From a virus (Duplodnaviria > Caudoviricetes), in the IMG/VR virus record IMGVR_UViG_3300044856_000241, positions 64,001 to 128,000 of that record: DNA of 64,000 nucleotides, one strand, 5' to 3'. The translations under genes were made by a program, and so were the position numbers. The notes beneath the pieces were generated by a model. The model did no database searches. It was given only the letters and a program-made list of their open reading frames with translations, and was not told the origin of the DNA. This document shows positions 1 to 64,000 of the stretch, in pieces. How positions within the stretch are numbered: position 1 is the first letter of the stretch; each line of letters begins with the position of its first letter.

Positions 1-780
1 ATTGCATGAACTGTATGATTCCATACATTATTAACATGATACGGATTATTCTGCTCAAATCCGAACATATCTTTAATCTCCGGAATAAACTGGGCAAGTA
101 CACCATCGTACAAAACCATCTGAATACAAAAATCTGGTGCAACAATCATTTTACAAAACTCACTATTAATTCTCTCAGTAGATGTATTCTCTAAACTTTT
201 ATATAAATGACTTGCTTCATAACCTGCCTCAGCATCAATCACAAATTCTAACTGAGAAGCGAATCTCATTGCACGTAAAATTCGTAAGGCATCCTCGGTA
301 AAGCGATCTTTTGCAACGCCAACACATCGAATAAAATGATCTTCAATGTCTTGCATTCCATTAAACGGATCAATTAATCCATCTTTTTCGTTATATGCCA
401 TAGCATTAATGGTGAAATCCCGTCTGCTTAGATCTTCAATAAGATTGCTTGTGAACTCTACAGAATCAGGATGTCTTCCATCTGAATATTCTCCGTCCCT
501 TCTGTACGTTGTGATTTCATACCCAACATTATCAATCATTACAGTGACCGTACCATGTTGAATACCGGTAGGAATTACTTTGTATCCTTTGCTTTCAAAA
601 AGTGAAAAAATTTCATTTATTGTAACTGGCGTACAGATGTCCCAATCATGCACTGGTCTCCCCATAATACTGTCTCTTACACTGCCGCCTACGATGTAAG
701 CCGTACTTCCGTATTTTCCGATTACTTTGAAAAATTTCTTTTACAGCTTCCGGAAGTTCAATTCTAATATCTTTACTCAT
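1..780 (-). CDS. cca: CCA-adding enzyme (class II tRNA nucleotidyltransferase); runs off the left edge; apparent +1 frameshift at 730-734
   Basis: Manual translation: AYIVGGSVRDSIMG..DWDICT..GIQHGT..EITTYR..EDLSRRDFTINAMAY..DPFNG..RFTEDALRILRAMRF. ATG at 780 has RBS GAGGTG but is out of frame with the conserved body unless one T is removed from the T5 run. Not in the ORF track. Confidence 0.93.
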
Positions 781-863
781 CAAAATTCACCTCGATCTCC
801 GGTACTTAATGGAATATTACAATCTTTACAGAATCGTTCTTTTAATTTAGTTGAAACTTCCAT
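780..863 (-). CDS. 27-aa ORF (MEVSTKLKERFCKDCNIPLSTGDRGEF), possible gene remnant
   Basis: TAATG overlap with the upstream stop and TGATG overlap with the cca start. Confidence 0.4.
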   Translation of the reverse strand: MEVSTKLKERFCKDCNIPLSTGDRGEF

Positions 864-1891
864 TAGATTTCTCCTCTCACGACTCGCTCATTCACATACA
901 TTATAAATTCATTAATTCGCTTATAATCTGGTTTATCTGGAAGAGATGTGTTTTCTTTTGCATATTCAAATCTCTTCTCATATTCATTTAACAGATCATA
1001 AAATTCAGGGATTGGTTGTCTATTCTCATCTAAGTATTCTCCATTGCGGATACTCATCAGCAAGTCATGTTCATCTACTCTGTATGTAATAATTTCTTCA
1101 TTTTCCAGAATATCAATACACATCATATACAGTCTCAGCAAATGAGCCATATGTTTTCCTAATTTATCATGACTAATAGCTTTTTCATTACGTTTGCCAA
1201 TTTTGTTGTAGCTACTTACAATAGATTTCATTTCGTTCCACATACCAGCCCAGTCTCTTAATGGATAATGTTTTAAATTAATATCCATAAAAATTTCAGT
1301 CTCATATCCTTCCTGTACTGCTTTATCGATATATAAATTCACATCACTCTCATCATGTGGGAAATATCTGTTTTTGAAATCATATTTTGCATTTTGAATA
1401 CTTTTGAAAATATACTCTTCGTTCTGAGCCTGTCCGACTAAACGTGCTGCTTTATTCTGTAAACGTCTCAGCTGGCTTTGCGAATAACCTGCAAAAGAAT
1501 GAATGCAAATTTTTGATAAGAACATTTTCCTGTTATCTAATAATTCTTTTCCTATATCAGACAAATATAGATAATGCTCTGGTTTCGTTCCTAACAGCTC
1601 GATCGTGTTTGGATTATTAGAAGTCAATAACTTAACGATCTTATTGAAAGAATATACAGTTGTATCTGTTGGAACATCAACAACCTGTTCAAAATCGGTA
1701 CCTAAAAGAACTTCTGATTTACTGTTTAAAGCAACACTACGGATATCTAAGTCTGAATTAGGAGTTTCCATCCCGTATGCATGACTTCCGCCTAATGTCA
1801 ATAACATAATATTCTCTCCAAGATGTTCATCATTTCTCAAGAAATCATATTTCTCAGTTTTCAATTCTGATTTAATTTTATCAATTGTCAT
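863..1891 (-). CDS. Pol-beta superfamily nucleotidyltransferase (RlaP/YcgL-like, RNA repair)
   Basis: GGSHAYG..NSDLDIR motif; NPNTIELL; helical C-terminus KHMAHLLRL. Confidence 0.8.
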   Translation of the reverse strand: MTIDKIKSELKTEKYDFLRNDEHLGENIMLLTLGGSHAYGMETPNSDLDIRSVALNSKSEVLLGTDFEQVVDVPTDTTVYSFNKIVKLLTSNNPNTIELLGTKPEHYLYLSDIGKELLDNRKMFLSKICIHSFAGYSQSQLRRLQNKAARLVGQAQNEEYIFKSIQNAKYDFKNRYFPHDESDVNLYIDKAVQEGYETEIFMDINLKHYPLRDWAGMWNEMKSIVSSYNKIGKRNEKAISHDKLGKHMAHLLRLYMMCIDILENEEIITYRVDEHDLLMSIRNGEYLDENRQPIPEFYDLLNEYEKRFEYAKENTSLPDKPDYKRINEFIMYVNERVVRGEI

Positions 1892-2403
1892 CTTGTCACC
1901 TCACAGTGTTTGATAATCTGATTCGCCACTTTTCTCACAGGAATATCTACAGGGCACAAATCACTCATTTCAATTCTGCTTACGACAACCGGCGTAACAC
2001 CAAACTTTGTATGACAGTAAATTGTATCCCCTACTTTAATATTCTCTGCAAAACCACACCAATTTTCAGGAACTCGCCACACAAACTCTTTTGTACATTT
2101 GCTGTTCGGATGAGTACCATATACATATGTAGTGGTCTTTGTTCTGTAAGTTGGTTTCTTCTTTTCACCAAACTTACCGCATTTAATATAATAAGCCTCT
2201 TCTACATTATTCTCTTTAAGAATCAGATACTGAATATAACCGTCCACCAGAACATTTTCATTATCCAGAACTAAGTACATACTCTGCTTACCTGTATTTG
2301 CAAAGCGTTTTCTGTATTTCTGAACTTTTTGTTCAGATGGAACTGATGCAGCAAAAGCCGAACTAATTACAATATCAGATAATTTAATACTTTTCATGAT
2401 CAT
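1888..2403 (-). CDS. hypothetical protein (ParB-like N-terminal stretch)
   Basis: LVLDNENVLVDGYIQYL; start refined to the MIMKSIK Met. Confidence 0.55.
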   Translation of the reverse strand: MIMKSIKLSDIVISSAFAASVPSEQKVQKYRKRFANTGKQSMYLVLDNENVLVDGYIQYLILKENNVEEAYYIKCGKFGEKKKPTYRTKTTTYVYGTHPNSKCTKEFVWRVPENWCGFAENIKVGDTIYCHTKFGVTPVVVSRIEMSDLCPVDIPVRKVANQIIKHCEVTR

Positions 2404-2404
2404 T

Positions 2405-2614
2405 CTACTCCACAGGTTTAAAGTATTTCGCACTTTTATATCTCCACTGACCATCTTCAAAGATTAGAAACTGTGGATATCCATTACCATCATCTCTAAC
2501 ATTGTAGACTTTGTATCTACACGTTCTACATTCACTATGCAAATAACTATTATTATTGGTATACTCACATGAATATGTAGTTTTTTTTGTTTCCACTTCA
2601 AACATAAATTTCAT
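2405..2614 (-). CDS. hypothetical protein
   Basis: RBS AGAAAGGAG before ATG at 2614; the upstream part of the track ORF overlaps tRNAs and is spurious. Confidence 0.65.
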   Translation of the reverse strand: MKFMFEVETKKTTYSCEYTNNNSYLHSECRTCRYKVYNVRDDGNGYPQFLIFEDGQWRYKSAKYFKPVE

Positions 2615-2638
2615 TTGCTCCTTTCTGAATTTTAGAAA

Positions 2639-2711
2639 TACGGGAGGCACGAGTCGAACGTGCCGCAACTGATTTATAAGATCAGCCCCATCACCGCTTG
2701 GGTACTCCCGC
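2639..2711 (-). tRNA. tRNA-Ile(UAU), no encoded CCA
   Basis: GCGGGAG/CTCCCGT acceptor, CCCA/TGGG D-stem, CTGAT-CT TAT AA-ATCAG anticodon arm, GCACG-TTCGACT-CGTGC T arm. Confidence 0.9.
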
Positions 2712-2713
2712 TT

Positions 2714-2800
2714 ATTGAATATCATCACAACAGCGACAATGTGCGAAACCAGAAAAAAATGAAGCGAAAGAAAGGATTTACTGCCGTGATAATATTCAAT
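2714..2800 (-). ncRNA. 20-bp hairpin with long pyrimidine-rich loop between tRNAs
   Basis: ATTGAATATTATCACGGCAG pairs with CTGTTGTGATGATATTCAAT; all three non-Watson-Crick pairs are G-U on the minus strand. Confidence 0.55.
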
Positions 2801-2823
2801 TGCCAAAATATTTACTTGATTAA

Positions 2824-2896
2824 CGGGGCTAGTAGGATTTGAACCTACGAATACCACATTCAAAGTGTGGAGCCTTAACCGCTTGGCGATAGCCCT
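2824..2896 (-). tRNA. tRNA-Gln(UUG), no encoded CCA
   Basis: AGGGCTA/TAGCCCC acceptor, GCC-AAGCGGTTAA-GGC D arm, CCACA-CT TTG AA-TGTGG, GTAGG-TTCAAAT-CCTAC. Confidence 0.92.
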
Positions 2897-2897
2897 A

Positions 2898-3059
2898 TGG
2901 TTGCACCGAGAGCGGAGCTATGCACAACTCCCAATTGATTAACTTCATACGATACTTTCTTGTAGGTCTAATTTAAATTTTACATCCAAGTACTAGGATT
3001 ATCTCAGATGACAATATCCTCTCGTATTTAATTAAACAAATGTTGCATACTCTCGATGC
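2898..3059 (-). ncRNA. candidate ~160-nt structured ncRNA ending in ...GCAACCA
   Basis: Terminal stem GCATCGAGAG/CTCTCGGTGC, then TATGCA/TGCATA and ATACGA/TCGTAT, with two internal hairpins; fills the gap between two tRNAs almost exactly. Confidence 0.6.
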
Positions 3060-3062
3060 TAA

Positions 3063-3135
3063 TACGCCCACCCAGAGTCGGACTGGGAATCGCTGTGTAT
3101 AAGACAGGTGCAACGTACCGCATCACCTTGGGCGC
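3063..3135 (-). tRNA. atypical or degenerate tRNA-Ile(UAU)
   Basis: GCGCCCA/TGGGCGT acceptor, CTGT-CT TAT AC-ACAG anticodon arm, CCCAG-TCCGACT-CTGGG T arm (non-canonical T loop, A at position 8, weak D stem). Confidence 0.65.
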
Positions 3136-3238
3136 ATATTTGTGGTAGTTGTTTCTTCCTTATTATAGGGATGACTCGTTCCAACCCACCACGTAATAAC
3201 GAGTGTAAGTTTATATTTATTTATTTTCCATCAATTTA

Positions 3239-3497
3239 CTAAAAACTCTGAATCAACAGCCAGATCATTGTTGGATAATATATAATATCTACTATAGAAA
3301 AAAGTAACTCTCTAAATCTATTAACTGAGAACTCTTCGCCTTTTTCTAATTTTGTAGCATATGAACTATAGTCGAAAATGTTAATAATACAACTTACTAC
3401 TTCAATAATTGACATAATAAGTGCAAAATTATTGTCTGCAAATCTCATTCCGAGTTTTGCATAGATAATTCCGAGAATTATGTAAATAATCCAACCA
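3239..3497 (-). CDS. membrane protein; original 5' end displaced by the IS
   Basis: Hydrophobic segments; track ORF 3239..3565 now starts inside the IS right end. Confidence 0.55.
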
Positions 3498-3603
3498 TTG
3501 AACTTCACACCGCTAAAGTGGTGTGATTCTTGGGAAATTATCTCTACTGAGATAATATTTACCAAGCTATCCCGATTGTTCCAACCGTTCTTATTTATGA
3601 TTA
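3478..3603 (-). ncRNA. TnpB reRNA (omegaRNA) scaffold plus guide TGGTTGGATTATTTACATAA
   Basis: Structured region between the tnpB stop and the right end; the guide is the flank beyond TTCAA; 5' boundary approximate. Confidence 0.7.
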
Positions 3604-4812
3604 TTAAGCTACTTCCAGTAGCCTTAATCCTTCGTTTAATATATTAATAGCAGCATTAATATCTCTATCATGATGTGTATTGCAACAAGGACAATCCCAT
3701 TCTCTAACATTAAGATTTTTTGTTTCCTTATTAACATAACCACATACATTACAAGTCTGTGAGCTTGCAAAAAACTTACCTACTTTTATAACTTTTCTAC
3801 CATACCAACCAACCTTATACTCTAATTGTCTTACAAATTCAGACCATGATACATCTGCAATAGACCTTGCAAGTTTATGATTTTTAATCATGTTTTTTAC
3901 TTGTAAATCTTCCAAACAAATCACATCATTATTTCTGATAATCTCTGTAGATAATTTCTGCAAGAAATCTTTTCTCTGATTTGCAATATGTTCTTGAAGT
4001 CTTGCAACTTTAATTCTTGCTTTGTTACGATTAGAACCACCTTTTGATTTTCGAGATAATTCTATTTGTAATTTAGCAAGCTTGTCCAATGACTTTTTGA
4101 GATATTTCGGATTCGGAATCATTTCTCCATCAGATGTTATACAAAACTCTTTAATACCTAAATCAATACCAACAGAATTTCCAGTTTTTTCCAATGGTTT
4201 CATTTCTACATCAGTACAGCATAGCGAAACATAATATTTTCCACTAGGCTCCTGTGATACGGTAGCATTTAATATTCTTCCTTGCGGAATTAATTTATTT
4301 TTAGTTTTTACCACTCCAAGTTTTGGTAATTTAATATGTCTTCCGCAATACTGAATATTATTATTTGTACATTTCGATTTATATGAATATCTATGTGTTT
4401 TCTTTGATTTAAATTTAGGATAACCGGTATGTTCTTTGAAGAATTTCTGATAAGCAGAATCTAAATCTCTAAGTGAAGATTGAAGAGCAGTGGAATCAAC
4501 TTCTTTTAACCATTCCAGTTCAGACTTAAGTTTTGTCATGTCTTTTGAACATTGTGTATATGAAAATGTTTCATTTTCTTTTTCATACATTTCAACTCTT
4601 TTTGCAAGATATGTATTATATACAAACCTACAACATCCAAAAGTCTTTGCTATTATTTCTCGTTGCTTTTTATTTGGATAAATTCTGTACTTATAAGCCT
4701 TTTCCACTACCTTCACCTCGCTTTCTTTCTAATTTATCACCTCATATGTATATTCTCCATTTGGTGTCGATTCATCTCACCACTGAAGTGGCGAGTGTTC
4801 TCACCTTTCTTC
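3498..4812 (-). mobile_element. IS200/IS605 family element, tnpB only (IS1341-like, non-autonomous)
   Basis: Left-end hairpin CTCGCCAC-TTCA-GTGGTGAG after target motif TTTAT (4813-4817); right-end hairpin CACACCAC-TTTA-GCGGTGTG ending TTCAA at 3498; removal restores the flanking reading frames. Confidence 0.85.
3604..4716 (-). CDS. tnpB: TnpB RNA-guided endonuclease
   Basis: [11 protein letters not shown], RuvC GIDLG / CLEDL / [10 protein letters not shown], Zn finger CNVC..CPCC; catalytic residues intact. Confidence 0.96.
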
Positions 4813-5203
4813 ATAAAATTGGAATTACACATCCTGCCCAGGTAAGTGCAATTTGCCATAAATGTAATAATTGATCTTCTACAAGATTAATTTCTTTCTT
4901 ATTGGCTTTTCGATCATCTATAAAATAATGCATTCCAATATTCCAAAGGAACCAGAAAAAATGAACACAAAAAAATTCCTTCATACATAATGCGTATATC
5001 GCAACCGGCACCATCACCATGAACGACCATGCGAAACTATGCATAAACAACGCCATCTTATAATCGTTCTTATACATTTTATCTGGAGCATTTTTCTCCC
5101 ACCATTCTTTTTGTTTAGCGGATGCAAGCCAACCTTGTAGATTATAATCAGCTATGATATGACAGAAGATCATAAGAATTAAGATTAATAATGCTATTTT
5201 CAT
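4811..5203 (-). CDS. DUF3307-like membrane protein, last 6 residues lost to the IS
   Basis: HIIADYNLQ..HS..HYFIDD..DQLLH motifs. Confidence 0.8.
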   Translation of the reverse strand: MKIALLILILMIFCHIIADYNLQGWLASAKQKEWWEKNAPDKMYKNDYKMALFMHSFAWSFMVMVPVAIYALCMKEFFCVHFFWFLWNIGMHYFIDDRKANKKEINLVEDQLLHLWQIALTWAGCVIPIL

Positions 5204-5222
5204 ATTTATTTATCCTCCATCA

Positions 5223-5624
5223 TTAATGTAAAAAATCTCTAATACCATCTACAAGTTCATGATAGTTCTCACCGGTAAGATCAAAATTGAACATATCACA
5301 TACGAGAAAGCTGCCGTCTCCAATCAATACAGTGTATTTCCCATCGACTCTACATTTTGTAATGATGCCTTTACCAGTTCCTTTTACCTGCACGATATCG
5401 CCTATTTTTGGCATTACGGTTTTAATGCACCAATCGTTAGCTAATAGATTATAAGATGTCATCAATGCTACCGAAATTTTTTCATCCTCAGAAAAAGATA
5501 AATCATCATAAAATTTTATTGTATTATCTTCTTTATCGATAAACAAATATCTATTTGTGAGCCATTCTTTTCTTGTAACCTTTTCTCCACTCTTCATAGC
5601 ATCCAACGCTTCACTAAAATTCAT
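5223..5624 (-). CDS. DUF2829 / Tad2-like protein with extra C-terminal SH3/KOW-like domain
   Basis: MNFSEALDAMKSGEKVTRKEW...LLANDW signature. Confidence 0.65.
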   Translation of the reverse strand: MNFSEALDAMKSGEKVTRKEWLTNRYLFIDKEDNTIKFYDDLSFSEDEKISVALMTSYNLLANDWCIKTVMPKIGDIVQVKGTGKGIITKCRVDGKYTVLIGDGSFLVCDMFNFDLTGENYHELVDGIRDFLH

Positions 5625-5625
5625 A

Positions 5626-5754
5626 CTATCGCTCCATTCTGCTAATCTGTCTTCTCAGTTTTCTTACAACTCCACCACATTTAATGTTCTTCGGAGACAC
5701 CTGCAGTTTCGCCAGTCTATCCTTCATTAATGCTAATTTTGCTTCATTTGTCAT
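5626..5754 (-). CDS. small basic hypothetical protein (42 aa)
   Basis: Manual ORF MTNEAKLALMKDRLAKL.. with RBS GAGG. Confidence 0.55.
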   Translation of the reverse strand: MTNEAKLALMKDRLAKLQVSPKNIKCGGVVRKLRRQISRMER

Positions 5755-5793
5755 GATTTAGTCCTCAACTTTCTTATATTTTTTATTTCACAA

Positions 5794-5976
5794 CTACTTA
5801 TTCTCCGCCAGCTTTCTTCCACAATACGGACAATAATTGATGTAGTTCTTCTGATGTATATATTCGCCATCATAATTATCCCATTCCATTGTTTCGATAT
5901 CTTCATACCATTCTTTTGTCAATGGATCTAAGTAGATACAGCAATCATTCGAATGTGAATCACAATATTTACACAT
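5794..5976 (-). CDS. small Zn-ribbon protein
   Basis: MCKYC...YCPYCGRKL. Confidence 0.7.
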   Translation of the reverse strand: MCKYCDSHSNDCCIYLDPLTKEWYEDIETMEWDNYDGEYIHQKNYINYCPYCGRKLAENK

Positions 5977-6014
5977 TTATGTATTCTCTCCTCTCTCCAG
6001 ATGAAAACAAACTT

Positions 6015-6614
6015 TCAGACGTACAGTTGATACTTCCTGCCAATCTGATCGATCACTCCACTATCCATCGGTTTAAAACCAATTACAGTAAGCGTCCTAC
6101 CATTTTCTTCCGGTTCTAACTCGGTATAGCAGTTATCATGGATCAACCAAAAGTCTTCATTCTCAACCATTCCCAAATCTTCTGCCATGGACTTAGCTTT
6201 CAGAAGCTGATTTTTATTCTTCGCTCTAAGAACACACTTTGTATATTCTCCACACATCCATTGCTCGTACAAATTTTTGTCAATAGTAAATTCTGTCTTG
6301 TAATGACTTACAGTTGGTTCATCCACCATTATTTGTTTGCCATATGGATTCTTCTGATTTGCCGGCTTATAATAAACCCATCTTTTACCATTCTGTCTTG
6401 TAATCTCTGCGAAATCATCTAAATCTGGATGTCTATACCATTGTGGTTTGCCGTCTGAACCATACGCCCTCAAAATCTTCTCATTAATGATCTTCGTCAC
6501 ATTATATCTAATCATTTGCATAAGAAATGCATTAGACGCATGACTTACTTGCACAGCCAATTTTTCTGGTGACATTTCCAGGTCTTTTCTTGCTATAATA
6601 ACTTGTTTGTACAT
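6015..6614 (-). CDS. pth2: peptidyl-tRNA hydrolase, Pth2 family, with large insertion
   Basis: KQVIIARKDL.MS..KLAVQVSHAS, KCVLRA, IHDNCYTE..TLTVIGFKP. Confidence 0.85.
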   Translation of the reverse strand: MYKQVIIARKDLEMSPEKLAVQVSHASNAFLMQMIRYNVTKIINEKILRAYGSDGKPQWYRHPDLDDFAEITRQNGKRWVYYKPANQKNPYGKQIMVDEPTVSHYKTEFTIDKNLYEQWMCGEYTKCVLRAKNKNQLLKAKSMAEDLGMVENEDFWLIHDNCYTELEPEENGRTLTVIGFKPMDSGVIDQIGRKYQLYV

Positions 6615-7127
6615 TTAACAAAAATACCCTTCTGTAAAATCATATCCATCAATATCATGAAAATATCTTGAGGAACCCCACATCTGACCTGTATCAAAAC
6701 TAGAATATTCAAGATGATCATATGGTATTGTTATATCGTAATCGTTTTCTGTACTCTCTATAAAATAATCTCGCCAACCACATAGAGTATCACGTACAAT
6801 TCCTCCGGGAATATATTTCATATAACGCACTTGTTGATTTTCTCCCCAGTCAATTAATTCTTCCTGAAGCCCATCTAACGAAAACTGTTCGCCATATTCA
6901 TCAAATATTTTTATATCTTCACAATGTTCTTTAATAAATTGCTTCATTTCTGTAACAGAATTATATGCTTTCTTATGCGTCTCAAATAATGGTTTCCAAC
7001 CTAAGCTACGCTTTCCTATATGAATCTCGTATCCGAAAAATGGTTCATCTACTAATTCATATTCTCCGTCAAAATATTTTTTTGCTAACTTTTTATTGTC
7101 TGTCATCATATAATAATTTGTTCCCAA
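6615..7127 (-). CDS. hypothetical phage protein
   Basis: 170-aa ORF abutting its neighbours. Confidence 0.7.
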   Translation of the reverse strand: MGTNYYMMTDNKKLAKKYFDGEYELVDEPFFGYEIHIGKRSLGWKPLFETHKKAYNSVTEMKQFIKEHCEDIKIFDEYGEQFSLDGLQEELIDWGENQQVRYMKYIPGGIVRDTLCGWRDYFIESTENDYDITIPYDHLEYSSFDTGQMWGSSRYFHDIDGYDFTEGYFC

Positions 7128-7171
7128 ATTTACTCACCACCTTATATACTAAATCTGTTTCTGCTATTTAC

Positions 7172-7762
7172 TTATTCCTCTGATTCAAAGATTGAAGAGG
7201 AAAAGATACAAACCGGGCGAACACCGTAGTCGTTGCCACAGCCGTAGCCGTAGATACCGCCGGGCGGAGAAACAACGGTGACTGTTTTTGAGTATTCGTT
7301 ACAAGGTGTGCTCCACGGAGTAACAAGCCACCACCATTCATCAGTATTCGGAATGAATTTTCTGTATTTTCGGTATTCGTCAACCGTCAAAAGAGATACA
7401 AAATCATCTGTTTCCCCATATTCTTCCTGTCCATCAAGAGACAACAGGTCTCTTTTAAAAGCAACAATATTATCCTCACCAATCTCTTTGGAAACCTTTT
7501 TATAGAACTCTGTGTGGAGATAACTTCTCAAACTACTTTCATTCCAGTCACTTGAGTTTTCATCAAACTTTTTATCTCCCAATGAGTCACCAATGCACAT
7601 ATATCCAGCATCCGTAATATCAAGGATTTTCCAGTTTGTGTCTGCAAGTTCAAATTCATCTCCGATTTTTAATCCTTTCGGAATATGTGTCACACCTAAC
7701 TTTTCCTCAAGTGCTTTAACTCTGCCGAACAATTCTGAAATATCACTTACTATACTTCTCAT
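7172..7762 (-). CDS. DUF6273-like (C-type-lectin-like) protein, probable DGR target
   Basis: WNESSLRSYL, VSLLTVDEY, WWWLVTP, GVRPVC; GC-rich NNC/NNT codon tail. Confidence 0.75.
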   Translation of the reverse strand: MRSIVSDISELFGRVKALEEKLGVTHIPKGLKIGDEFELADTNWKILDITDAGYMCIGDSLGDKKFDENSSDWNESSLRSYLHTEFYKKVSKEIGEDNIVAFKRDLLSLDGQEEYGETDDFVSLLTVDEYRKYRKFIPNTDEWWWLVTPWSTPCNEYSKTVTVVSPPGGIYGYGCGNDYGVRPVCIFSSSIFESEE

Positions 7763-7764
7763 AT

Positions 7765-8217
7765 TTACACCTCTTCATTGTATTTTCTCAGTTGGTTATA
7801 ATAATCTAATTTATTATCCAACTCCCGAACTTTTCTTCTGAGATCTTCTTCTTTTGATTTACTGTCGGTAACACGAGCACCTTTACAAAGAATGTCTCGT
7901 TCACGTTCCAACCGAGCATACTCATCAGAGACATCTTCTTCTCTAATAATTTCTGTTTCGATTTTTTCACCACAGAACGGGCAATATTTAATCGGATAAT
8001 AATTATCCTGCTTAAAATCTTCTTCCCATTCAGTCCACTCGTCATAGTCTGCAATGCAAAATTGTGGTTCTGAAATATAATTTTCTGTAACGTCATATTC
8101 TCCAGCTACTAATTCAATTACTGGATTTCTTGCTAATTCATGACAACAGAAGCTCATAGGCTTATATTTATAACTCACTTCATCGCCCAAATTCTGTTTA
8201 ATAATTTCAACCTTCAC
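7765..8217 (-). CDS. hypothetical protein with Zn ribbon and coiled coil
   Basis: FCC...YCPFCG. Confidence 0.65.
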   Translation of the reverse strand: MKVEIIKQNLGDEVSYKYKPMSFCCHELARNPVIELVAGEYDVTENYISEPQFCIADYDEWTEWEEDFKQDNYYPIKYCPFCGEKIETEIIREEDVSDEYARLERERDILCKGARVTDSKSKEEDLRRKVRELDNKLDYYNQLRKYNEEV

Positions 8218-8305
8218 AATCTTTTACCTCACTTTTTATAATCTAAATTTACTCTGTAAACGTGTTCTGGACAAAGCGTATATCCGCTCTATACTATGTG
8301 ATTCT

Positions 8306-8770
8306 CTACAGAGATTTTTTATAATCATCTACCACTTTTGATACCCATTTTATATACAAACGATACTTGGCAAGAAAATATCCATCAGCTACTGAAAATT
8401 TATCATCTTTGTAGCAACTGGAACGTGATCTGATTTGTCGATCGTTTTTCATTCTAACCTGCACACGTTTCTCATTATCTGTACGCCATTCCAATTCAAT
8501 CACATCAAAAATATCAGTAACAGGATTATAAAAACTAGTATCTGTTGGTTGCCACTTAGCCCACTCATGTTTCTTCTTCTCTACTTTATTGTCTGTCGAT
8601 ACTAACTCAAAATATTCTTCAAATTTTTCGTAAGACATAATTCCAACACCTTTATTATGTCTAAAATAAATTTCTCCTGTGGATAAAATATTGGCTACTT
8701 CACAAACTTCACCAATTTTTGTTAAAACACCAAAAGGTTTAACTAATCTAATTTTATCTCCTACAACCAT
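8306..8770 (-). CDS. hypothetical protein
   Basis: 154-aa ORF. Confidence 0.65.
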   Translation of the reverse strand: MVVGDKIRLVKPFGVLTKIGEVCEVANILSTGEIYFRHNKGVGIMSYEKFEEYFELVSTDNKVEKKKHEWAKWQPTDTSFYNPVTDIFDVIELEWRTDNEKRVQVRMKNDRQIRSRSSCYKDDKFSVADGYFLAKYRLYIKWVSKVVDDYKKSL

Positions 8771-9445
8771 TTACTTGTCCTCCATCTCTTTCTTTAACAT
8801 GTTCAGATCATTCTGATAAGAAGCAATCTGCTTCTCTAAATCTTTTATTCTCTGTCGCTTTGCTTCTTCTTCAATATGCGCCTTCAGTTCTAAATCATCT
8901 TTATAAAAAGCATCTTCAAAGTCCCAGTAATCATGCTCATCGCCATTCCATACACCATTATCTACGTCATAACACTTGTATACTGTTACCGCTGGTGCAT
9001 CCCAGTCACAACCATGCCCGCAACATTGATAATCCTCATTGTAGTCTTCATCTCCAGGCTGACATTCACAATAACCCAAATATCTCTCATCGTATGAAAA
9101 ATGGATTTCATAGTGATATTTTTTGAGTTCTGGGAAGATCATCTGCTCGTCTAACCAAACATCTTGGCGACGACTTGAATCATTTTCATCCCACAAGTTA
9201 ACGCTATAAATGTCACCATATTCATTCGGAACAATCTGATATGAATATTTATCTTTTATGTCATCAAAAAATTCTTTGTATTTCTCACCATGAAATTTAA
9301 ACTGGTTCCATAGAGCCGCTATGTAAAATGGAACAGGTGCTTCATATGTATTCGGATTTGATTTATTTACTTCGTTCCAGTCTGCTATTTCTCTAGCCAG
9401 ATTATCTAAGAATTTCTGACCAATTGCATTGCCACAATACTGCAT
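8771..9445 (-). CDS. hypothetical protein (Cys-rich cluster CEC..CCGHGC)
   Basis: Start refined to MQYCG with RBS AAAGGAG; the upstream part of the track ORF overlaps the ncRNA. Confidence 0.7.
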   Translation of the reverse strand: MQYCGNAIGQKFLDNLAREIADWNEVNKSNPNTYEAPVPFYIAALWNQFKFHGEKYKEFFDDIKDKYSYQIVPNEYGDIYSVNLWDENDSSRRQDVWLDEQMIFPELKKYHYEIHFSYDERYLGYCECQPGDEDYNEDYQCCGHGCDWDAPAVTVYKCYDVDNGVWNGDEHDYWDFEDAFYKDDLELKAHIEEEAKRQRIKDLEKQIASYQNDLNMLKKEMEDK

Positions 9446-9475
9446 ATTTTTATATTCTCCTTTGCAATTTGATAA

Positions 9476-9651
9476 AAATGCGGGTGTGGATTTGCACCAC
9501 ACATGAATGTTACCATTCTGATTGTCGGTTTCTAAGGATGAAGAACCATCGTGCTCCCAGTTAACATCCGGGTGCTATTCAGTCGTACAATTAAGTACAT
9601 TTCTCGCTTACTCGAAAACCAATCTATGTTTACCTATTCCATCACCGCATT
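9476..9651 (-). ncRNA. tRNA-like RNA (class II cloverleaf) with ~95-nt insertion in place of the anticodon loop
   Basis: AATGCGG/CCGCATT acceptor; ATG-GAATAGGTAAA-CAT D arm; GATTG/CAATC stem; GAATG-GTAA-CATTC variable arm; GTGTGG-TGCAAAT-CCACAC T arm. Confidence 0.75.
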
Positions 9652-9658
9652 GGATTAA

Positions 9659-10402
9659 TTATGCTTTATACTCAAAATACGGCATTGGCTGTACTTTGAA
9701 TAAATTCTTCTCATGCATATAATCAATCTTCTTTTTAATTTCAAGATCATCAATTTCACCTGTGCGAAGATAACGATCCAACACTGCATACGAGAATCCA
9801 AAATTCTCTTCGTCTGTTTTCCCGCATAAGCCATCTAAGGAAACTTTCTGTACAAGATGTTCTGGTAAATTAAGAACTTCTGCAATTGACCGAACTTCTG
9901 TTTTTGTAAACATTTGTAACGGAGAGAAGTCCCCTACGCTGTCCGCAAATCTGGTGTCATATCCCACGTATGTTTCTGAAAAATTACAAGTATTAGCAAC
10001 TCGTCCATTATGAGACTGTGAAACAGCATACAAGGTTGACATACGAATTCTTGCAGGAAGATTAATTTTTGTCTGCTCTGTAATATCAAAACCAGAATTA
10101 ATATGAATCCTATAAAGTAATCCACCTACTGTGTCTCCAATATTAACTACGCAGTAGTCAATACCAAGATGTTCACAAAGTTCATATGAATAATCAATGT
10201 CGCTCTGAGTACCCTGTGGCATCAATACACCATATACTCGATCAGCTCCAAGAGCCTCCACGCACAACGCCGCAACAGTAGATGAGTCGACTCCGCCACT
10301 AATCCCAACTATGGCGTTACATCCTTTACCATTGATTTCAAAAAATTCCTGTATCCACTCGACTAACTCATTTTTTACTTTTACTGCATCAAACTCAGCC
10401 AT
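9659..10402 (-). CDS. nadE: NH3-dependent NAD+ synthetase
   Basis: GISGGVDSS PP-loop, NLPARIRMSTLY, NFSETYVGY, DEENFGFSY. Confidence 0.95.
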   Translation of the reverse strand: MAEFDAVKVKNELVEWIQEFFEINGKGCNAIVGISGGVDSSTVAALCVEALGADRVYGVLMPQGTQSDIDYSYELCEHLGIDYCVVNIGDTVGGLLYRIHINSGFDITEQTKINLPARIRMSTLYAVSQSHNGRVANTCNFSETYVGYDTRFADSVGDFSPLQMFTKTEVRSIAEVLNLPEHLVQKVSLDGLCGKTDEENFGFSYAVLDRYLRTGEIDDLEIKKKIDYMHEKNLFKVQPMPYFEYKA

Positions 10403-10898
10403 TATCTAACCTCCATAATTCCACATTCTGATATTTAAAAATCTTATCAATCATCTGATACACTTCATCCCAATTAGCCCCGCCTCTACAACATCCAATC
10501 TTCCAAGGCATTGCAACTGTTGCTCCACAATTATTGTTTCTCTCGCATATTCTTCCGTTCATATGCTTGAAACACTTCTCAAGAGCATCTAAATCCGTAT
10601 ATAACTTTCCGTCATAGCCATAATTGTCCTGTGCGAACATGTTACAAATCCACTGCTCTGTATACGGTACTGCCAGACTTCCACAATCATATCCAAGATA
10701 CATTTCTTTCACAGGAACAATCTGAACCTGTCCAAGCATCTCAGGAGAGGCTACTTTACAATATTCTCTGTATACATGAGGAAATTTTTCTCTCACTTGT
10801 AAAGCAACTCCTGATCCCATACGTTTCTGACAATTAACCTGGTGGCAAATGAACTTTGCATCTGTTGTAAACAGGTCGCCATCAATCACTTTAATCAT
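10395..10898 (-). CDS. macrodomain (ADP-ribose processing) protein
   Basis: GDLF..CHQVNC..MGSGVA..MPWKIGC.RGGANW. Confidence 0.9.
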   Translation of the reverse strand: MIKVIDGDLFTTDAKFICHQVNCQKRMGSGVALQVREKFPHVYREYCKVASPEMLGQVQIVPVKEMYLGYDCGSLAVPYTEQWICNMFAQDNYGYDGKLYTDLDALEKCFKHMNGRICERNNNCGATVAMPWKIGCCRGGANWDEVYQMIDKIFKYQNVELWRLDNG

Positions 10899-12366
10899 TT
10901 ACGCCACCATTCAATCTTTCTCTGATCTCGCCAAAAGTCTGCTCTTTTACTAATTCTCCATCTTTGAAGACAAGTTTCAGTTCATTCTCTTCCGGAATAG
11001 TATCTTCTGTGTATCCGTCAGTGCACACAAACTTGTCTCCATCTTTGGTAATACAGCACAGACCTTTATGTGATTTCTTAAGATTATTTCTGTCTGTTTT
11101 CGGGTTCTTCTGAATCGTATATTCTTTACCATCAATAATACAGTAAGTACTCTTCATAGCGAATCCAAAAGTATCTCTAGTCAGACAAACCATTCCGTCC
11201 TCCGGAGTACACATTGCCGAGAATGAGAATGCACCAACACCAAACAGGATTGTATCGGCTGCAAATCCTAACTTCTCAAGTTCAGTCCAGATTTCTTTGA
11301 TTTTGCTGTACTGGCAACCATCACCGTAGATAATTCCAATCTTCGGATTCAGCTCTCTATATCCTTTAGAATTAACACTACCGCCAAAAATCTCATACAA
11401 TTTCTGTACAGTTTTTACAGAAATCTCAATAATATCTCCACTGTCAGGTCTCACAAGGAATTTACCATTATGTTCCTTAATCTCTTTTCTCAGCTTTGGA
11501 AGTGTTTCTTCAATAAGCTTCCAATAATCGAATGTATCAGACACATAGCTGAAAGAAGTATTCTTATATGTATCAGTCAGAAGTCTTCTTAATAAATTCT
11601 CCTCAGTCTCACATACGGCTAAGTTACTACATACTGTCGCATGTTCCAGACTGACTGCACCGATTCCAATATGATTCTTGGCACAATCAGCGTTATACAT
11701 CAGGTCTACATACTGTGTTGCAGGAATGGTTGAAGTCTTATCGAATGATAACAACCATGAAGAACTTGCATGGATACCATTCTCAATACCAAGACCTCTG
11801 AATCCGAAATCTGCCATAGCCATAGCAGGATTGGCACCATTTGTTGTTTTCTCGTAGAACTCATTTGCCAGTGTTCTATACTTATGTCCTACAGTTGCCC
11901 AGTTACACGTACCAAAAGTGAACGACTGAATTCCGCACTCTAACCATTGCACTACCCATGCGAAGTCTGGATGAGTATTTGTCATCTCAATACATGGAAT
12001 TCCCATATTTACTACAGATCCTTCCGGTAATGCTTTAATCTCTACTGGTAAATACTGTAAATCCCATAATTTCTCAATACGTCCAAGGTCATAACTCTGG
12101 GAACCAATCTGATTATCCAGATACTTTTTATACTCAGCAATTACTTCATCTTTTGGACGTTTAAAGAATGTATCATTTACCAGCTCAATCAGATACTCTT
12201 TGATAAATCCCTGAAGTCCAAAAAATACAACTTCATTCAGATTTTTAAACATAGACTTTCTCGGAGTAATATAAGAAGTCAGTTTTGTGAGTCCGTCCGG
12301 TAACGCATCCGGATTTGTATTTTTGTAAGTGTCAGCCATCAGCATAAAAGAAATATTTCTCATCAA
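10891..12366 (-). CDS. NAMPT/NadV-family phosphoribosyl/ADPR transferase (Namat-like) with Ser at the specificity position
   Basis: DTYK, DFGFRG, SLEH, VSDTFD, VRPDSGD, IIYGDG, RDTFGFAMK; FDKTST where NAMPT has GTDT. Confidence 0.9.
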   Translation of the reverse strand: MMRNISFMLMADTYKNTNPDALPDGLTKLTSYITPRKSMFKNLNEVVFFGLQGFIKEYLIELVNDTFFKRPKDEVIAEYKKYLDNQIGSQSYDLGRIEKLWDLQYLPVEIKALPEGSVVNMGIPCIEMTNTHPDFAWVVQWLECGIQSFTFGTCNWATVGHKYRTLANEFYEKTTNGANPAMAMADFGFRGLGIENGIHASSSWLLSFDKTSTIPATQYVDLMYNADCAKNHIGIGAVSLEHATVCSNLAVCETEENLLRRLLTDTYKNTSFSYVSDTFDYWKLIEETLPKLRKEIKEHNGKFLVRPDSGDIIEISVKTVQKLYEIFGGSVNSKGYRELNPKIGIIYGDGCQYSKIKEIWTELEKLGFAADTILFGVGAFSFSAMCTPEDGMVCLTRDTFGFAMKSTYCIIDGKEYTIQKNPKTDRNNLKKSHKGLCCITKDGDKFVCTDGYTEDTIPEENELKLVFKDGELVKEQTFGEIRERLNGGVND

Positions 12367-13292
12367 TACACCTCCATCACTTTGATCTTTTCATGTTTAC
12401 CTGTGAACAAACTATCTGTTGTAAACAGTCTCTCTACTGTATTATTCTCCAGGTCTTTGATCAAAGTTCCTTTTTCCTTATCAAGTACAGAATTCTCACA
12501 ATGAGTTGCATAAGCGTAAACTTTCTCTGGTTTGTAATTCATTAATTCTTGCACACCATAGTGTATTGAACCACCGTAACTAATAAGATCGTCAAGTACC
12601 AATACAATCTTGTTTTCCAGATTAATGCCATTTGTTCTAATATCAATTCCAAGAATCTTACCAGTCTCCCAATCACGTTTCTTCTCTCCATAGCAGTATC
12701 TAAACTGAGGGAACATGTCAGCATAACGTTTTGAAGCACTATAATCTGGGAAATACAGTACTAATTTAGAATCATCAAACACTGAATTTTCATAAGTGTC
12801 AGAAACTACATCATTTTTAATATCTGAGAATTCCGTAACTACTTCTTTTTCTATATTCTCGTTTCTAATTTCGTCAATTGCTTTCTGGATAAAATTCTTA
12901 GGAGATTTATTGATACAATTATTAAGAAGTGCTACAGATACATTGCTATGAGCATCCAGAATGAATACTCGTGAAAAATTAAGTGAATTGATTACATCAC
13001 AAAAATACTTAAGTGTGAATACTTCACAATCTCTTTTAGTTCTGTCCATCCGTCCATTTGGAATATAATCCATTGTCAATAAGTATGTAACATCTGCTAA
13101 ATTTGCATCCAGATGTTTTTTAATCATAGTCAGATACATCAACTCTGCATCATTTTCATATTTCCATCTGATATGTATATACGATGTTGATCCATCTGTG
13201 AAATCTGGAATATCATCAACATCCAGATTAATTCGTGGTGTTCCATCAGGATAATGTTCAATCTTTACTTCTAGTTCATTTACACTAATCAT
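12363..13292 (-). CDS. PRPP-synthetase-like protein (probable ADPR-PP synthetase, Adps-like)
   Basis: YPDGT, YIPNGRMDR, DAHS, FPDYSASKRY, KKRD, LDDLISYGGS, YATH; adjacent to the NAMPT homologue. Confidence 0.88.
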   Translation of the reverse strand: MISVNELEVKIEHYPDGTPRINLDVDDIPDFTDGSTSYIHIRWKYENDAELMYLTMIKKHLDANLADVTYLLTMDYIPNGRMDRTKRDCEVFTLKYFCDVINSLNFSRVFILDAHSNVSVALLNNCINKSPKNFIQKAIDEIRNENIEKEVVTEFSDIKNDVVSDTYENSVFDDSKLVLYFPDYSASKRYADMFPQFRYCYGEKKRDWETGKILGIDIRTNGINLENKIVLVLDDLISYGGSIHYGVQELMNYKPEKVYAYATHCENSVLDKEKGTLIKDLENNTVERLFTTDSLFTGKHEKIKVMEVY

Positions 13293-13969
13293 AAGCTATA
13301 TTCTTCCTCTCTAATTCTTTTATACTCTGTATATATTCTATTCTCACAATAATACAGATTGTAATCACACTGCTCGATATACCACCATAATTTCTGATGT
13401 CCAAGACGAAGGTAATCTTCCAAATAATGCTGTTCTTCGTAATTGTTGCCAACCATCTGACGGAAACTTAATTCATCAATATCAGAACTATTTTTCACAA
13501 ACAATGCAATATCCATAATGTCATTAATGCTATAATTTTCAGTTACAACAAATACAACTCTTACAATCTCTCTACCAGTTCTTTTAATATGGGAAAGTTG
13601 CTCATAACTATTCGCATGATATACAACACGATAACAATCATAAAATGGGAAAGATGTTTCATCTGTCATATAGCTTGTGTGCATTTCTACCGGAATTTGA
13701 CGTTCTTTATTGTTGCGATAAACATTACGTTTATGTACTATACTGAAAAATTTTCGATACCAATCAATATGTTTTTCATATTCATGAAGTGGATCCCCAC
13801 CTCCAGAAAGAGAGATAATATTGCAGTTATTTTCTTTTAACACATCTTCCAAACAATCCAGCCCACCAATTGTACTTTTTGGAATCTGGAGATTGTTGTT
13901 TGTCACAATACAATAAGGACATTTATAATGACAGCCAAAATTTGTAATTACACTCAAATATTTATCCAT
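13289..13969 (-). CDS. short radical SAM protein
   Basis: CHYKCPYC CxxxCxxC motif, SLSGGGDPL. Confidence 0.85.
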   Translation of the reverse strand: MDKYLSVITNFGCHYKCPYCIVTNNNLQIPKSTIGGLDCLEDVLKENNCNIISLSGGGDPLHEYEKHIDWYRKFFSIVHKRNVYRNNKERQIPVEMHTSYMTDETSFPFYDCYRVVYHANSYEQLSHIKRTGREIVRVVFVVTENYSINDIMDIALFVKNSSDIDELSFRQMVGNNYEEQHYLEDYLRLGHQKLWWYIEQCDYNLYYCENRIYTEYKRIREEEYSL

Positions 13970-13970
13970 C

Positions 13971-14471
13971 TTATTCTCCAATCACTGTAATCTGACAACT
14001 CTTCATAACTTCCATCGCTGCTCTGTGAGCCTGTGGTGTAGTTCCGGCACAACAACTTGCATCTACAATAATCTCCGCGAATGGATAAATTGTTTTAAGA
14101 ATCAGTGCATTTGTTACTACACAGATATTTGATACAAGTCCTACAATGTGAATTTCTTCAAACTGATTACAAAGCTCTCTCCAATGTCTCCATCCAAAGG
14201 TATTTTTATCAATATATCTACAATTTGGTTGTTCTAAGCCATCAACAATTTTCCATCCATCAGTATTTTCAATACAATGCGGAATCGGCAACTTCTTACC
14301 TTCAGGCGTGTTTAAATAATCTTCGTTGTGTGTATCTCTTGTAAAAATCAAATCTCCATCCCATTCTTCAATCTTCTTTTTAACTTTCGGGACGATTGCT
14401 CTAGCTTCAGGTGTCCCTAAGCAACCCGTCACAAAATCATTTTGCATGTCGATCACAATCAATAACTTCAT
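13971..14471 (-). CDS. pncA: nicotinamidase / isochorismatase-family cysteine hydrolase
   Basis: IDMQNDF, RDTH, PHC, K, GLVSNICV catalytic D-K-C triad. Confidence 0.88.
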   Translation of the reverse strand: MKLLIVIDMQNDFVTGCLGTPEARAIVPKVKKKIEEWDGDLIFTRDTHNEDYLNTPEGKKLPIPHCIENTDGWKIVDGLEQPNCRYIDKNTFGWRHWRELCNQFEEIHIVGLVSNICVVTNALILKTIYPFAEIIVDASCCAGTTPQAHRAAMEVMKSCQITVIGE

Positions 14472-14664
14472 TTTCCATCTCTCCTTTTTCATACTCATCC
14501 AACTTTGAATTCATCATATCCTGTTGAACCATGCTTCTATATAACCTATTCTCTTTACACCAATCACAACTTCCATGATTCCTGCATGTACTGTCAATAG
14601 CTTTACATCCGGTATACGGTTTTCTATACTCTTTCTTGTGTTTTATAGCTTTATCCAATGACAT
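14437..14664 (-). CDS. small Cys/His hypothetical phage protein
   Basis: CRNHGSCDWC; RBS GAGGTG. Confidence 0.7.
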   Translation of the reverse strand: MSLDKAIKHKKEYRKPYTGCKAIDSTCRNHGSCDWCKENRLYRSMVQQDMMNSKLDEYEKGEMENEVIDCDRHAK

Positions 14665-14676
14665 AACATCACCTCA

Positions 14677-14934
14677 CTATTCCGCATCAATTACTAATTC
14701 GTGATTCACTCCTTCGTATATTAATGCGTCTCCAATTTTAATGTCACTACCATCACTCGGATGTTCTACAATAATTATCGTATTCGGATTCACTTTCTTA
14801 TACCGATCCAGGCACTTGATTACATCACTTAGAGTAGAACCCCAGACACGTTTATCTTCTTTATAATATCGAATTGTATCTTCGTACAACTTCTTCATAT
14901 TTTCATATTTTTTCTTCGTTACTAATCCAAACAT
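14677..14934 (-). CDS. hypothetical protein
   Basis: ORF with RBS GGAG. Confidence 0.6.
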   Translation of the reverse strand: MFGLVTKKKYENMKKLYEDTIRYYKEDKRVWGSTLSDVIKCLDRYKKVNPNTIIIVEHPSDGSDIKIGDALIYEGVNHELVIDAE

Positions 14935-15177
14935 TTACATATTCTCCGTACTAAATCTTACAGAACGCTCATATGCATATTCTCTAATTGTGAGACTTTT
15001 CACCTATCAGCCAAAGACTGATGGGATTGCGAGCCTGATTTTTTCCTCAAGATTCTTAATAGAAATAGAACAATCACTCACTGCCTCGACTAATTCTTTC
15101 CTCTTCATATTTATATATTCTCCTTCTATATTTTTTAGAAATGAGCTGACTAGCTATGACACCAGCCAACTCTGAAA

Positions 15178-15270
15178 TTATTTATTCTTTTTTAACTTTC
15201 CTACGACAAAACCTGCTCCAAAACACGCACCAAAACAAATTAGGAAGATTCCGATATTTAATACGATCAT
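15178..15270 (-). CDS. 30-aa single-TM peptide
   Basis: MIVLNIGIFLICFGACFGAGFVVGKLKKNK; start overlaps the PspA stop; not in the track. Confidence 0.65.
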   Translation of the reverse strand: MIVLNIGIFLICFGACFGAGFVVGKLKKNK

Positions 15271-16019
15271 CACTTATTACCTCTCTGTCTCTTCATGTCA
15301 TCAAGAATCTGACGAGCATTACGTTCTCTTTCAGAATTAGCAAGTCTTCTTTCATTAGCCTGTGCACTAGAATCATATGCAATTCTACTTCCTTCGGCAC
15401 GTTCTCTAGTTTTTCTAGCCCCCTCACGGACTCTTTCAAGCATTCTATCACTCTCATTGTTTGTGTTGAGATTGTCCATGCTCTGATGAAGTTCAATAAT
15501 CTGACTATCTGCTTCCATTTGGAAAAGTACTTGTTCTTTTTCCTCTTTTAATTTCTGTAAATCTTCTGCTGCCTGATCACGAATTTCTTTCTGATGAGCC
15601 TGTGCTACTTTCATTTCTTCAATGGCATCTTTTAACACATTAATCTTATTCTCTAAAGTAGATTTCTTCATCGCATACTGCATTGCTTCATCTTCCTTAT
15701 TCTCATCAAGACAAGCATTAATCTGCTGTGTAACACGCATAATATCTTTGTTTGCTTGATACATATCTTTTTCTGCTGTATCACGTTTTCCAGAAATATC
15801 AGCATATGTAATAGAAGCTTTGTTATAGAAATCTTCTTTTTCTCTGATTGCAGCATTATAATAATCTCTTGCCCCTTCTGGAGTTTGCGCATCTTGGCGC
15901 ATTACTTCATCTGTTCTGCCACGAAGTTTTACACGAAGCTGTTTCCCAAATGGAGTAAAGAACAGAACTGCTGCAATTAAAATAATCGCCACAATCACAA
16001 TAAACATAAAATTTGTCAT
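15270..16019 (-). CDS. PspA/IM30-family coiled-coil protein with N-terminal TM anchor
   Basis: TM segment, then TPEG..YYNAAI, long coiled coil, ..DENKEDEAMQYA. Confidence 0.75.
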   Translation of the reverse strand: MTNFMFIVIVAIILIAAVLFFTPFGKQLRVKLRGRTDEVMRQDAQTPEGARDYYNAAIREKEDFYNKASITYADISGKRDTAEKDMYQANKDIMRVTQQINACLDENKEDEAMQYAMKKSTLENKINVLKDAIEEMKVAQAHQKEIRDQAAEDLQKLKEEKEQVLFQMEADSQIIELHQSMDNLNTNNESDRMLERVREGARKTRERAEGSRIAYDSSAQANERRLANSERERNARQILDDMKRQRGNK

Positions 16020-16028
16020 AAATTCCTC

Positions 16029-16610
16029 CTACTCTGCGTCAATTCCGTACTGATTGCAAAGTGCTTTTAATCCGCCGTTATAACCACTACCTACCGCTTT
16101 AAACTTCCATTCGCTGTTGTGTTTGTAAATTTCTGCCACGACTAAAGCTGTCTCAGTAGAAAAATCCTCACTTAAATCAAAACGGATAAGTTCTTCTCCT
16201 GTTTCTTCATCAACAACGTGAATATATGCGTTCCCAACCATACCAAAATTCTGGAGTCTGGTTTCAGCATCATAAATAGTTACCGTTACAGCAAGAGTCT
16301 CGTATCCTGATGGGATCTTATCAAGACTAATTTTGATAACTTCATCATCGCCCTCTCCTTCACCTGTACGATTATCTCCCATATGTTTTACGCTCTTGGA
16401 ACCGTGCTCAAGATTACCATAGAAGACAAAATCCTCATCTTTTCCTACTTTACCATTCTCTTTTGTCATAAATACAGAAGCGTCAAGATCAAAATCCGCT
16501 TCTCCGTCATAATGGTTAATATCCCATCCCAAACCAATAAGAATATTTTTTAGTGATGGTCTGCCTTTTGTTAAGTCCACTCTCTGTCCCTTACTTAATG
16601 AAACTGACAT
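16029..16610 (-). CDS. terD: TerD-family protein
   Basis: GLGWD, FDLDAS, GDNRTGEGEGDDE, EWKFKAVG. Confidence 0.95.
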   Translation of the reverse strand: MSVSLSKGQRVDLTKGRPSLKNILIGLGWDINHYDGEADFDLDASVFMTKENGKVGKDEDFVFYGNLEHGSKSVKHMGDNRTGEGEGDDEVIKISLDKIPSGYETLAVTVTIYDAETRLQNFGMVGNAYIHVVDEETGEELIRFDLSEDFSTETALVVAEIYKHNSEWKFKAVGSGYNGGLKALCNQYGIDAE

Positions 16611-16723
16611 ACTTCTTCTCCTTTATCATTGCTCTTAATAATATCTTTTGATACGGGAGTAGTTTAATTCCAAAAAATTCTTCTAAGAATTTATCTGGAC
16701 AAATCTCCCAGTATTTTATTACA

Positions 16724-17299
16724 TTATTTATATCTGTGGATAAGTTCGCTGATGCTTGAGTCATTTGTTCCCTGTCCAATTGCATTAAACTTCCATTCTC
16801 CATCTTTCTTATAAACCTCAGCAAATACCATTGCTGTTTTACCAGCATAATCATCTGAAAGGTTGTATTTACAGATTTCTTTGCCAGTGGATTCATCAAC
16901 AAGTCTGATATATGCGTTTTTAACCAGACCAAAATCCTGTTTTCTTGCAACACAGTTGTAGATATTTACAACAAATACAATTTTCTCAACCTTATCTGTG
17001 ATGTTGGCAAGATTAACTGTAATCTGTTCATCATCTCCATCTCCGTCACCAGTAAGATTGTCTCCGTGGTGATATACACATTTACCTTCTGCGGATCTGT
17101 CACCATAGTAAACACATGTACGATATTCACCGTCTTTACCTAAAATAATTGCAGATGCATCGCAATCAATATCCGGTTTGGAACCAAATAAACCTTTTTT
17201 AACAACGTCCCATCCAAGTCCTACCATAATTTTTGTAAGACCGCCTGTTACTTCCTTAGATAAATTAATTTTCTGTCCTTTTACTAAATTTACTGACAT
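16724..17299 (-). CDS. TerD-family protein (TerZ-like)
   Basis: GLGWD, IDCDAS, GDNLTGDGDGDDE, EWKFNAIG. Confidence 0.93.
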   Translation of the reverse strand: MSVNLVKGQKINLSKEVTGGLTKIMVGLGWDVVKKGLFGSKPDIDCDASAIILGKDGEYRTCVYYGDRSAEGKCVYHHGDNLTGDGDGDDEQITVNLANITDKVEKIVFVVNIYNCVARKQDFGLVKNAYIRLVDESTGKEICKYNLSDDYAGKTAMVFAEVYKKDGEWKFNAIGQGTNDSSISELIHRYK

Positions 17300-17317
17300 A
17301 TGTATATTCTCCTTTTC

Positions 17318-17896
17318 TTATAAATCAAGTCCAAAATTTCTGCCAATAGCAGCTAAACCACCATTATATCCAGAACCGACGGCATTGAATTTCCACTCAC
17401 CATTCTTACGATATAATTCACCAGCAATGACACCTGTTTCTAATGAAAAATCCTCGTTTAATTCATATTTGAAAAGTTCCTCATTTGTATCAGCGTTATA
17501 TGCTCTAATATAAGAATTGTCGACCATTCCAAAATTCTGTAAACGATTCTCTGCATCATAAATTGTTGCGGAAAAGCTAATTTTGGTAATATTGGACGGA
17601 ATTTTATTTAACTCTACAACCATTGTCTCATCGTCACCGCCCCCTTCTCCAGTTCTGTTATCGCCAGAATAGATTAATGCGCCGCTCGGATGCTGTGGCT
17701 GACCATAAAATACAAAATCCTGTTCTCCCGTTACTTTTCCTGAATCATCTGTGAAGAATGCTGACACATCCAGATCAAAATCTGCGTTACCATCGTATCT
17801 GTTTGTGTCCCATCCAAGACCAAATACAACTTTGTTTAACCCAGCGTTACCTTTTGTAAGGTCAATTTTCTGACCCTTTACTAAACTAATTGACAT
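17318..17896 (-). CDS. TerD/TerE-family protein
   Basis: GLGWD, FDLDVS, GDNRTGEGGGDDE, EWKFNAVG. Confidence 0.93.
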   Translation of the reverse strand: MSISLVKGQKIDLTKGNAGLNKVVFGLGWDTNRYDGNADFDLDVSAFFTDDSGKVTGEQDFVFYGQPQHPSGALIYSGDNRTGEGGGDDETMVVELNKIPSNITKISFSATIYDAENRLQNFGMVDNSYIRAYNADTNEELFKYELNEDFSLETGVIAGELYRKNGEWKFNAVGSGYNGGLAAIGRNFGLDL

Positions 17897-20501
17897 TCCT
17901 TTTACCTCCAACTTTTTTATTATTTACAGCCTTTCTTATAAGATCGACTGGAATAACCATAAATGCTAAAATTACAATCACTGCCCAATGTCTAAAATCT
18001 AAAGCAGTCAATTTTACAAGATTTTCTGCGAAGTTGCAAAGAATAATAGTCATTGCAAAAATTCCAATTGCAATTACCGAGAACAATTTATTCTTTCCAA
18101 TACCATGAAACAGATTCATATGCTCTGTGCGAATATTAAATCCATTAAATATAGCCATAAAACATAACAGAGCAAATCTTGCTGTCATAGCTTCTGTTTC
18201 AGTTGCAAACATATTTGCTACCGGACTGAATGTAATAATTCCATAAAGTACAATAAAAGCTACCATACTAATCGCAATACGTTTCTTTGCTCCTCTGATA
18301 AATAAACTAGAACCCTTTTTAATAGGCTTTTCTGTCATATATTCTTCTTTTGGTGGTTCTCCGCCAAATGATAATGAATTAAGTGAATCCATAATAATGT
18401 TTACAATCAGAATCTGAACAGATGCAAGCAACGCACCTGTTGCAATCATCGGATAAATAACACTAAGAATAAGAAGTGAAATATTAATTGGTAACTGGAA
18501 TTCAAGAAACATCATGATATTATGCATAAATGTTCGTCCAAGCTCTACTGCTTTTACAACACTTGCAAAGTTGTCATCTGTCAGTACAATATCAGAAGCT
18601 TCTTTTGCTACATCTGAACCACCCTGCATTCCAAATCCAACATCTGCTCTTTTTAGTGCCGGTGAATCATTTACCCCATCGCCAGTCATAGCAACTGATT
18701 TTCCAATATCTTGTGCTAATGTCACAAGTCTTAATTTTGTATTAGGTGAACATCTGGAAATAACTCTCAGTCGTGGAATGATGCTTTTTACTTCATCATC
18801 TGACATTGCTTCAAATTCATCATTCGTAAGTGCTAAATCTCCATCTTTATAAATTCCACATTCTGTAGCAACTGCAACGGCTGTCTCAATACAATCTCCT
18901 GTGATTTCGATAACCTGAATACCAGCTTCATGTGCTGTTTTTACTGCATCTGGTACTTCTTCTCTAATAGGATCTACAACTCCGATAATTCCAAGAAACG
19001 TCATATCATTTGGTAATTCATTCTCCACTAAATCACCGTCAGCCATAGTTAAAGCGATACATCTCATAGATTTCTTTGTCATTACTGTAATCGCATCATT
19101 CAATACACTGTAGTCACTATTTTCTACAACTTCACCATCTGAGTTCATCGCTTTAGTACAATGTTCGATCAGTTTTTCTGGTGCGCCCTTATAATATGTA
19201 ATTCCTTGTTTTAATGTAATAGCTGAATATTTATTACTACTATTAAATACCTGCTTTGTTTTAATCGTGAAAGCTTCTTGAGTTTGTGCATATCTTTTAA
19301 AACTTACAAGACTAAGTACGGCTCTATCAATTGAATTGCCACCTGTAATATTATTCTCTGAATCAAATGTTGCACTGTTGTTTAAACAAATATTGTCTTC
19401 AATATTACTCCAAAGAACTGAGTCTCTTTTCACTTCATTTCCAGACCCATCAATAATCTTCTTTGGTGTCATCACACCAGTCGTTAATGTACCTGTTTTA
19501 TCTGTGCAGATAATATCTACATATGCTAACTCTGGAATTTTGCCAGGATTCTTTGCCAGAATATTGAACTTTTCCATTGTCTTTACATTCTGTTTTGTTA
19601 CAAGTTTTACGATTAGCGGAAGACCTTCCGGTACAGCGGCTACAATAATTGTCAACGCAACTGAGAAGTTCTGCGCAATTTTCTGAATAATATCAAAAAC
19701 TCCACCACCAAAATATTCTCCAAAACCAGTCTGTACAATTCCAGAAACTGTTAATACTACAAATGTAATAACAGCTGCGATTGTTCCCCACTTAGAAATA
19801 AAATTACTTAAATTGTCAAGTGCAATATCAAGTGCTGTCTTTGGTGCTTCAAGAGTCTGCATTTTAATGAGTGTATCACCGTTGACTGTATTTACACCCA
19901 CATCGGTAACAATCATCTTTCCTTCACCAGACATTACAGTTGTACCAGCAAATAAGCAATTCTGATTTGTATAAGCATCTGTTGAAGTAGTTTTTACATA
20001 TTTATATCCTTCAACTGGTGTTTTCTTACACTCTTTTGTTTCTCCGTTGATAGCAGCGTTATTAACAGAAATCTTACCTTCAATAAGATAACCATCTGCA
20101 AAGATTTCTTGTCCCATTCCTACGCAAACAACATCACCAACCACTAATTCATCTTTGTTGATTGTCTGGACTTTACCATTTCGGATTACATCACAATACC
20201 TAACGGATGTTTTTGCTCTCAATTCTGCTGCTGACTTTTGAACTCCCAGTCCAGTCTTTACAGCAATACATGTTACGATTGCTAATACGACAAGAATCAT
20301 AATCGGATCTGATAAATCCATTACACCAAAGATTCCAAGGAACAACTGCAACACTGCAATTGCAATAAGAATCATTGTGATTTTCTCAGTTAACGCTTCT
20401 TTGGCAAAATCGTACCACTTGTTCAATTTTGGTTCAGGAAGTTTGTTACTTCCATGAAGTTCCCTGCTTTTAAGAACTTCTTTACTACTTAATCCATTCA
20501 T
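17886..20501 (-). CDS. P-type (IIB/PMCA-like) Ca2+-transporting ATPase
   Basis: VPEGLPL, DKTGTLT, KGAPE, TGD, TGDGVNDSPALK; about 10 TM segments; actuator motif INGET instead of TGES. Confidence 0.93.
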   Translation of the reverse strand: MNGLSSKEVLKSRELHGSNKLPEPKLNKWYDFAKEALTEKITMILIAIAVLQLFLGIFGVMDLSDPIMILVVLAIVTCIAVKTGLGVQKSAAELRAKTSVRYCDVIRNGKVQTINKDELVVGDVVCVGMGQEIFADGYLIEGKISVNNAAINGETKECKKTPVEGYKYVKTTSTDAYTNQNCLFAGTTVMSGEGKMIVTDVGVNTVNGDTLIKMQTLEAPKTALDIALDNLSNFISKWGTIAAVITFVVLTVSGIVQTGFGEYFGGGVFDIIQKIAQNFSVALTIIVAAVPEGLPLIVKLVTKQNVKTMEKFNILAKNPGKIPELAYVDIICTDKTGTLTTGVMTPKKIIDGSGNEVKRDSVLWSNIEDNICLNNSATFDSENNITGGNSIDRAVLSLVSFKRYAQTQEAFTIKTKQVFNSSNKYSAITLKQGITYYKGAPEKLIEHCTKAMNSDGEVVENSDYSVLNDAITVMTKKSMRCIALTMADGDLVENELPNDMTFLGIIGVVDPIREEVPDAVKTAHEAGIQVIEITGDCIETAVAVATECGIYKDGDLALTNDEFEAMSDDEVKSIIPRLRVISRCSPNTKLRLVTLAQDIGKSVAMTGDGVNDSPALKRADVGFGMQGGSDVAKEASDIVLTDDNFASVVKAVELGRTFMHNIMMFLEFQLPINISLLILSVIYPMIATGALLASVQILIVNIIMDSLNSLSFGGEPPKEEYMTEKPIKKGSSLFIRGAKKRIAISMVAFIVLYGIITFSPVANMFATETEAMTARFALLCFMAIFNGFNIRTEHMNLFHGIGKNKLFSVIAIGIFAMTIILCNFAENLVKLTALDFRHWAVIVILAFMVIPVDLIRKAVNNKKVGGKRNVN

Positions 20502-20580
20502 TTGTGCTCTCCTTTTTATTTTTATATGTTAATTGATTACATATCTATATTCTCTACTGTCTTTTGAAATATTCGTTTCA

Positions 20581-22297
20581 TCAGTACTCAACAATCTGGC
20601 ACTCTACACTTTCATCAGCTTTCTCAATTGAATCATAACAAATGATAATTTCTGGATTCCAATTAGCTTCGTCTTTATTCGGACTTTTAATTCCACAAGC
20701 ACACCAGTTTGGTTTGATTTTGTCACACTGTTTGAGCAATTGTTTTAATGTAATGTCTTCCGGTGCTTCCGCTAGAAAAGCAATATCACAACCGTTCAGC
20801 CAGAATTTAATCGTGTCAGCCATTAACACCACCGGCTCCTTCCATATAATCTATTCTCTATTGATTCTTTCAAAGTATTAATAATCCACTCAACATTATT
20901 CTCATCTTCGAACCAAGTTTCAGTAATTTCTTCTAATGGCAAATTAATGCAGTCTAACTCTTCTCGTACTTTACTTCGTAAACCGTCTTTTACAATCTCT
21001 CTCAGCTCCTCATTAGAAACTGATTTTGCTGCTTCACGAAATCTATCAGCAATCGGTTTGAGTGAAATATAATCTTCTGTTTGTTTACTCATTTGTTTCC
21101 TCTTTTCTCATAGACAACACATACGGCGTGTTTTTGAACTTAAGTTGATATTCTCCGCTTTCACTATGGACTTCTTCTCCATATTTTTGGATGAACCAAT
21201 CAAATACAGCTCTTATTGCCATATCTGTTACATCTTCTTTTTCTCCAACCCATTCGTCATCCTTAAGCATTCCACAATAAATCGTTCCTGTGATTGGACT
21301 TACACCCATTGATTTTCCTGAATTATTGTTCATAATTCTTTATCCTTCAATCGCTTTTTCAAGTTCTTATTTTCTTCTTCCAAAACTTCAATTTTTTCTT
21401 CCAAGATGTCATTATGATTATCAACAACAGCTAATTCATCTTCTATATTAGATAGAGCATATTCCAAATCCACTAAGTTAGATTCCAACTCTTCATATTC
21501 TTCATCAGTGTGTTCTGGAATTATTTTTTCAATAATATCTGCAAGATCTGGATTATAATAGTCTCTAACAACAGAAACTACGTCGTCCAAATCTTGCACA
21601 GACAACCAAATATCATTCACAAGTATCATAGTTATGTATTCTCCTTCGGTTTTGTCATTCTTGAGAGATATCCTCTGATCAGAATTTCTTTCAAATCATC
21701 TCCATGAATACTGGTAATATCACAGAATACTCCAAGAATCTCTGTTTCTTCATGAGTCATCGCATGATAATTACAACTGTCTCCAACTTGATTATCACTC
21801 AATTGAATCTTATTGTCTGTAAACCAGTTGTTGATTAACGCGTTGATTAGCCTTTCTGTAACTATATAAGACATAATAATCTACTCCTTATTCTTGTTCC
21901 CATCAAACCACCAGTCACGAAAATTCTCGGCACACATATTTTTACATAATTTATCTGCACTGGCATTAACTTCTCTTCCTCTAATTTTAATTGATTCTTC
22001 TTTTATCGTAGTGTACTTATCTTCCATATCTAAGTTCACACCTTCAGTAATTATGTTCCAATTGCCTGTTCCTGTGAATACTGGTTGACGTTCTATATAG
22101 AACCATCTTTTGTATTTTTCTTTTGCTTCTTCATCATTTGTTGCATAAATATATTTCACATTTCGGAAAATACTATAATCGTCATTTTCTCTATTTTTCT
22201 TTAAAAATGCTGGTTTATTATAAATAAAACTTTGATGTGTGCCCACTTCAAAAAGTGGCATAATTATCACCTCTACTTCCTTTATAAAATGTCTCAT
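20581..22297 (-). CDS. run of six small hypothetical genes (20581-20832, 20823-21092, 21085-21333, 21330-21629, 21632-21874, 21881-22297)
   Basis: Overlapping stop/start junctions; no recognisable motifs. Confidence 0.6.
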
Positions 22298-22461
22298 TTA
22301 TCTGGTTACTTATTTATTCTCTTTTACAAAAACTTTTAATCCACTTCTTTGTGCTCTAAGGGTCGGAGCATAACCGTTTAAGAATTTCACACCACAAAAA
22401 CCAGTATTTGTATCATCAATACAGATATTAGTAATATCGTTGTCTTCATGTTCATATTTAT

Positions 22462-24018
22462 TTAAGATATGGGGGAAAATTCTCCGCAATTAATACTTTC
22501 ATATAATCTGTCTAAACCAGCCTCAAAAGCACCAATGCCTGAGAAGAAACTACCAAGTCGTAAATCTGTGAATAAATAAGGCATTGCCTTATATAATTCA
22601 ACTAATATGTAATAAAGCACATCAACAACAATTGAATTACCAGATTGTTTATATAACTGACTATTACTACATACTTTCTCAGCTGCATTAAAAGCTTCAT
22701 CAGAAAATCCCATAAGTCTGAAACATTCTCTCGGTGTAAGCTTACGAATCCTAATTGGTGATTCAATTTTGCATACTCCAGTTTCTGTAGCTGTCAATGT
22801 AGGACAAATATTTCCACCCTCTTGAACTCTTCCTCTTCTTGTCTTAGACTCAGGATAAGATAAATCTGCAACACCACCGATTTCACACTCAATATATCCT
22901 TTTTTAGTAGCTTGGCGGATTGCGATCTTACTACCCTCACCTTTATTTGTCGTGACAGTTGGGGCTAATCCGTCTGTATCAAAAACATTGCCATTCATTC
23001 CTTTGCCAGATGGATTAATATTACCTATGCATTCGAGAACAGCTGTCCCTTCAGATTTTCTATTAGAAATGCCTCTATCTTCTCTAGCAGTTATACAATT
23101 TGCATATTCAATTTGTTTTGTATCATTGTAATATTTATCAATGCCTTGTAAAATATGTGGTTGTCTGCCACCACCTTGCATAGTTGTTAATGTTGGTGAA
23201 ATATTATTTGTGTCCCACACACCACCTGCATAACCAGTCCCAAAGTCTGGTCTGTTTATATTTCCTACAAATTTAGGAGAATTCTCACCTTCATCCAATT
23301 TATCAATATATAAAGTTTTTAAAAACTTCTGTGTCTTTTCTTCTGATACATAAAATTTCTCATCGACTACATCTTCCAAAATATCTTTTAACCTAATTCC
23401 ATTATCAAATGGCTCTGGAAATTTAAACTGACCATTATCAAAATCTTTTTTAATAAAAATCAAGTAAACACGTTCACGATTTTGAGGGATTCCATAATTT
23501 TTGGCATTGAGCACTTTCCAATATACGTTATAACCATACTCCTCTAATTCATTTGTGAATAATTTAAAAGTTGTATCTTTGAATTGTTTTCCAACAATAT
23601 TTTTGACATTCTCATACATACCGAAGCTTGGTTTATTCGATCTAATTATTCTCAAATATTCTACAAGCAATGATGATCTTGTTTTCTCAATATTATTACT
23701 TCCACAGCAAGGACATTTATCTCGTTCTGACCAATGAACTGTTAACGGATTATATATTTCACCGCAATCTTTACACGTCCATACAGAACCCTTTTGTTTA
23801 CCAGCTACACTGAAATCCTGACACGGTGATCCTCCACACATCATTGTAAAATGCGGTAATCGAGATTCATCTACTTTTGTAATATCTCCAAGATTTAAAC
23901 TCTCATCTACATTGTGAATTGCACAATATGACGCTGTCGCATATTTATCAAATTCACAAAAATTTACCAGTTCCCATTTCTTTCCTAATGAATTTTCATT
24001 TTCAAGTCTTTCTTCCAA
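22462..24018 (-). CDS. DNA (cytosine-5) methyltransferase, circularly permuted, multi-TRD
   Basis: CEFDKYA, GDITK, GGSPCQDFS, ENVKN, PQNRERVY, RKLTPRECFRLMGF, KQSGNS, then motif I FFSGIGAFE at the C-terminus. Confidence 0.93.
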   Translation of the reverse strand: MEERLENENSLGKKWELVNFCEFDKYATASYCAIHNVDESLNLGDITKVDESRLPHFTMMCGGSPCQDFSVAGKQKGSVWTCKDCGEIYNPLTVHWSERDKCPCCGSNNIEKTRSSLLVEYLRIIRSNKPSFGMYENVKNIVGKQFKDTTFKLFTNELEEYGYNVYWKVLNAKNYGIPQNRERVYLIFIKKDFDNGQFKFPEPFDNGIRLKDILEDVVDEKFYVSEEKTQKFLKTLYIDKLDEGENSPKFVGNINRPDFGTGYAGGVWDTNNISPTLTTMQGGGRQPHILQGIDKYYNDTKQIEYANCITAREDRGISNRKSEGTAVLECIGNINPSGKGMNGNVFDTDGLAPTVTTNKGEGSKIAIRQATKKGYIECEIGGVADLSYPESKTRRGRVQEGGNICPTLTATETGVCKIESPIRIRKLTPRECFRLMGFSDEAFNAAEKVCSNSQLYKQSGNSIVVDVLYYILVELYKAMPYLFTDLRLGSFFSGIGAFEAGLDRLYESINCGEFSPIS

Positions 24019-24218
24019 ATTCCTTTATTTATGGGGATTGCGCAATCTCTTTATCCTAGGTTTACCAATTTCCTTTCTTATTGATTTTTAAAAATGTGAA
24101 AATTACTGGCACTGCAGCTGCCAGAATAAAAATGAAATTTAATTTGAATTATTTAGATCAATATTGATATGCTAATAGATTGATATTTTCCACCCAATGA
24201 AAAACAAATTTCAGCTGA

Positions 24219-27200
24219 CTATTTCTCCGTCAGTTCACTGACAAAACGATAAAATTCTTCTAATTTACTTTTTGGAATACTAACTTTCACATCTTTCCAA
24301 ACATCGAGACTGTCAAAATATTCTTTGATTTCTTTCTGCTCTGCTTCCCAGTCAATATTATTACTGCTATATAAATCCCTTAACGAATCTTCAAGATAGT
24401 CCCCATCGCATCTATTCCACCCACACTTTGCATATTCTTCATCTGTATTCCATTCACTTTGGATTTCAATGTCTCCGTGTGTGTCACTATATTTTCCATC
24501 TAACTCACCACAATATCCTCTTTCTGGGAAAATATCTTTAAGCTGTTCATATGAAGATTTCTTAATCCAGATATTATCTTCATAAGTTGCATTACTATAA
24601 TATGATTCTCCATATAAGCAAACATTTACTAATTCCATACTTACTTCTCTCCTTTATTCTCTTTCAGTGCTCCAATAGCTCTGAGTGTCTGTACTGCACA
24701 AATACGTGCAGAAATCGGATCTAAATTTGCTTTCTTAGCAAATTCGTCAATGAAACGATCCATACCTTTATAATAAGCATCTAAATTATAATTCTTTGAC
24801 ATAATTACTCATTTACCTCTTCAATTTTGAATTCCATATCATCATAACTTGCATCCTCAAGCGAATAATCATCCAGCTCAAAATCAAGATAATCAGTGTA
24901 TCCTTCATTTTTCAATTTATTTAAAGCATCCTCTTTTGACTCTGCTTCAATAATACCTTCTCTGTGACCATATCTCAGATACCCCATCACATACTCGGCA
25001 TCCTGTGTTACTCTAAATTTTTTCATCTAATATTCCTCCCTACATTTTCAATAATGCAGCAATGTCATCCAATTCTAGCTCTGTTTTCTTATCCTCGGAT
25101 AACAGTTTGTCCAGTTTTGCTTCCATAGCTTTTAATTCATTCTGTTTCTGTTTTATTTCATGAATCTCTAATTTTTTATTGATATCACTAATCCAATCAT
25201 CCAGACTGTATCCAGAAATTTTGAAATCAGTAATCTTCATATCAATTACTGCCATTTTGTATGTATACAGTTGAATTTTTAGAAATGTTAAAGACTCATC
25301 ATTTAATACATTCAGATTGTAAGTTGTCCCATCCAGTATAAGAATACAATTTGTCTCTGGAGAAAACTTTGTATTTTTCTCCATAAGTGCAGTTTTCTTC
25401 TCGTCAATCTGCTTTTTTAATTCTAAAATTCTGTCATCATTCTTACTCATCTTTCAACTGTCCTCTCTTCTTATATTCTCTGCCATTTTGCAAATACGTT
25501 TGAACATATTCTGGTTTCATTTTTTCAAAAATCTCCTCTAACGAAACTGGGATCATTTCCTTTTCTCCATATTTATTTGTTTCAAATGGAAAAATATCGC
25601 AAAATTTGTGGTTCCACATGCTTATTTTTTCATATATAACATATCCAGAACCCGTCTTACTTTTACGTATTTTATAATCCTTATATTCTCCTAGATATTT
25701 ACTTATAAAGAATCCATAGCCCCAATAATTAAAGTTATCTCTAAATCCATCAATTGTGTATGAAGCAATTTTATCTTTCGTTTTATCATATGGCGAATAC
25801 TCGGAATCTCCTTCCATTTTATAAAATAAATCAGCATAATTATCATTGCACTTATCATCTAAGCAATCAATAATCTTATTTTTAGGAAAAGATTTTTGAT
25901 GGAAAAAGTAACTACCATCATAGAACCAATAATGTTTACCTTGTGGCTGTGGATCATAATGTAAGCCACTATATGCATTAAATCGCCCCATATAAATCCA
26001 ATGTTCATTATCTTTTGTAAGATAAGTTTCACCAACTACAACGTCTTTTGCAGATATCATCTTATTCTCTTTTACTTTGTCACTATATGAAACCATCTCT
26101 TTATAATCTGGTGATTCTACAGGAATAAGCACTAAGTCCTTGCCGTCCCATCCATAGATAAGTTCACCCTCAATACCCTTTCCTTTGATACATGAAGTAT
26201 TCTCCAGAATATAAAGTAAATTTTCAATTGTAATTTCAAATTCAAATCCGCGCGGATCATACACGCGGCAATATGATTTTCTTACATCCCAACCCCAAGA
26301 GTTCTCAACTCCACCGGCATGTTTATTCAGAACAAAGCCTTCTGTTGGAATATTTTCAAATTCATCATTTGGAATATTTTCGTCTCTCCATCCATTCCAG
26401 GACTTCTCTTTTCGTAATACACCTTTTTCATCCCAGTAAATTACATAAGCCAGTTTTCCGGTATATGTATCTTGGCGTTGCTGATATCCGACATTTATTT
26501 TCTTCGGAATATATATCGCTGACTTCATTTATTTTTCACCTCTATTTAATTATTCTCTATAACTTTTATGAAATTTTGAGCGAACTGCTCATAAGATTTA
26601 ATACGGTTTCCGTCTGCATCCAAGATAATCCGGAAAGAAAGAAGTATCATATGTATCTACAAAATCATCATGACAAATTACACCATGCTCCAAATCGTTC
26701 ATCCAATTGATTAATTCATGCAATATATTATCAAACTGATCTGGTTCAGGATAATATACAAAACCAATGTCATAATCATCATGATCATGTAAAACTATTT
26801 GAATTGTATACTCTGTATCACCCCAGGCATTTTCTTTTTCTTTCCATGCTATAAGTGACATCCATGTACGACCACAAAATAGATCTGGTCTGTCAAAATG
26901 TATATCTGCTACGACTCGTAAAAATTCAACATTGAACTTTTTATGATACGAATGTCTAATTATCTGCATTTTATTTCTCCTGTAAATTCATAACATTCTT
27001 TCTTGTTCTCAAAAAATGCCAAAATTTGTTCTGCTCTTATGTATCTACGCTCCCTATTCTTGCACTTTACAACAAGAAGTTCAGATTCCAATATTGTATC
27101 TTCAATCCAGCCGTGCATGATTTTATTTATTCCTCGTTGCTCAAATGCGATCCATTTCCCAACAAATGTAGAATAATCTTTTTTAACAATATAGCCATGA

Positions 27201-27950
27201 CTTTCCAAATATTCTTTTGCAGAATTTATCCGCTGTTCATACGTTAATCCCATTTTATTTCCTCCAAATATTCTGCCAGAACTTCTGGATCTTCTCTCAT
27301 CTCCGGTGCTTTCAATCCATAAATTGCTACGACAATTTTTGCAATACATTTATTACATATTTCTTTTTTTGAAGATTTTATTCCGTACCAATTTACTTTT
27401 GGAGCATATTCCATATCTTCACGGCTAAAAATATTCGACATATCAGCAATATATGATTCTAATTGTGGTACAATGATTTTTCGTGTATAATCCAGTCTCC
27501 CACAAATAGCGCATTTATGTATCATTATTTCTCCTCCGATGGAAGCATGATTTTATCGGGGAAATCGACCTCGAAAACTCTTGATTTTACTACGTCCCAA
27601 GATTCCCACTTCCCAAAATCAAACATTTTAGGAACTAAACTTGAATAAATAAGCATTTTTTTCGTTTCTGTGTCAATATCAGAATCAATTACTAATCCAT
27701 GATTCTTACATCCACGAATACTTTCATTCGGCATAATTACTTTTAACTTGCTAAAGCTGGTAAAATCAATTATAAATGCGCCATAGTGGGTTTTATAATA
27801 TTTTGAAATATAGTACATGCGCATTGTTCTTAACAGAGTATCACATACAGCTTTAAAATGATCTTCTGAAGCAACATATACTCCACATCTGTAATTCTCC
27901 ATAGTAATACATAACTCAACTTGTTTTCTCAACGCTTCTTCTAGTGTCAT
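24219..27950 (-). CDS. run of hypothetical genes (24219-24638, 24805-25026, 25040-25450, 25443-26528, 26598-26969, 26960-~27253, 27244-27525, 27525-~27950)
   Basis: Tightly packed minus-strand ORFs with RBSs. Confidence 0.6.
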
Positions 27951-28552
27951 ACACTCACCTCCGACATAATTTCTGCCAACGTCCTCGGTGTATAATCCAT
28001 ATACGGCATCATACATCCAACGTTATAAGCTGCACATTTAATGTTATATACGTTATTTAGTTTTGAAATATAATCCTGGAAAATTGTTTGCTCATAAGAA
28101 TTATGAACATGCCCGTATAACTGAATCGCCCAGACTGTCTGTTTATCACCATCTCTTCGTAACTGATGCTGATGATTCCAGAACATAAACGGAAAATGAG
28201 ACAAGACTAAATGATATTCCTTACCGTTGATTCGATCTTTGATTTCTTTATAATCAACAATCTCTGTAAATAGCTGTCTATATCTCTGATCTTTACATCG
28301 ATCATGATTACCAAGAATTAGATGCTTATTTCCTCGCAATGTACTTACGAAAGTAATCGCATCTTCATTTTCTTTCCAGGATAAATCACCAAGGATATAA
28401 ACATGATCAGCATTTGTAACTGTATTATTCCAGTTCTTTTTTATTGTCTCATGCATCTGCTCCAAATTATCAAACGGACGGAAATCAAAATTACTGCCCG
28501 CTTTTGTTACATTCTTATGGAATAAATGCAAATCACTTATGTAATAATTCAT
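27947..28552 (-). CDS. calcineurin-like metallophosphoesterase
   Basis: SDLH, LGD, GNHD, SHFP, GHVH. Confidence 0.92.
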   Translation of the reverse strand: MNYYISDLHLFHKNVTKAGSNFDFRPFDNLEQMHETIKKNWNNTVTNADHVYILGDLSWKENEDAITFVSTLRGNKHLILGNHDRCKDQRYRQLFTEIVDYKEIKDRINGKEYHLVLSHFPFMFWNHQHQLRRDGDKQTVWAIQLYGHVHNSYEQTIFQDYISKLNNVYNIKCAAYNVGCMMPYMDYTPRTLAEIMSEVSV

Positions 28553-29431
28553 TTATTCTGTTGCCTCAATATAAACCAGTTCGTCAATATATTTCCTTCC
28601 ATCTCCTTTAAAGATTGGAATTTCCGTATCAATAATCCACTCGCGCTCTGATTTCTTTGGATTTCTAAGTTCACATGTTTCCTTTCCGTCCGCGGACACA
28701 CTTATAACACGGCGATTTCTGACGCAACAACTTCCTCTCTTGTATGAAGTTTTCAAATCATTCCAATTAATACCTTTTTGAGTCATCAGCATATCTTGAA
28801 TTTGATTACGCGTCTTATGCTGCAGTTCCTTGTGACTAAAATTAGCCTGCCCAACCATCTGAATAGAATTGCGTGTTGCGTCAAGCTGCCTCCAATATAA
28901 GCAGTTTGTTACTTCCTCTTTTGGAATATTGAAACACCGGCAATCGAACATTGCGCCTTTATCAACTGCTTTAGAATATGTTTCGCATATTTCGTATTCT
29001 GGTGTCCCCTTACCGTACCAACCATTAGTTTCATGTTCTATCGCATAATCCTGTTCGAGATTGTAAAAATTATTAGCGAAGAATTTATTAAATGCCATCG
29101 TAGCCATACTCGCTGCAATGCTGCAAAGTTTATCAACTCTATATTCGAAAAAACAATCCGAATTCAATTTCTCATAATCGACCAAAACTAATGTAATCTC
29201 ATCACTCTGCTGATATGAGCATTTGACATTCTGCATATTTTCACACAAATATTTTGCGGTTTCTTGCATTGCCTTAATAAATATTTCATCAAATGGTCTT
29301 TGAAACCCCCTTGTAAACGAGTGTCCAGACCTCATATCTAGCCGAAGAATTACCGGCATTCTACGCTGAAGATAATATCTATTTCTTCGTTCATAGTCTT
29401 TCATTCTTTTTGCCAAATCACTTGTATCCAT
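28553..29431 (-). CDS. thg1: tRNA-His guanylyltransferase / Thg1-like 3'-5' polymerase
   Basis: LRLD..GHSFT, QSDEI, FDCR, WRQLDATRNS. Confidence 0.92.
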   Translation of the reverse strand: MDTSDLAKRMKDYERRNRYYLQRRMPVILRLDMRSGHSFTRGFQRPFDEIFIKAMQETAKYLCENMQNVKCSYQQSDEITLVLVDYEKLNSDCFFEYRVDKLCSIAASMATMAFNKFFANNFYNLEQDYAIEHETNGWYGKGTPEYEICETYSKAVDKGAMFDCRCFNIPKEEVTNCLYWRQLDATRNSIQMVGQANFSHKELQHKTRNQIQDMLMTQKGINWNDLKTSYKRGSCCVRNRRVISVSADGKETCELRNPKKSEREWIIDTEIPIFKGDGRKYIDELVYIEATE

Positions 29432-29437
29432 AGGGTA

Positions 29438-31318
29438 TTATTCCTCACTTTCTTCCTCTGAAACAGATTTTTCAAACGGCTCAATATATTTCCATGCGAT
29501 AGGTTTTCCAAAATCCTGTTCAAGATACTCTTCGTCGATTGGATTAAACCAAACTTTTAATGTAAGATTTATGTAGGCAACAACTGGATTCTCATATTCT
29601 TCTGTAATAACTAAAACTTCATCAGAAAAAGTATGCCCATATGCATGATCTATTTCCGGCAAATCATCCGGATTTTCTCTCAAATCATGCCATCTATATT
29701 TATCAACTTCCTCCAATACTTCAATAGCTTCCTCAATGACATAATCCTCTTGCTCTGGAAATACATATCTCATACCATAAGCCCATGCAGGAGCACCGAC
29801 CATGCCGGCATAATCTTCCTTTGGATTTTGTAGACTTCTTAATAATTCAATCGTTTCCTTCAATTCCATTCTCTTCTTATTCATCTCCAACATCTGTTTC
29901 TTTTATATCCCAATCTAAATATTGTCCACACCAACTACAGTAATATGAACCATGCATTGTAAGATAAGCCCCGCATGTAGGACATGTCCCTTCCATGGTA
30001 TATGGATTACCATTTAAATCCTTAATTACTTTCTTATCTTCTACAGGCTTTGCAATCTGTTTGTCATACACTTCACAAAAATCTTCATCATCATTTCCAA
30101 TCAAACTTTCAAATTCGCTTAATCCACCAAGTGCAGCGTTAAACGCATCTCCACCTTCTTCTTCCTGTACATTATCTAATACATGTGCAGCGGCGATTCC
30201 ACAGTTAAAGTAAAAATCAGAATTATGCTTATATCCTGAAATTCTCTGCTCCATCTCTTCTAACGGTGTGACTTTATCTGTATTCCAACTATATGTAATC
30301 AATCGATCTGCTTCACGTACAAATCTTTCATAATAAATATCTGGGCATCCCATGTTTTTCACATCCTTTCATTTCACAATATCAAAAACAGTCTTACTGT
30401 CAATTTCTCCAACCATTTCAAATACTTTCTCGACTGGATATCCTGCTCTCAGGAAATTATTAATTTCTCGAAGATAATATAAATATTCTTCTATAATAAA
30501 ATTGTCCGAACACTTCTTTAATGCCACTAATATCGCTTCATCCATTGTCTTTTCGTCAGACAATTCAGCAATTTTCATCAACAGGTATCCTTCTTCCCAT
30601 CCAGTCTTCTGTTTAAACTGTTTGACCCGTTCTTCTGCTAACTTCCTGATTTTATTAGTAAGACCAGTTACTCCTTTGATACGTTCATCAATCCAATCAA
30701 AAGAATTATTCTCATTAGAATGTTTGTCACCATGTCTGATATATTTTTCACCTGTTGCGCTGTTACTTTTTCTATTCTCTGCTATACTATCACCTCACTT
30801 TCCAGATGAAAGATTACTTCTATCTTTTCCATAAATTTCAGACAATTCGTTCCATACTTTATCATCACCATTGAAGAAGTCTTCTATATCTTTTTGTATC
30901 TCCTGTAATTTTGTCAACGGACACCAATCTGGCTTCTGTAAATAATATCCAAATTCTGTTTTAATCATCCTATATAATGACGGATTGTATACATCACCCG
31001 CCAATTCGCAACAAGAATTCAATCCTTCCCCTAATTCTATACGAAATTTACAACTGGAACAATTTTTTGGATTCTTTGTAACTGATATTGTTTTACTCAT
31101 CGCAAATCCTCCAACTCTCTTTGAATTTCTCTCTTCGTTTCCTTCCGGAATTTCTTTTTGAAAATTCTCCGATTCTTTTTCTTCATTTTTGACCAACCGC
31201 CATGATTATTAGCCCACGTTGCTAATCTTCTGCTAAACCACGACTGACATTTATTGGAGAATTGTCTTCTGCTTATTTCGGATCTCTTACTCATAATTAT
31301 TCTCCTATCAAAATCCAT
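29438..31318 (-). CDS. run of hypothetical genes (29438-29893, 29877-30362 with Zn ribbon, 30369-30581, 30795-~31100, 31097-31318)
   Basis: ORF packing; CPTCG..CSWCG in 29877-30362. Confidence 0.55.
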
Positions 31319-31578
31319 AGCTTCCGTTTCTTGCTTACTTTCAGATTAGAAATAAAGTCCATTTTATCTAAACTGACCATCAGCTGTGGTTTATTTCTTC
31401 TAATCTCACTTATCGACGGATATATGCCAAGATCGACTAAAATTCTTGGTAAGAACCGTTCATCTGTGTAATATGTTTTCTCCGCCTCTACTTTATTCCA
31501 ATCATCTTCATCTGAAGCAAACATCTGCGGCGGCTCCGCTATAGGAGTGCCTATTACAATATTCTCTACGTATGCCAT
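31297..31578 (-). CDS. stand-alone S4-like domain protein (resembles TyrRS C-terminal domain)
   Basis: LPRILVDLGIYPSISEIRR...LKVSKKRK. Confidence 0.45.
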   Translation of the reverse strand: MAYVENIVIGTPIAEPPQMFASDEDDWNKVEAEKTYYTDERFLPRILVDLGIYPSISEIRRNKPQLMVSLDKMDFISNLKVSKKRKLWILIGE

Positions 31579-32016
31579 TTATTTTTCCTTATCAAATTTA
31601 TTGCCAATAACTTCAATATCTCCGAATCTATGCAAGTACCCTATATTATCACCCAATGCACTGTTTTTATTAACGACTTGGAACCCGTATCCTTCATCAT
31701 TTAATTCAACGCAACCAAAATATTCCTCAGTATTACGTGTAAACTTAACTAAATCATTCTCCCAGATCATATTGTCATATACGTCCATAAATTCAGTACA
31801 CTGGCAAAGTGTATCCGGATTAACCTCATACTGTAACATTCTGTTTGGTAGTCCCTAATCTGTCATTGTTTCGTGCAGGATGTAGTGATGTACTGGAACT
31901 GGTGGTACATCTCCAATCGGACAGTATGTTGTCTCAGCCATTTTGTAATAATATCCAGTTACCCATTGACCATTATCTATCTGCTTTGCTTTTACCATGT
32001 ATCTATTGTATTTCAT
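31579..32016 (-). pseudogene. YopX-family gene with in-frame TAG at 31855-31857
   Basis: MKYNRYMVKAKQIDNGQWVTGY...MTD*GLPNRMLQYEVNPDTLCQCT..IWENDLV..EVIGNKFD, all in one frame. Confidence 0.75.
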
Positions 32017-32215
32017 TTAATTTATCACTCCAAAACACTCATCTCATTATTCTTTAAAACGTACAATATTATTTACATCTGCTAATTGCTTGTAAGTTGG
32101 TTCCCGTGAGCCTACAAGACAATCATCTAAGAAGTCACATATTTTATAATCACCAGGACACTCTGTTAAATACCTATAACAGTTAATACATTTTTCTAAA
32201 ACAAGCCTATATTTA

Positions 32216-33285
32216 TCACTCAAACACAATCACCTCTCCCACGAACTGTTGCAATTCTGCATTAATATCTGCTCCATAAAATCCAATTAGATCATAATTG
32301 ATATATATATTTTCGATTACCAAATTTTCATCAAGCCAAACTTTTCCGATTTTCAGTTCTGATGAGTAGATATTAATATCTATTTTTTCATATGCAGAAA
32401 ATATGGACAAATAATGTTCATTTTTTCTGCCGCAAACCTGATCCAAAAGTCTCGTGATATCACAATGATAGAAGCCTGTATGCATACTATGATCTATTTG
32501 TTCTAATTTTATATTCTCCACCTCCTAACTCTTTAACTTTTGGTTCATAAGGTTTAGGTAGCTCCATCCACGCAGTTACCTTATCTGTAATCTCTGAATA
32601 GGAATAATCTTCAAAGTAATCACACACTTCATACCAACCTTGCGGAATCCAATATGAATCATCCTCTTCTGAATATTCCCAATCGTTAGGAATACCATCA
32701 TACATATTCCATCCCATATCCTCGATAGTGCAATGATGATGAGGAATATAAATTGCTTTAATAACTCTTCTATAAACATCCCCTAAATATCCTATGTGCT
32801 CTACCGTTACCAAAACTTCATCCGAACAATTTTTATTCTCACATCTTGGTACTGTATTTCTATTCCATTGAGCCATTTTCTTCACCTCTCAATTCTTTCA
32901 GTTTTGCTTCGGCTTCGGATTTTGTAAGGAATAATGTTTCGCCAAAATGGTGTAAAAAGCAAGAATCAAAATTTTCAAAAAATATCTGCATGGTATAAGA
33001 TGTTGCATATGCCTTATCAATTTCAAATTCTATCACTCTATGTTGTGATACTTTTTTACTTGCCTTATTAACTTTGTATACTATATCCCCTATCTTGCAA
33101 GGCAGAATAATAAGTCTGTTCTGCTCCTCTAAATCCTCATAATCGGTAAGTTTTTTAAGCACATCACTAATATATTTACATTTTCTTGGTGGAATATCAC
33201 AATTCCAACATATGCTACAAGTAGGACAATCTTCGTTTTTGTCTATACTAACTCCTAGTTCTGTTCTATATGTTAATCTCTCCAT
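32216..33285 (-). CDS. three hypothetical genes (32216-32521, 32487-32885 DUF551-like, 32860-33285)
   Basis: VTAWMELPKPY; LPCKIGDIVY..FLTKSEAEAKL phage motifs. Confidence 0.6.
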
Positions 33286-33328
33286 TACTGCTCCTTTCTA
33301 AAACGGACACTTTTCCTCCCAAACAAAA

Positions 33329-33814
33329 TTAACATTTCGTCTCCAAAATTTCTTTCGGACAATAGATAATTTTCTTACCTGCTTTCTGTGCTTTCCTTAT
33401 AGTTGACCATACACCACCAGATTTGTTTCCATCCCAAATTGCAATCAGTACATCGCAATGATCAACCATGTATTGATCCCTCACATTGTCACAACCTTTG
33501 TAAAATTCATCCGATAACTCGATCCATTCATCTGCATTTGTTTTAATCTCTTCATAATAATAATGCGATGAGTTATAATTTTTACATGGTAACACACAAT
33601 GTAATTTTGTATATTTTGTAAGCCATCCTAATATTGCAAAAAGGAAATCACTGCCAGATGCCATTCCACTATATACATGAAGTTCATCATTATCCGTTCT
33701 CAAATTAAACAAAGTGTCCTCTAACCATGTTCTGATTCTTGACCACTCTTTACTTGTTTCGTCTTCCGGAAGCCCTAATCTCTCAGGTCTATGTCCTGTT
33801 AATGCTACTCTCAT
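33329..33814 (-). CDS. SLOG superfamily (YspA/DUF1273-like) protein
   Basis: ALTGHRP, SGMASGSD, RDQYMVD, IWDG..GGVWSTIRKA. Confidence 0.85.
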   Translation of the reverse strand: MRVALTGHRPERLGLPEDETSKEWSRIRTWLEDTLFNLRTDNDELHVYSGMASGSDFLFAILGWLTKYTKLHCVLPCKNYNSSHYYYEEIKTNADEWIELSDEFYKGCDNVRDQYMVDHCDVLIAIWDGNKSGGVWSTIRKAQKAGKKIIYCPKEILETKC

Positions 33815-34886
33815 TTCACCACCGCCAAACATCCACATTTATCACACATACATAACTTACCGGCGATTGCTACAAATCCGTTACCTGTTTTCTTATAAAT
33901 GTCACGCTCGAATTCATTGTAGTTATCTCCTGTTCTATATACAACCGGTTGCATAATCTCGTGACACACAGGACATAATCTTGTACTTTCTGCCATAATT
34001 ACACCTACTTTCTATCTTCTACAGGAACAATAATTCTAATGTTTGACAGGATCTGCCGGATGTTCCACAGCTCACCATTAAACTCCTCATCCGTTTCAAT
34101 AAAATGTTCTGCCAAATCCTTAATTGACACTGTTTTATCTGTATCCAACATGTGTTCCACATGATCAAGATCCCAATCTGAACGTTCGTACAGTCCAGTA
34201 GACGCCAAATATTCTCTCATTTCTTCTTTTGTCATAAATTGTTGCTCCTTTGAAACTGCCGTTTCTACAGCTCATCAAATTCATTTTCTAACTTCTCAGT
34301 ATATTCATCAATCCACTTTTGTAACGCTGCCATCGTACTATTAGACATTCCGGCAGGAATTGAGATATTACTAAGAAGTTTGACGTCATAGTCGATTCTT
34401 CTTGCTTTTTCAAACGCTTCATATGTCATTTCAATTCGTCTCCTTTCAAAATAAGGGTTGGTCAGCGTGAAATTACCAACCAACCCTGTTATATTATTCT
34501 CCGAGTCCTGCAATCATTTTATCTAGGTCTTCATCTGACATATTTTCTAACGCAGCGTCCTGGCGTTTTGCTTTAATCTCCAGAAGTCTCTGTTTCATTT
34601 CTTTATTCTTCTTTGCTTCTTCTCTTGCCTGCGCTTCAGCTAGTTTCACACCTACAATGTATTTCACAATCTCGATTTTCTCTGAAATTTCCTCGTCCTC
34701 TTTTGTTCTGGTATGGAGAAGGCTCTCTTCCTCTGACTTTTTCACTTCCTTATTTAATGTCTTAAATACGGAGTCAAGTCCTGTTACCGGAAGAGTCCAC
34801 AAATCAATCACATTGATCATACCTTTGTACGGGAACTGATAATTGTTACGTGTCGCTTTTTCAAATAAATCACTCATGATTTTCAT
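33811..34886 (-). CDS. four small hypothetical genes
   Basis: ORFs 33811-33996, 34005-34235, 34265-~34429, 34494-34886. Confidence 0.55.
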
Positions 34887-34899
34887 TCTCCTCTTTTTT

Positions 34900-36966
34900 T
34901 TAAAATTTAATCTTCATAATACGTTCTGTTGCACCTTTTACTTTGACAATCAATTCTGCTCTTTTTGTCATTGAGAAACCAAGACCAGAAAGCTGATCCT
35001 CGGTATCTTCTACATGGCATTTCGCACCAAGTGCTTCAAAGAATCTCTTATGCTGTGCTAATTTATTATCTAAATATTCATTGTAAAATCCGTTTGGATT
35101 CTCTGGATTGATACAGTCCTTCAAGAAGAAGAATAAATGTCTATGACCAATTCCATCCTGTTCGTCAAAATAATTTGGGCTATAACTAATTACTGATACA
35201 GGAACAAACTGGTTTGTATTTACACCCCAAATCTCACGACTTGAAATAGATGAACTTCCAGATAGCTTTTCCTTAATTGAGAAGTTGCCATTCTCGTCAA
35301 GTATAACTTCTGCCACCTGAACATTACCAGAAACAGGACTATTATATTCAAACGCAAAAATCTCACCATTGAATTCAATTTCTGCCTTAAATCCTTTACT
35401 TCCTCTCGCTGCATACTGATTAACAAAAAACTTATAAGCACCTGGCTTCATACGTGACATATCTGCCCATGTAATATTTTCCACAGAAGGTTTTCCTACC
35501 ATCTGCTCCATAGGATGTGTAATATCAATATCTAACTGACCGCCACATCTTGACATACTAGGTTTTCTACAATTACCGAAATAAATCTCGTTTCCATCAG
35601 GTTCTTTGCAATGTGCATCAAGGTCACTGTTGTCATTTTGTCCCTCATTCCACATAATTGAAAATCTGAGTACACCATCGACATTACCGCCGGCAGCTTT
35701 TACATTCTGCTTCATATCAGAATCAGTAATGTTTCCTGAATAAGCCCAAGATAATCCATTGTTCCATTTGAACATTGTCTTAGCATCTGGATTAACAGGT
35801 GCAATCATAGAAACAAAGTTCTTCTCATGTTTATTCTCTACAAAAGCTTCAATCTCCTTTGCAGTAGGAAGTACGTTATTAATGAAATCCTGTGCGGAAA
35901 TCTCTTCAACTCGTGAGAATTTTTTCGGACTTACAACAGCGTCCTTCTCCATCTGACCAAAGATATCATCAGCGTCCAACATTTTCCTGGCTGCATTTTT
36001 ATTAGAAAACAGCACATTATTTACGGTAATATCATTAAGATTTGCGAATCTTCTCTGTAATGAATCCATATAACCAAGTTCTGTAATTGTCTTTTTAGCA
36101 TCCTCAAGCATCTTCTTCGTAAAGATTGCCTTTGGTCTTCGATAGTTGATCGGAGCTACAATCTGCTCATATTTTTTAACTGCCAGATCAAGATCCATAT
36201 CTTTACTTACATTTACAAGCAATGTGCCGATGGAATGATTTCTAATTCTACCGATTGCCATGCCAGCTTTTACGGATTTCTCCCATGCATATAATTCTTC
36301 TTCTTCATCAGATTCCAAAAGCTCGTACTCTTTTTTGTATTTTCTAAACTCGGTCAGAACACTTTTCCATTCTTCACCTTTGTAGAGAGTATTAGAATTG
36401 ATTAACTCAAGAATTGTATCAAGAGCGTCCATAGTAATTTCATCCAGAGAACGTTTGAATACATTTCTTGTATCTCTGAACTGTCCTTTAACTTCCTCGT
36501 TAGAACGACTACTTCTATTTACGAACTTGCTTGGAAGCTCTAAGAAGAAATGATCCCACTGATGAGATTTTCCATCAATCTCTTCAAAATTGAAATCTGT
36601 TCCGATTTTATCAAATTTGCTGATATAAATATCTGTAACCGAATGAGATTTAACAAAAGCATCTAATGCATCACATACTGGCTGATAAGTAGTATCTCCA
36701 AGATTCAACTCCCAGATTGTATGCATCTGATTGTCTTTAATCATTACCGCATTACCAATTGATTTGATAAAATGACGACAGCATGAGCAATCATGCTCTG
36801 TCCGCTTTCGATATAACTTATTTGTTCCTGCTGGGAAACTGTTTAAATATGTCTCCCAAAGTTCACCTTTGTCCAGATTGACTTCAAACAAATAATCTGC
36901 TTTTTTCTGCATCTCATCAAAGTGTTTTTGAAGTTCCATTTTGAAGTTCATAAATCCATCTAACAT
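34900..36966 (-). CDS. large phage protein with YfaP/DUF2135-like domain
   Basis: LRFSIMWN..DLDAHC.EP..GGQLDID..VENITW..GAYKFFVNQY; N-terminal DCSCCRHF. Confidence 0.7.
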   Translation of the reverse strand: MLDGFMNFKMELQKHFDEMQKKADYLFEVNLDKGELWETYLNSFPAGTNKLYRKRTEHDCSCCRHFIKSIGNAVMIKDNQMHTIWELNLGDTTYQPVCDALDAFVKSHSVTDIYISKFDKIGTDFNFEEIDGKSHQWDHFFLELPSKFVNRSSRSNEEVKGQFRDTRNVFKRSLDEITMDALDTILELINSNTLYKGEEWKSVLTEFRKYKKEYELLESDEEEELYAWEKSVKAGMAIGRIRNHSIGTLLVNVSKDMDLDLAVKKYEQIVAPINYRRPKAIFTKKMLEDAKKTITELGYMDSLQRRFANLNDITVNNVLFSNKNAARKMLDADDIFGQMEKDAVVSPKKFSRVEEISAQDFINNVLPTAKEIEAFVENKHEKNFVSMIAPVNPDAKTMFKWNNGLSWAYSGNITDSDMKQNVKAAGGNVDGVLRFSIMWNEGQNDNSDLDAHCKEPDGNEIYFGNCRKPSMSRCGGQLDIDITHPMEQMVGKPSVENITWADMSRMKPGAYKFFVNQYAARGSKGFKAEIEFNGEIFAFEYNSPVSGNVQVAEVILDENGNFSIKEKLSGSSSISSREIWGVNTNQFVPVSVISYSPNYFDEQDGIGHRHLFFFLKDCINPENPNGFYNEYLDNKLAQHKRFFEALGAKCHVEDTEDQLSGLGFSMTKRAELIVKVKGATERIMKIKF

Positions 36967-36993
36967 TGTTGTACTCTCCTTTTTCTTTATATA

Positions 36994-39900
36994 TTAATAT
37001 TCTCTACAATCATATTGAATCCAAAAAGATAATTGCCAAAACAACCACTCAAACGTAAGCATTGCTCCGGTTCCATCTTTTAGATCATCACTGTCATATG
37101 AAAAATTGATTACCGGAAGGAAATTGAAATCTATACTGAAATAATCTTTGTTTTTATGTAGCAATCTATGTGCGTGTACACATAATCTTTTCTTTTTCTT
37201 CATAATATTATTCTCTTCTGTTGATACCAAACAATTCACACATCTCTCCGCTTAACCGAGTAATTTTGAAAAATCTATGAGCAATCTCATCAAACATATT
37301 GCTTTCACAAATTGCTTTTGCTACTTTTAGTGGATTGCTTGACTCAATTACTTTTTCATACTCACGAATCATATCGTTATATGGCTCATAATCATACTCT
37401 CTTTTTGCAAGAACTCTTATGCGACTACGATAACATTTTTCAAGCTCTGTATTCGTAAGTTTGGAGAATAGATTTTTCGGTACTTCTTCGTCTTTATAAT
37501 CCCAATCTAATATTTTCATATCACACCTCATAATTATCTACAAAACTCCACAATGATGTCTTGCACTGATTACACCTGTAACACTCTTCTCTTGTTACTT
37601 CATATCCGCCTGGACAATGAATTGTGCCAGTTTTACGTGCGTTTTCAACCATCTTGCTAATTGCTTCTTTTACATTTGTGTTCATATTTTCCTCTTGAAA
37701 TTTCGATTTCAGCGTTACTCTTCATAAACCAACTGATCATAGTTAGCTTTGATCCATACTTCATTATCAATTTTATCTTCATCTATACACAATGCTTCAT
37801 ATGAACCATTCAAAAATACGTCTGTATTTTCAATAAGTACACGCGCTTTCGGATCACATTTATTAAGTTGCGCCATCAGATCTTCTACTAACATAAATCA
37901 TCTTCCAATCCGTACTCTTCCAGTGCTTTCCGCAAAATTTTCTCTTTGATAATTGGTTTAACTTCAGCTTTGATTTCATCGACTACTTCTTCATGAACCG
38001 CATCTGCAACATCATCTGGAGCAATTAAATACATTCTGCTTTCTCCAAAATCCTCTTTAATTTGGTGAACTATCACATTTACAATTTTCTTTTTAAGATC
38101 TTCCATATTTTTAGATCCTAAAAACTGCTCCAGCATAGATTCTTTTACTACATTATCCAATTTCTTACTGATTGATTTACTCATTATTTTCTCCTTTACG
38201 GTAATCTAAATTCGTACTCAAAATACGATCTTGGCATTGCAATTAAGTATTGCCATTTATTTTCATTGCTAAATCGGTGTATATAAGACACTAATTCTGC
38301 TTTGTCTGCTCCATGTGTAATCGTTATATCTTTGTCCATATCTGTCTCCACTTCCTTAATCTGAATCCCACCATTCTCCACGGCACAATAATGATATATT
38401 GCTCTGCTATGATTATTCGAAGATATCATGAAGTAATTGCCAGAGTTATCTATTGGACATATCACTTCTGTATTATCAATGATTTTATCTTGCGGAAACA
38501 ACCATCCAACGGCGCATCCAAATGTAATCCATACCAAAATACCGATAAAAGAAAATGCATATGCTCTCCATATATAGCTCCATACTTTTTTGTATCCACA
38601 CCATCTTGTGTAAATTATGCCAAACACTACAAATCCAATTACATATAACATATCTATTCTCCATATATCCCTATAATTTCCTGTACGACGTATCCACTCC
38701 ACGCAAATACAACTGCTGATGGTATTGCAAGGACAACTTTAATTACTAATAGGAATATCATCATTCCTGTGATGCCGGTTGACATGTATGCTGCATACAA
38801 ATGAAAGAATGGTTTCAACAGCAGCTGCCAGCCGCTTATGTAAATAAGACTCCAAATAGCGATTAGCAGGATTACGATCCGAACGATTGTGATTACTTTA
38901 TGTCTCATTCTTCACCCGCTTTCCAATGTGCAACCATTTCATCCAATTGTTCTGGTGTAAATACAATATGTGTGCCATACTCATTGCTGAACGCATATTT
39001 ATGTAACATTTTTACAAACTCATCAATTGTTTCTTCTTTGATCTTATCGTTGTTCAGTTCAATCTCTGAAATTTTTTCATCGACCATTTTTTGCAAATCA
39101 TTTTTATCAAATGTGATATTTGCGAAACATTTTGTTGGTTCTCCATCACGAATCACCATTCCGCGCTCATCCAGATCCTCATAATCAGCAAGCTTGTCAA
39201 GACATTTTTGTGTTTGCTCAGTTGTCATACATCCAGCGTCACGTCCAAACAAATCATCTGTCTTGTATACAACAAATCTTTTTTCTTTTGTTTCTAATGT
39301 ACTGATTGCACTTGTTATTGTATGATGTCTTTCCGTTAATCGTTCCATATTTTCTCCTCTCATCGTTCTCCATTTATAATAGGAAGTAACACGTTTTCAA
39401 TGTAATTTTTTGAAATCACAGGTCTATCTGTTCCGCGACAAGTAATTTCAACTTCACATCCCCAGAATAGAATTCCATAGTAATTAAGTGGGTCATTGCA
39501 TAAAATAACATTGATTTCTCCATAGAAGTTATCGTCTTCATATTTTTCTCTGTCTTCTGGAGCAAGCCAACACCAAATTCCCTCTACATCTCTACCGTCG
39601 GGTGCAGTTAGATTGAATTTAGCAGTTCCATTTTTGAACTCTTCTTCAGTTAATGACTCTACAAAATCTCCTTTGTAGACAATACCACGTTCTTTACATA
39701 ATTTTTTGATTTCTTTCTGTTCCATAATTTCTCCTCTCTTGAAATTCTCATTTTCTGTTAAATGCTATTAACAATCTTTAACAAATTTCGGGGAACTTTC
39801 TTGTGCTGTATTCCCATATGTTATATTGGATAATGCATCAACCATAAGTTTCATTCTCATTAGAATTTGTCTAGCTTCTTCTTTTTCACGTTCTCGCTTC

Positions 39901-40457
39901 TTGCGTTCATATTCTTTTACTTTTTGTTGTTCATCATCTGTCAACGAATTCCACCACTGATTATATAAAAATTCGTCGTACCACAAGATAGCGTTCCAGC
40001 CATTAAAGCAATACCAATGTCTGCGTTTTATTTCTGCGTTCCATGCCATGTTTATTCTCCTTTTGTCGGTCAACCCTACAGATTCCCATTTCTTATTCCC
40101 ACAGATTCGGCAATTTCAGTCCGATTGATTCTGATCCGTTAAGTATTCTTCATATGAACTGTACTGCTTATACGGTGCTTTTTTATTTTCTATGTACCAC
40201 CGGATAACTTTCTCCTGCGTTGCTTCTGTAACAGCAGTGGTTCGGTGAATGATTACCGGTGTTAGAATAATGATTAGCAGGATCAGTATGATTGCCAGAA
40301 TTGTTGTTATAATTTGTTTTTGTTTTAATTTTCTTGTATTGTTTGATTTACAAACTTCCATATAAGTATCTGTGAAGTATTCAATATCTTCATCTGAAGC
40401 ATTTTGAATCTTTTCTTTACACTTTGTAAGAAAATGCAAACTATTTTTTTGATTCAT
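36994..40457 (-). CDS. run of about 11 small hypothetical genes, several membrane proteins (38196-~38650, 38654-38908, 40116-40457)
   Basis: ORF packing and hydrophobic segments. Confidence 0.55.
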
Positions 40458-40532
40458 ATATTTTTAATTCTCCGTAAACCAGCAATAATATAAAAATTTA
40501 AATCTTATAATTTGCGTCGTGTTTTCTTTTAC

Positions 40533-40793
40533 AACCATGTAAAAATACAATATTATAAAAACCTCAAATTTTACATGATCTTCGATGAGTCCATATCAGC
40601 TCACCATTCGGATCAAAAGTAACCCGTAGTCTATTGACTAATTTTTCCATTTCTTGTATACTGATGAAAGACATGTTCTATCATGTCCAGACATGAGTGA
40701 ATGAACCACATAAATCCATCATTCACACTTTTTATCACACAGCACAGGTTAATCTTTTATAAGACGTTCGATACACCGCTGTACTGTGTGATA
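40533..40793 (-). ncRNA. candidate multi-hairpin structured RNA
   Basis: About seven hairpins; non-WC pairs are G-U on the minus strand. Confidence 0.5.
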
Positions 40794-40808
40794 TTTTTAT
40801 TATGTAAA

Positions 40809-42434
40809 TTATCCAATCGCTGATACAGCACGATCAAAATCTCTTTTAAAATACAGATAGTTGACTCTCTGATTGTTGCTATAGTTATTGTCTTCATTCT
40901 CATGTTTATGAATCCATTCACTAAACTCATCATCCATTTCAGTTTCACAAGCTTCTGCCATAAGAGCAATTAATGCCTTGTAACATTTCTGATATAACGG
41001 AGATGTGATATGAATTGAATCCTCTACCATATCTTTATAGAGAGCAATATCTTCTGCATCTACATTAAGATCTGTGTTTTGATTAACAAACTCAACCAAT
41101 TCGTCCTCTGGAATACTTTCTTGAGGATCATCAATGATTGCAACATCTTCTGTTTTATTTGCATTTGATTCATCCTCTACTACAGTATTCTCTTCCGGAA
41201 CTACAACATCTTCGGTTTCATTTGTTTTCTGAGATTCAGGAATTTCAGTCATATCATCAGTAACTTCTACATTATCTGTATTCTCTTCGTCCTGATGTGT
41301 AATTTCAATTCCGTTGTCTGTCATGAATTTGTTAATAAGTGTATGTAAAATATGAAGTTTTGCATTAATTACTCCGCGATCTTTTGTATTTTTGCTTTCA
41401 TCAAACTCAGACCATGTAGTATCAAAAGTTTCATTATTATATGTAACTTCTACATCAATGCCGGAGTAATCATCGAAATTTTTAAGAAACTCGCCAAAAG
41501 TCTCTTTAGTAATATTATTCTCCAAGGAATCTTTAAAAAACTTCATCCAGATGAATGCATTTTTCGGAGCGAATAACTCTTCAGCAACTTCCATAGTAGT
41601 GATATCCATTAACTGATCTAAAAGATTTTTCATCTCTTCAAACATTTCATCAGTTGCTTTTCCGTCAAGATACTGCCCCATCTTCTTTGCATTTTTTGTC
41701 CAATCATCCCAAAAATTTAATGCCATGATATTTTCTGCAATAATCTGGTTGATTCTTCCATTTTTATGGAAAGTTGGACTATAGTTTGCTTTGTCAGACC
41801 AAAAATCATGTTCAGCTAAATTCTTAATATGATTACCAATCTGAGCCATTCTGGTAAGAAGAATCTGTGCAGGTCTCATTTTTGTTCCACGATTATACCG
41901 GCGGAGATGACGGGCAATCTGCTCTCTATCACATTTGAAATGTTTAGTAATAGGTACCGCACAATTATCAAATCTTTCCTGGAGAACTTTTGGAAGATCT
42001 TCATATCCTTTATTTTTTAATGAAAATGTAACTTTTTTATATACCGGATTACCATATTCATCTTTTACGAAAGCACCGTTTTCATCTTTTTTCGCTTCCT
42101 GATAAATAACTTCTTCCGGTTCAATATTATTTCCGATTTTAAAACCGCCTGCTTTGAATTTTCTAAGATAAGTAAAACGCTGAAGCCCATCAATAATCCA
42201 AAGCATGATACCGTAAGAAGTATATTCTTCACAGATAATTAATGGATTAAATTTTTCATTAAGTAATACGGTTACAATAAAATTATCTCTATCCTCATTA
42301 CTCCACTGCTCTGCTTCTCTCTGTAAAAAGAAATCATCTCTGATATCACCTCTTTCCGCCATTGCGCAAAGTGAGCTACATAAGATAGGTTCTGTAGTAG
42401 TATTCTCTGTAGTAATTTCCATTGTTTTAATCAT
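40809..42434 (-). CDS. DUF262/ParB-Srx-like domain protein with acidic linker
   Basis: LQRE..QWS..RDNFIVTVL..IIDGLQR..RRYNRGTKM. Confidence 0.8.
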   Translation of the reverse strand: MIKTMEITTENTTTEPILCSSLCAMAERGDIRDDFFLQREAEQWSNEDRDNFIVTVLLNEKFNPLIICEEYTSYGIMLWIIDGLQRFTYLRKFKAGGFKIGNNIEPEEVIYQEAKKDENGAFVKDEYGNPVYKKVTFSLKNKGYEDLPKVLQERFDNCAVPITKHFKCDREQIARHLRRYNRGTKMRPAQILLTRMAQIGNHIKNLAEHDFWSDKANYSPTFHKNGRINQIIAENIMALNFWDDWTKNAKKMGQYLDGKATDEMFEEMKNLLDQLMDITTMEVAEELFAPKNAFIWMKFFKDSLENNITKETFGEFLKNFDDYSGIDVEVTYNNETFDTTWSEFDESKNTKDRGVINAKLHILHTLINKFMTDNGIEITHQDEENTDNVEVTDDMTEIPESQKTNETEDVVVPEENTVVEDESNANKTEDVAIIDDPQESIPEDELVEFVNQNTDLNVDAEDIALYKDMVEDSIHITSPLYQKCYKALIALMAEACETEMDDEFSEWIHKHENEDNNYSNNQRVNYLYFKRDFDRAVSAIG

Positions 42435-43152
42435 GATGTTTTACTCCTTTCGATAAATTCATAAGTATTTTTGTATTTTTCTCACGACAAATCCGTTTGA
42501 ATGAGTTGTCATAAGTTTTGGTTGTAATATGTAAGATTTCGCAAATCTCTTCTTTTTCATACCGATTTGCGATCATTAAAATTATCTCTCGTTGCAACGG
42601 AGACAGTTTATGTAAAAAAGCTAATGTCTCAGGATGCCATTTATTGTATTCTCCGTTATCCTGATCACAAACGAATTCTTCCATGTTAAATCCATCACCA
42701 ATTACTTCATGAACTCCAAGTTCATTTCCATCTTTATCTGTTTTAATCGGTGCATCCAATTTTACAGTTGGTAAGATAACTGGTCTCTTTTTACCATCTT
42801 CCTTATCTTTTACCTCGATGATTCCATTCTCATTACACAGATAATTTGTTCTACATTCTCTTCCTTGATCTCTTGACCAATCATAAAACGCTCGCGCCAG
42901 ATTAGATTTAAAATATCCTTCGAATCTACTGTTCTTCTCTTTTTCATATGTAAGTACGGATTCAATCAAGACAAACATAGCTTCGTCAATCAGATCATCA
43001 TAGAATTCATTTCCATCCAAATTCTTCCGTTTGATCATTTTGTAACAGGATTTTTTTAATAATTTCATGTCATTTTCGCAATATTCTTTGCAAATATCTA
43101 ATTGCCACGGCTCCAGATCAAGATTCTCATAGTTACTCAGTCGCATTGCCAT
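42427..43152 (-). CDS. phage-encoded sigma-70-family sigma factor
   Basis: DDLIDEAMFVLIESVLTYEKEKNSRFEGYF (region 2); LSPLQREIILM..EICEILHI (region 4 HTH). Confidence 0.8.
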   Translation of the reverse strand: MAMRLSNYENLDLEPWQLDICKEYCENDMKLLKKSCYKMIKRKNLDGNEFYDDLIDEAMFVLIESVLTYEKEKNSRFEGYFKSNLARAFYDWSRDQGRECRTNYLCNENGIIEVKDKEDGKKRPVILPTVKLDAPIKTDKDGNELGVHEVIGDGFNMEEFVCDQDNGEYNKWHPETLAFLHKLSPLQREIILMIANRYEKEEICEILHITTKTYDNSFKRICREKNTKILMNLSKGVKHHD

Positions 43153-43768
43153 CTACCTCATTTCCTTCTTCATCTGCTACTTCAACGATTCGATATCTGT
43201 ATTTCCGCCGTTTACATTTATTAATATTTGCTTGTACACCAGCTTTTGAAATCCCTCTTTTATCAAACGACTCAATAATGTCTTCCACAATATCCATCTC
43301 GTTCTTGATATCACGTCGTTTTCTTGCATTGATCCAGAGTCGCTTACACCATTTCCATGCAATATACATGTGGAACGATTCCGTAAACTCAATCTCATGA
43401 AGAATATCCGATCTCTCTTTATCAACCGTACTTAACTCTTTTGTAAGTTCAGGTTCTCTATCAATCGCTTCCTGAAGGATTTCTCTAGCAGCACCAATTT
43501 TCCCAACCCACCTTGTTACATTATCCGACGGCTCATATCCGGTATTCTCAATCACTTTCGGCTGTACTTTCGGTTTTGGCTCTGGAATATCTGGAATCGC
43601 TTCCACGTAAAAACCCATCTTTTTGAGTTGTTTAGGCAGTGCTTGTACAATATTGCAAGCTTTACTATACTCAAAAGTCCCTTTAAATTTTTCTGAGCAC
43701 GATACAAACCGTCCATTCTCATCTAAACGGATATATGTATTTCTCTTATTTTTGATCATATACCGCAA
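43133..43768 (-). CDS. hypothetical protein, first gene of the SOS-boxed operon
   Basis: Coiled coil, DILHEIE..RRDIKNE. Confidence 0.7.
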   Translation of the reverse strand: MRYMIKNKRNTYIRLDENGRFVSCSEKFKGTFEYSKACNIVQALPKQLKKMGFYVEAIPDIPEPKPKVQPKVIENTGYEPSDNVTRWVGKIGAAREILQEAIDREPELTKELSTVDKERSDILHEIEFTESFHMYIAWKWCKRLWINARKRRDIKNEMDIVEDIIESFDKRGISKAGVQANINKCKRRKYRYRIVEVADEEGNEVDGNATE

Positions 43769-44009
43769 TTTTTACCACTTCCTTTCTTCCCCACTGTATT
43801 CTCTACTGAATTTGGGTAAACTTAATAAACCTATTTATGTTTCAAAATAAGTATGAAAGACAAAAATTTTTGACTGTAAAAAATACACTTATTTCGTAAA
43901 AATAAGAAAATTAATTTCAATATTCAGTTTTGATTGTGTTGGATTGCCTTACGAACTGTAATTATGAAAAATATTATAAAAAATAAAATTACCAATAATT
44001 GCCAAGTGA

Positions 44010-44038
44010 TTGACAATGTTGAATAAAATATGTAAAAT
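44010..44038 (+). promoter_or_regulatory. sigmaA promoter, antisense to the SOS transcript leader
   Basis: TTGACA-17-TAAAAT, followed by hairpin 44081-44131 and a T-rich tail. Confidence 0.55.
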
Positions 44039-44148
44039 GAAATTGTCGTATAGCAACCTGTTTGTTATATGATTCTGTTTGAAAACAGCTAGTGCGAGGG
44101 ATTGCCGTCCCGTTTGTAGCACTGGCTGTTTTCTTGTTTGCAAGAATA

Positions 44149-44199
44149 ATGATAGAACAAATGTTCTTATTTGTCAATAGTTTTCCGAACGTCTGTTCG
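44149..44199 (-). promoter_or_regulatory. sigmaA promoter with two LexA (Cheo/SOS) boxes
   Basis: TTGACA (44172-44177)-17-TATCAT (44149-44154); AGAACAAATGTTCT 44154-44167 and CGAACGTCTGTTCG 44186-44199 match GAAC-N4-GTTC. Confidence 0.85.
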
Positions 44200-44235
44200 T
44201 GTCTGCGTTCTGTTTTTTGTTTGATGTCACCATTA

Positions 44236-44499
44236 TCATTCCAATCTCACTTGAGGGAATGATAAATTATGAATTAACGACTCTGGTACACCGTCCACCC
44301 CACATAACGAAATCCGTGAAAAGAAATCGTTGTCTTCATAATTAATACCTGAAGCATTATGGATAATTCGTTTGCTTTCCGTTTTATTAATTCTTGCTGG
44401 TTTCGTGTGAACGTATGTAACAGTATCAATCGTATCAATCCATATAAGTCCCTGAGCTTCGTCAATCATTTTTTTTGCCGTCTCTTTGCTAACGTACAT
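44236..44499 (-). CDS. hypothetical protein coupled to mazF
   Basis: TAATG overlap, RBS GGAGG. Confidence 0.65.
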   Translation of the reverse strand: MYVSKETAKKMIDEAQGLIWIDTIDTVTYVHTKPARINKTESKRIIHNASGINYEDNDFFSRISLCGVDGVPESLIHNLSFPQVRLE

Positions 44500-44879
44500 T
44501 ACGCCAAGACCTCCTTCCAATTGATGTCCTCTCCGTAGAAATATGAATTGAAGCAAACTTTATTAATCATATTTCTTTCAGACTGAGAAGTAACTGAACC
44601 AATCTTTCCAATCACTTCGTCTTTTGATATTGTAAATGGCTGTTCTCCAAGAACCATAGAAAATAAATTCAGACCGTTTTCTCCATCGGCTTCCAGGCAA
44701 CCATGTACAGGCATATCTGTCTTTTTAATTTTTGAAGTCAAAGGCATAACAGTAATTATATTTGAATGACGTGTGCCAATTGCGTTGCTTACGATCACAT
44801 ATGGACGTTTCTTAGTTTGAACTGATCCATGTTCATATTTAATTTCTGCTGTGATAATATCATATCTTTTCAGATCCAT
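44499..44879 (-). CDS. mazF: MazF/PemK-family endoribonuclease
   Basis: RYDII..GSVQTKKRPYVIVSN..ITVMPLTSK..EQPFTISK. Confidence 0.88.
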   Translation of the reverse strand: MDLKRYDIITAEIKYEHGSVQTKKRPYVIVSNAIGTRHSNIITVMPLTSKIKKTDMPVHGCLEADGENGLNLFSMVLGEQPFTISKDEVIGKIGSVTSQSERNMINKVCFNSYFYGEDINWKEVLA

Positions 44880-44949
44880 ATGTATCTCTCGCTCCTTCCT
44901 CTTATTATGTAAATTGCCTTTGTTTTTCTTTTCTCTTTCTATGGTTTAC

Positions 44950-45027
44950 ATTATATATCTATAGATAGTGTATGTCAAGATATATTATTGTAAAATATAT
45001 TATTTTTTGATATTATATCTATAGATA
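44950..45027. promoter_or_regulatory. divergent control region: consensus sigmaA promoter (minus) with two palindromic operators TATCTATAGATA
   Basis: TTGACA (44973-44978)-17-TATAAT (44950-44955); palindromes at 44956-44967 and 45016-45027. Confidence 0.85.
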
Positions 45028-45045
45028 TATAAGGAGAATATACCA

Positions 45046-45288
45046 ATGCTCAAATTTAAATTAAAAGAAATACTTGAAGAGGAACACAAATCAGGATACT
45101 GGTTGTCTAAATCGACTGGTATAGCCGCAAATGCAATTAGTAAAATGTGTAATCAAGAAACAACAAGCATCCGATTTGACACATTAGAAAAAATTTGTCT
45201 TGCTCTTAACTGTACTCCAGATGATTTATTCGAAAGTACTGATAAACAATTTAATATTCTTATCAATAAAGAAGACGGTACAAAATAA
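45046..45288 (+). CDS. Xre/Cro-CI HTH regulator (only clear plus-strand gene)
   Basis: LKEILEE..SGYWLSKSTGI..ISKMCN..IRFDTLEKICLALNCTPDDLF; RBS AAGGAG. Confidence 0.92.
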   Translation: MLKFKLKEILEEEHKSGYWLSKSTGIAANAISKMCNQETTSIRFDTLEKICLALNCTPDDLFESTDKQFNILINKEDGTK

Positions 45289-45304
45289 TGTACCGTCTCT
45301 TCTT
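45269..45304. terminator. bidirectional terminator between xre and the recombinase
   Basis: AGACGGTACA..TGTACCGTCT inverted repeat. Confidence 0.7.
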
Positions 45305-45311
45305 ATTATAT

Positions 45312-46289
45312 TTATAATCCTTTTAACATCTCTTTCATACCAACGGCACCATTTGAGTAATTGTTAACTGTCGTTGTCATGGATGTATGTCGTAACTGTT
45401 GCTGTGCAAATGCAATATTACCGGTTGTTCCAAGAAATGTGGCATACCAATGTCTCATCATATGTGGTGTAATTCCGTTTCCGTTATATTTAAATAACTC
45501 TTTAATAGTACTTTCGGTAACACGACTCCCTTTCTTAGTCAAAAACAAAGCCTCGCTATCAGGTTCCATACTTGCCCTAAGTACGATCCATTCACTTAAT
45601 TTCTTTGCTGCACTGTCAGTTAGAAAAACATCCTTCTTTTCAATTTCTCTATAATCTCCTTTACCAATTACACTGATATATGGCATGTCATCATTGAGAT
45701 GGATATCTCCTAAATCTAATCCGGCACACTCAATTTCTCTTATTCCAGTCCATTTTAATGTATAGAAAATTGCTAGATTTCTAATGCGCCAAAAATCATC
45801 TTTTCTGTTAGCTAATTTCTGTTCCATAGAATCCATTTGTGAATCGGTTGGCAGTTTCTTAAATAATCCATTTCCAGTTGACACGCCTCTGTATGATACA
45901 CTTCTTACAATATTATAATCAACTGGACATTTTCTACTTCTTACTAAATACTCCCAGAAACTACTAATTCGATTCTTTTCTGTTCCAAGCGTCGTTGGGG
46001 CGATACCGTTTGTTTCTCTTTCTCTTAAATACATCGTCACATCTTCAGCCTCAATCTCCAGGAAGTCTTCCGGTTCAATTTCTGAAATACTATCCTTTTT
46101 AATCAGTTTCTTTTCAATCGACCAGTTCAATAACTGTTTAATTGTAGCCCAATATGTGATGCAACTTGATTTGCTTTCCAAATTGATAAAATACTTCTGA
46201 ATAAACTGTGGAACACTATCTTGCTCAAATCTTCGCTGTAAATTTTCTTCATTTTTCTTCTGAACTTCATCTTTGTACATTCTGATCAA
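45312..46289 (-). CDS. tyrosine recombinase (XerC/D-like)
   Basis: RNLAIF..TGIREIE, GKG, TPHMMRH, LRH, Y in NNY: R-K-H-R-H-Y intact. Confidence 0.93.
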   Translation of the reverse strand: MIRMYKDEVQKKNEENLQRRFEQDSVPQFIQKYFINLESKSSCITYWATIKQLLNWSIEKKLIKKDSISEIEPEDFLEIEAEDVTMYLRERETNGIAPTTLGTEKNRISSFWEYLVRSRKCPVDYNIVRSVSYRGVSTGNGLFKKLPTDSQMDSMEQKLANRKDDFWRIRNLAIFYTLKWTGIREIECAGLDLGDIHLNDDMPYISVIGKGDYREIEKKDVFLTDSAAKKLSEWIVLRASMEPDSEALFLTKKGSRVTESTIKELFKYNGNGITPHMMRHWYATFLGTTGNIAFAQQQLRHTSMTTTVNNYSNGAVGMKEMLKGL

Positions 46290-46290
46290 C

Positions 46291-47285
46291 CTACCTTTCA
46301 GTATTTCTTAATGTGATTAAAAAAGATTCACAAATTCCAAATATTTGACAAAATGCTTCGTTCTTTTCTTTCTTTGAAAATTCATTATATCCATAATCAG
46401 ATATCCTTTTTATTCTTTCAAATAAATCTACCAACAATTGAGTAGAATCATTTTTATTATTTTCTTTTGCCATATTTAACCTACCTTTCTGCTATTTATG
46501 TTCTCTGTTGGATAATATTTACTTCTGATCCGACGTGCAATAACCATTTTTTCTTCAAAGTCATCACAAAATCTGACTTCTAAATTTTTAGTCGTAGAGT
46601 ATTTTTCTGAACAAATTTTATTAGCACACCATATGTCTTTAATGTGATTATTCGGTCTTTGATGTCTCCTCTGTAATCCATCTACTACAAAATTTTCCTG
46701 TAAACAATGTAAGCAAATAAATCTCGAACACTTCTTCGGATTTCCATTCTTATATCTCATATATTCTCTCTTTTCTCCAATAAAAAAGAAGCAGAATTGA
46801 TCTGCTTCCATACTTTATACATTATTTATTTTTCTTCAATATTTCCGTTACCTGCGCTACAGGTATTTTATATATTGCAGCCACTTTCTTTTTATCTCCA
46901 ACCGTTTTATATTCATTTACTATATCCTGATCTGTAAACCCATAATCCACCGATTTGTTTATACAATTTTCTATTTCTCTTTCCATATCTGTATCCATGT
47001 CTCTCTACTTTTAACAGAAATATAATCGCCATACTCTTTACTCTTCACATATTCAATTGCATTATCCACCATAACAGAATATCCATATGCTAAACTTATA
47101 CAATCTTCTGCAACATTAATTCCCTTTCGCGCCATAAGACTCAGATAGTCATATGCGGTTTTCTTGCTTGTAAAAGTAACATCCGCATAATAATTCCGAT
47201 TGTCTTCTGTTATTTGTAATTCTTCCTTTCGCTTTACTTCTACTTCTTCCATTTTCTGAATTTGTGTCTGTATCCGAATCAACAT
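46291..47285 (-). CDS. small hypothetical genes (46291-46473, 46476-46760 Zn-binding, 46971-47285)
   Basis: CLHC..HIKDIWC in 46476-46760. Confidence 0.55.
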
Positions 47286-47315
47286 ATATCTTTCCCTTCT
47301 TTCCCCATATGACAG

Positions 47316-47355
47316 AGTATATCACATTTCTTAACGAATAGCAAACAAATGTTTG
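47316..47355 (-). promoter_or_regulatory. extended -10 promoter overlapped by a degenerate LexA-like palindrome
   Basis: TTGCTA-17-TATACT with TG; CAAACAAATGTTTG at 47342-47355. Confidence 0.45.
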
Positions 47356-47361
47356 TATAAA

Positions 47362-47393
47362 AATACCGCCAATGATTTCTCATTGACGGTATT
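47362..47393 (-). terminator. hicAB terminator
   Basis: AATACCGCCAATGA/TCATTGACGGTATT hairpin with T run on the minus strand. Confidence 0.7.
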
Positions 47394-47406
47394 AATCTTA
47401 CCAATT

Positions 47407-47853
47407 TTACATTCTTCTCTCTAATTTCAATGTGCTTATTAATGCTTCTTGTAAAACATTTGATACATTTACACCTGCTTTTTCAGCTGCGCAATTTAAC
47501 CAATTTGGCAAAGATACATTTCTTCTAACAGTTGTCATGTCAATTTGTCTTCTATAATAAAAGAAATCAACATCAACATAAGTCAAAATTCCTTGTGAAA
47601 AATCAACAATATCACTATTTTTTTTAGCCATTTCAATAGCTTTAGCTTCAGTTGAAGGCATAGGTAATTTTTCATTGTTATCTTCCATTGATATTCCAGC
47701 TACACCAATAGCATCTCTTGCCATTTCGATTGCATCTGTAAAATCGTCACCTTCAGTAAAAATATCCATATCTGGGACATATACAAGGAATGAATGCTCT
47801 GAACCATCTCTTGTATCATATATAAAAGTAGGATAAGACTGTTTCATAATCAT
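47407..47853 (-). CDS. hicB: HicB antitoxin
   Basis: YPTF..VYVPD..TEG..DAIEMARDAI..RRNVSLPNWL..NVSNVLQEAL. Confidence 0.93.
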   Translation of the reverse strand: MIMKQSYPTFIYDTRDGSEHSFLVYVPDMDIFTEGDDFTDAIEMARDAIGVAGISMEDNNEKLPMPSTEAKAIEMAKKNSDIVDFSQGILTYVDVDFFYYRRQIDMTTVRRNVSLPNWLNCAAEKAGVNVSNVLQEALISTLKLERRM

Positions 47854-47863
47854 TTACCCCTTT

Positions 47864-48034
47864 CTACAAATTCCATTTCCTTATTATCATTTTTGCTAAC
47901 ATTTCATTTATTTCTTTATGTCTTGGAACTTTTTCTATATCATTCCCTCTTCTATAAATATCATGATTCCCGCCATGTCTTTCAAAAACAAACCCATTAT
48001 CTTCAAGTTTCTTAACTAAATCCCTTTGTTTCAA
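47864..48034 (-). CDS. hicA: HicA mRNA interferase (56 aa, TTG start)
   Basis: Manual ORF MKQRDLVKKLEDNGF..RHGGNHDIY..VPRHKEINE..; RBS AAGGAGGG; not in the track. Confidence 0.92.
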   Translation of the reverse strand: MKQRDLVKKLEDNGFVFERHGGNHDIYRRGNDIEKVPRHKEINEMLAKMIIRKWNL

Positions 48035-48060
48035 TAGTAATTATCCCTCCTTATACATAT

Positions 48061-48089
48061 ATAATACACACTATGGTGTGTATTGTCAA
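48061..48089 (-). promoter_or_regulatory. hicAB promoter with palindromic operator
   Basis: TTGACA-17-TATTAT; AATACACAC-TATG-GTGTGTATT. Confidence 0.8.
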
Positions 48090-48544
48090 CATGTAATAGC
48101 AAATCAATTACCAATTATGCCTTTGCTTTCTCCAAGCTCTCACGAACGAGCCTCATTCCTTCTTCTTTCTCTTCTTTACTATATCCTACCGCATTAAGTG
48201 CTTCTAATGCTCCGCATTCTGGACAAATTTCAGAATTATCAATTCTGGAAATAGCCGGTATTTCCGTATATTCTTTCCCGCATTTAGGACAAATTTTTGC
48301 TATCTTATTCATATTTTTATTTTTCTCCTTTTGAAATGTCTGTTTCGTTATCTTTAATCTTATCTCTTATCATATCTATACACTCAAAAACCATATCTTC
48401 TGGAATTTGATTAGCAATTTCTTCTACGTTATCATATGTTGCTCCTATACAATAAGCAATACAGCAAGCCATTTCGCTACACATCTCGATTGGATGTATT
48501 TTAATTTTATCTATTTCCATAATATATTCCTCATGAAAACAATT

Positions 48545-49078
48545 TTATCTATCCAAATATTTTACAGGTACTTCTTTAGTAAGCCAAACATTATTTACAG
48601 ACAAGAAAAATTTATACCCATCTTTATACATTTGACCTGCGTTTACTTGATATACAATTTCTTTTCCATGTCTTTTACCAACCTGTTCTGCTGTAGTTAT
48701 ATCTTTTGAGAGATGAACATACAACCTACTCTTTGGAATTAATCCAATCTTATCAATTGATTCGATATACTTCTCACCAGTTCCATGATACAAGAATTCC
48801 GGTGGACACTTCTCTTCTAATTCTACATCTACAGGAATAGAATGTCCTTGATTAGCACGAATTAATGTCATGTTATCATTGAAAGAATAACGCTGTTTGT
48901 TATCTGTCTTTACAATTTCTTCCAACAATTCAAAATTAAATCCATGATTATCTTTTTCGATTCCGCTTATCAAGTCATTTACATTTGCCCATCCATGCTC
49001 ATCAAGTTCAATTCCAATAACATCTGGTTTGTGTCTTAGAATTAAACTCATATATTTACTAATACTATTTAAATCCAT
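48545..49078 (-). CDS. kptA: RNA 2'-phosphotransferase (Tpt1/KptA)
   Basis: LRH.P, DNKQRY, IRANQGHS, LYHGT, RLYVHLS, NNVWLT. Confidence 0.95.
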   Translation of the reverse strand: MDLNSISKYMSLILRHKPDVIGIELDEHGWANVNDLISGIEKDNHGFNFELLEEIVKTDNKQRYSFNDNMTLIRANQGHSIPVDVELEEKCPPEFLYHGTGEKYIESIDKIGLIPKSRLYVHLSKDITTAEQVGKRHGKEIVYQVNAGQMYKDGYKFFLSVNNVWLTKEVPVKYLDR

Positions 49079-49448
49079 TTGTATCTCCCTTTTCTCTTCC
49101 TATTTATGAAAACAATCTTTCATTTATAATAAAGTCTACTATGTACTTCGCTACATGGAAAATTTTTTCTTATTGACTTTACCATTAATTTCGCATAAGT
49201 CTTTAGTCTTATTATATCATCAATGTCATCAGCTTTAGCAGAACAGATATGAATAACTTTATGTTGTCCTAAGTGACAACTTTCTTCTTTATTAACTGTA
49301 ACTACAACTTGTATCTCACATTGAGACATTTCCCATATTTCAATCCATATCCAATTTGGAGTAGGATACATTTTTATTTCTTGTATAACCTTATCATCAG
49401 ATAGCAATATATTCATAATACCACTCTCCCCATGAAAGCAATTTTTCA

Positions 49449-50034
49449 TTATGCTAATCTTCTTCCACTTTTTGCTTGATATTCAGCCCAACATTCATTA
49501 AATCTATTTGGGTTTATATCCTTGCTTCTAAGAAATCTTGCATATTTCCTTTTTCAATGGCTGCATTTCTTCTTTATAGATATCTTCATTGATCCAATTC
49601 CAAATATCCATATATGACATGTCATATTTCACGCCACGTTCAGGTTCCCATTCAAAAACATCAGCACATATAATATTGACCTTTTCGTTAAAATTAAGTT
49701 GCGATGCAACCAAATCAATTACTTCTTGATTCTTTTCGATCACAGTAATACTTTTTACTTCCGGCTTATCCTGAATTGCCATGATAATCATTCCAATTCC
49801 AAGACCACCAATAATAATATCTCCATATGCTTTTGAACAAAATTTTCTATTTGTATTCTTTTCCATATCTGTGTCTGACATAACACATTCTCCATTGTGT
49901 GTTAATCTAATATATGTCCCAGGCATAATCCCATCTAACATTGCTCTGAAATTGTCTTGTTTTATTTCAAATTTCTCTAATTTCCAGCCGTTATTTTCTC
50001 TTTCTTCTAGTAACTCTGACATATTTTTATACAT
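49449..50034 (-). CDS. class I SAM-dependent methyltransferase (spermidine-synthase-like); +1 homopolymer frameshift near the C-terminus
   Basis: IIIGGLGIG, VIEKNQEV, ADVF, MDIW; removing one base of the T5 run at 49550-49554 gives ..LKRKYARFL..CWAEYQAKSGRRLA* ending at 49449. Confidence 0.75.
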
Positions 50035-51558
50035 TCAATCACCTACTTTTTTAATCAAGTTTAAACCTCATTCCCATACATCATCATTATCAGCCAAAGA
50101 AGCATCAAATTTAAAATTATAACCTGTTTTATTCTTAACTATTTCTATTGCTTCATCATAACTTGTTGCTCTGATTACATAACAATAACTTGATGTGTCT
50201 TCTGCGTATTGCGGAATGTCCTTTACGATATATAAGTTCTTCTTCGTTTATTTTTCCTCCATCCAACGATCAGCAATAGTTTCCAATAAATCTGTTGTAA
50301 ATGGAACTGTCCAAGCACCAGAAATTCTATTGATATATTCATCTGCTGCCTTTCTCAACTCGCATCCTTCCGGAATAACACCTGTCTGTTGAAAATCTTT
50401 ATATTGCTGATAATACGTCTTTAATTCACTGTCCGTTGCGTTTTCAAAATAATTATAAAAATAAATTTGTTCTCCCATTCATTTCTCCTTTAATTATTAA
50501 TTACTTAGCTAATAACAAGATATCATCCCTATTAAATTCTACTAATCCATCAGCTTCTATAATATCTGCTAATTTGCAAACGATTTCTTTTTTCGCTTCA
50601 GAATTCCAATTTAAAAGTTCTCTCTTTATCCGCTCTTTTCCATCCATCTTACCAATATAATAATCTTCTAAAGTCATGAAGAAAAAATCATACTGATTGC
50701 CAAACATAGATGGTTTATTCTTCATATCGTTCAGATCCTTTAAAGTCTTTTTGTTTTTCATCTAATCACCTACCTGTTGAAATCGTTATTTCTTAGTTGA
50801 AAATAAACTGAAAGTCTCTATCATTTATTTCCACTGTAACAAGTTGTTTATTGTTGTCAAGAATATCTACAACCGCACTTTCATATTTTGCATATGCTGA
50901 TGTGCATTTATATTCCTTACCCTCTGTAAAGTGGTCGTCTGTTTTTCTACAAATAGCTTTATTATTTTCCATTTTTCTATCTCCAATCATCGCAAGAAAG
51001 TCGAATTTCCAATTATTTAAACTGCTTTTATTCTTCCTCTTCTCCATTCATAATTTCTATAATATCATCTAAATAACACGTATCTTCAACACATGGTTCA
51101 TTAGAAATTTCAAGTTCTTTATTGTTAAAATCAAAATTAAGATACATTCCATAATTGACACCACCTGTATTCACGGTTACATTCCAATCCCACATATCCA
51201 CGTCTGAATTTAACTTCTCAAAGCAATATGCCAATGCATTAACTGTATTATCAACATCTACTGAATATTTTTTCATAATAATCTGCCTCCTTTTAAGACA
51301 TGAAAGTTAAATTTCAACACATTTAAAATTTAAAATATTGACCAGGATAAGCATCCATATGTCCGAAACATACATTATCAAACCAAAGATATCCTTGATT
51401 ATCCCATGTAATTGTTTCCCCTTTTTCGATATGGACTTCTTTATTTACATTATTATTCTCTTTAGTAAATCCAATACCATCAAAATCTTCTATACATACT
51501 GCTGTACTCATTTTTACAGTCTCCTCTCATAATCATCTGAAAGTTAAATTCCTTTGCC

Positions 51559-52254
51559 TTATTCACTCTCAATATCAACTGGATTTTCCAATTTTAGAAA
51601 CTCATCTCTATGTTCTACCAATAATGCACTAGCAATTGCATTGATTTTGTTCTGGCAAAAGGACTCAATTTCTCCTTTTGCCTCCATGACCGTTTTGTCC
51701 ATCTGTTCATTAAACTGATCTGCAATAAATCCAATATTACTTCCAATATCATAATTTAAGATATTGAGCTTTTTTAAAATATTTTCTTTATCTGCCTTTG
51801 TAAGTGTCTTTTTTGATGAAAACAATTCAGCAACTTCATTTATTAATTCTTTTGACTTTTCCATTGCCTTATCTGTCTGCTCTTTAAATTCTCCTGTAAA
51901 TTGTTCTCTCTTGCTAACAAAATCACACGGAGGTATTTTCCCATCTTTCTCAGTATAGCGAATTGTTACTGGAATTCCTGTTCCTTGTCCAAAAGATGTA
52001 ATTGCCTCAGCAAATTGTGAATAACTCATTTCGACTTTTACAATAGGCTTGTCGCCAAAAATATCGTCACGATTTAACTCTCTTGTAATATCAGCATGTC
52101 TAAGTTCCATTGTAATCACATTACTATGTTCAATACTACTTCCGAATAATGGTGTCTTTCCGCCATAAGCTCTGTTAAATAACAATGTACCATAACTAGG
52201 ATGGCTTGTTTTTGTTCCAAATTTTGTTTCTTCTACTTTATATTCGTTTTTCAT
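51559..52254 (-). CDS. hypothetical protein with coiled-coil C-terminus
   Basis: HPSYG..LFGSSI.H..VEMSYSQFAEAITS.G.GIPVT; RBS GGAGGTG. Confidence 0.75.
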   Translation of the reverse strand: MKNEYKVEETKFGTKTSHPSYGTLLFNRAYGGKTPLFGSSIEHSNVITMELRHADITRELNRDDIFGDKPIVKVEMSYSQFAEAITSFGQGTGIPVTIRYTEKDGKIPPCDFVSKREQFTGEFKEQTDKAMEKSKELINEVAELFSSKKTLTKADKENILKKLNILNYDIGSNIGFIADQFNEQMDKTVMEAKGEIESFCQNKINAIASALLVEHRDEFLKLENPVDIESE

Positions 52255-52274
52255 GTTTTTACACCTCCACAAAA

Positions 52275-52321
52275 ACACTATATATAGCGCATAATTTAAT
52301 TTGTTGCACTATATATAGTTT
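52275..52321. promoter_or_regulatory. tandem NrdR-box-like sites
   Basis: ACACTATATATAGCG and GCACTATATATAGTT, 31 bp apart. Confidence 0.6.
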
Positions 52322-52883
52322 GTAAACTATGATAAAACTTTATATTTCATGTTTCTTTACATATGACCATGTAATATATTCTGGCGGTTGACCACAGATT
52401 TTAAACATTGTTACATTCTTACACCCAGATCTGATCAATCCATTTGCCTTTATTCTACCCTGACTTATATCATCAAAGTCGTCAAAAATCCAAGGTTCCG
52501 TTTCCGTAAATCCATTTCCGATTTTATCATTATAAGCAACTGCATACCTTTCGTTTTTCATAATTTATTTTCCATTCCATTTTTAAAACCTAGATTTCTT
52601 CTAAAATTGTCGCCACTCTGCTCATAATTATTTGTCTTTTATGGTTCTCAAAATCATTTTCTGCTCCTGTATAGCTATAATCTGGCAACCATCCTCTAGC
52701 AATATTTCTGATTTCTTGTGCTAATTCATCATTTGTCATTTCTGAAATTTCTTTTGATTGAGCATCATAATCTTCTTTATCATATTCCGTTACTGTATAT
52801 GTTCTCATATTTTATTATCTCCCTTCGAAAACTTGGTTTCAATCTATTATTTTATATTACATTATTCTCTGTCTACTTGCAAG

Positions 52884-52918
52884 AAAACGGTCTGCCAAAA
52901 ATAAGGCAGACCGTTTTA
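52884..52918. terminator. intrinsic terminator
   Basis: AAAACGGTCTGCC..GGCAGACCGTTTT. Confidence 0.8.
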
Positions 52919-52921
52919 TAT

Positions 52922-53536
52922 TTAATGTAAACTATAAGCTAAAGAAAGATAATAATTATCTGGAGACTCATCTTTAAATTTCTGAATATCACGTTTTAAT
53001 TCTTCATAATATTCATCTGAAATCTCTTTTCTTGTATCCCAGTCATACTTATCTCTATCTACACGATAAATACCACCACGCTGACTCTCATCAAAATAAG
53101 CAAGATAACAACGGTTTGATTTACTATCCCATTCAAGTAAAGCAATCTGCCGATTAGTTTTGGTCTCAAAAAACGCTGGTGCCCCATATGGATATGTTCT
53201 TGGGTTAACTTTCAAATACACAGAACGTTTCTCTTCTGGCTTACTCTGATCAAGCATTTTCTGACTATGTTTTGCTTTTTCTGCAAATTCATCATACACT
53301 ACTTTATAAGGGCAAGAAGTAACATCTAACCACTTACCTCCGTCCGGCATAATTATATGATTATTACTACATAAACGAGATTTTCCATTTACATCAAAAT
53401 AATAACGCTCAGTTGTATAATTACCTAACGGATATGTCGTATTATAATTTGTTCTTGTTCTCTGATTCTGAATTGCTGCTCCTGCTTTAAGTCCACCTTT
53501 TGCTGCTAATGCTGCTAAAAAGAATAATCCTGCCAT
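52922..53536 (-). CDS. hypothetical protein with hydrophobic N-terminus
   Basis: MAGLFFLAALAAKGG.. Confidence 0.65.
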   Translation of the reverse strand: MAGLFFLAALAAKGGLKAGAAIQNQRTRTNYNTTYPLGNYTTERYYFDVNGKSRLCSNNHIIMPDGGKWLDVTSCPYKVVYDEFAEKAKHSQKMLDQSKPEEKRSVYLKVNPRTYPYGAPAFFETKTNRQIALLEWDSKSNRCYLAYFDESQRGGIYRVDRDKYDWDTRKEISDEYYEELKRDIQKFKDESPDNYYLSLAYSLH

Positions 53537-53915
53537 AATATTTGTCCTCTCTTTCTTATCTTATACTTTCTTATCTTGTTAACTTCTCTAATTTATTTTG
53601 ATATCTTGTTACCCAACGTCGGGCACTTATAAATGTTTTACATTCCACAAAATATGGTATATTCGGATCTAATGTATTAGACACTCCGTACTTGCCTTTA
53701 TAATTCTTTTCAATATAAACTAATTTTTCTCCAAATTTAGCACACCATGTAGTATGTTCTCCATTTTCGTCAAATTCTGTCATTACGTCCCAATCAAATT
53801 TCATTTATATCACCCATTTTCTTAATTATACATCGAATGTTGTCTAATTTCAATACTTTTCCCATCTAATTATCAGACAATATAAGCTAAATTTCCATTT
53901 GAAATTCATCTTTCA

Positions 53916-54266
53916 TCAGTTCCATCGATTTCTAATTTTTCCGTAATCAATTTGCCCCATAACCTGTTCTCTGTACCACTCCAACTCATGTGCTTGGCTG
54001 CACTGGTCACAATAATCATCCAGATCATCATAAAATTCTTCATCATCTTCCAGATACCAATCCATCCATTCGTTTTCCGTTTCATCAAACATCTGAAGTC
54101 CACCGGTATTTGCAAAATCTGGTTTAAGATTTTCCTGTAACTGGAACATATCGTATGCTGCTAACATATCAATTACTTTTTTACCCTCTTCCGGTGACTC
54201 AACCGGAACATAAAATGTTTTGCTTGCTCCTACCTGTGGAATCCACCATACTCTCAATTTACTCAT
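53916..54266 (-). CDS. P22 gp17-like (anti-exclusion) protein
   Basis: KLRVWWIPQV..FYVPVES.EEG..LAAYDMFQ..KPDFAN.GGLQMFD. Confidence 0.7.
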   Translation of the reverse strand: MSKLRVWWIPQVGASKTFYVPVESPEEGKKVIDMLAAYDMFQLQENLKPDFANTGGLQMFDETENEWMDWYLEDDEEFYDDLDDYCDQCSQAHELEWYREQVMGQIDYGKIRNRWN

Positions 54267-55035
54267 TATACTCTACCTCTCTTTCTTATCCACAATATGC
54301 TACATCGCAATGATCAAACACTTTTATCATATTAACATTATAATGCTCTACTTCATCTGCCGTAATCAAAGGTTCTTTATATTGATGATAGTCGAACTGC
54401 CGGAATCCATATCTCGGATCATACTCACCAGCATACCATCCATCATCAATTTTGTCGACCTCTAACTCACAATTACAACTCACCCATGATTTTGCTTCAT
54501 TAATAATACTAATAAGTTGAAGCTCTTTTCTGTTGAATTTTTTATTTGTCATTATAATACCACCTTTCGTGTACAACAAAACGCCCACCTTAGTATTCTC
54601 TATACCAAAGTGGACGTTCCAGTTTTAATTTATTGTTCTTTTTAAATTTCAATGTAGTCTTTTTCAGGAAGAAAAATCTGCGAATTCCCAAATATCACCA
54701 CCAGAAATCCATTCTCCTTCATCATCGTATTCGTTTTCTTCTACGTAATATTCAGTCACCTCATAATATCTTCCATCACTGTCTCTTTCATAAAATGTGG
54801 ATTTGAAATCTTTTAATGCATCTAATGCATCTTCTTTTTTGTCAAAAGTCTTTAATATACATGGACTTAATACAAATCGTTCGTCAATATTTAACGTGCA
54901 TCCAGGTTTAATATCTTCTTTTTTATCAATAGCAACTGTATTTCTTCTTAATTCATATACCATTATACTACCTCCTCTGCTTTATAATTATATAACTATT
55001 TATGTTTTTCCACAACAAAAAAATGTTAAATTTCA

Positions 55036-55587
55036 TCACTGATAAATCGTCCTGCAATAGTGCTTGATACCTTCGTAAGTTCTTCCCATAGTTTCAGCAA
55101 TCTGTCTATATGACATTCCCTTCCGCAACATTCCTAACATTAGGGTTCGATCCTGTTCTGTAAATTTCTTTCTGTGGTTTCTGATCTTGTAATTCAGTTT
55201 CTGCTCACGCACCCATTCTGGTTGCGGAACAATAAAATTTTCCTGGAAGTTAGCCCAATTAATTTTATCCTTATATTTCTCAGCCCATTCCCAAAAATCT
55301 TCAGAATCAATCAAGTATCTTGTTTGCGTTTCACACACTACTTTCTTAGCAGGAAGTCCAAGTTTCTCAATCCATCTAATCGGAACTGTTGTATCTACGC
55401 AAAAACATTTTGCAATCATTTTAGCACTTAGATAATCAGTGTAATAATGCTTTAATCCTATTTTAGCAGCCTTTTTCTGCACAGATTGTTTAGTTCGATT
55501 TAACTTTTCGGCAGTCACAATCACCGGTTGCTTCAGATATCTGCTTTTCAGATAATTTACTTCCTGTTCTGTCCACTCTCTTCTCAT
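55036..55587 (-). CDS. multi-HTH DNA-binding protein
   Basis: WTEQEVNYL..AEKLNRT; FTEQD..SYRQIAETMGRT. Confidence 0.75.
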   Translation of the reverse strand: MRREWTEQEVNYLKSRYLKQPVIVTAEKLNRTKQSVQKKAAKIGLKHYYTDYLSAKMIAKCFCVDTTVPIRWIEKLGLPAKKVVCETQTRYLIDSEDFWEWAEKYKDKINWANFQENFIVPQPEWVREQKLNYKIRNHRKKFTEQDRTLMLGMLRKGMSYRQIAETMGRTYEGIKHYCRTIYQ

Positions 55588-58500
55588 TTACACACCTAAT
55601 AACTTTCTTATGAACTGTTTAATATTTACAGAACCTTCAGATACTTCACGTTGTTCTTTCCGTTTCTGAATTTTCATATAATTCAGTTGTACGTCAGCTT
55701 CCATATACTCTTGCATCTGAACAGGAGTTAAACTACTATACGGTGTGCTCATTGATGTGTCAAATATATCTACATCTCCATTATGAATAATTCTAAATCC
55801 AAACATTTCCATTATACAATCTCCTTTGCAATACTGTCATCCAAGTAATCTTCCTGTCGTTCTCCAAATGGAATATGCAGATCGCCAACAACCTGGAACG
55901 GAATATTATTTGATTTTAGCAGCTGTTCAAAATAATCTCCAATGCACAATGTATTATCTTCAGCCTCCAGGAACATTATGCTTGCTAACCGCGCATATCT
56001 GAATACTGCTGTTTCGCTTTCTTTAGGAATCATATATACAACCGGCTCTACACCATATTCATCTTCCGGTTCCAAATCATATGTACCATCAAAATCTAAT
56101 ACAAAAAATGTTCTGATCATTATTCATCTACCTCACTTTCCATTCCTTCAACTACAAGATCTAACAGTTCATATACTTCATCTTCGTGTTCTGTCATATA
56201 TTTTGCAAAACAATCATAATCTGGTTTCTCATTATTTTCTTCACAATACTCATTGTATCTTTCCCACATTGTATCTTCTACAATATGTGAATTGAATTCT
56301 TTTCCTTTATATTCCAATTCAGGATCTGCCCATGCGCCATGCCAAATAAATCCTACTTCCGGTAATCCATACCAATCTGGATATTCAACCGGTACGATTA
56401 AATGTATTCCTTGTTTTGTTATAATTGTTTTTCTTAATGTACTAAACGTAATTATCAACCTCGCTTTCTTCCAATAAAATAAGAGACCGGATATTTCCAG
56501 TCCCTTATATATTCTCTTTTGAAACCTTGCATTCATTATTCCTCAACCTCAATACAAATTCTGTCTCCATCTAAGGGGAATATATATGTTAATTCTTTAT
56601 CTCCATATTCTTCAATCTTTTTCCATATATCGTCTGCGTTTCCATCATAATAGATTGAAGCCTTGTAACCACTTCCGCAACTCTGAATTCTGACACAACC
56701 TTGTACGGTTACATTTTCTAATAAATCACGTAATGTCATCTTAACAACCTCACTTCCGTTCTTTGAATTTAATTCCGTTCTCTTTTAAGTATCTAATTAG
56801 AGGTTGAAAATATGCCTCTGGCTCCAGAATGTTCGGAACATTTTCTCTTGCCCATTTCAGTTTCTTTGATGTTATTTTACCTTCGTTAATTAAATAATCC
56901 AGTTCCATCATATGCAACTTATCAGCAATTTCCAAGTCGTATTCTTTATACAAATAAGTTGATGGAAGATATGTAGCCCACGTATCAATGTTTTCTAATC
57001 TTAGTTTGAGCTTCGCTACTTTAGATTCGCTTAACTCAGCAAGCATCTGAATTGCTTCTTCTTCCAGATTATTTTCTGTAAAATACCGTTTAATAATACT
57101 AATATCTGACGGACGTTCTATATATGGAGCATTCACCAATTCTTTTAATGTTACTGCCATTTTTATCTACCTGCCTTTCACTGATATATTCTCTTCGCTT
57201 CCAATACGAAAAGCAGACAACCTAAGTCATCTGCTTTTCATTAATACATATAATCAAGTAAGTTATTTACTTCACTTGCTGCCGTTTCAATACTGTTAAT
57301 AGAGGTCACTGCATATGGTTCAGTTTCTCTTAAATAATCCGCAAGTGCTTCTAACATATCCGCTACAGCATTCACAACATCATCGACACCACATTCGATG
57401 TCATTGTCTTTTAAAATCTGTTCATATTTTTCTTTCATAATTTTCTCCCTTCGAAACACAATTTTCATTTACTTTGTAACTTTGTATCCTCTTTTTTCAA
57501 TTTCTGTAATCAAATCTTCGTCGGTGTATGATTCAAAATTATAATCAACAATTCCGCTTTCTTCCAACCAGCATTCATTTTCTGGATCAAAAACAAATCG
57601 CCAATTACAATTATCATCGCCAGAATATGTCATTTTACCTTCTTTGATATATGGTACCAAAGCATTTAAAAATATAAGTGTTTCATCTTCATGATATTTA
57701 TCCGTATCATAAATAGAAATCTCATTTTCATTAACAATATCAAATTCAAATTCAATTGCACACAACTCGTCCAATATATCGTTAAGTATTTCTTCAACTT
57801 GTCTAATATTTACGCCATCTTTAAATGTTGCAATTCCATCTCCATTTGCATAATATCCTACGATCTTATCCTCTCTTTCTACCATCTGAAATGCAGTTTT
57901 CATTTCCTACATTTTTATATTAAATGTCCTATTACTGCAGGAAACACATCAAATTTTGTACCTAAAACTGTTTTGATTTTATAATTTTTATTTTTTAAGA
58001 AGTTTATTAAAAATTGCAATTTGTCTTCTTTCTTAATATTTTTTATTCTTTCATCTAATTCTTCATAATGAGTTTTTTCTAAATATCCATAAAAGACGAC
58101 AGCAGTTTTAAGTTCTAAGATTTCAATTGCATCAATCATAATGTTCACCTCCCAAAAAATATGTTTTCATTCTTTCTTCACTTCAACTACTAACATATAT
58201 TCTTCATAATCACGAAAAACAACATAATGTTCGCATCTATCAATATTAAAATATTGTGCCATCCTTTCGTCTATTTCTGTTCCATCAAGTTCTTGCGAAT
58301 ATGATTCCGCATAATAAAAGCCACCTTTTTGTTTGACCAAATATAGCGAATTATTATCAAGAAGATTTCGCAACGTCTCTTCCGCTTCTTCTTTAGTTAA
58401 AAGCCATGAATTTTGCTTTATCATAATTTTCTACCTCCTTGAAATGTGCTTTTCATTTGTTTTTATTCAATATTACTTTTGCCATGCTCCAATCTTCACT

Positions 58501-61500
58501 ATTGATTAGCTTGACAACTTTTTGAATTATACATGCTAACTCTATATCATAAATTCTATAATGGAAAGCTGCACTGACTTCATTTCTATTACCATGGAAA
58601 TCTATATATCTATTTATATCTAAATTACCATAGTACATGTCCTTTGGTGTTGTAAAATGATGTTTTCTTTCAATAATCTCCTTCAACATTTCTAGTGGAT
58701 TATTATAAAATCCGTTAAACTTAAAATATTTCCCTTCGTTTTCTATCAACTGATCCTTTCTTGTTTTGTTCTCTTCTATCTTCCATTTATCGTCAGGCTC
58801 TCTTCGATTGAATACAAAGAATTCTTCTCCATCTTTTACCATATATGTAGGGTAATAATAGCAACTTCCTGTATATGGACTATCATCATAATATCTTTCT
58901 TTTTCTATAAATTTAATCATAAAACCGTCCTCCAATTTTTAATTTATTAGTTTGTCAAATCCTATCTTATTATTCTCTATTATGTTGTACGAAAAAAGCA
59001 GATATCGTTTTGATATCTGCTTAATTACCATCTGCTTTTATTTTTTTTTCTTTTCTATCCCTTAACAACTGTTACTCTAAAAGGTGATCCATTAGGCAAT
59101 AATGTATGACCTAAATTAATTTGCATTACCTTTTCGCTCGCTTCAGATTTCTTTTTGAAGCATATAAGTTTATCTATTTCTTGATCTGGGTTTTTAGAAA
59201 CTGTATTATCTGTCCGTAAATATCCAATACATCTACCATCATTTTCACAAGCTGCTAAATAATACATAATTAATTCTTCCTATCTTTCTCTATATCTTAG
59301 ATAATTCATATCATCAAAGTGACATCCTGCCATTGCTTCAGGTGTATCTAAATCATCATATTCAATTTCTGCATATGTTCGTGGAAGGAAACTGTCACTC
59401 TCACTTTCAAAGTCATCCCAATAAGGACATCCTTCTTCGTCATTTACATAGTATCTTTCGGTTTCTTCTTCCGTCATATCATTGTATCTTGCACACTCTG
59501 ACGTTCCTGTTGAGTAATCGTGACAAAAATATTTGCAGTTTTTACATTTTCTCATTATGCAACCCTCCATCCGATTTCTTTTTTCAACCGCTCTAATTTT
59601 GCATTTATCCAGGATTTCTTTTAGTTTTCCGTTGATAAACTCCGGTTTCTCTTTCCGCACCAGTGCATTGTATATTCTAACACATTCCTTTATATCAATC
59701 AACGATACTTTAATGCCTTTTATATTTTGTCCGTCTAACCATTTTTCAATCTACCCTCTTAATTTTTTCATATAACTCATCTCCAAATCAACTTAAATTT
59801 TCCGTTTCATAGATTTATCTTGTCCTTACACAAGTTGTAGATAATCCCCTGCAATTCTTCCATTTCCGTTTCTGAAAGATATTCACTTCTGCTAGATTCT
59901 GGAATGTCATAGATGTTGCAACTATCATTTTCAAACCAAATTTCAAAAACATAATGCCACATTCCATTATTACAATTGTATTCACAGTGGATAAAATACG
60001 GATCATCTTCTTTGTCAACCAGTTCTCCATCTCCAATATCTAAAGCAAATGAAGTATCGTCATTCCAATATGAATTACATTTAAATTTTCTTCCATTATC
60101 CCAATCTATCTCATTGAGCATATTTTCAGTTTCTATATATTTCACTTCTATCACTCCCAATTTTGAAATTTTAGATTCATCAGAATTCGATAGTTGCATC
60201 TTCTGAAATATTGTCACACATGTATCCTTCGGATTCTAAATGCTCACATACTACACCAACAATACTGTCAGTATCATACTCTCCGTCATTTTCTTTCTTG
60301 TATTTTTCAATTGCATCTTTTGTTCTTTGAATGATTCCATTCGTTAATTCCTGTTTACCTTCAACTTGAATCATTGTTTCTACGTTTGTACCACAACCAT
60401 CCACATCTACATCAATAAGTTTAATAATCTGTTTCATAATATTTGCCTCTTTTTCTAATTTTGAAATCTACGTTTCAACCTATGTATATCCTTACAACCC
60501 AGTCATTAATCTCGACTGCATTTGGTGTTTGTTTCAAGTTGTTTTCTGTAAGCGGCAACTCACCCCATACGCCATATTCGTCTAACAAATGAACCTCTTT
60601 ACCTTTATTTTCTTCTATAATCTGTTTAACTGTTTTTTCTACCATATTTCCTGCCTTTCTAATCTAAAGGAATGCGAATTTCAAATACTACTTCCATTCT
60701 TACATATATTCGTTCATTTCGCGTTCCATATCTTTTTCATATTGTTCATTCCACCATGCAGCATCTTCTTCCCATTCCTTTTCCCTTGTTTCCTTTTCCT
60801 GTTCAAGATTTTTAATCTTACCTTTTATAAAATCTGGAATATAAATGTGCTTATATATCGTAAGTGGATTATCAAATCTTGTATAATCATCATCTGTCCA
60901 TATAATGAAACCACCAAAAGGAAGAAACTGTACCTTATCTCCTTCACTAATTACTAAAGCACACGAAGCTGATAAATCAAGGTGAATTAAACTCTTCATT
61001 TTAGGATACATATATTTTGCATTATATGATTCCTTATCAGTTTCATAATCTCTTCTAAAATGATGTTTTGTAACACAGACATACTTGCTATACATAAAGA
61101 ATTTCTTTTTTACCTTGTACTTATATTCTCCATTCTCATCTCTCCATTCTTTATCAAGCTCACTTCGAAATCCCATTGGATTAGTCTTACATTTTACTTC
61201 TGTAAGATCTTCCGATAAAGCTCTGTAGAACTCAAGCATTTTGTATTTATCGCACATTTTACGTAATTTTTCTAAGACTTTTTCAAAATTGTCTTCTGTT
61301 ACAGTAATTTTTCTCATATCTGTTACCTCCGTTTCTTCTAATGAAACACGCATTTACTGCGTAATCTTTCCATTATTTTTCATTTCTTTTAATTCGGACA
61401 AAGCTGAAATCATCGTTTTATGCTATTTTTTGTCTTTACTTAATTGTGTTATATATTTCATCTCTTTTATCCCATGCAAAAATTAGAATATTTAACAATT

Positions 61501-63754
61501 CTTCTGGTAATTCAGATATATCCTTTATATTCATACCTGTCAGCATAAATTCGTTTTGCTTTAGCCATCTAACCACCTCATTCTGTTAAAATATATCCAT
61601 TTTCTAACATTTCTTTGATTACTATCTGTGCATATTCATCGGTCTTTGCATCTTCATCAATATATTCCACTGTACCATTTGCTAAATCTAATTTTGCAAT
61701 AACCATACCTTCTTCACTATCGTTATTTGTTTTCCATGCATTGACTATATACTTTTCTTCCTCTTCATTGAAGAAGTCGCATCTAATATCTCTCCATTTA
61801 CCCATAATTTTGTCTCACTTTCTAAAACATTTTTGTGTCATTACATTAAATAAATCTGAAATATTATTAACCGATTCCTTTGATTTAATTAATGTTTTAA
61901 CATCATCAACGCTCATTTCTTTTATTTCCATAAGAACCTCGTTTTGCTGTTTTAAATATTCATTTTCCATTTGCAACTTTTCTATTTCATCACAGTTATC
62001 ACAAATTTTCTTGTGTAAGATTTTATTAGCTTGTTCCAATTCTCTAATTTTCTTTCTCCACTCAATACATTTATTTTCAAAATGCTTTTCGGCAGCATCA
62101 AATTTCTTTCCTTTTGGCATATACTTTCCTCATAAACTTATCGTTTCATCATTACAAAATATATTCTCCTGTTTCTAACGATTGTGGTATTAACTGCACA
62201 TAATCTGGATGGCTTACAAATTTTACATATTTCAATATGTATTCCTCTACATTGTTGAATTCCTCTTCGTCCATTTCATTCGCATCTTTCAATCCAAGTT
62301 TGAATTTTTGTGAAACATTATTTACTGCATCCTCAATTGGATAATATTTTTTACTCATGATATTCCCTCCATTTTCCATTTGAAAATCTTGTTTCATACT
62401 TCTATTCTGAAATCTCTTCCGTAAAACAACCGGACTGATAACAATTACTCGGTGCTTCTCTTCTGCCTTCAAAAATGTCATTCTTTACAATTTCCTCAGC
62501 CTCTTCTTTATTATTTGCTTCTACTTCATAATTTCCACTGTAACATTCGCTATAAGTAACTAAATATTTTTCATGTTCAACACAATCCTTTCTAATTAAT
62601 CTCTCAAATGATCACTACCGGTGGAAATATTCTCGTTTTCCATTCCATAACAGCCTTTAATTTTCTTTGTATCTCCATTATCTTTCCATGAAATATATCC
62701 ACCATAATGATATTTAACTGCTTTTACTGCTTTTTCCCATGAATACTGTACCTTCTCATGAGTTTCAACATACTCGTCCCATAATTCTTTTGCCTTATCT
62801 AATGATTCAGCAACAACTATATAATGGAACACAACACAATATCCATCAGCTGTCCATCTAACTATGAATTCTCTCATTGTTCTTCACCCCACAATGCTTT
62901 ATATGCTTTAATAGCAGCTTCTCTTAATTTCACTTCCCAATTTTCATCTGAGAAATCAATCTCATATTCGTACCATTCCTGACAACCGTCGTGTTGCCAA
63001 TATCCGTTTTCATTTATAGACAATCTATAAAATGCACTACAATATTCTGTTTCTTCCGTTGAGTTATCAATACAGATATTATAATCAACCGCCTGTTTAT
63101 CGTTTCCATATTCTACATCACCCCAAGAATCATAATCTTCATGATTTATTATGGTTTCTATAATTTCATCTTTATTTACATCGCATCTATATGTAAATTC
63201 ACTCACAATACTCACCTCGCTTTACCACGGAAAACAGTTGTACAATTCATTATTTTTAACTTCATCCATCTCAAATAAATACGCACCACTATCCCAATAG
63301 TCTTCGTCATTATCAACAATCGTCCGTTTTGGATATTCTTTTTTGAAAATTACTTTTGCTTCGTCATAAGATTTTGCAATGATAATTCCTTTATCACCTT
63401 CACTGTTCTCATATGCAAATACTTTCTTCTTTTTAAACATAATCATACCTCCACAAAATCTTCGCCAAGTTTTAATCCCAACGGATACTCTGAATCATAA
63501 TGATCCGTTATACCCCATCCATTGTAATAATCATCTTCGACTACATCTTGCCAATTAATATCATTTTCTATATCCTGAACTGTCGGAAGATTTGTTTCAT
63601 CCGCAGTATCAATCCCCGCATCCAGAATTTCTTTCCGTTTCGCTTTTAATTCTGTAATGTACATTTCGCACAATTCTTTACCGCGTTCTGTAAGTTTGAA
63701 TTTCATATTGTTACTCCTTTGAAAGTTTTATTTCTACTGTATTATTCTCCATAA

Positions 63755-63792
63755 AAAATAAGACATTAGCGATTTGCTAATGCCTTATTTTT
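63755..63792. terminator. intrinsic terminator after the second mazF
   Basis: AAAAATAAGACATTAGC..GCTAATGCCTTATTTTT. Confidence 0.75.
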
Positions 63793-63797
63793 GGGAA

Positions 63798-64000
63798 TTA
63801 TAAGAAACTGATTATCAATTCTTTTGCTTCTTTCCATATGTATTCTGGACATTCTTCCAAAAATCTTGCGTTTCTTGCTCCTACATCAAGCATTTTTGCT
63901 TGATCACACAGTATAACGCCAGTTGTCTTTGTAGTATCATCCAGTTCTATATGGAATGGGTGTGACTTATTTCTTGTTGTAATCGGACACACAAGAACCA
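63798..64000 (-). CDS. mazF: second MazF/PemK (ChpA-like) toxin, 5' end beyond the right edge
   Basis: CPITT..HPFHIEL..TGVILCDQAKMLD..ARNARFLE. Confidence 0.85.
   Translation of the reverse strand, partial: VLVCPITTRNKSHPFHIELDDTTKTTGVILCDQAKMLDVGARNARFLEECPEYIWKEAKELIISFL

Follow-up and report, generated by a model that had tools for sequence, protein, structure and literature searches.

Copies of a short palindrome, TGAAA-N6-TTTCA, at the gene junctions of a temperate gut phage of ~204 kb have been shown to be shared linkers at which related phages swap gene modules, each genomic slot having its own 6-nt spacer. The window analysed here is a 64,000-nt part of this phage genome (203,624 bp in whole), and 160 related IMG/VR loci served as the comparison set. 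We favour, with a probability of about 0.45, the explanation that the palindrome is a site on double-stranded DNA that binds a conserved dimeric protein and is also a short-homology crossover point. The first-pass annotation had proposed an integron-like cassette system worked by a tyrosine recombinase encoded in the window, with a DNA-binding-protein site as the alternative; we consider this alternative the more likely primary function.

A palindrome with a fixed spacing

In the window, 15 perfect copies of TGAAANNNNNNTTTCA (TGAAA-N6-TTTCA) were found versus 0.44 expected (maximum 3) in 100 dinucleotide shuffles, and the sites with at most one mismatch numbered 32 versus 11.1 expected. The earlier count of 12 perfect and about 20 imperfect copies was therefore slightly low for the perfect ones and about right overall. 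With a spacer of exactly 6, perfect copies number 26 in the whole genome, versus 0–4 for each of all other spacers from 0 to 14, and the inverse order TTTCA-Nx-TGAAA occurs there at background level only; both the enrichment and the strict N6 spacing hold in the genome and in its relatives. The full consensus is symmetric, A-W-GAAA-N6-TTTC-W-T, the palindrome being extended by A at position -1 in 87% of contexts and by T at +16 in 70%, and an excess of G is seen at +19/+20 (sense side). Within one genome the half-sites decay independently and compensatory pairing is absent. At junctions of this kind, motif-poor relatives have aTAAAA-N6-TTTTAt, in some cases with an identical spacer, and such a symmetric change of both arms is as expected if the specificity of a dimer had shifted.

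The minus strand carries every gene of the window. As the annotation had described, the perfect sites lie at gene junctions (13 of the 15), in the order stop codon, site and next Shine-Dalgarno sequence or start on the sense strand, and the stop codon frequently overlaps or abuts the palindrome; the other two, at 9095 and 38802, are intragenic. The sites at 15173 and 22285, which had been said to bracket whole modules, are poor matches with 2–3 mismatches and were excluded from the count. The features are as follows, in window coordinates, the sites being given without strand.

6002..6017: perfect; its sense TGA serves as the stop codon of gene 6015-6614, followed by a Shine-Dalgarno sequence and the next start
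9095..9110: perfect match, intragenic in ORF 8771-9502; probably no functional junction site
20565..20580: perfect; abuts the stop of 20581-20832, with GAGAATA 10 nt on and then a P-type ATPase gene
24198..24213: perfect; a few nt past the stop of 24219-24638, ~180 nt upstream of a C5 methyltransferase gene
29459..29474: perfect; in the final codons of 29438-29893, with the start of a Thg1-like gene 28 nt on
34251..34266: one mismatch, sense AGAAA...TTTCA; TAG stop overlapping the left arm, with a Shine-Dalgarno sequence immediately after the site
37696..37711: perfect; in a 29-nt junction
38802..38817: perfect match, intragenic in ORF 38654-38908; probably no functional junction site
45312..46289, minus strand: Xer-like tyrosine recombinase with R, HxxR, H and Y; phyletic pattern unsupportive of a cognate protein
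48332..48347: one mismatch, sense CGAAA...TTTCA; junction
49107..49122: perfect; spacer class GATTGT (sense), which follows the AATTGC class in relatives too
49433..49448: perfect; spacer class AATTGC (sense)
50778..50793: one mismatch; junction site inside which homology to 17 relatives stops
51301..51316: perfect; spacer TTTAAC, 3' of the 62-aa gene 51323-51511
51538..51553: degenerate copy, sense AGGAATTTAACTTTCA; spacer TTTAAC again, 5' of this 62-aa gene and directly after a 239-aa gene
52826..52841: one mismatch; spacer CCAAGT, with a terminator and GAGAATA before it in the sense direction and an abutting Shine-Dalgarno sequence
53900..53915: perfect; abuts the stop of 53916-54266, with a sigma-A-like promoter between the site and the next gene
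56520..56535: one mismatch; abuts a stop codon
57452..57467: one mismatch, sense ...TTTCG; junction
57887..57902: perfect; intergenic
58440..58455: perfect; spacer AGCACA, the TGA of the site being the stop of 58453-58935
60164..60179: one mismatch; junction, abuts a stop
60462..60477: perfect; spacer CGTAGA, whose order with CGATGA and CAAGAT is conserved in relatives
61405..61420: one mismatch; spacer CGATGA
62381..62396: perfect; spacer CAAGAT, between a TAG stop and a Shine-Dalgarno sequence plus ATG
63720..63735: one mismatch; terminator and GAGAATA before it, abuts a Shine-Dalgarno sequence

The AGCACA spacer of 58440..58455 recurs in relatives, including a version with TAAAA/TTTTA arms. 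Some junctions also have terminators and the recurrent GAGAATA motif, before or after the palindrome. Sigma-70-like matches show no enrichment (102 versus 100.9 in shuffles), in agreement with the earlier statement that most sites have no adjacent promoter, and most sites lie in junctions of 28–45 nt with no detectable promoter. Throughout the family the element is intergenic, mostly between small accessory or early genes. The sites are dispersed over ~95 kb, reaching into the late region. In relatives the element is also found between convergent and between divergent genes, outside co-directional operons. Among 541 distinct contexts, the site lies 8–35 nt ahead of a start codon in 337 and beside a stop only in 94; one site is located directly 3' of a tRNA end.

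Gene exchange at the sites among relatives

Across the 160 loci, the same 14-16-mer, spacer included, links many upstream genes to many downstream genes. The 695 intergenic sites fall into 131 spacer types, and in the AATTGC class, 77 sites in relatives join 23 types of upstream flank to 17 types of downstream flank in 44 combinations; four-gamete tests are positive, this class alone giving 27 quartets. Homology between relatives ends preferentially at the edges of the 16-mer (positions 13–17 rightward and -9 to +2 leftward), so that ~5–6% of all homology ends fall in 0.7% of the sequence. The fraction of junctions broken is 0.80–0.87 with the motif versus 0.56–0.64 for motif-less junctions of equal length, which are thus also mosaic, less often. 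Position 1 is monomorphic in 40 of 47 upstream-flank clusters versus 19 of 45 downstream clusters; the outermost base of either side moves together with the flank next to it, and this places the crossovers inside the element. The annotation had itself proposed asking whether the breakpoints of gene gain and loss coincide with the sites, and its expectation is borne out in three ways: by the pile-up of homology ends, by the joining of upstream and downstream genes in all combinations through the same site and spacer, and by the behaviour of the outer bases.

Each slot has its own spacer, nearly unique in a given genome, and along the genomes the spacer types follow an order that is 100% consistent over 72 class pairs. 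Because of this fixed order, the exchange looks allelic, that is, an in-register replacement and not cassette capture. Only a few single genes lie between two sites with the same spacer (51301/51538 in the window, and loci L139, L138 and L133), and a crossover within the shared 62-aa gene can account for the pair that flanks it; the 239-aa and 62-aa genes are examples of genes that occur on either side of one spacer class. The cassette idea thus survives insofar as the sites are gene-exchange points among relatives, and fails with respect to integron-like capture.

The function of the site and the enzyme question

The primary job of the site would be to bind a conserved dimeric DNA-binding protein, as an operator or a roadblock similar to the SPBRE elements of SPbeta or the stoperators of phage L5, the five conserved bases of each arm being the putative protein contacts and the spacer being left uncontacted. 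Strict N6 spacing, the symmetric extension, independent decay of half-sites, placement between convergent and divergent genes and a weak hairpin all count for recognition on double-stranded DNA. Co-infecting or resident relatives would have an identical sequence of 14–25 nt at the same slot; since this shared sequence would often be the sole homology between otherwise unrelated neighbouring genes, it may become the crossover point for short-homology recombination, in the manner of the PeSL motifs of T4-type phages, and for this the 45312-46289 recombinase would not be needed. Several points weigh against this explanation. Identity over 14–16 bp is short for efficient homologous recombination, and many independent exchanges are nevertheless seen at single slots. 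A purely regulatory site explains the persistence of the spacer only by descent through the crossover, while both flanks are replaced. Because most junctions are short and have no detectable promoter, a repressor would have to act as a roadblock, a mode known from phage L5 and unusual. Finally, the geometry and half-site fit a core site of Xer type equally well.

It is possible, although we regard it as rather unlikely, that the palindromes are dedicated site-specific recombination sites of Xer/dif type, served by the host Xer or by an unrecognised phage protein. Two monomers would bind the inverted arms of 5–7 bp and exchange strands across the 6-bp centre; since matching centres are required, the slot spacers would be heterospecific, a genome's own sites would not recombine with each other, and their partner would be the allelic site in a relative, either co-infecting or resident, leading to a programmed in-register reassortment of accessory genes. 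The spacer of strictly 6 bp, the conserved inner arm bases, the slot-specific and near-unique spacers and the crossovers inside the element are in accord with this, and the likeness to the difH site of XerH and the difSL site of XerS extends to the half-site ...TGAAA(A). At such core sites only the inner 5 bp per arm are read sequence-specifically, XerH reading these in the difH arms and barely touching the 6-bp centre (PMC5241119), and the arms of difH (...ATGAAAA) and difSL (...CGAAAA / TTTTC...) are close to A-T-GAAA (PMC5357621). A precedent is given by the host-Xer-dependent pdif modules of Acinetobacter plasmids, in which gene modules lie between sites with variable 6-bp spacers (PMC6449649, PMC7399989); around these modules the orientation of the pdif sites alternates, whereas the phage sites are an ordered series of allelic slots. 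Arm conservation is limited to 5–7 bp versus 10–11 in Xer/dif sites, genes found on either side of a spacer class, such as those of 239 and 62 aa, would need unlike-site or intragenic events, and junctions with no motif are also highly mosaic.

The distribution of recombinases is a further difficulty for Xer/dif sites. The protein of 45312-46289 has the full R, HxxR, H and Y set and appears to be a catalytically intact enzyme of Xer type; of its solved relatives, XerA (E = 3e-14) and XerH (E = 1e-9) are the best. Its homologues are absent at E <= 1e-5 from the complete motif-rich genomes G003, G004 and G009, whereas motif-poor genomes do hold homologues of ~50% identity, and no palindromic site adjoins its gene or any other recombinase gene, unlike the modules of XerS and XerH. 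The two further tyrosine recombinases of the phage are no better conserved: for none of the three do close orthologues extend over the 14 motif-rich genomes, each enzyme lacking them in most of these, and no tyrosine recombinase co-varies with the motif, although at least one PF00589 protein is present in 36 of 36 related records. The recombinase to which the annotation had assigned the exchange is thus probably not responsible for it.

A role in RNA is unlikely. A hairpin in polycistronic mRNA, just ahead of the Shine-Dalgarno sequence, could serve as the target of a translational regulator, as a processing mark or as a 5'-end stabiliser, and the 337 contexts just ahead of a start codon, the sense-side G enrichment and the site after the tRNA would suit it. 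The predicted hairpin is marginal (-1.3 to -3.6 kcal/mol, with a mean pairing probability of 0.45) and often unpredicted in context, and it would be still less stable in the TAAAA/TTTTA variant; the stem sequence is conserved with no covariation within a genome, 94 contexts adjoin a stop only, the sites between convergent genes have no Shine-Dalgarno sequence after them, and no Rfam family matches the element.

Slightly less likely still is a promoter role, in which an RNA polymerase or sigma factor specific to the phage would use the element and every accessory gene would have its own start signal at the G ~3 nt past the palindrome, the centre of the latter lying near -12. The hairpin promoters of phage N4 likewise have their palindrome centre near -12, and the +19 G is present in 58–73% of contexts, even when the next start codon is >60 nt off. 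In short junctions, however, the transcript would begin inside or at the Shine-Dalgarno sequence, the GAGAATA after terminators is a better promoter candidate and occurs on either side of the palindrome, and sites are present between convergent genes.

Least probable of all is an integron-like system in which the recombinase excises and inserts single-gene cassettes: its intact Xer-like residues, the few same-spacer pairs, and the general likeness to integron cassettes, in which single genes are bounded by imperfect palindromes and content is shuffled among relatives, are outweighed by its phyletic pattern and by simple palindromes of 16–18 bp that are dispersed and not arrayed beside an integrase. 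Integron attC sites are structured sites of 57–141 bp that are recombined as folded single strands by IntI beside attI/Pc, and the phage has none of these features.

Comparison with other phage elements

The PeSL (promoter-early stem-loop) cassettes of T4-type phages are shuffled by homologous recombination at their motifs (PMC2839356, PMC4122927). As in PeSL, a short conserved intergenic motif is concentrated in hyperplastic regions of small accessory genes, and indels and replacements between relatives break at the motif, which is an exchange point between unrelated sequences. PeSL differs in being a composite of sigma-70 promoter and terminator, tens of bp long and recombined by ordinary homology, whereas the present element is a 16–18-bp palindrome with a slot-specific spacer, no promoter signal and a weak hairpin, and its phage is temperate and of Firmicute type.

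The SPBRE elements of Bacillus phage SPbeta, which are bound by the recombinase-fold repressor MrpR (PMC10516654), are likewise inverted repeats with arms of 5 bp that recur in intergenic regions of a large temperate phage. From the SPbeta record we derived SPBRE as ATACA-N7-TGTAT, which immediately precedes the Shine-Dalgarno sequence of both yopM and yopV, and in both phages a recombinase-family gene of 325 aa has a small Xre gene of opposite orientation as its neighbour. SPBRE, of which ~10 copies lie in promoter regions, is invariant along its full length, whereas the present element has at least 26 copies, variable spacers and mostly promoterless junctions; the recombinase of the window, unlike MrpR, keeps its catalytic residues and has no sequence similarity to it, and SPbeta has no enrichment of TGAAA-N6-TTTCA.

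The stoperators of L5 and other Cluster A phages, reportedly described for L5 by Brown et al. in EMBO J in 1997, are similar in forming dozens of dispersed sites in short intergenic regions of co-directional arrays, often overlapping stop or start codons. A stoperator is a 13-bp site, asymmetric and biased in orientation, to which the immunity repressor binds; the present site, by contrast, is a symmetric palindrome.

For this family of phages, repeated gene exchange takes place at the sites, which behave like linkers, each specific to its slot, through which modules are exchanged in register; under the protein-binding explanation, the outcome would be that accessory genes are replaced in register, with no integron-type capture.

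An N6 palindrome at gene junctions

The palindrome that the first-pass annotation had noticed in the window is borne out by a scan of the whole 203,624-bp record, of which the window covers bases 64001–128000; in the record, perfect copies number 26 and the spacing is strict: each of the other spacer lengths from 0 to 14 gives just 0–4 copies, and the inverse arrangement TTTCA-Nx-TGAAA stays at the background level. Within the window, TGAAANNNNNNTTTCA occurs 15 times against 0.44 expected from dinucleotide-preserving shuffles, and when up to one mismatch is allowed, 32 copies are found against 11.1 expected; a position-weight model built on the one-mismatch sites was drowned in the AT-rich background. 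TGAAA is the sole enriched 5-N6-5 palindrome in this genome and its relatives. Look-alikes of cre (N4), parS, CodY and the ARG box were rejected on spacing or orientation; other spacers and the inverse orientation remain at background.

The genes of the window are all on the minus strand, and 13 of the 15 perfect sites lie, in the sense direction, between a stop codon, which is often overlapped or abutted, and the next Shine-Dalgarno sequence or start; the other two (9095 and 38802) are intragenic. Along the genome, sites are dense in the leftward small-gene block at 33–129 kb and few in the late blocks, their spread amounting to about 95 kb and reaching the late regions. Long intergenic regions carry the site close to the upstream stop (94 contexts) or to the downstream start (126 contexts), and short ones close to both (211 contexts). 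Convergent and divergent gene pairs of relatives also have sites between them. Outside the window, a perfect site at genome 180460–180475, in the rightward late block, follows the 3' end of a tRNA-like sequence by 5 nt and precedes another hairpin. Near-identical sequence at both record ends holds perfect matches at genome 233–248 and 201920–201935; this pair represents a repeated gene segment or terminal redundancy, with the matches apparently within coding sequence.

We collected relatives with two protein-anchored scans of IMG/VR, which gave 160 loci on large viral contigs, mostly of about 90–220 kb. Many of them are classed as proviruses or have record ends beside an integrase, and the family is therefore temperate; the position of the integrase at the extreme record end in many relatives is consistent with prophage ends. 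In the relatives, the N6 palindrome has 217 copies versus 2–23 at other spacers. Copy numbers of the perfect 16-mer per whole record show a bimodal split, with 18–31 copies in most members of one group (G001–G013; 8 in G008) and 0–6 in the other (G014–G036), which keeps the GAAA-N6-TTTC core with A/T outer bases. The most distant loci have aTAAAA-N6-TTTTAt at the same type of junction, again with N6 preferred (8 copies versus 1–4 at other spacers); L143, L146, L147, L148, L151 and L156 carry this variant without TGAAA sites (e.g., L151:1194 and L147:865), and some of its spacers (AGCACA, TTCGCA) are identical to those of TGAAA sites in other genomes. In this variant, G:C has been replaced by A:T symmetrically in the two arms, which suggests co-evolution with a putative binding protein.

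A consensus was derived from 541 distinct intergenic contexts in this genome and the 160 related loci. It is a simple palindrome of 16–18 bp with the symmetric form A-W-GAAA-N6-TTTC-W-T, the arms adjoining the spacer; position −1 is A in 87% of contexts and position +16 is T in 70%. The two sides of the outer T/A pair vary independently within one genome, no compensatory arm changes were seen within a genome, and pairing past the 5-bp arms exceeds shuffled pairings of the flanks only slightly. The corresponding RNA hairpin is marginal (−1.3 to −3.6 kcal/mol, without a T run) and pairs in context with a mean probability of 0.45 (range 0 to 0.97), values that rule out a stable RNA hairpin; no Rfam family was matched at the sites, the window holding one tRNA only. 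A function at the RNA level is accordingly very unlikely. Sigma-70-like promoters in 46–64 kb number 102 against 100.9 in shuffles, and a promoter role of the palindrome is likewise given little credence. These features in combination (symmetry, weak hairpin, no Rfam or promoter signal, and convergent or divergent placement) speak against RNA structure or a sigma-A promoter, and point to an element read as double-stranded DNA, either by a protein with two-fold symmetry or by two monomers. The motif is a real double-stranded DNA element that has been kept family-wide.

The same junctions also contain Rho-independent terminators and copies of a GAGAATA motif, which may precede or follow the palindrome. 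GAGAATA recurs intergenically, typically right behind a Rho-independent terminator and 15–60 nt ahead of a start codon; as a putative phage-specific promoter it is more plausible than the palindrome. The polarity of a downstream GGA relative to transcription was mixed at late-region sites, and these triplets are probably mere Shine-Dalgarno sequences.

Regions of the window with GAGAATA
63740–63797, GAGAATA region
57170–57240, GAGAATA region
58930–59054, GAGAATA region
52842–52921, GAGAATA region
54590–54663, GAGAATA region
26530–26597, GAGAATA region
20520–20564, GAGAATA region

Exchange of accessory genes at the element

At the nucleotide level, the window resembles its relatives only in patches that correspond to single genes. 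The first-pass annotation had proposed asking whether breakpoints among relatives fall at the sites, and this test is positive: in an all-against-all comparison, homology ends pile up at the element, with the rightward peak at positions 13–17 of the 16-mer and the leftward peak at −9 to +2, so that about 5–6% of all homology ends are found within 0.7% of the sequence. Position 1 is monomorphic in 40 of 47 upstream-flank clusters versus 19 of 45 downstream clusters, and position 16 behaves in the opposite manner (monomorphic in 28 of 45 downstream versus 20 of 47 upstream clusters). Because the outer bases are linked to their own flanks, crossovers occur inside the element; the comparative data locate them between positions 1 and 16, and no finer.

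Spacers are non-random, with 131 types among 695 intergenic sites and a few classes dominating. The GAAA-AATTGC-TTTC class has 77 sites, which join 23 types of upstream flank to 17 types of downstream flank in 44 combinations and yield 27 four-gamete quartets; other classes with four-gamete positives are ACTTCG (16), TATTTT (6) and GCGGAA (3). Each spacer is nearly unique within a genome, and the order of spacer classes along the genome is 100% consistent for 72 class pairs (e.g., CAAGAT/G, CGATGA, CGTAGA, CGGAAA, AGCACA ... CCAAGT, TTTAAC, AATTGC, GATTGT), while distances and gene content between the ordered sites differ among genomes. The spacers are therefore slot-specific with a conserved order, tracking the genomic slot rather than the gene. 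From the combinatorial flanks and the conserved spacer order, it follows that the sites are linkers, each specific to its slot, through which modules are exchanged in register. Within this strongly mosaic accessory region, the element is where crossovers preferentially occur.

Motif junctions have a break fraction of 0.80–0.87 versus 0.56–0.64 for motif-less junctions of the same length, tight junctions having 0.2–0.4. The motif promotes exchange, which also proceeds without it. One spacer class can have a given gene on either side: a 239-aa gene lies before TTTAAC in the window and after TTTAAC in two related loci (L137 and L141), and a 62-aa gene at 51323–51511 has a TTTAAC-type site on the 5' or the 3' side, or on both sides, depending on the relative. 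In the window, two TTTAAC-spacer sites (51301–51553), one of them degenerate, bracket this 62-aa gene, and some relatives have other sites there. The same-spacer pair is no proof of cassette insertion, because a crossover within the shared gene also explains it. A search for 'empty' alleles of four same-spacer pairs found few relatives with both flanks in common.

The exchanged accessory genes probably include defence and counter-defence genes. Two further genes of the window may be recorded here. An IS605-type OrfB/TnpB gene (3604–4716), with HTH_OrfB, OrfB_IS605 and Cas12f1-like TNB domains, lies within the phage accessory region. A 688-aa protein encoded at 34900–36966 has no Pfam match, yet it shares about 60% identity with proteins from Tsarbomba-like phages of Bacillus and finds matches in over 550 phage records, whose hosts are numerous; being common among unrelated phages, it was uninformative as a taxonomic or host marker.

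Candidate binding proteins and mechanisms

We consider, with a probability of about 0.45, that the primary role of the element would be protein binding of the operator or roadblock type, and that exchange would proceed via short-homology recombination between allelic linkers. L5 stoperators are dozens of repressor sites within short intergenic regions; they are asymmetric, oriented with transcription and bound by the immunity repressor, whereas the present element is symmetric. In SPbeta, the repeated element SPBRE is bound by MrpR, a repressor with a catalytically dead recombinase fold (PMC10516654). This shows that large temperate Firmicute phages can use, as a repressor site, an inverted repeat with 5-bp arms at such a position. 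From the SPbeta record NC_001884 (L164/L165), we derived SPBRE as (C)AAATACAAAAAATATGTATAT, that is, ATACA-N7-TGTAT, with copies upstream of aimR, yopM, yopV, yonT, yonX and yonP, and at yopM and yopV it stands directly 5' of the Shine-Dalgarno sequence. Both elements are thus repeated intergenic inverted repeats near Shine-Dalgarno sequences in large temperate phages; TGAAA-N6-TTTCA itself is not enriched in SPbeta. Homologous recombination at intergenic motifs has a precedent in the PeSL of T4-type phages, promoter-plus-terminator motifs by which modules are shuffled (PMC2839356, PMC4122927). Like PeSL, the element is a conserved intergenic motif in hyperplastic regions, where indels and replacements between relatives break at the motif; PeSL, neighbouring copies of which recombine to give mini-circles, differ in being larger composites of a strong sigma-70 early promoter and a terminator stem-loop, while the phage element has no promoter enrichment and only a weak hairpin without a T run.

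A dedicated Xer-like site-specific mechanism appears rather unlikely. The genome has three tyrosine recombinases and no serine recombinase.

Tyrosine recombinases of the genome
C1:24808–25935, tyrosine recombinase (L161)
167301–168332, tyrosine recombinase (L162)
window 45312–46289, minus strand, tyrosine recombinase named by the first-pass annotation as the enzyme acting on the sites

The geometry of the element fits this mechanism, and more closely than the first-pass annotation knew when it likened inverted arms around a 6-bp spacer to tyrosine-recombinase sites. Of each difH arm, XerH recognises only the innermost 5 bp, and it makes almost no contact with the 6-bp central region (PMC5241119); the arms end in ...TGAAAA in difH and ...CGAAAA in difSL (PMC5357621); the strict N6 and the conserved A-W-GAAA / TTTC-W-T arms beside the spacer resemble such a core site (cf. 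difH, PMC5241119), in which two inverted recombinase-binding arms enclose a central region of 6–8 bp, and in which cleavage and strand exchange take place where arm and spacer meet and depend on the identity of the spacer. The pdif modules of Acinetobacter plasmids show mobile gene modules delimited by host Xer sites whose spacers vary (PMC6449649, PMC7399989). At least one PF00589 protein is found in every one of the 36 related records checked, which are about 45–211 kb long, and a host Xer protein is a further candidate. However, all three recombinases of this genome are mosaic or accessory, with 25–64% identity or absence in most relatives, and none has close orthologues across the motif-rich G001–G013, in contrast to the cognate enzyme expected wherever Xer/dif sites occur. 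In a more specific and unlikely form, the phage family would carry about 25–50 heterospecific Xer-type sites, each with a slot-specific 6-bp central region, and a tyrosine recombinase, either of the host or an unrecognised one of the phage, would restrict the swapping of accessory genes to slots that are allelic in a co-infecting or resident relative.

The 45312–46289 protein belongs to the Phage_integrase family, has all of R, HxxR, H and Y, and has XerA (E = 3e-14) and XerH (E = 1e-9) as its best solved relatives; it keeps its catalytic residues, and similarity to MrpR or YopP is undetectable. As the cognate enzyme it fares poorly. It is the recombinase nearest the sites, but no site adjoins its gene or lies within about 2 kb of it. 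Homologues at E <= 1e-5 are absent from the complete motif-rich genomes G003, G004 and G009, motif-poor genomes do have homologues (~50% identical), and motif density is uncorrelated with its presence among 20-kb loci. A nucleotide search of cultured phages with the recombinase region gave no match, and in bacterial genomes, scanned with a view to prophage ends, attP and the host, no relative of the recombinase turned up.

The integron-like cassette system proposed by the first-pass annotation, with this recombinase as its enzyme, is extremely unlikely. An integron has an IntI-type integrase beside an attI site and a Pc promoter heading the cassette array, and its attC sites are imperfect palindromes of 57–141 bp with R''-L''/L'-R' boxes, specific to the cassette. 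Here, there is no IntI/attI/Pc arrangement, the nearest recombinase is Xer-like, the sites are dispersed over ~95 kb, and the element is a short simple palindrome whose spacer follows the slot, not the gene.

Significance for the phage family

Phage genomes are mosaic, yet the molecular points of exchange are seldom visible. In the present case, the places where accessory genes have been exchanged repeatedly and in many combinations are marked by one 16–18-bp palindrome whose spacers are slot-specific, and the pattern spans a large temperate phage family of the human gut, with sizes of ~90–220 kb. The modular theory of phage evolution postulates linker sequences, which the palindrome makes accessible to concrete tests; the PeSL concept of T4-type phages is also carried over to an unrelated group, in which the element is far smaller. 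If the sites are recombinase substrates, they would constitute a natural set of orthogonal recombination sites, and heterospecific Xer-type sites would give a double-stranded DNA phage programmed reassortment without intragenomic deletions. If they are operators or roadblocks, one protein would be able to gate dozens of accessory genes.

Follow-up and report, generated by a model that had tools for sequence, protein, structure and literature searches.

An operon of six genes in a phage of gut Firmicutes most likely rebuilds NAD+ from its breakdown products via nicotinic acid and not via nicotinamide. It lies in the window, a stretch of 64,000 nucleotides belonging to a complete phage genome of 203,624 bp (~204 kb). 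That the path leads from the nicotinamidase PncA through a nicotinate-accepting, Namat-type transferase to the synthetase NadE is well supported and, in our judgment, highly probable, because Ser or Ala variants of the transferase are tied to PncA and NadE, a linkage absent from Asp-type controls, and because two further pocket residues, His191 and Gly217, vary with them. Comparative genomics thus supports this core of the initial annotation, in which PncA provides nicotinate to the transferase and NadE performs the amidation. We further lean towards the operon being a nicotinate-type NARP1-AP, whose transferase would join nicotinate and ADPR-PP directly to NaAD; PRPP as the donor, with NaMN as the product, appears possible but rather doubtful.

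Gene cluster and genome context

The six genes are co-oriented on the minus strand within positions 9659-14498, and neighbouring genes overlap by 4-11 nt (4 nt between the Namat-like and Adps-like genes). The cluster described earlier, including pncA, the Prs-like, NAMPT-like and macrodomain genes and nadE, is fully present. The features are as follows.

9484..9502, minus strand: terminator-like hairpin downstream of NadE, from a consensus scan, at no more than the chance level of the region
9659..10402, minus strand: NadE, NH3-dependent NAD+ synthetase, short type (PF02540, E 9e-49)
10395..10898, minus strand: Poa1p-like macrodomain, predicted Adpp (PF01661, E 5e-5; phrog_335 "phosphatase", E 5e-40)
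10891..12366, minus strand: Namat-lineage transferase, predicted nicotinate ADPR-transferase (phrog_448, E 6e-145; NAMPT_N and NAPRTase)
11188..11217, minus strand: 10-residue insertion of the transferase (residues 384-393) in the region of the adenine "selectivity clamp" helix
11731..11739, minus strand: codons of Lys210-Thr211-Ser212 in the FDKTST segment of the transferase (residues 208-213); Gly-Thr-Asp in Asp-type Namat and NAMPT
12363..13292, minus strand: Adps-like Prs homologue, predicted ADPR pyrophosphokinase (phrog_619, E 1e-54)
13289..13981, minus strand: small CxxxCxxC protein, radical-SAM-like (phrog_17662, E 1e-65)
13971..14471, minus strand: PncA-type nicotinamidase, ORF open to 14498 (PF00857 Isochorismatase, E 1e-21)

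The lack of NadD/NMNAT noted for the cluster extends to the complete genome, which revealed no adenylyltransferase of this type (PF01467), and likewise no match to Nudix (PF00293) or PnuC (PF04973). A genome-wide family search found the Namat-like gene to be the sole NAPRTase-family gene. A megablast search of GenBank phages with the operon as query gave no match, and a promoter scan yielded nothing above chance.

PncA has its best PDB match in the PncA of P. horikoshii (1ilw/1im5) and shares with it the Asp-Lys-Cys triad and the Asp-His-His metal site, all six residues being identical in the alignment; its likely start is the ATG at 14471, as annotated before, which is preceded by an AAGGAG site. 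NadE scores 166.5 bits with TIGR00552 (cut-off 63.65), and its best PDB matches are 2e18, 3p52 and 3fiu. Homologues of NadE are rare, occurring in 52 of 50,697 phage records. NadE-like genes of cyanophages and of a pelagiphage were considered as tests of linkage, but they lie in glycosyl/carbamoyl-transferase clusters and are uninformative, since their neighbours include no NAD genes; three short gut contigs carry NadE without the rest of the cluster.

The macrodomain, judged by its PF01661 and phrog_335 matches, is predicted to turn ADPR-1''-phosphate into ADPR. Its homologues were found in 770 phage records, part of them annotated as Poa1p-like. In NARP1-AP, the published extension of NARP1, the macrodomain protein Adpp makes ADPR from ADPR-1''-phosphate, which agrees with the earlier proposal that the macrodomain supplies ADPR. 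The remaining protein had been called a radical SAM enzyme, a label that reflects its CxxxCxxC motif; it has no Pfam radical SAM match and no PDB match, and its N-terminus bears a weak resemblance to NrdG2 (E 8e-4). It is present in 11/81 related loci, mostly 5-7 kb off the cluster, and is an accessory passenger.

Base site of the transferase

The closest solved structure of the transferase is the Namat of SPbetaL1 (9w5x), which scored 324 bits, compared to 254 bits for ICP1 Namat, 133 bits for human NAMPT and 129 bits for KVP40 NAMPT (28% identity), and an AlphaFold model (pLDDT 93) matches the global fold of 9w5x with a TM of 0.91. In the alignment, Ser212 (codon 11731-11733) shares a column, with no gap close by, with Asp215 of SPbetaL1 Namat, the equivalent of human Asp219; this supports the correspondence to Asp219 that had been assumed from the segment. 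In SPbetaL1 Namat, Asp215 hydrogen-bonds nicotinamide (PMC12774641), and a review (PMC4919578), referring to Khan 2006, tabulates D219S of human NAMPT as a mutation that switches substrate affinity. The phage transferase has a Ser at the same position, here in a natural enzyme encoded in a phage operon, and differs from the human mutant, whose affinity is reported to shift towards nicotinate, in also having a Lys at the Gly217 site and no His191.

In 67 sequences of the window's clade, position 212 is Ser in 64 and Ala in three, against Asp in all 65 controls, and position 210 is Lys in 64/67, against Gly in 65/65. Both Ser/Ala lineages also show co-variation of the pocket, with His191 replaced by Ala, Ser or Gly and Gly217 by Lys or Arg (human numbering), changes that would fit an anionic substrate. 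Compared to NARP1, the transferase of the operon has Ser for Asp215, Lys for Gly213 and Ala for the His preceding Asp-Phe. It retains the TRD motif and, in the NAMPT core, the catalytic His, Arg and Asp; the Adps-like protein likewise retains Lys185.

Linkage across related loci

Ser or Ala at the site of human Asp219 was found in 98 related loci. Among the 81 loci of the window's clade (46-95% identity), 78 have Ser and three Ala, and they carry PncA (76 loci), the Adps-like gene (78), the macrodomain (75) and NadE (75). Of the 98 loci, those without a match to PncA, Adps-like or NadE all lie on cut contigs, with the exception of L080, an intact locus with no PncA or Adps match within 10 kb; the macrodomain is missing from six intact clade loci too. 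The Phass-1 lineage, whose enzyme is 32% identical to that of the window, combines Ala with PncA, Adps and NadE in 11/11 loci. Asp-type NARP1 controls, on the other hand, have PncA in 0/81 and NadE in 0/81 loci.

The linkage of PncA and NadE to the Ser/Ala enzyme persists over 32-95% identity with changing gene order. The co-occurrence of Ser or Ala with pncA and nadE was encountered in both lineages, in every locus of sufficient length, and in none of the Asp-type controls, though these counts are not independent events, because the Ser/Ala clade goes back to essentially one or two evolutionary origins. The macrodomain is enriched as well, being found in 93% of the clade loci and beside Asp-type NARP1 in 13/81 controls (16%), a proportion close to the published 15%.

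Proposed route

Gene identities, residue changes and the strict linkage of PncA and NadE are observed; the substrates of all the enzymes, and the use of ADPR-PP above all, we infer. The cycle would start when a defence NADase cuts NAD+ to nicotinamide and ADPR (or ADPR-1''-phosphate). PncA would hydrolyse nicotinamide to nicotinate, the macrodomain would strip the 1''-phosphate where needed, and the Adps-like enzyme would convert ADPR to ADPR-PP. The Namat-lineage transferase, with Ser for the selecting Asp and Lys for the Gly two residues earlier, would then join nicotinate and ADPR-PP to NaAD, which NadE would turn into NAD+ by spending ATP. Since the genome carries no NMNAT, NadD or Nudix gene, these five enzymes alone would close the cycle. 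That the NaAD pool is shielded from NADases is pure speculation.

ADPR-PP as the donor is favoured by the Namat and Adps lineages of the two central enzymes, an aromatic equivalent of Phe392, the clamp of the Phass-1 enzyme and the enrichment of the macrodomain. By sequence, the Adps-like gene falls into the Adps lineage, at a large distance from Prs: it shares 27% identity with the biochemically validated Adps of ICP1 (E 5e-20), compared to E 4.5e-7 with B. subtilis Prs, and reaches 56 bits with TIGR01251, below the cut-off of 113. Arg87, His121, Asp161, Lys185, Asp212 and Asp213 of ICP1 Adps are all kept, Asp216 is replaced by Ser, and Phe92, which contacts adenine, by Lys in the window's protein and by Lys or His overall, His being found in canonical Prs. 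An attempt to tell the use of ADPR from that of ribose-5-phosphate by the Adps residues failed, as the residues are mixed.

The published clamp motif of Namat reads GS-X-phi-X-phi-X-phi-TRD, with X being aromatic (PMC12774641). The transferase keeps the first two aromatics (Phe380 and Phe382) and the TRD, and the third is replaced by the 10-residue insertion, which corresponds to a gap in every Asp-type sequence of the alignment and is modelled by AlphaFold as an ordered beta-hairpin (pLDDT ~90). Because the insertion falls at the site of Namat Tyr396, and Arg40 and Ser391 of the clamp are changed to Met and Ala, adenine recognition in the window's clade may be altered or lost. The aromatic Phe392 of Namat, a Gly in NAMPT, is Phe in 67/67 clade sequences, and the Phass-1 enzyme has the published motif intact. 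The NadV of H. ducreyi, known from a crystal structure with NMN, reaches 264 bits against the transferase, so near to ICP1 Namat that similarity to Namat is no proof of ADPR-PP use. PDB 9ke8, considered as a second Namat, is this NadV and provides no such argument. The Ser/Ala clade, considered as nested within validated Namats, turned out in the tree to be sister to the sampled Asp-type Namats, so that ancestral use of ADPR-PP is not arguable from topology.

Alternative routes

Preiss-Handler salvage on a NAMPT-fold enzyme is a tenable, though rather unlikely, explanation. Here, PncA would give nicotinate, the Prs-like enzyme PRPP and the Ser212 transferase NaMN, which the NadD of the host or the NadM-type NMNAT of relatives would convert to NaAD for NadE, the macrodomain being employed elsewhere. 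Namat keeps PRPP activity in vitro (PMC12774641), the changes of the clamp and the Prs-like replacement of Phe92 point the same way, and annotated salvage or Preiss-Handler gene sets have been published for gut jumbo phages (PMC11662467). A NadM-type NMNAT was detected in 5/9 related genomes tested and within 10 kb in 19/81 clade loci. In L066 it separates the Adps-like gene from the Namat gene, a position suggesting that some members of the clade, at least, go through a mononucleotide intermediate. However, the window's genome, two relatives (G007 and G008) and Phass-1 revealed no NMNAT, and true Preiss-Handler sets of phages, such as that seen in the huge phage LR756501, have a PncB-type NAPRT and no Prs. 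Deamidation as the first and amidation by NadE as the last step are common to the operon and to Preiss-Handler salvage (PncA, PncB, NadD, NadE), and PncA and NadE are ordinary members of their families. The operon's genome, in contrast, has neither a PncB-type NAPRT (no NAPRTase_N) nor NadD/NMNAT, and its transferase is of the Namat lineage, paired with a kinase of the Adps lineage, distant from Prs, and with an ADPR-1''-phosphatase that would have no role in Preiss-Handler salvage.

We consider it very improbable that the route is of the Francisella type, in which nicotinate would give NaMN, NadE would act as an NMN synthetase on NaMN, and an NMNAT would form NAD+. The operon's NadE belongs to the short type, the third of its PDB matches is that of F. 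tularensis (3fiu), and the NadM-type adenylyltransferase of relatives nominally prefers NMN, but NadD in Firmicutes has a strong preference for NaMN, which would make NMN a dead end, and the genome and several relatives carry no NMNAT of any kind. Equally hard to credit is an ordinary NARP1-AP on nicotinamide, near which PncA and NadE would lie as auxiliary metabolic genes of separate function: human D219S is said to still use nicotinamide in the work of Khan et al. from 2006, yet PncA would destroy the substrate, and both genes follow the Ser/Ala enzyme through its divergence and avoid the Asp-type loci.

Relation to known systems and implications

NARP1 or NARP1-AP has been described for SPbetaL1, ICP1, Bas63 and Vibrio phage Gary (bioRxiv 10.1101/2024.02.11.579819; 10.64898/2026.01.28.702374; PMC12774641; PMC13586617). 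The operon shares with NARP1-AP the adjoining Adps- and Namat-lineage genes and the Poa1p-like macrodomain, and differs in having PncA and NadE as obligate partners, in the 10-residue clamp hairpin and in its predicted product, NaAD instead of NAD+. With NARP2 (NAMPT with NMNAT/Nudix, KVP40) and NARP3 it has phage-encoded restoration of NAD+ in common, but no NMNAT, Nudix or PnuC; some relatives, which add a NadM-type NMNAT, look like hybrids. The name of a third route, previously proposed for the operon, is already taken by NARP3, consisting of PnuC and NadR in Bas30 (PMC13464706). A literature search found no publication describing the nicotinate route, and a nicotinate-type variant of NARP1 is apparently undescribed, implying a new enzyme reaction.

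If the transferase joins nicotinate and ADPR-PP, this would be a new reaction in NAD+ metabolism, and phage NAD+ reconstitution would have a fourth form. The route would offer NAD+ biosynthesis a new point of access, bring another level to the arms race over NAD+, occur widely among large phages of Firmicutes from human and animal guts, and provide a natural case of the Asp219 specificity switch, known so far from a mutant of human NAMPT. For annotation, it concerns genes now labelled "NAMPT" and "Prs", in sets counted as ordinary salvage genes. We see the evidence as evenly poised on whether phages of gut Firmicutes use a new nicotinate ADPR-transferase in a cycle of PncA, Adps, transferase and NadE, with or without Adpp. 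Such a cycle raises the question of why phages spend extra ATP and two extra genes, for which a host nicotinamidase, nicotinamide-removing defences and a thermodynamic pull are possible reasons; it may have evolved because nicotinamide is unavailable or removed in their hosts.

The NAD operon and its gene content

The window spans bases 64001-128000 of an IMG/VR phage genome that is complete, with a size of 203,624 bp and a G+C content of about 34%. The six-gene cluster described in the initial annotation was confirmed, and its PncA start at 14471 is likely, since an AAGGAG site precedes this ATG.

9659-14498, minus strand: six open reading frames, neighbours overlapping by 4-11 nt, encoding PncA (Isochorismatase family), a CxxxCxxC protein, Prs-like, NAMPT-like and Macro-domain proteins, and NadE
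13289-13981: the CxxxCxxC protein (phrog_17662, 230 aa)
15270-16019: PspA/IM30-like protein just upstream of the operon, its match lying below the Pfam cut-off

All six residues that form the catalytic and metal sites of P. horikoshii PncA are conserved in the phage enzyme, and NadE scores far over the TIGR00552 cut-off. The CxxxCxxC protein has no match in Pfam or PDB; with copies in only 11 of 81 related loci, mostly lying 5-7 kb away from the NAD genes, it is an accessory passenger, and its position inside the operon here therefore reflects a local rearrangement. A DNA ligase of the NAD+-dependent LigA type is encoded elsewhere in the genome, outside the window (G000:C1:35613-36308, 664-aa open frame); it consumes NAD+ directly, so that the phage has an NAD+ demand of its own.

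The transferase and its relatives

The closest solved relatives of the NAMPT-like transferase are two structures of SPbetaL1 Namat (E 8e-96), and its AlphaFold model (pLDDT 93.3) superposes on Namat 9w5x with a TM score of 0.91.

Similarity of the transferase to characterised enzymes (bits)
SPbetaL1 Namat: 324
H. ducreyi NadV: 264
ICP1 Namat: 254
Human NAMPT: 133
KVP40 NAMPT: 129

Ser212, which had been placed at the nicotinamide-selecting Asp site, indeed aligns with SPbetaL1 Namat Asp215, gap-free nearby; this Asp hydrogen-bonds nicotinamide (PMC12774641). The D219S exchange of human NAMPT is tabulated in a review as a substrate-affinity switch (PMC4919578).

Scanning IMG/VR revealed 80 related loci with 46-95% identity, which together with GenBank MT835544 form a clade of 81, carrying Ser (78) or Ala (3) at the site. 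The suggested co-occurrence of the Ser allele with pncA and nadE was borne out: PncA is found in 76 and NadE in 75 of these loci, alongside an Adps-like gene in 78 and a macrodomain in 75, whereas neither PncA nor NadE was found in any of 81 control loci, obtained with the Namat of Bacillus phage PBC2 as seed and all displaying Asp at the site. Except for L080, every clade locus lacking PncA, the Adps-like gene or NadE is a cut contig; the macrodomain is absent from six intact loci. Among 50,697 GenBank phage records, only 52 hold NadE homologues, compared with 2040 that hold a Namat/NAMPT homologue. Six contigs from bacterial genomes assign the clade to gut Bacillota (Thomasclavelia, Ruminococcus, Agathobacter, Acutalibacteraceae).

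A second, distant lineage comprises the gut phage Phass-1 (GenBank OQ749652, genetic code 15; cluster at L180:5480-9918) and ten relatives from IMG/VR; the enzymes of this lineage share 32% identity with the transferase of the window. All members show Ala at the site and Arg two residues before it, and all have PncA, Adps-like and NadE genes; neither a macrodomain nor an NMNAT was found in this lineage. The OQ749652 annotation names nicotinamidase, Prs and NAMPT; NadE (307 aa), which lies next to them, and a gene of 139 aa are listed as hypothetical. As the Ser/Ala clade is monophyletic in trees, sister to the sampled Asp-type Namats, and Phass-1 joins it weakly (support 0.67), the counts reflect one or two origins, retained across deep divergence and many gene-order changes.

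In both lineages, three pocket positions co-vary (human numbering): His191 is replaced by Ala, Ser or Gly, Gly217 by Lys or Arg, and Asp219 by Ser or Ala. Judged from these sequences, loss of an anionic and gain of a cationic residue would fit an anionic substrate such as nicotinate.

Comparison with known systems

Nicotinate, PncA and NadE are part of none of the published NARP1, NARP1-AP, NARP2 and NARP3 systems. Annotated salvage and Preiss-Handler gene sets have been published for gut jumbo phages (PMC11662467), but neither the residue switch nor a step through ADPR-PP and NaAD is described there, and full-text literature searches returned nothing relevant on NaAD with ADPR-PP or on nicotinamidase with NARP1. 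A true phage Preiss-Handler set looks different: the 735-kb uncultured phage LR756501 has, unannotated at L187:9959-18432, a PncB-type NAPRT, NadE, a TonB-dependent receptor, PnuC, a NadR-like NMNAT/kinase and PncA, but no Prs-like gene, and this cluster is a bacterial-style salvage island for nicotinate and nicotinamide riboside in a huge phage. In marine myophages (L181, Synechococcus phage Bellamy; L182, Pelagibacter phage HTVC008M), the genes named 'NAD synthetase' lie amid glycosyltransferase, carbamoyltransferase and UDP-glucose dehydrogenase genes, and NAD genes were not found near them, which suggests an amidotransferase role in sugar modification.

ADPR-PP or PRPP as donor

A serious rival to direct NaAD formation is that the transferase uses PRPP, with NaMN as the main intermediate and host NadD completing the route. 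The Prs-like kinase argues for ADPR-PP: it belongs to the Adps lineage (ICP1 Adps, 27% identity, E 5e-20; Prs, E 4.5e-7), the activity of ICP1 Adps being proven (PMC13586617), its nearest isolated-phage relatives are Adps genes in Bacillus phage NARP1 operons, and it keeps Lys185, Arg87, His121, Asp161 and Asp212/213 of Adps. However, Adps Asp216 is replaced by Ser, likewise in PBC2-type Adps, and Phe92 by Lys or His.

The transferase is similarly divided. The equivalent of the adenine-stacking Namat Phe392 (Gly in NAMPT) is Phe in 67/67 sequences, and the published clamp motif is complete in the Phass-1 enzyme; against this, Arg40 and Ser391 of the clamp are changed to Met and Ala, and a clade-specific insertion of ten residues (384-393; window 11188-11217), modelled as an ordered beta-hairpin and flanked by two Cys in the phage of the window, replaces the region of Tyr396, the third clamp aromatic. 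Furthermore, H. ducreyi NadV, crystallised with NMN, resembles the transferase to nearly the same degree as ICP1 Namat, and Namat itself retains PRPP activity in vitro (PMC12774641).

Gene content also bears on the donor. The macrodomain, present in 93% of clade loci versus 16% of controls, is Poa1p-like, as is the NARP1-AP phosphatase converting ADPR-1''-phosphate to ADPR (bioRxiv 10.64898/2026.01.28.702374), and the whole genome revealed no NMNAT, NadD, Nudix, PnuC or second NAPRTase-family gene; both points favour ADPR-PP. On the other side, five of nine related genomes tested possess a gene for an NMN adenylyltransferase of the NadM/archaeal type (about 190 aa), found within 10 kb in 19/81 clade loci and, in L034, directly after NadE.

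L164:1453-2028: NadM-type NMNAT
L165:1372-1962, minus strand: NadM-type NMNAT
L066:9380-9925: NadM-type NMNAT, between the Adps-like and Namat genes

Several further related genomes, like that of the window, are without it, and we read this enzyme as a facultative add-on opening a parallel PRPP branch. Taken together, the nicotinate route put forward in the initial annotation is well supported for these phages, and direct formation of NaAD from ADPR-PP is the best mechanism for it, which we propose with modest confidence.
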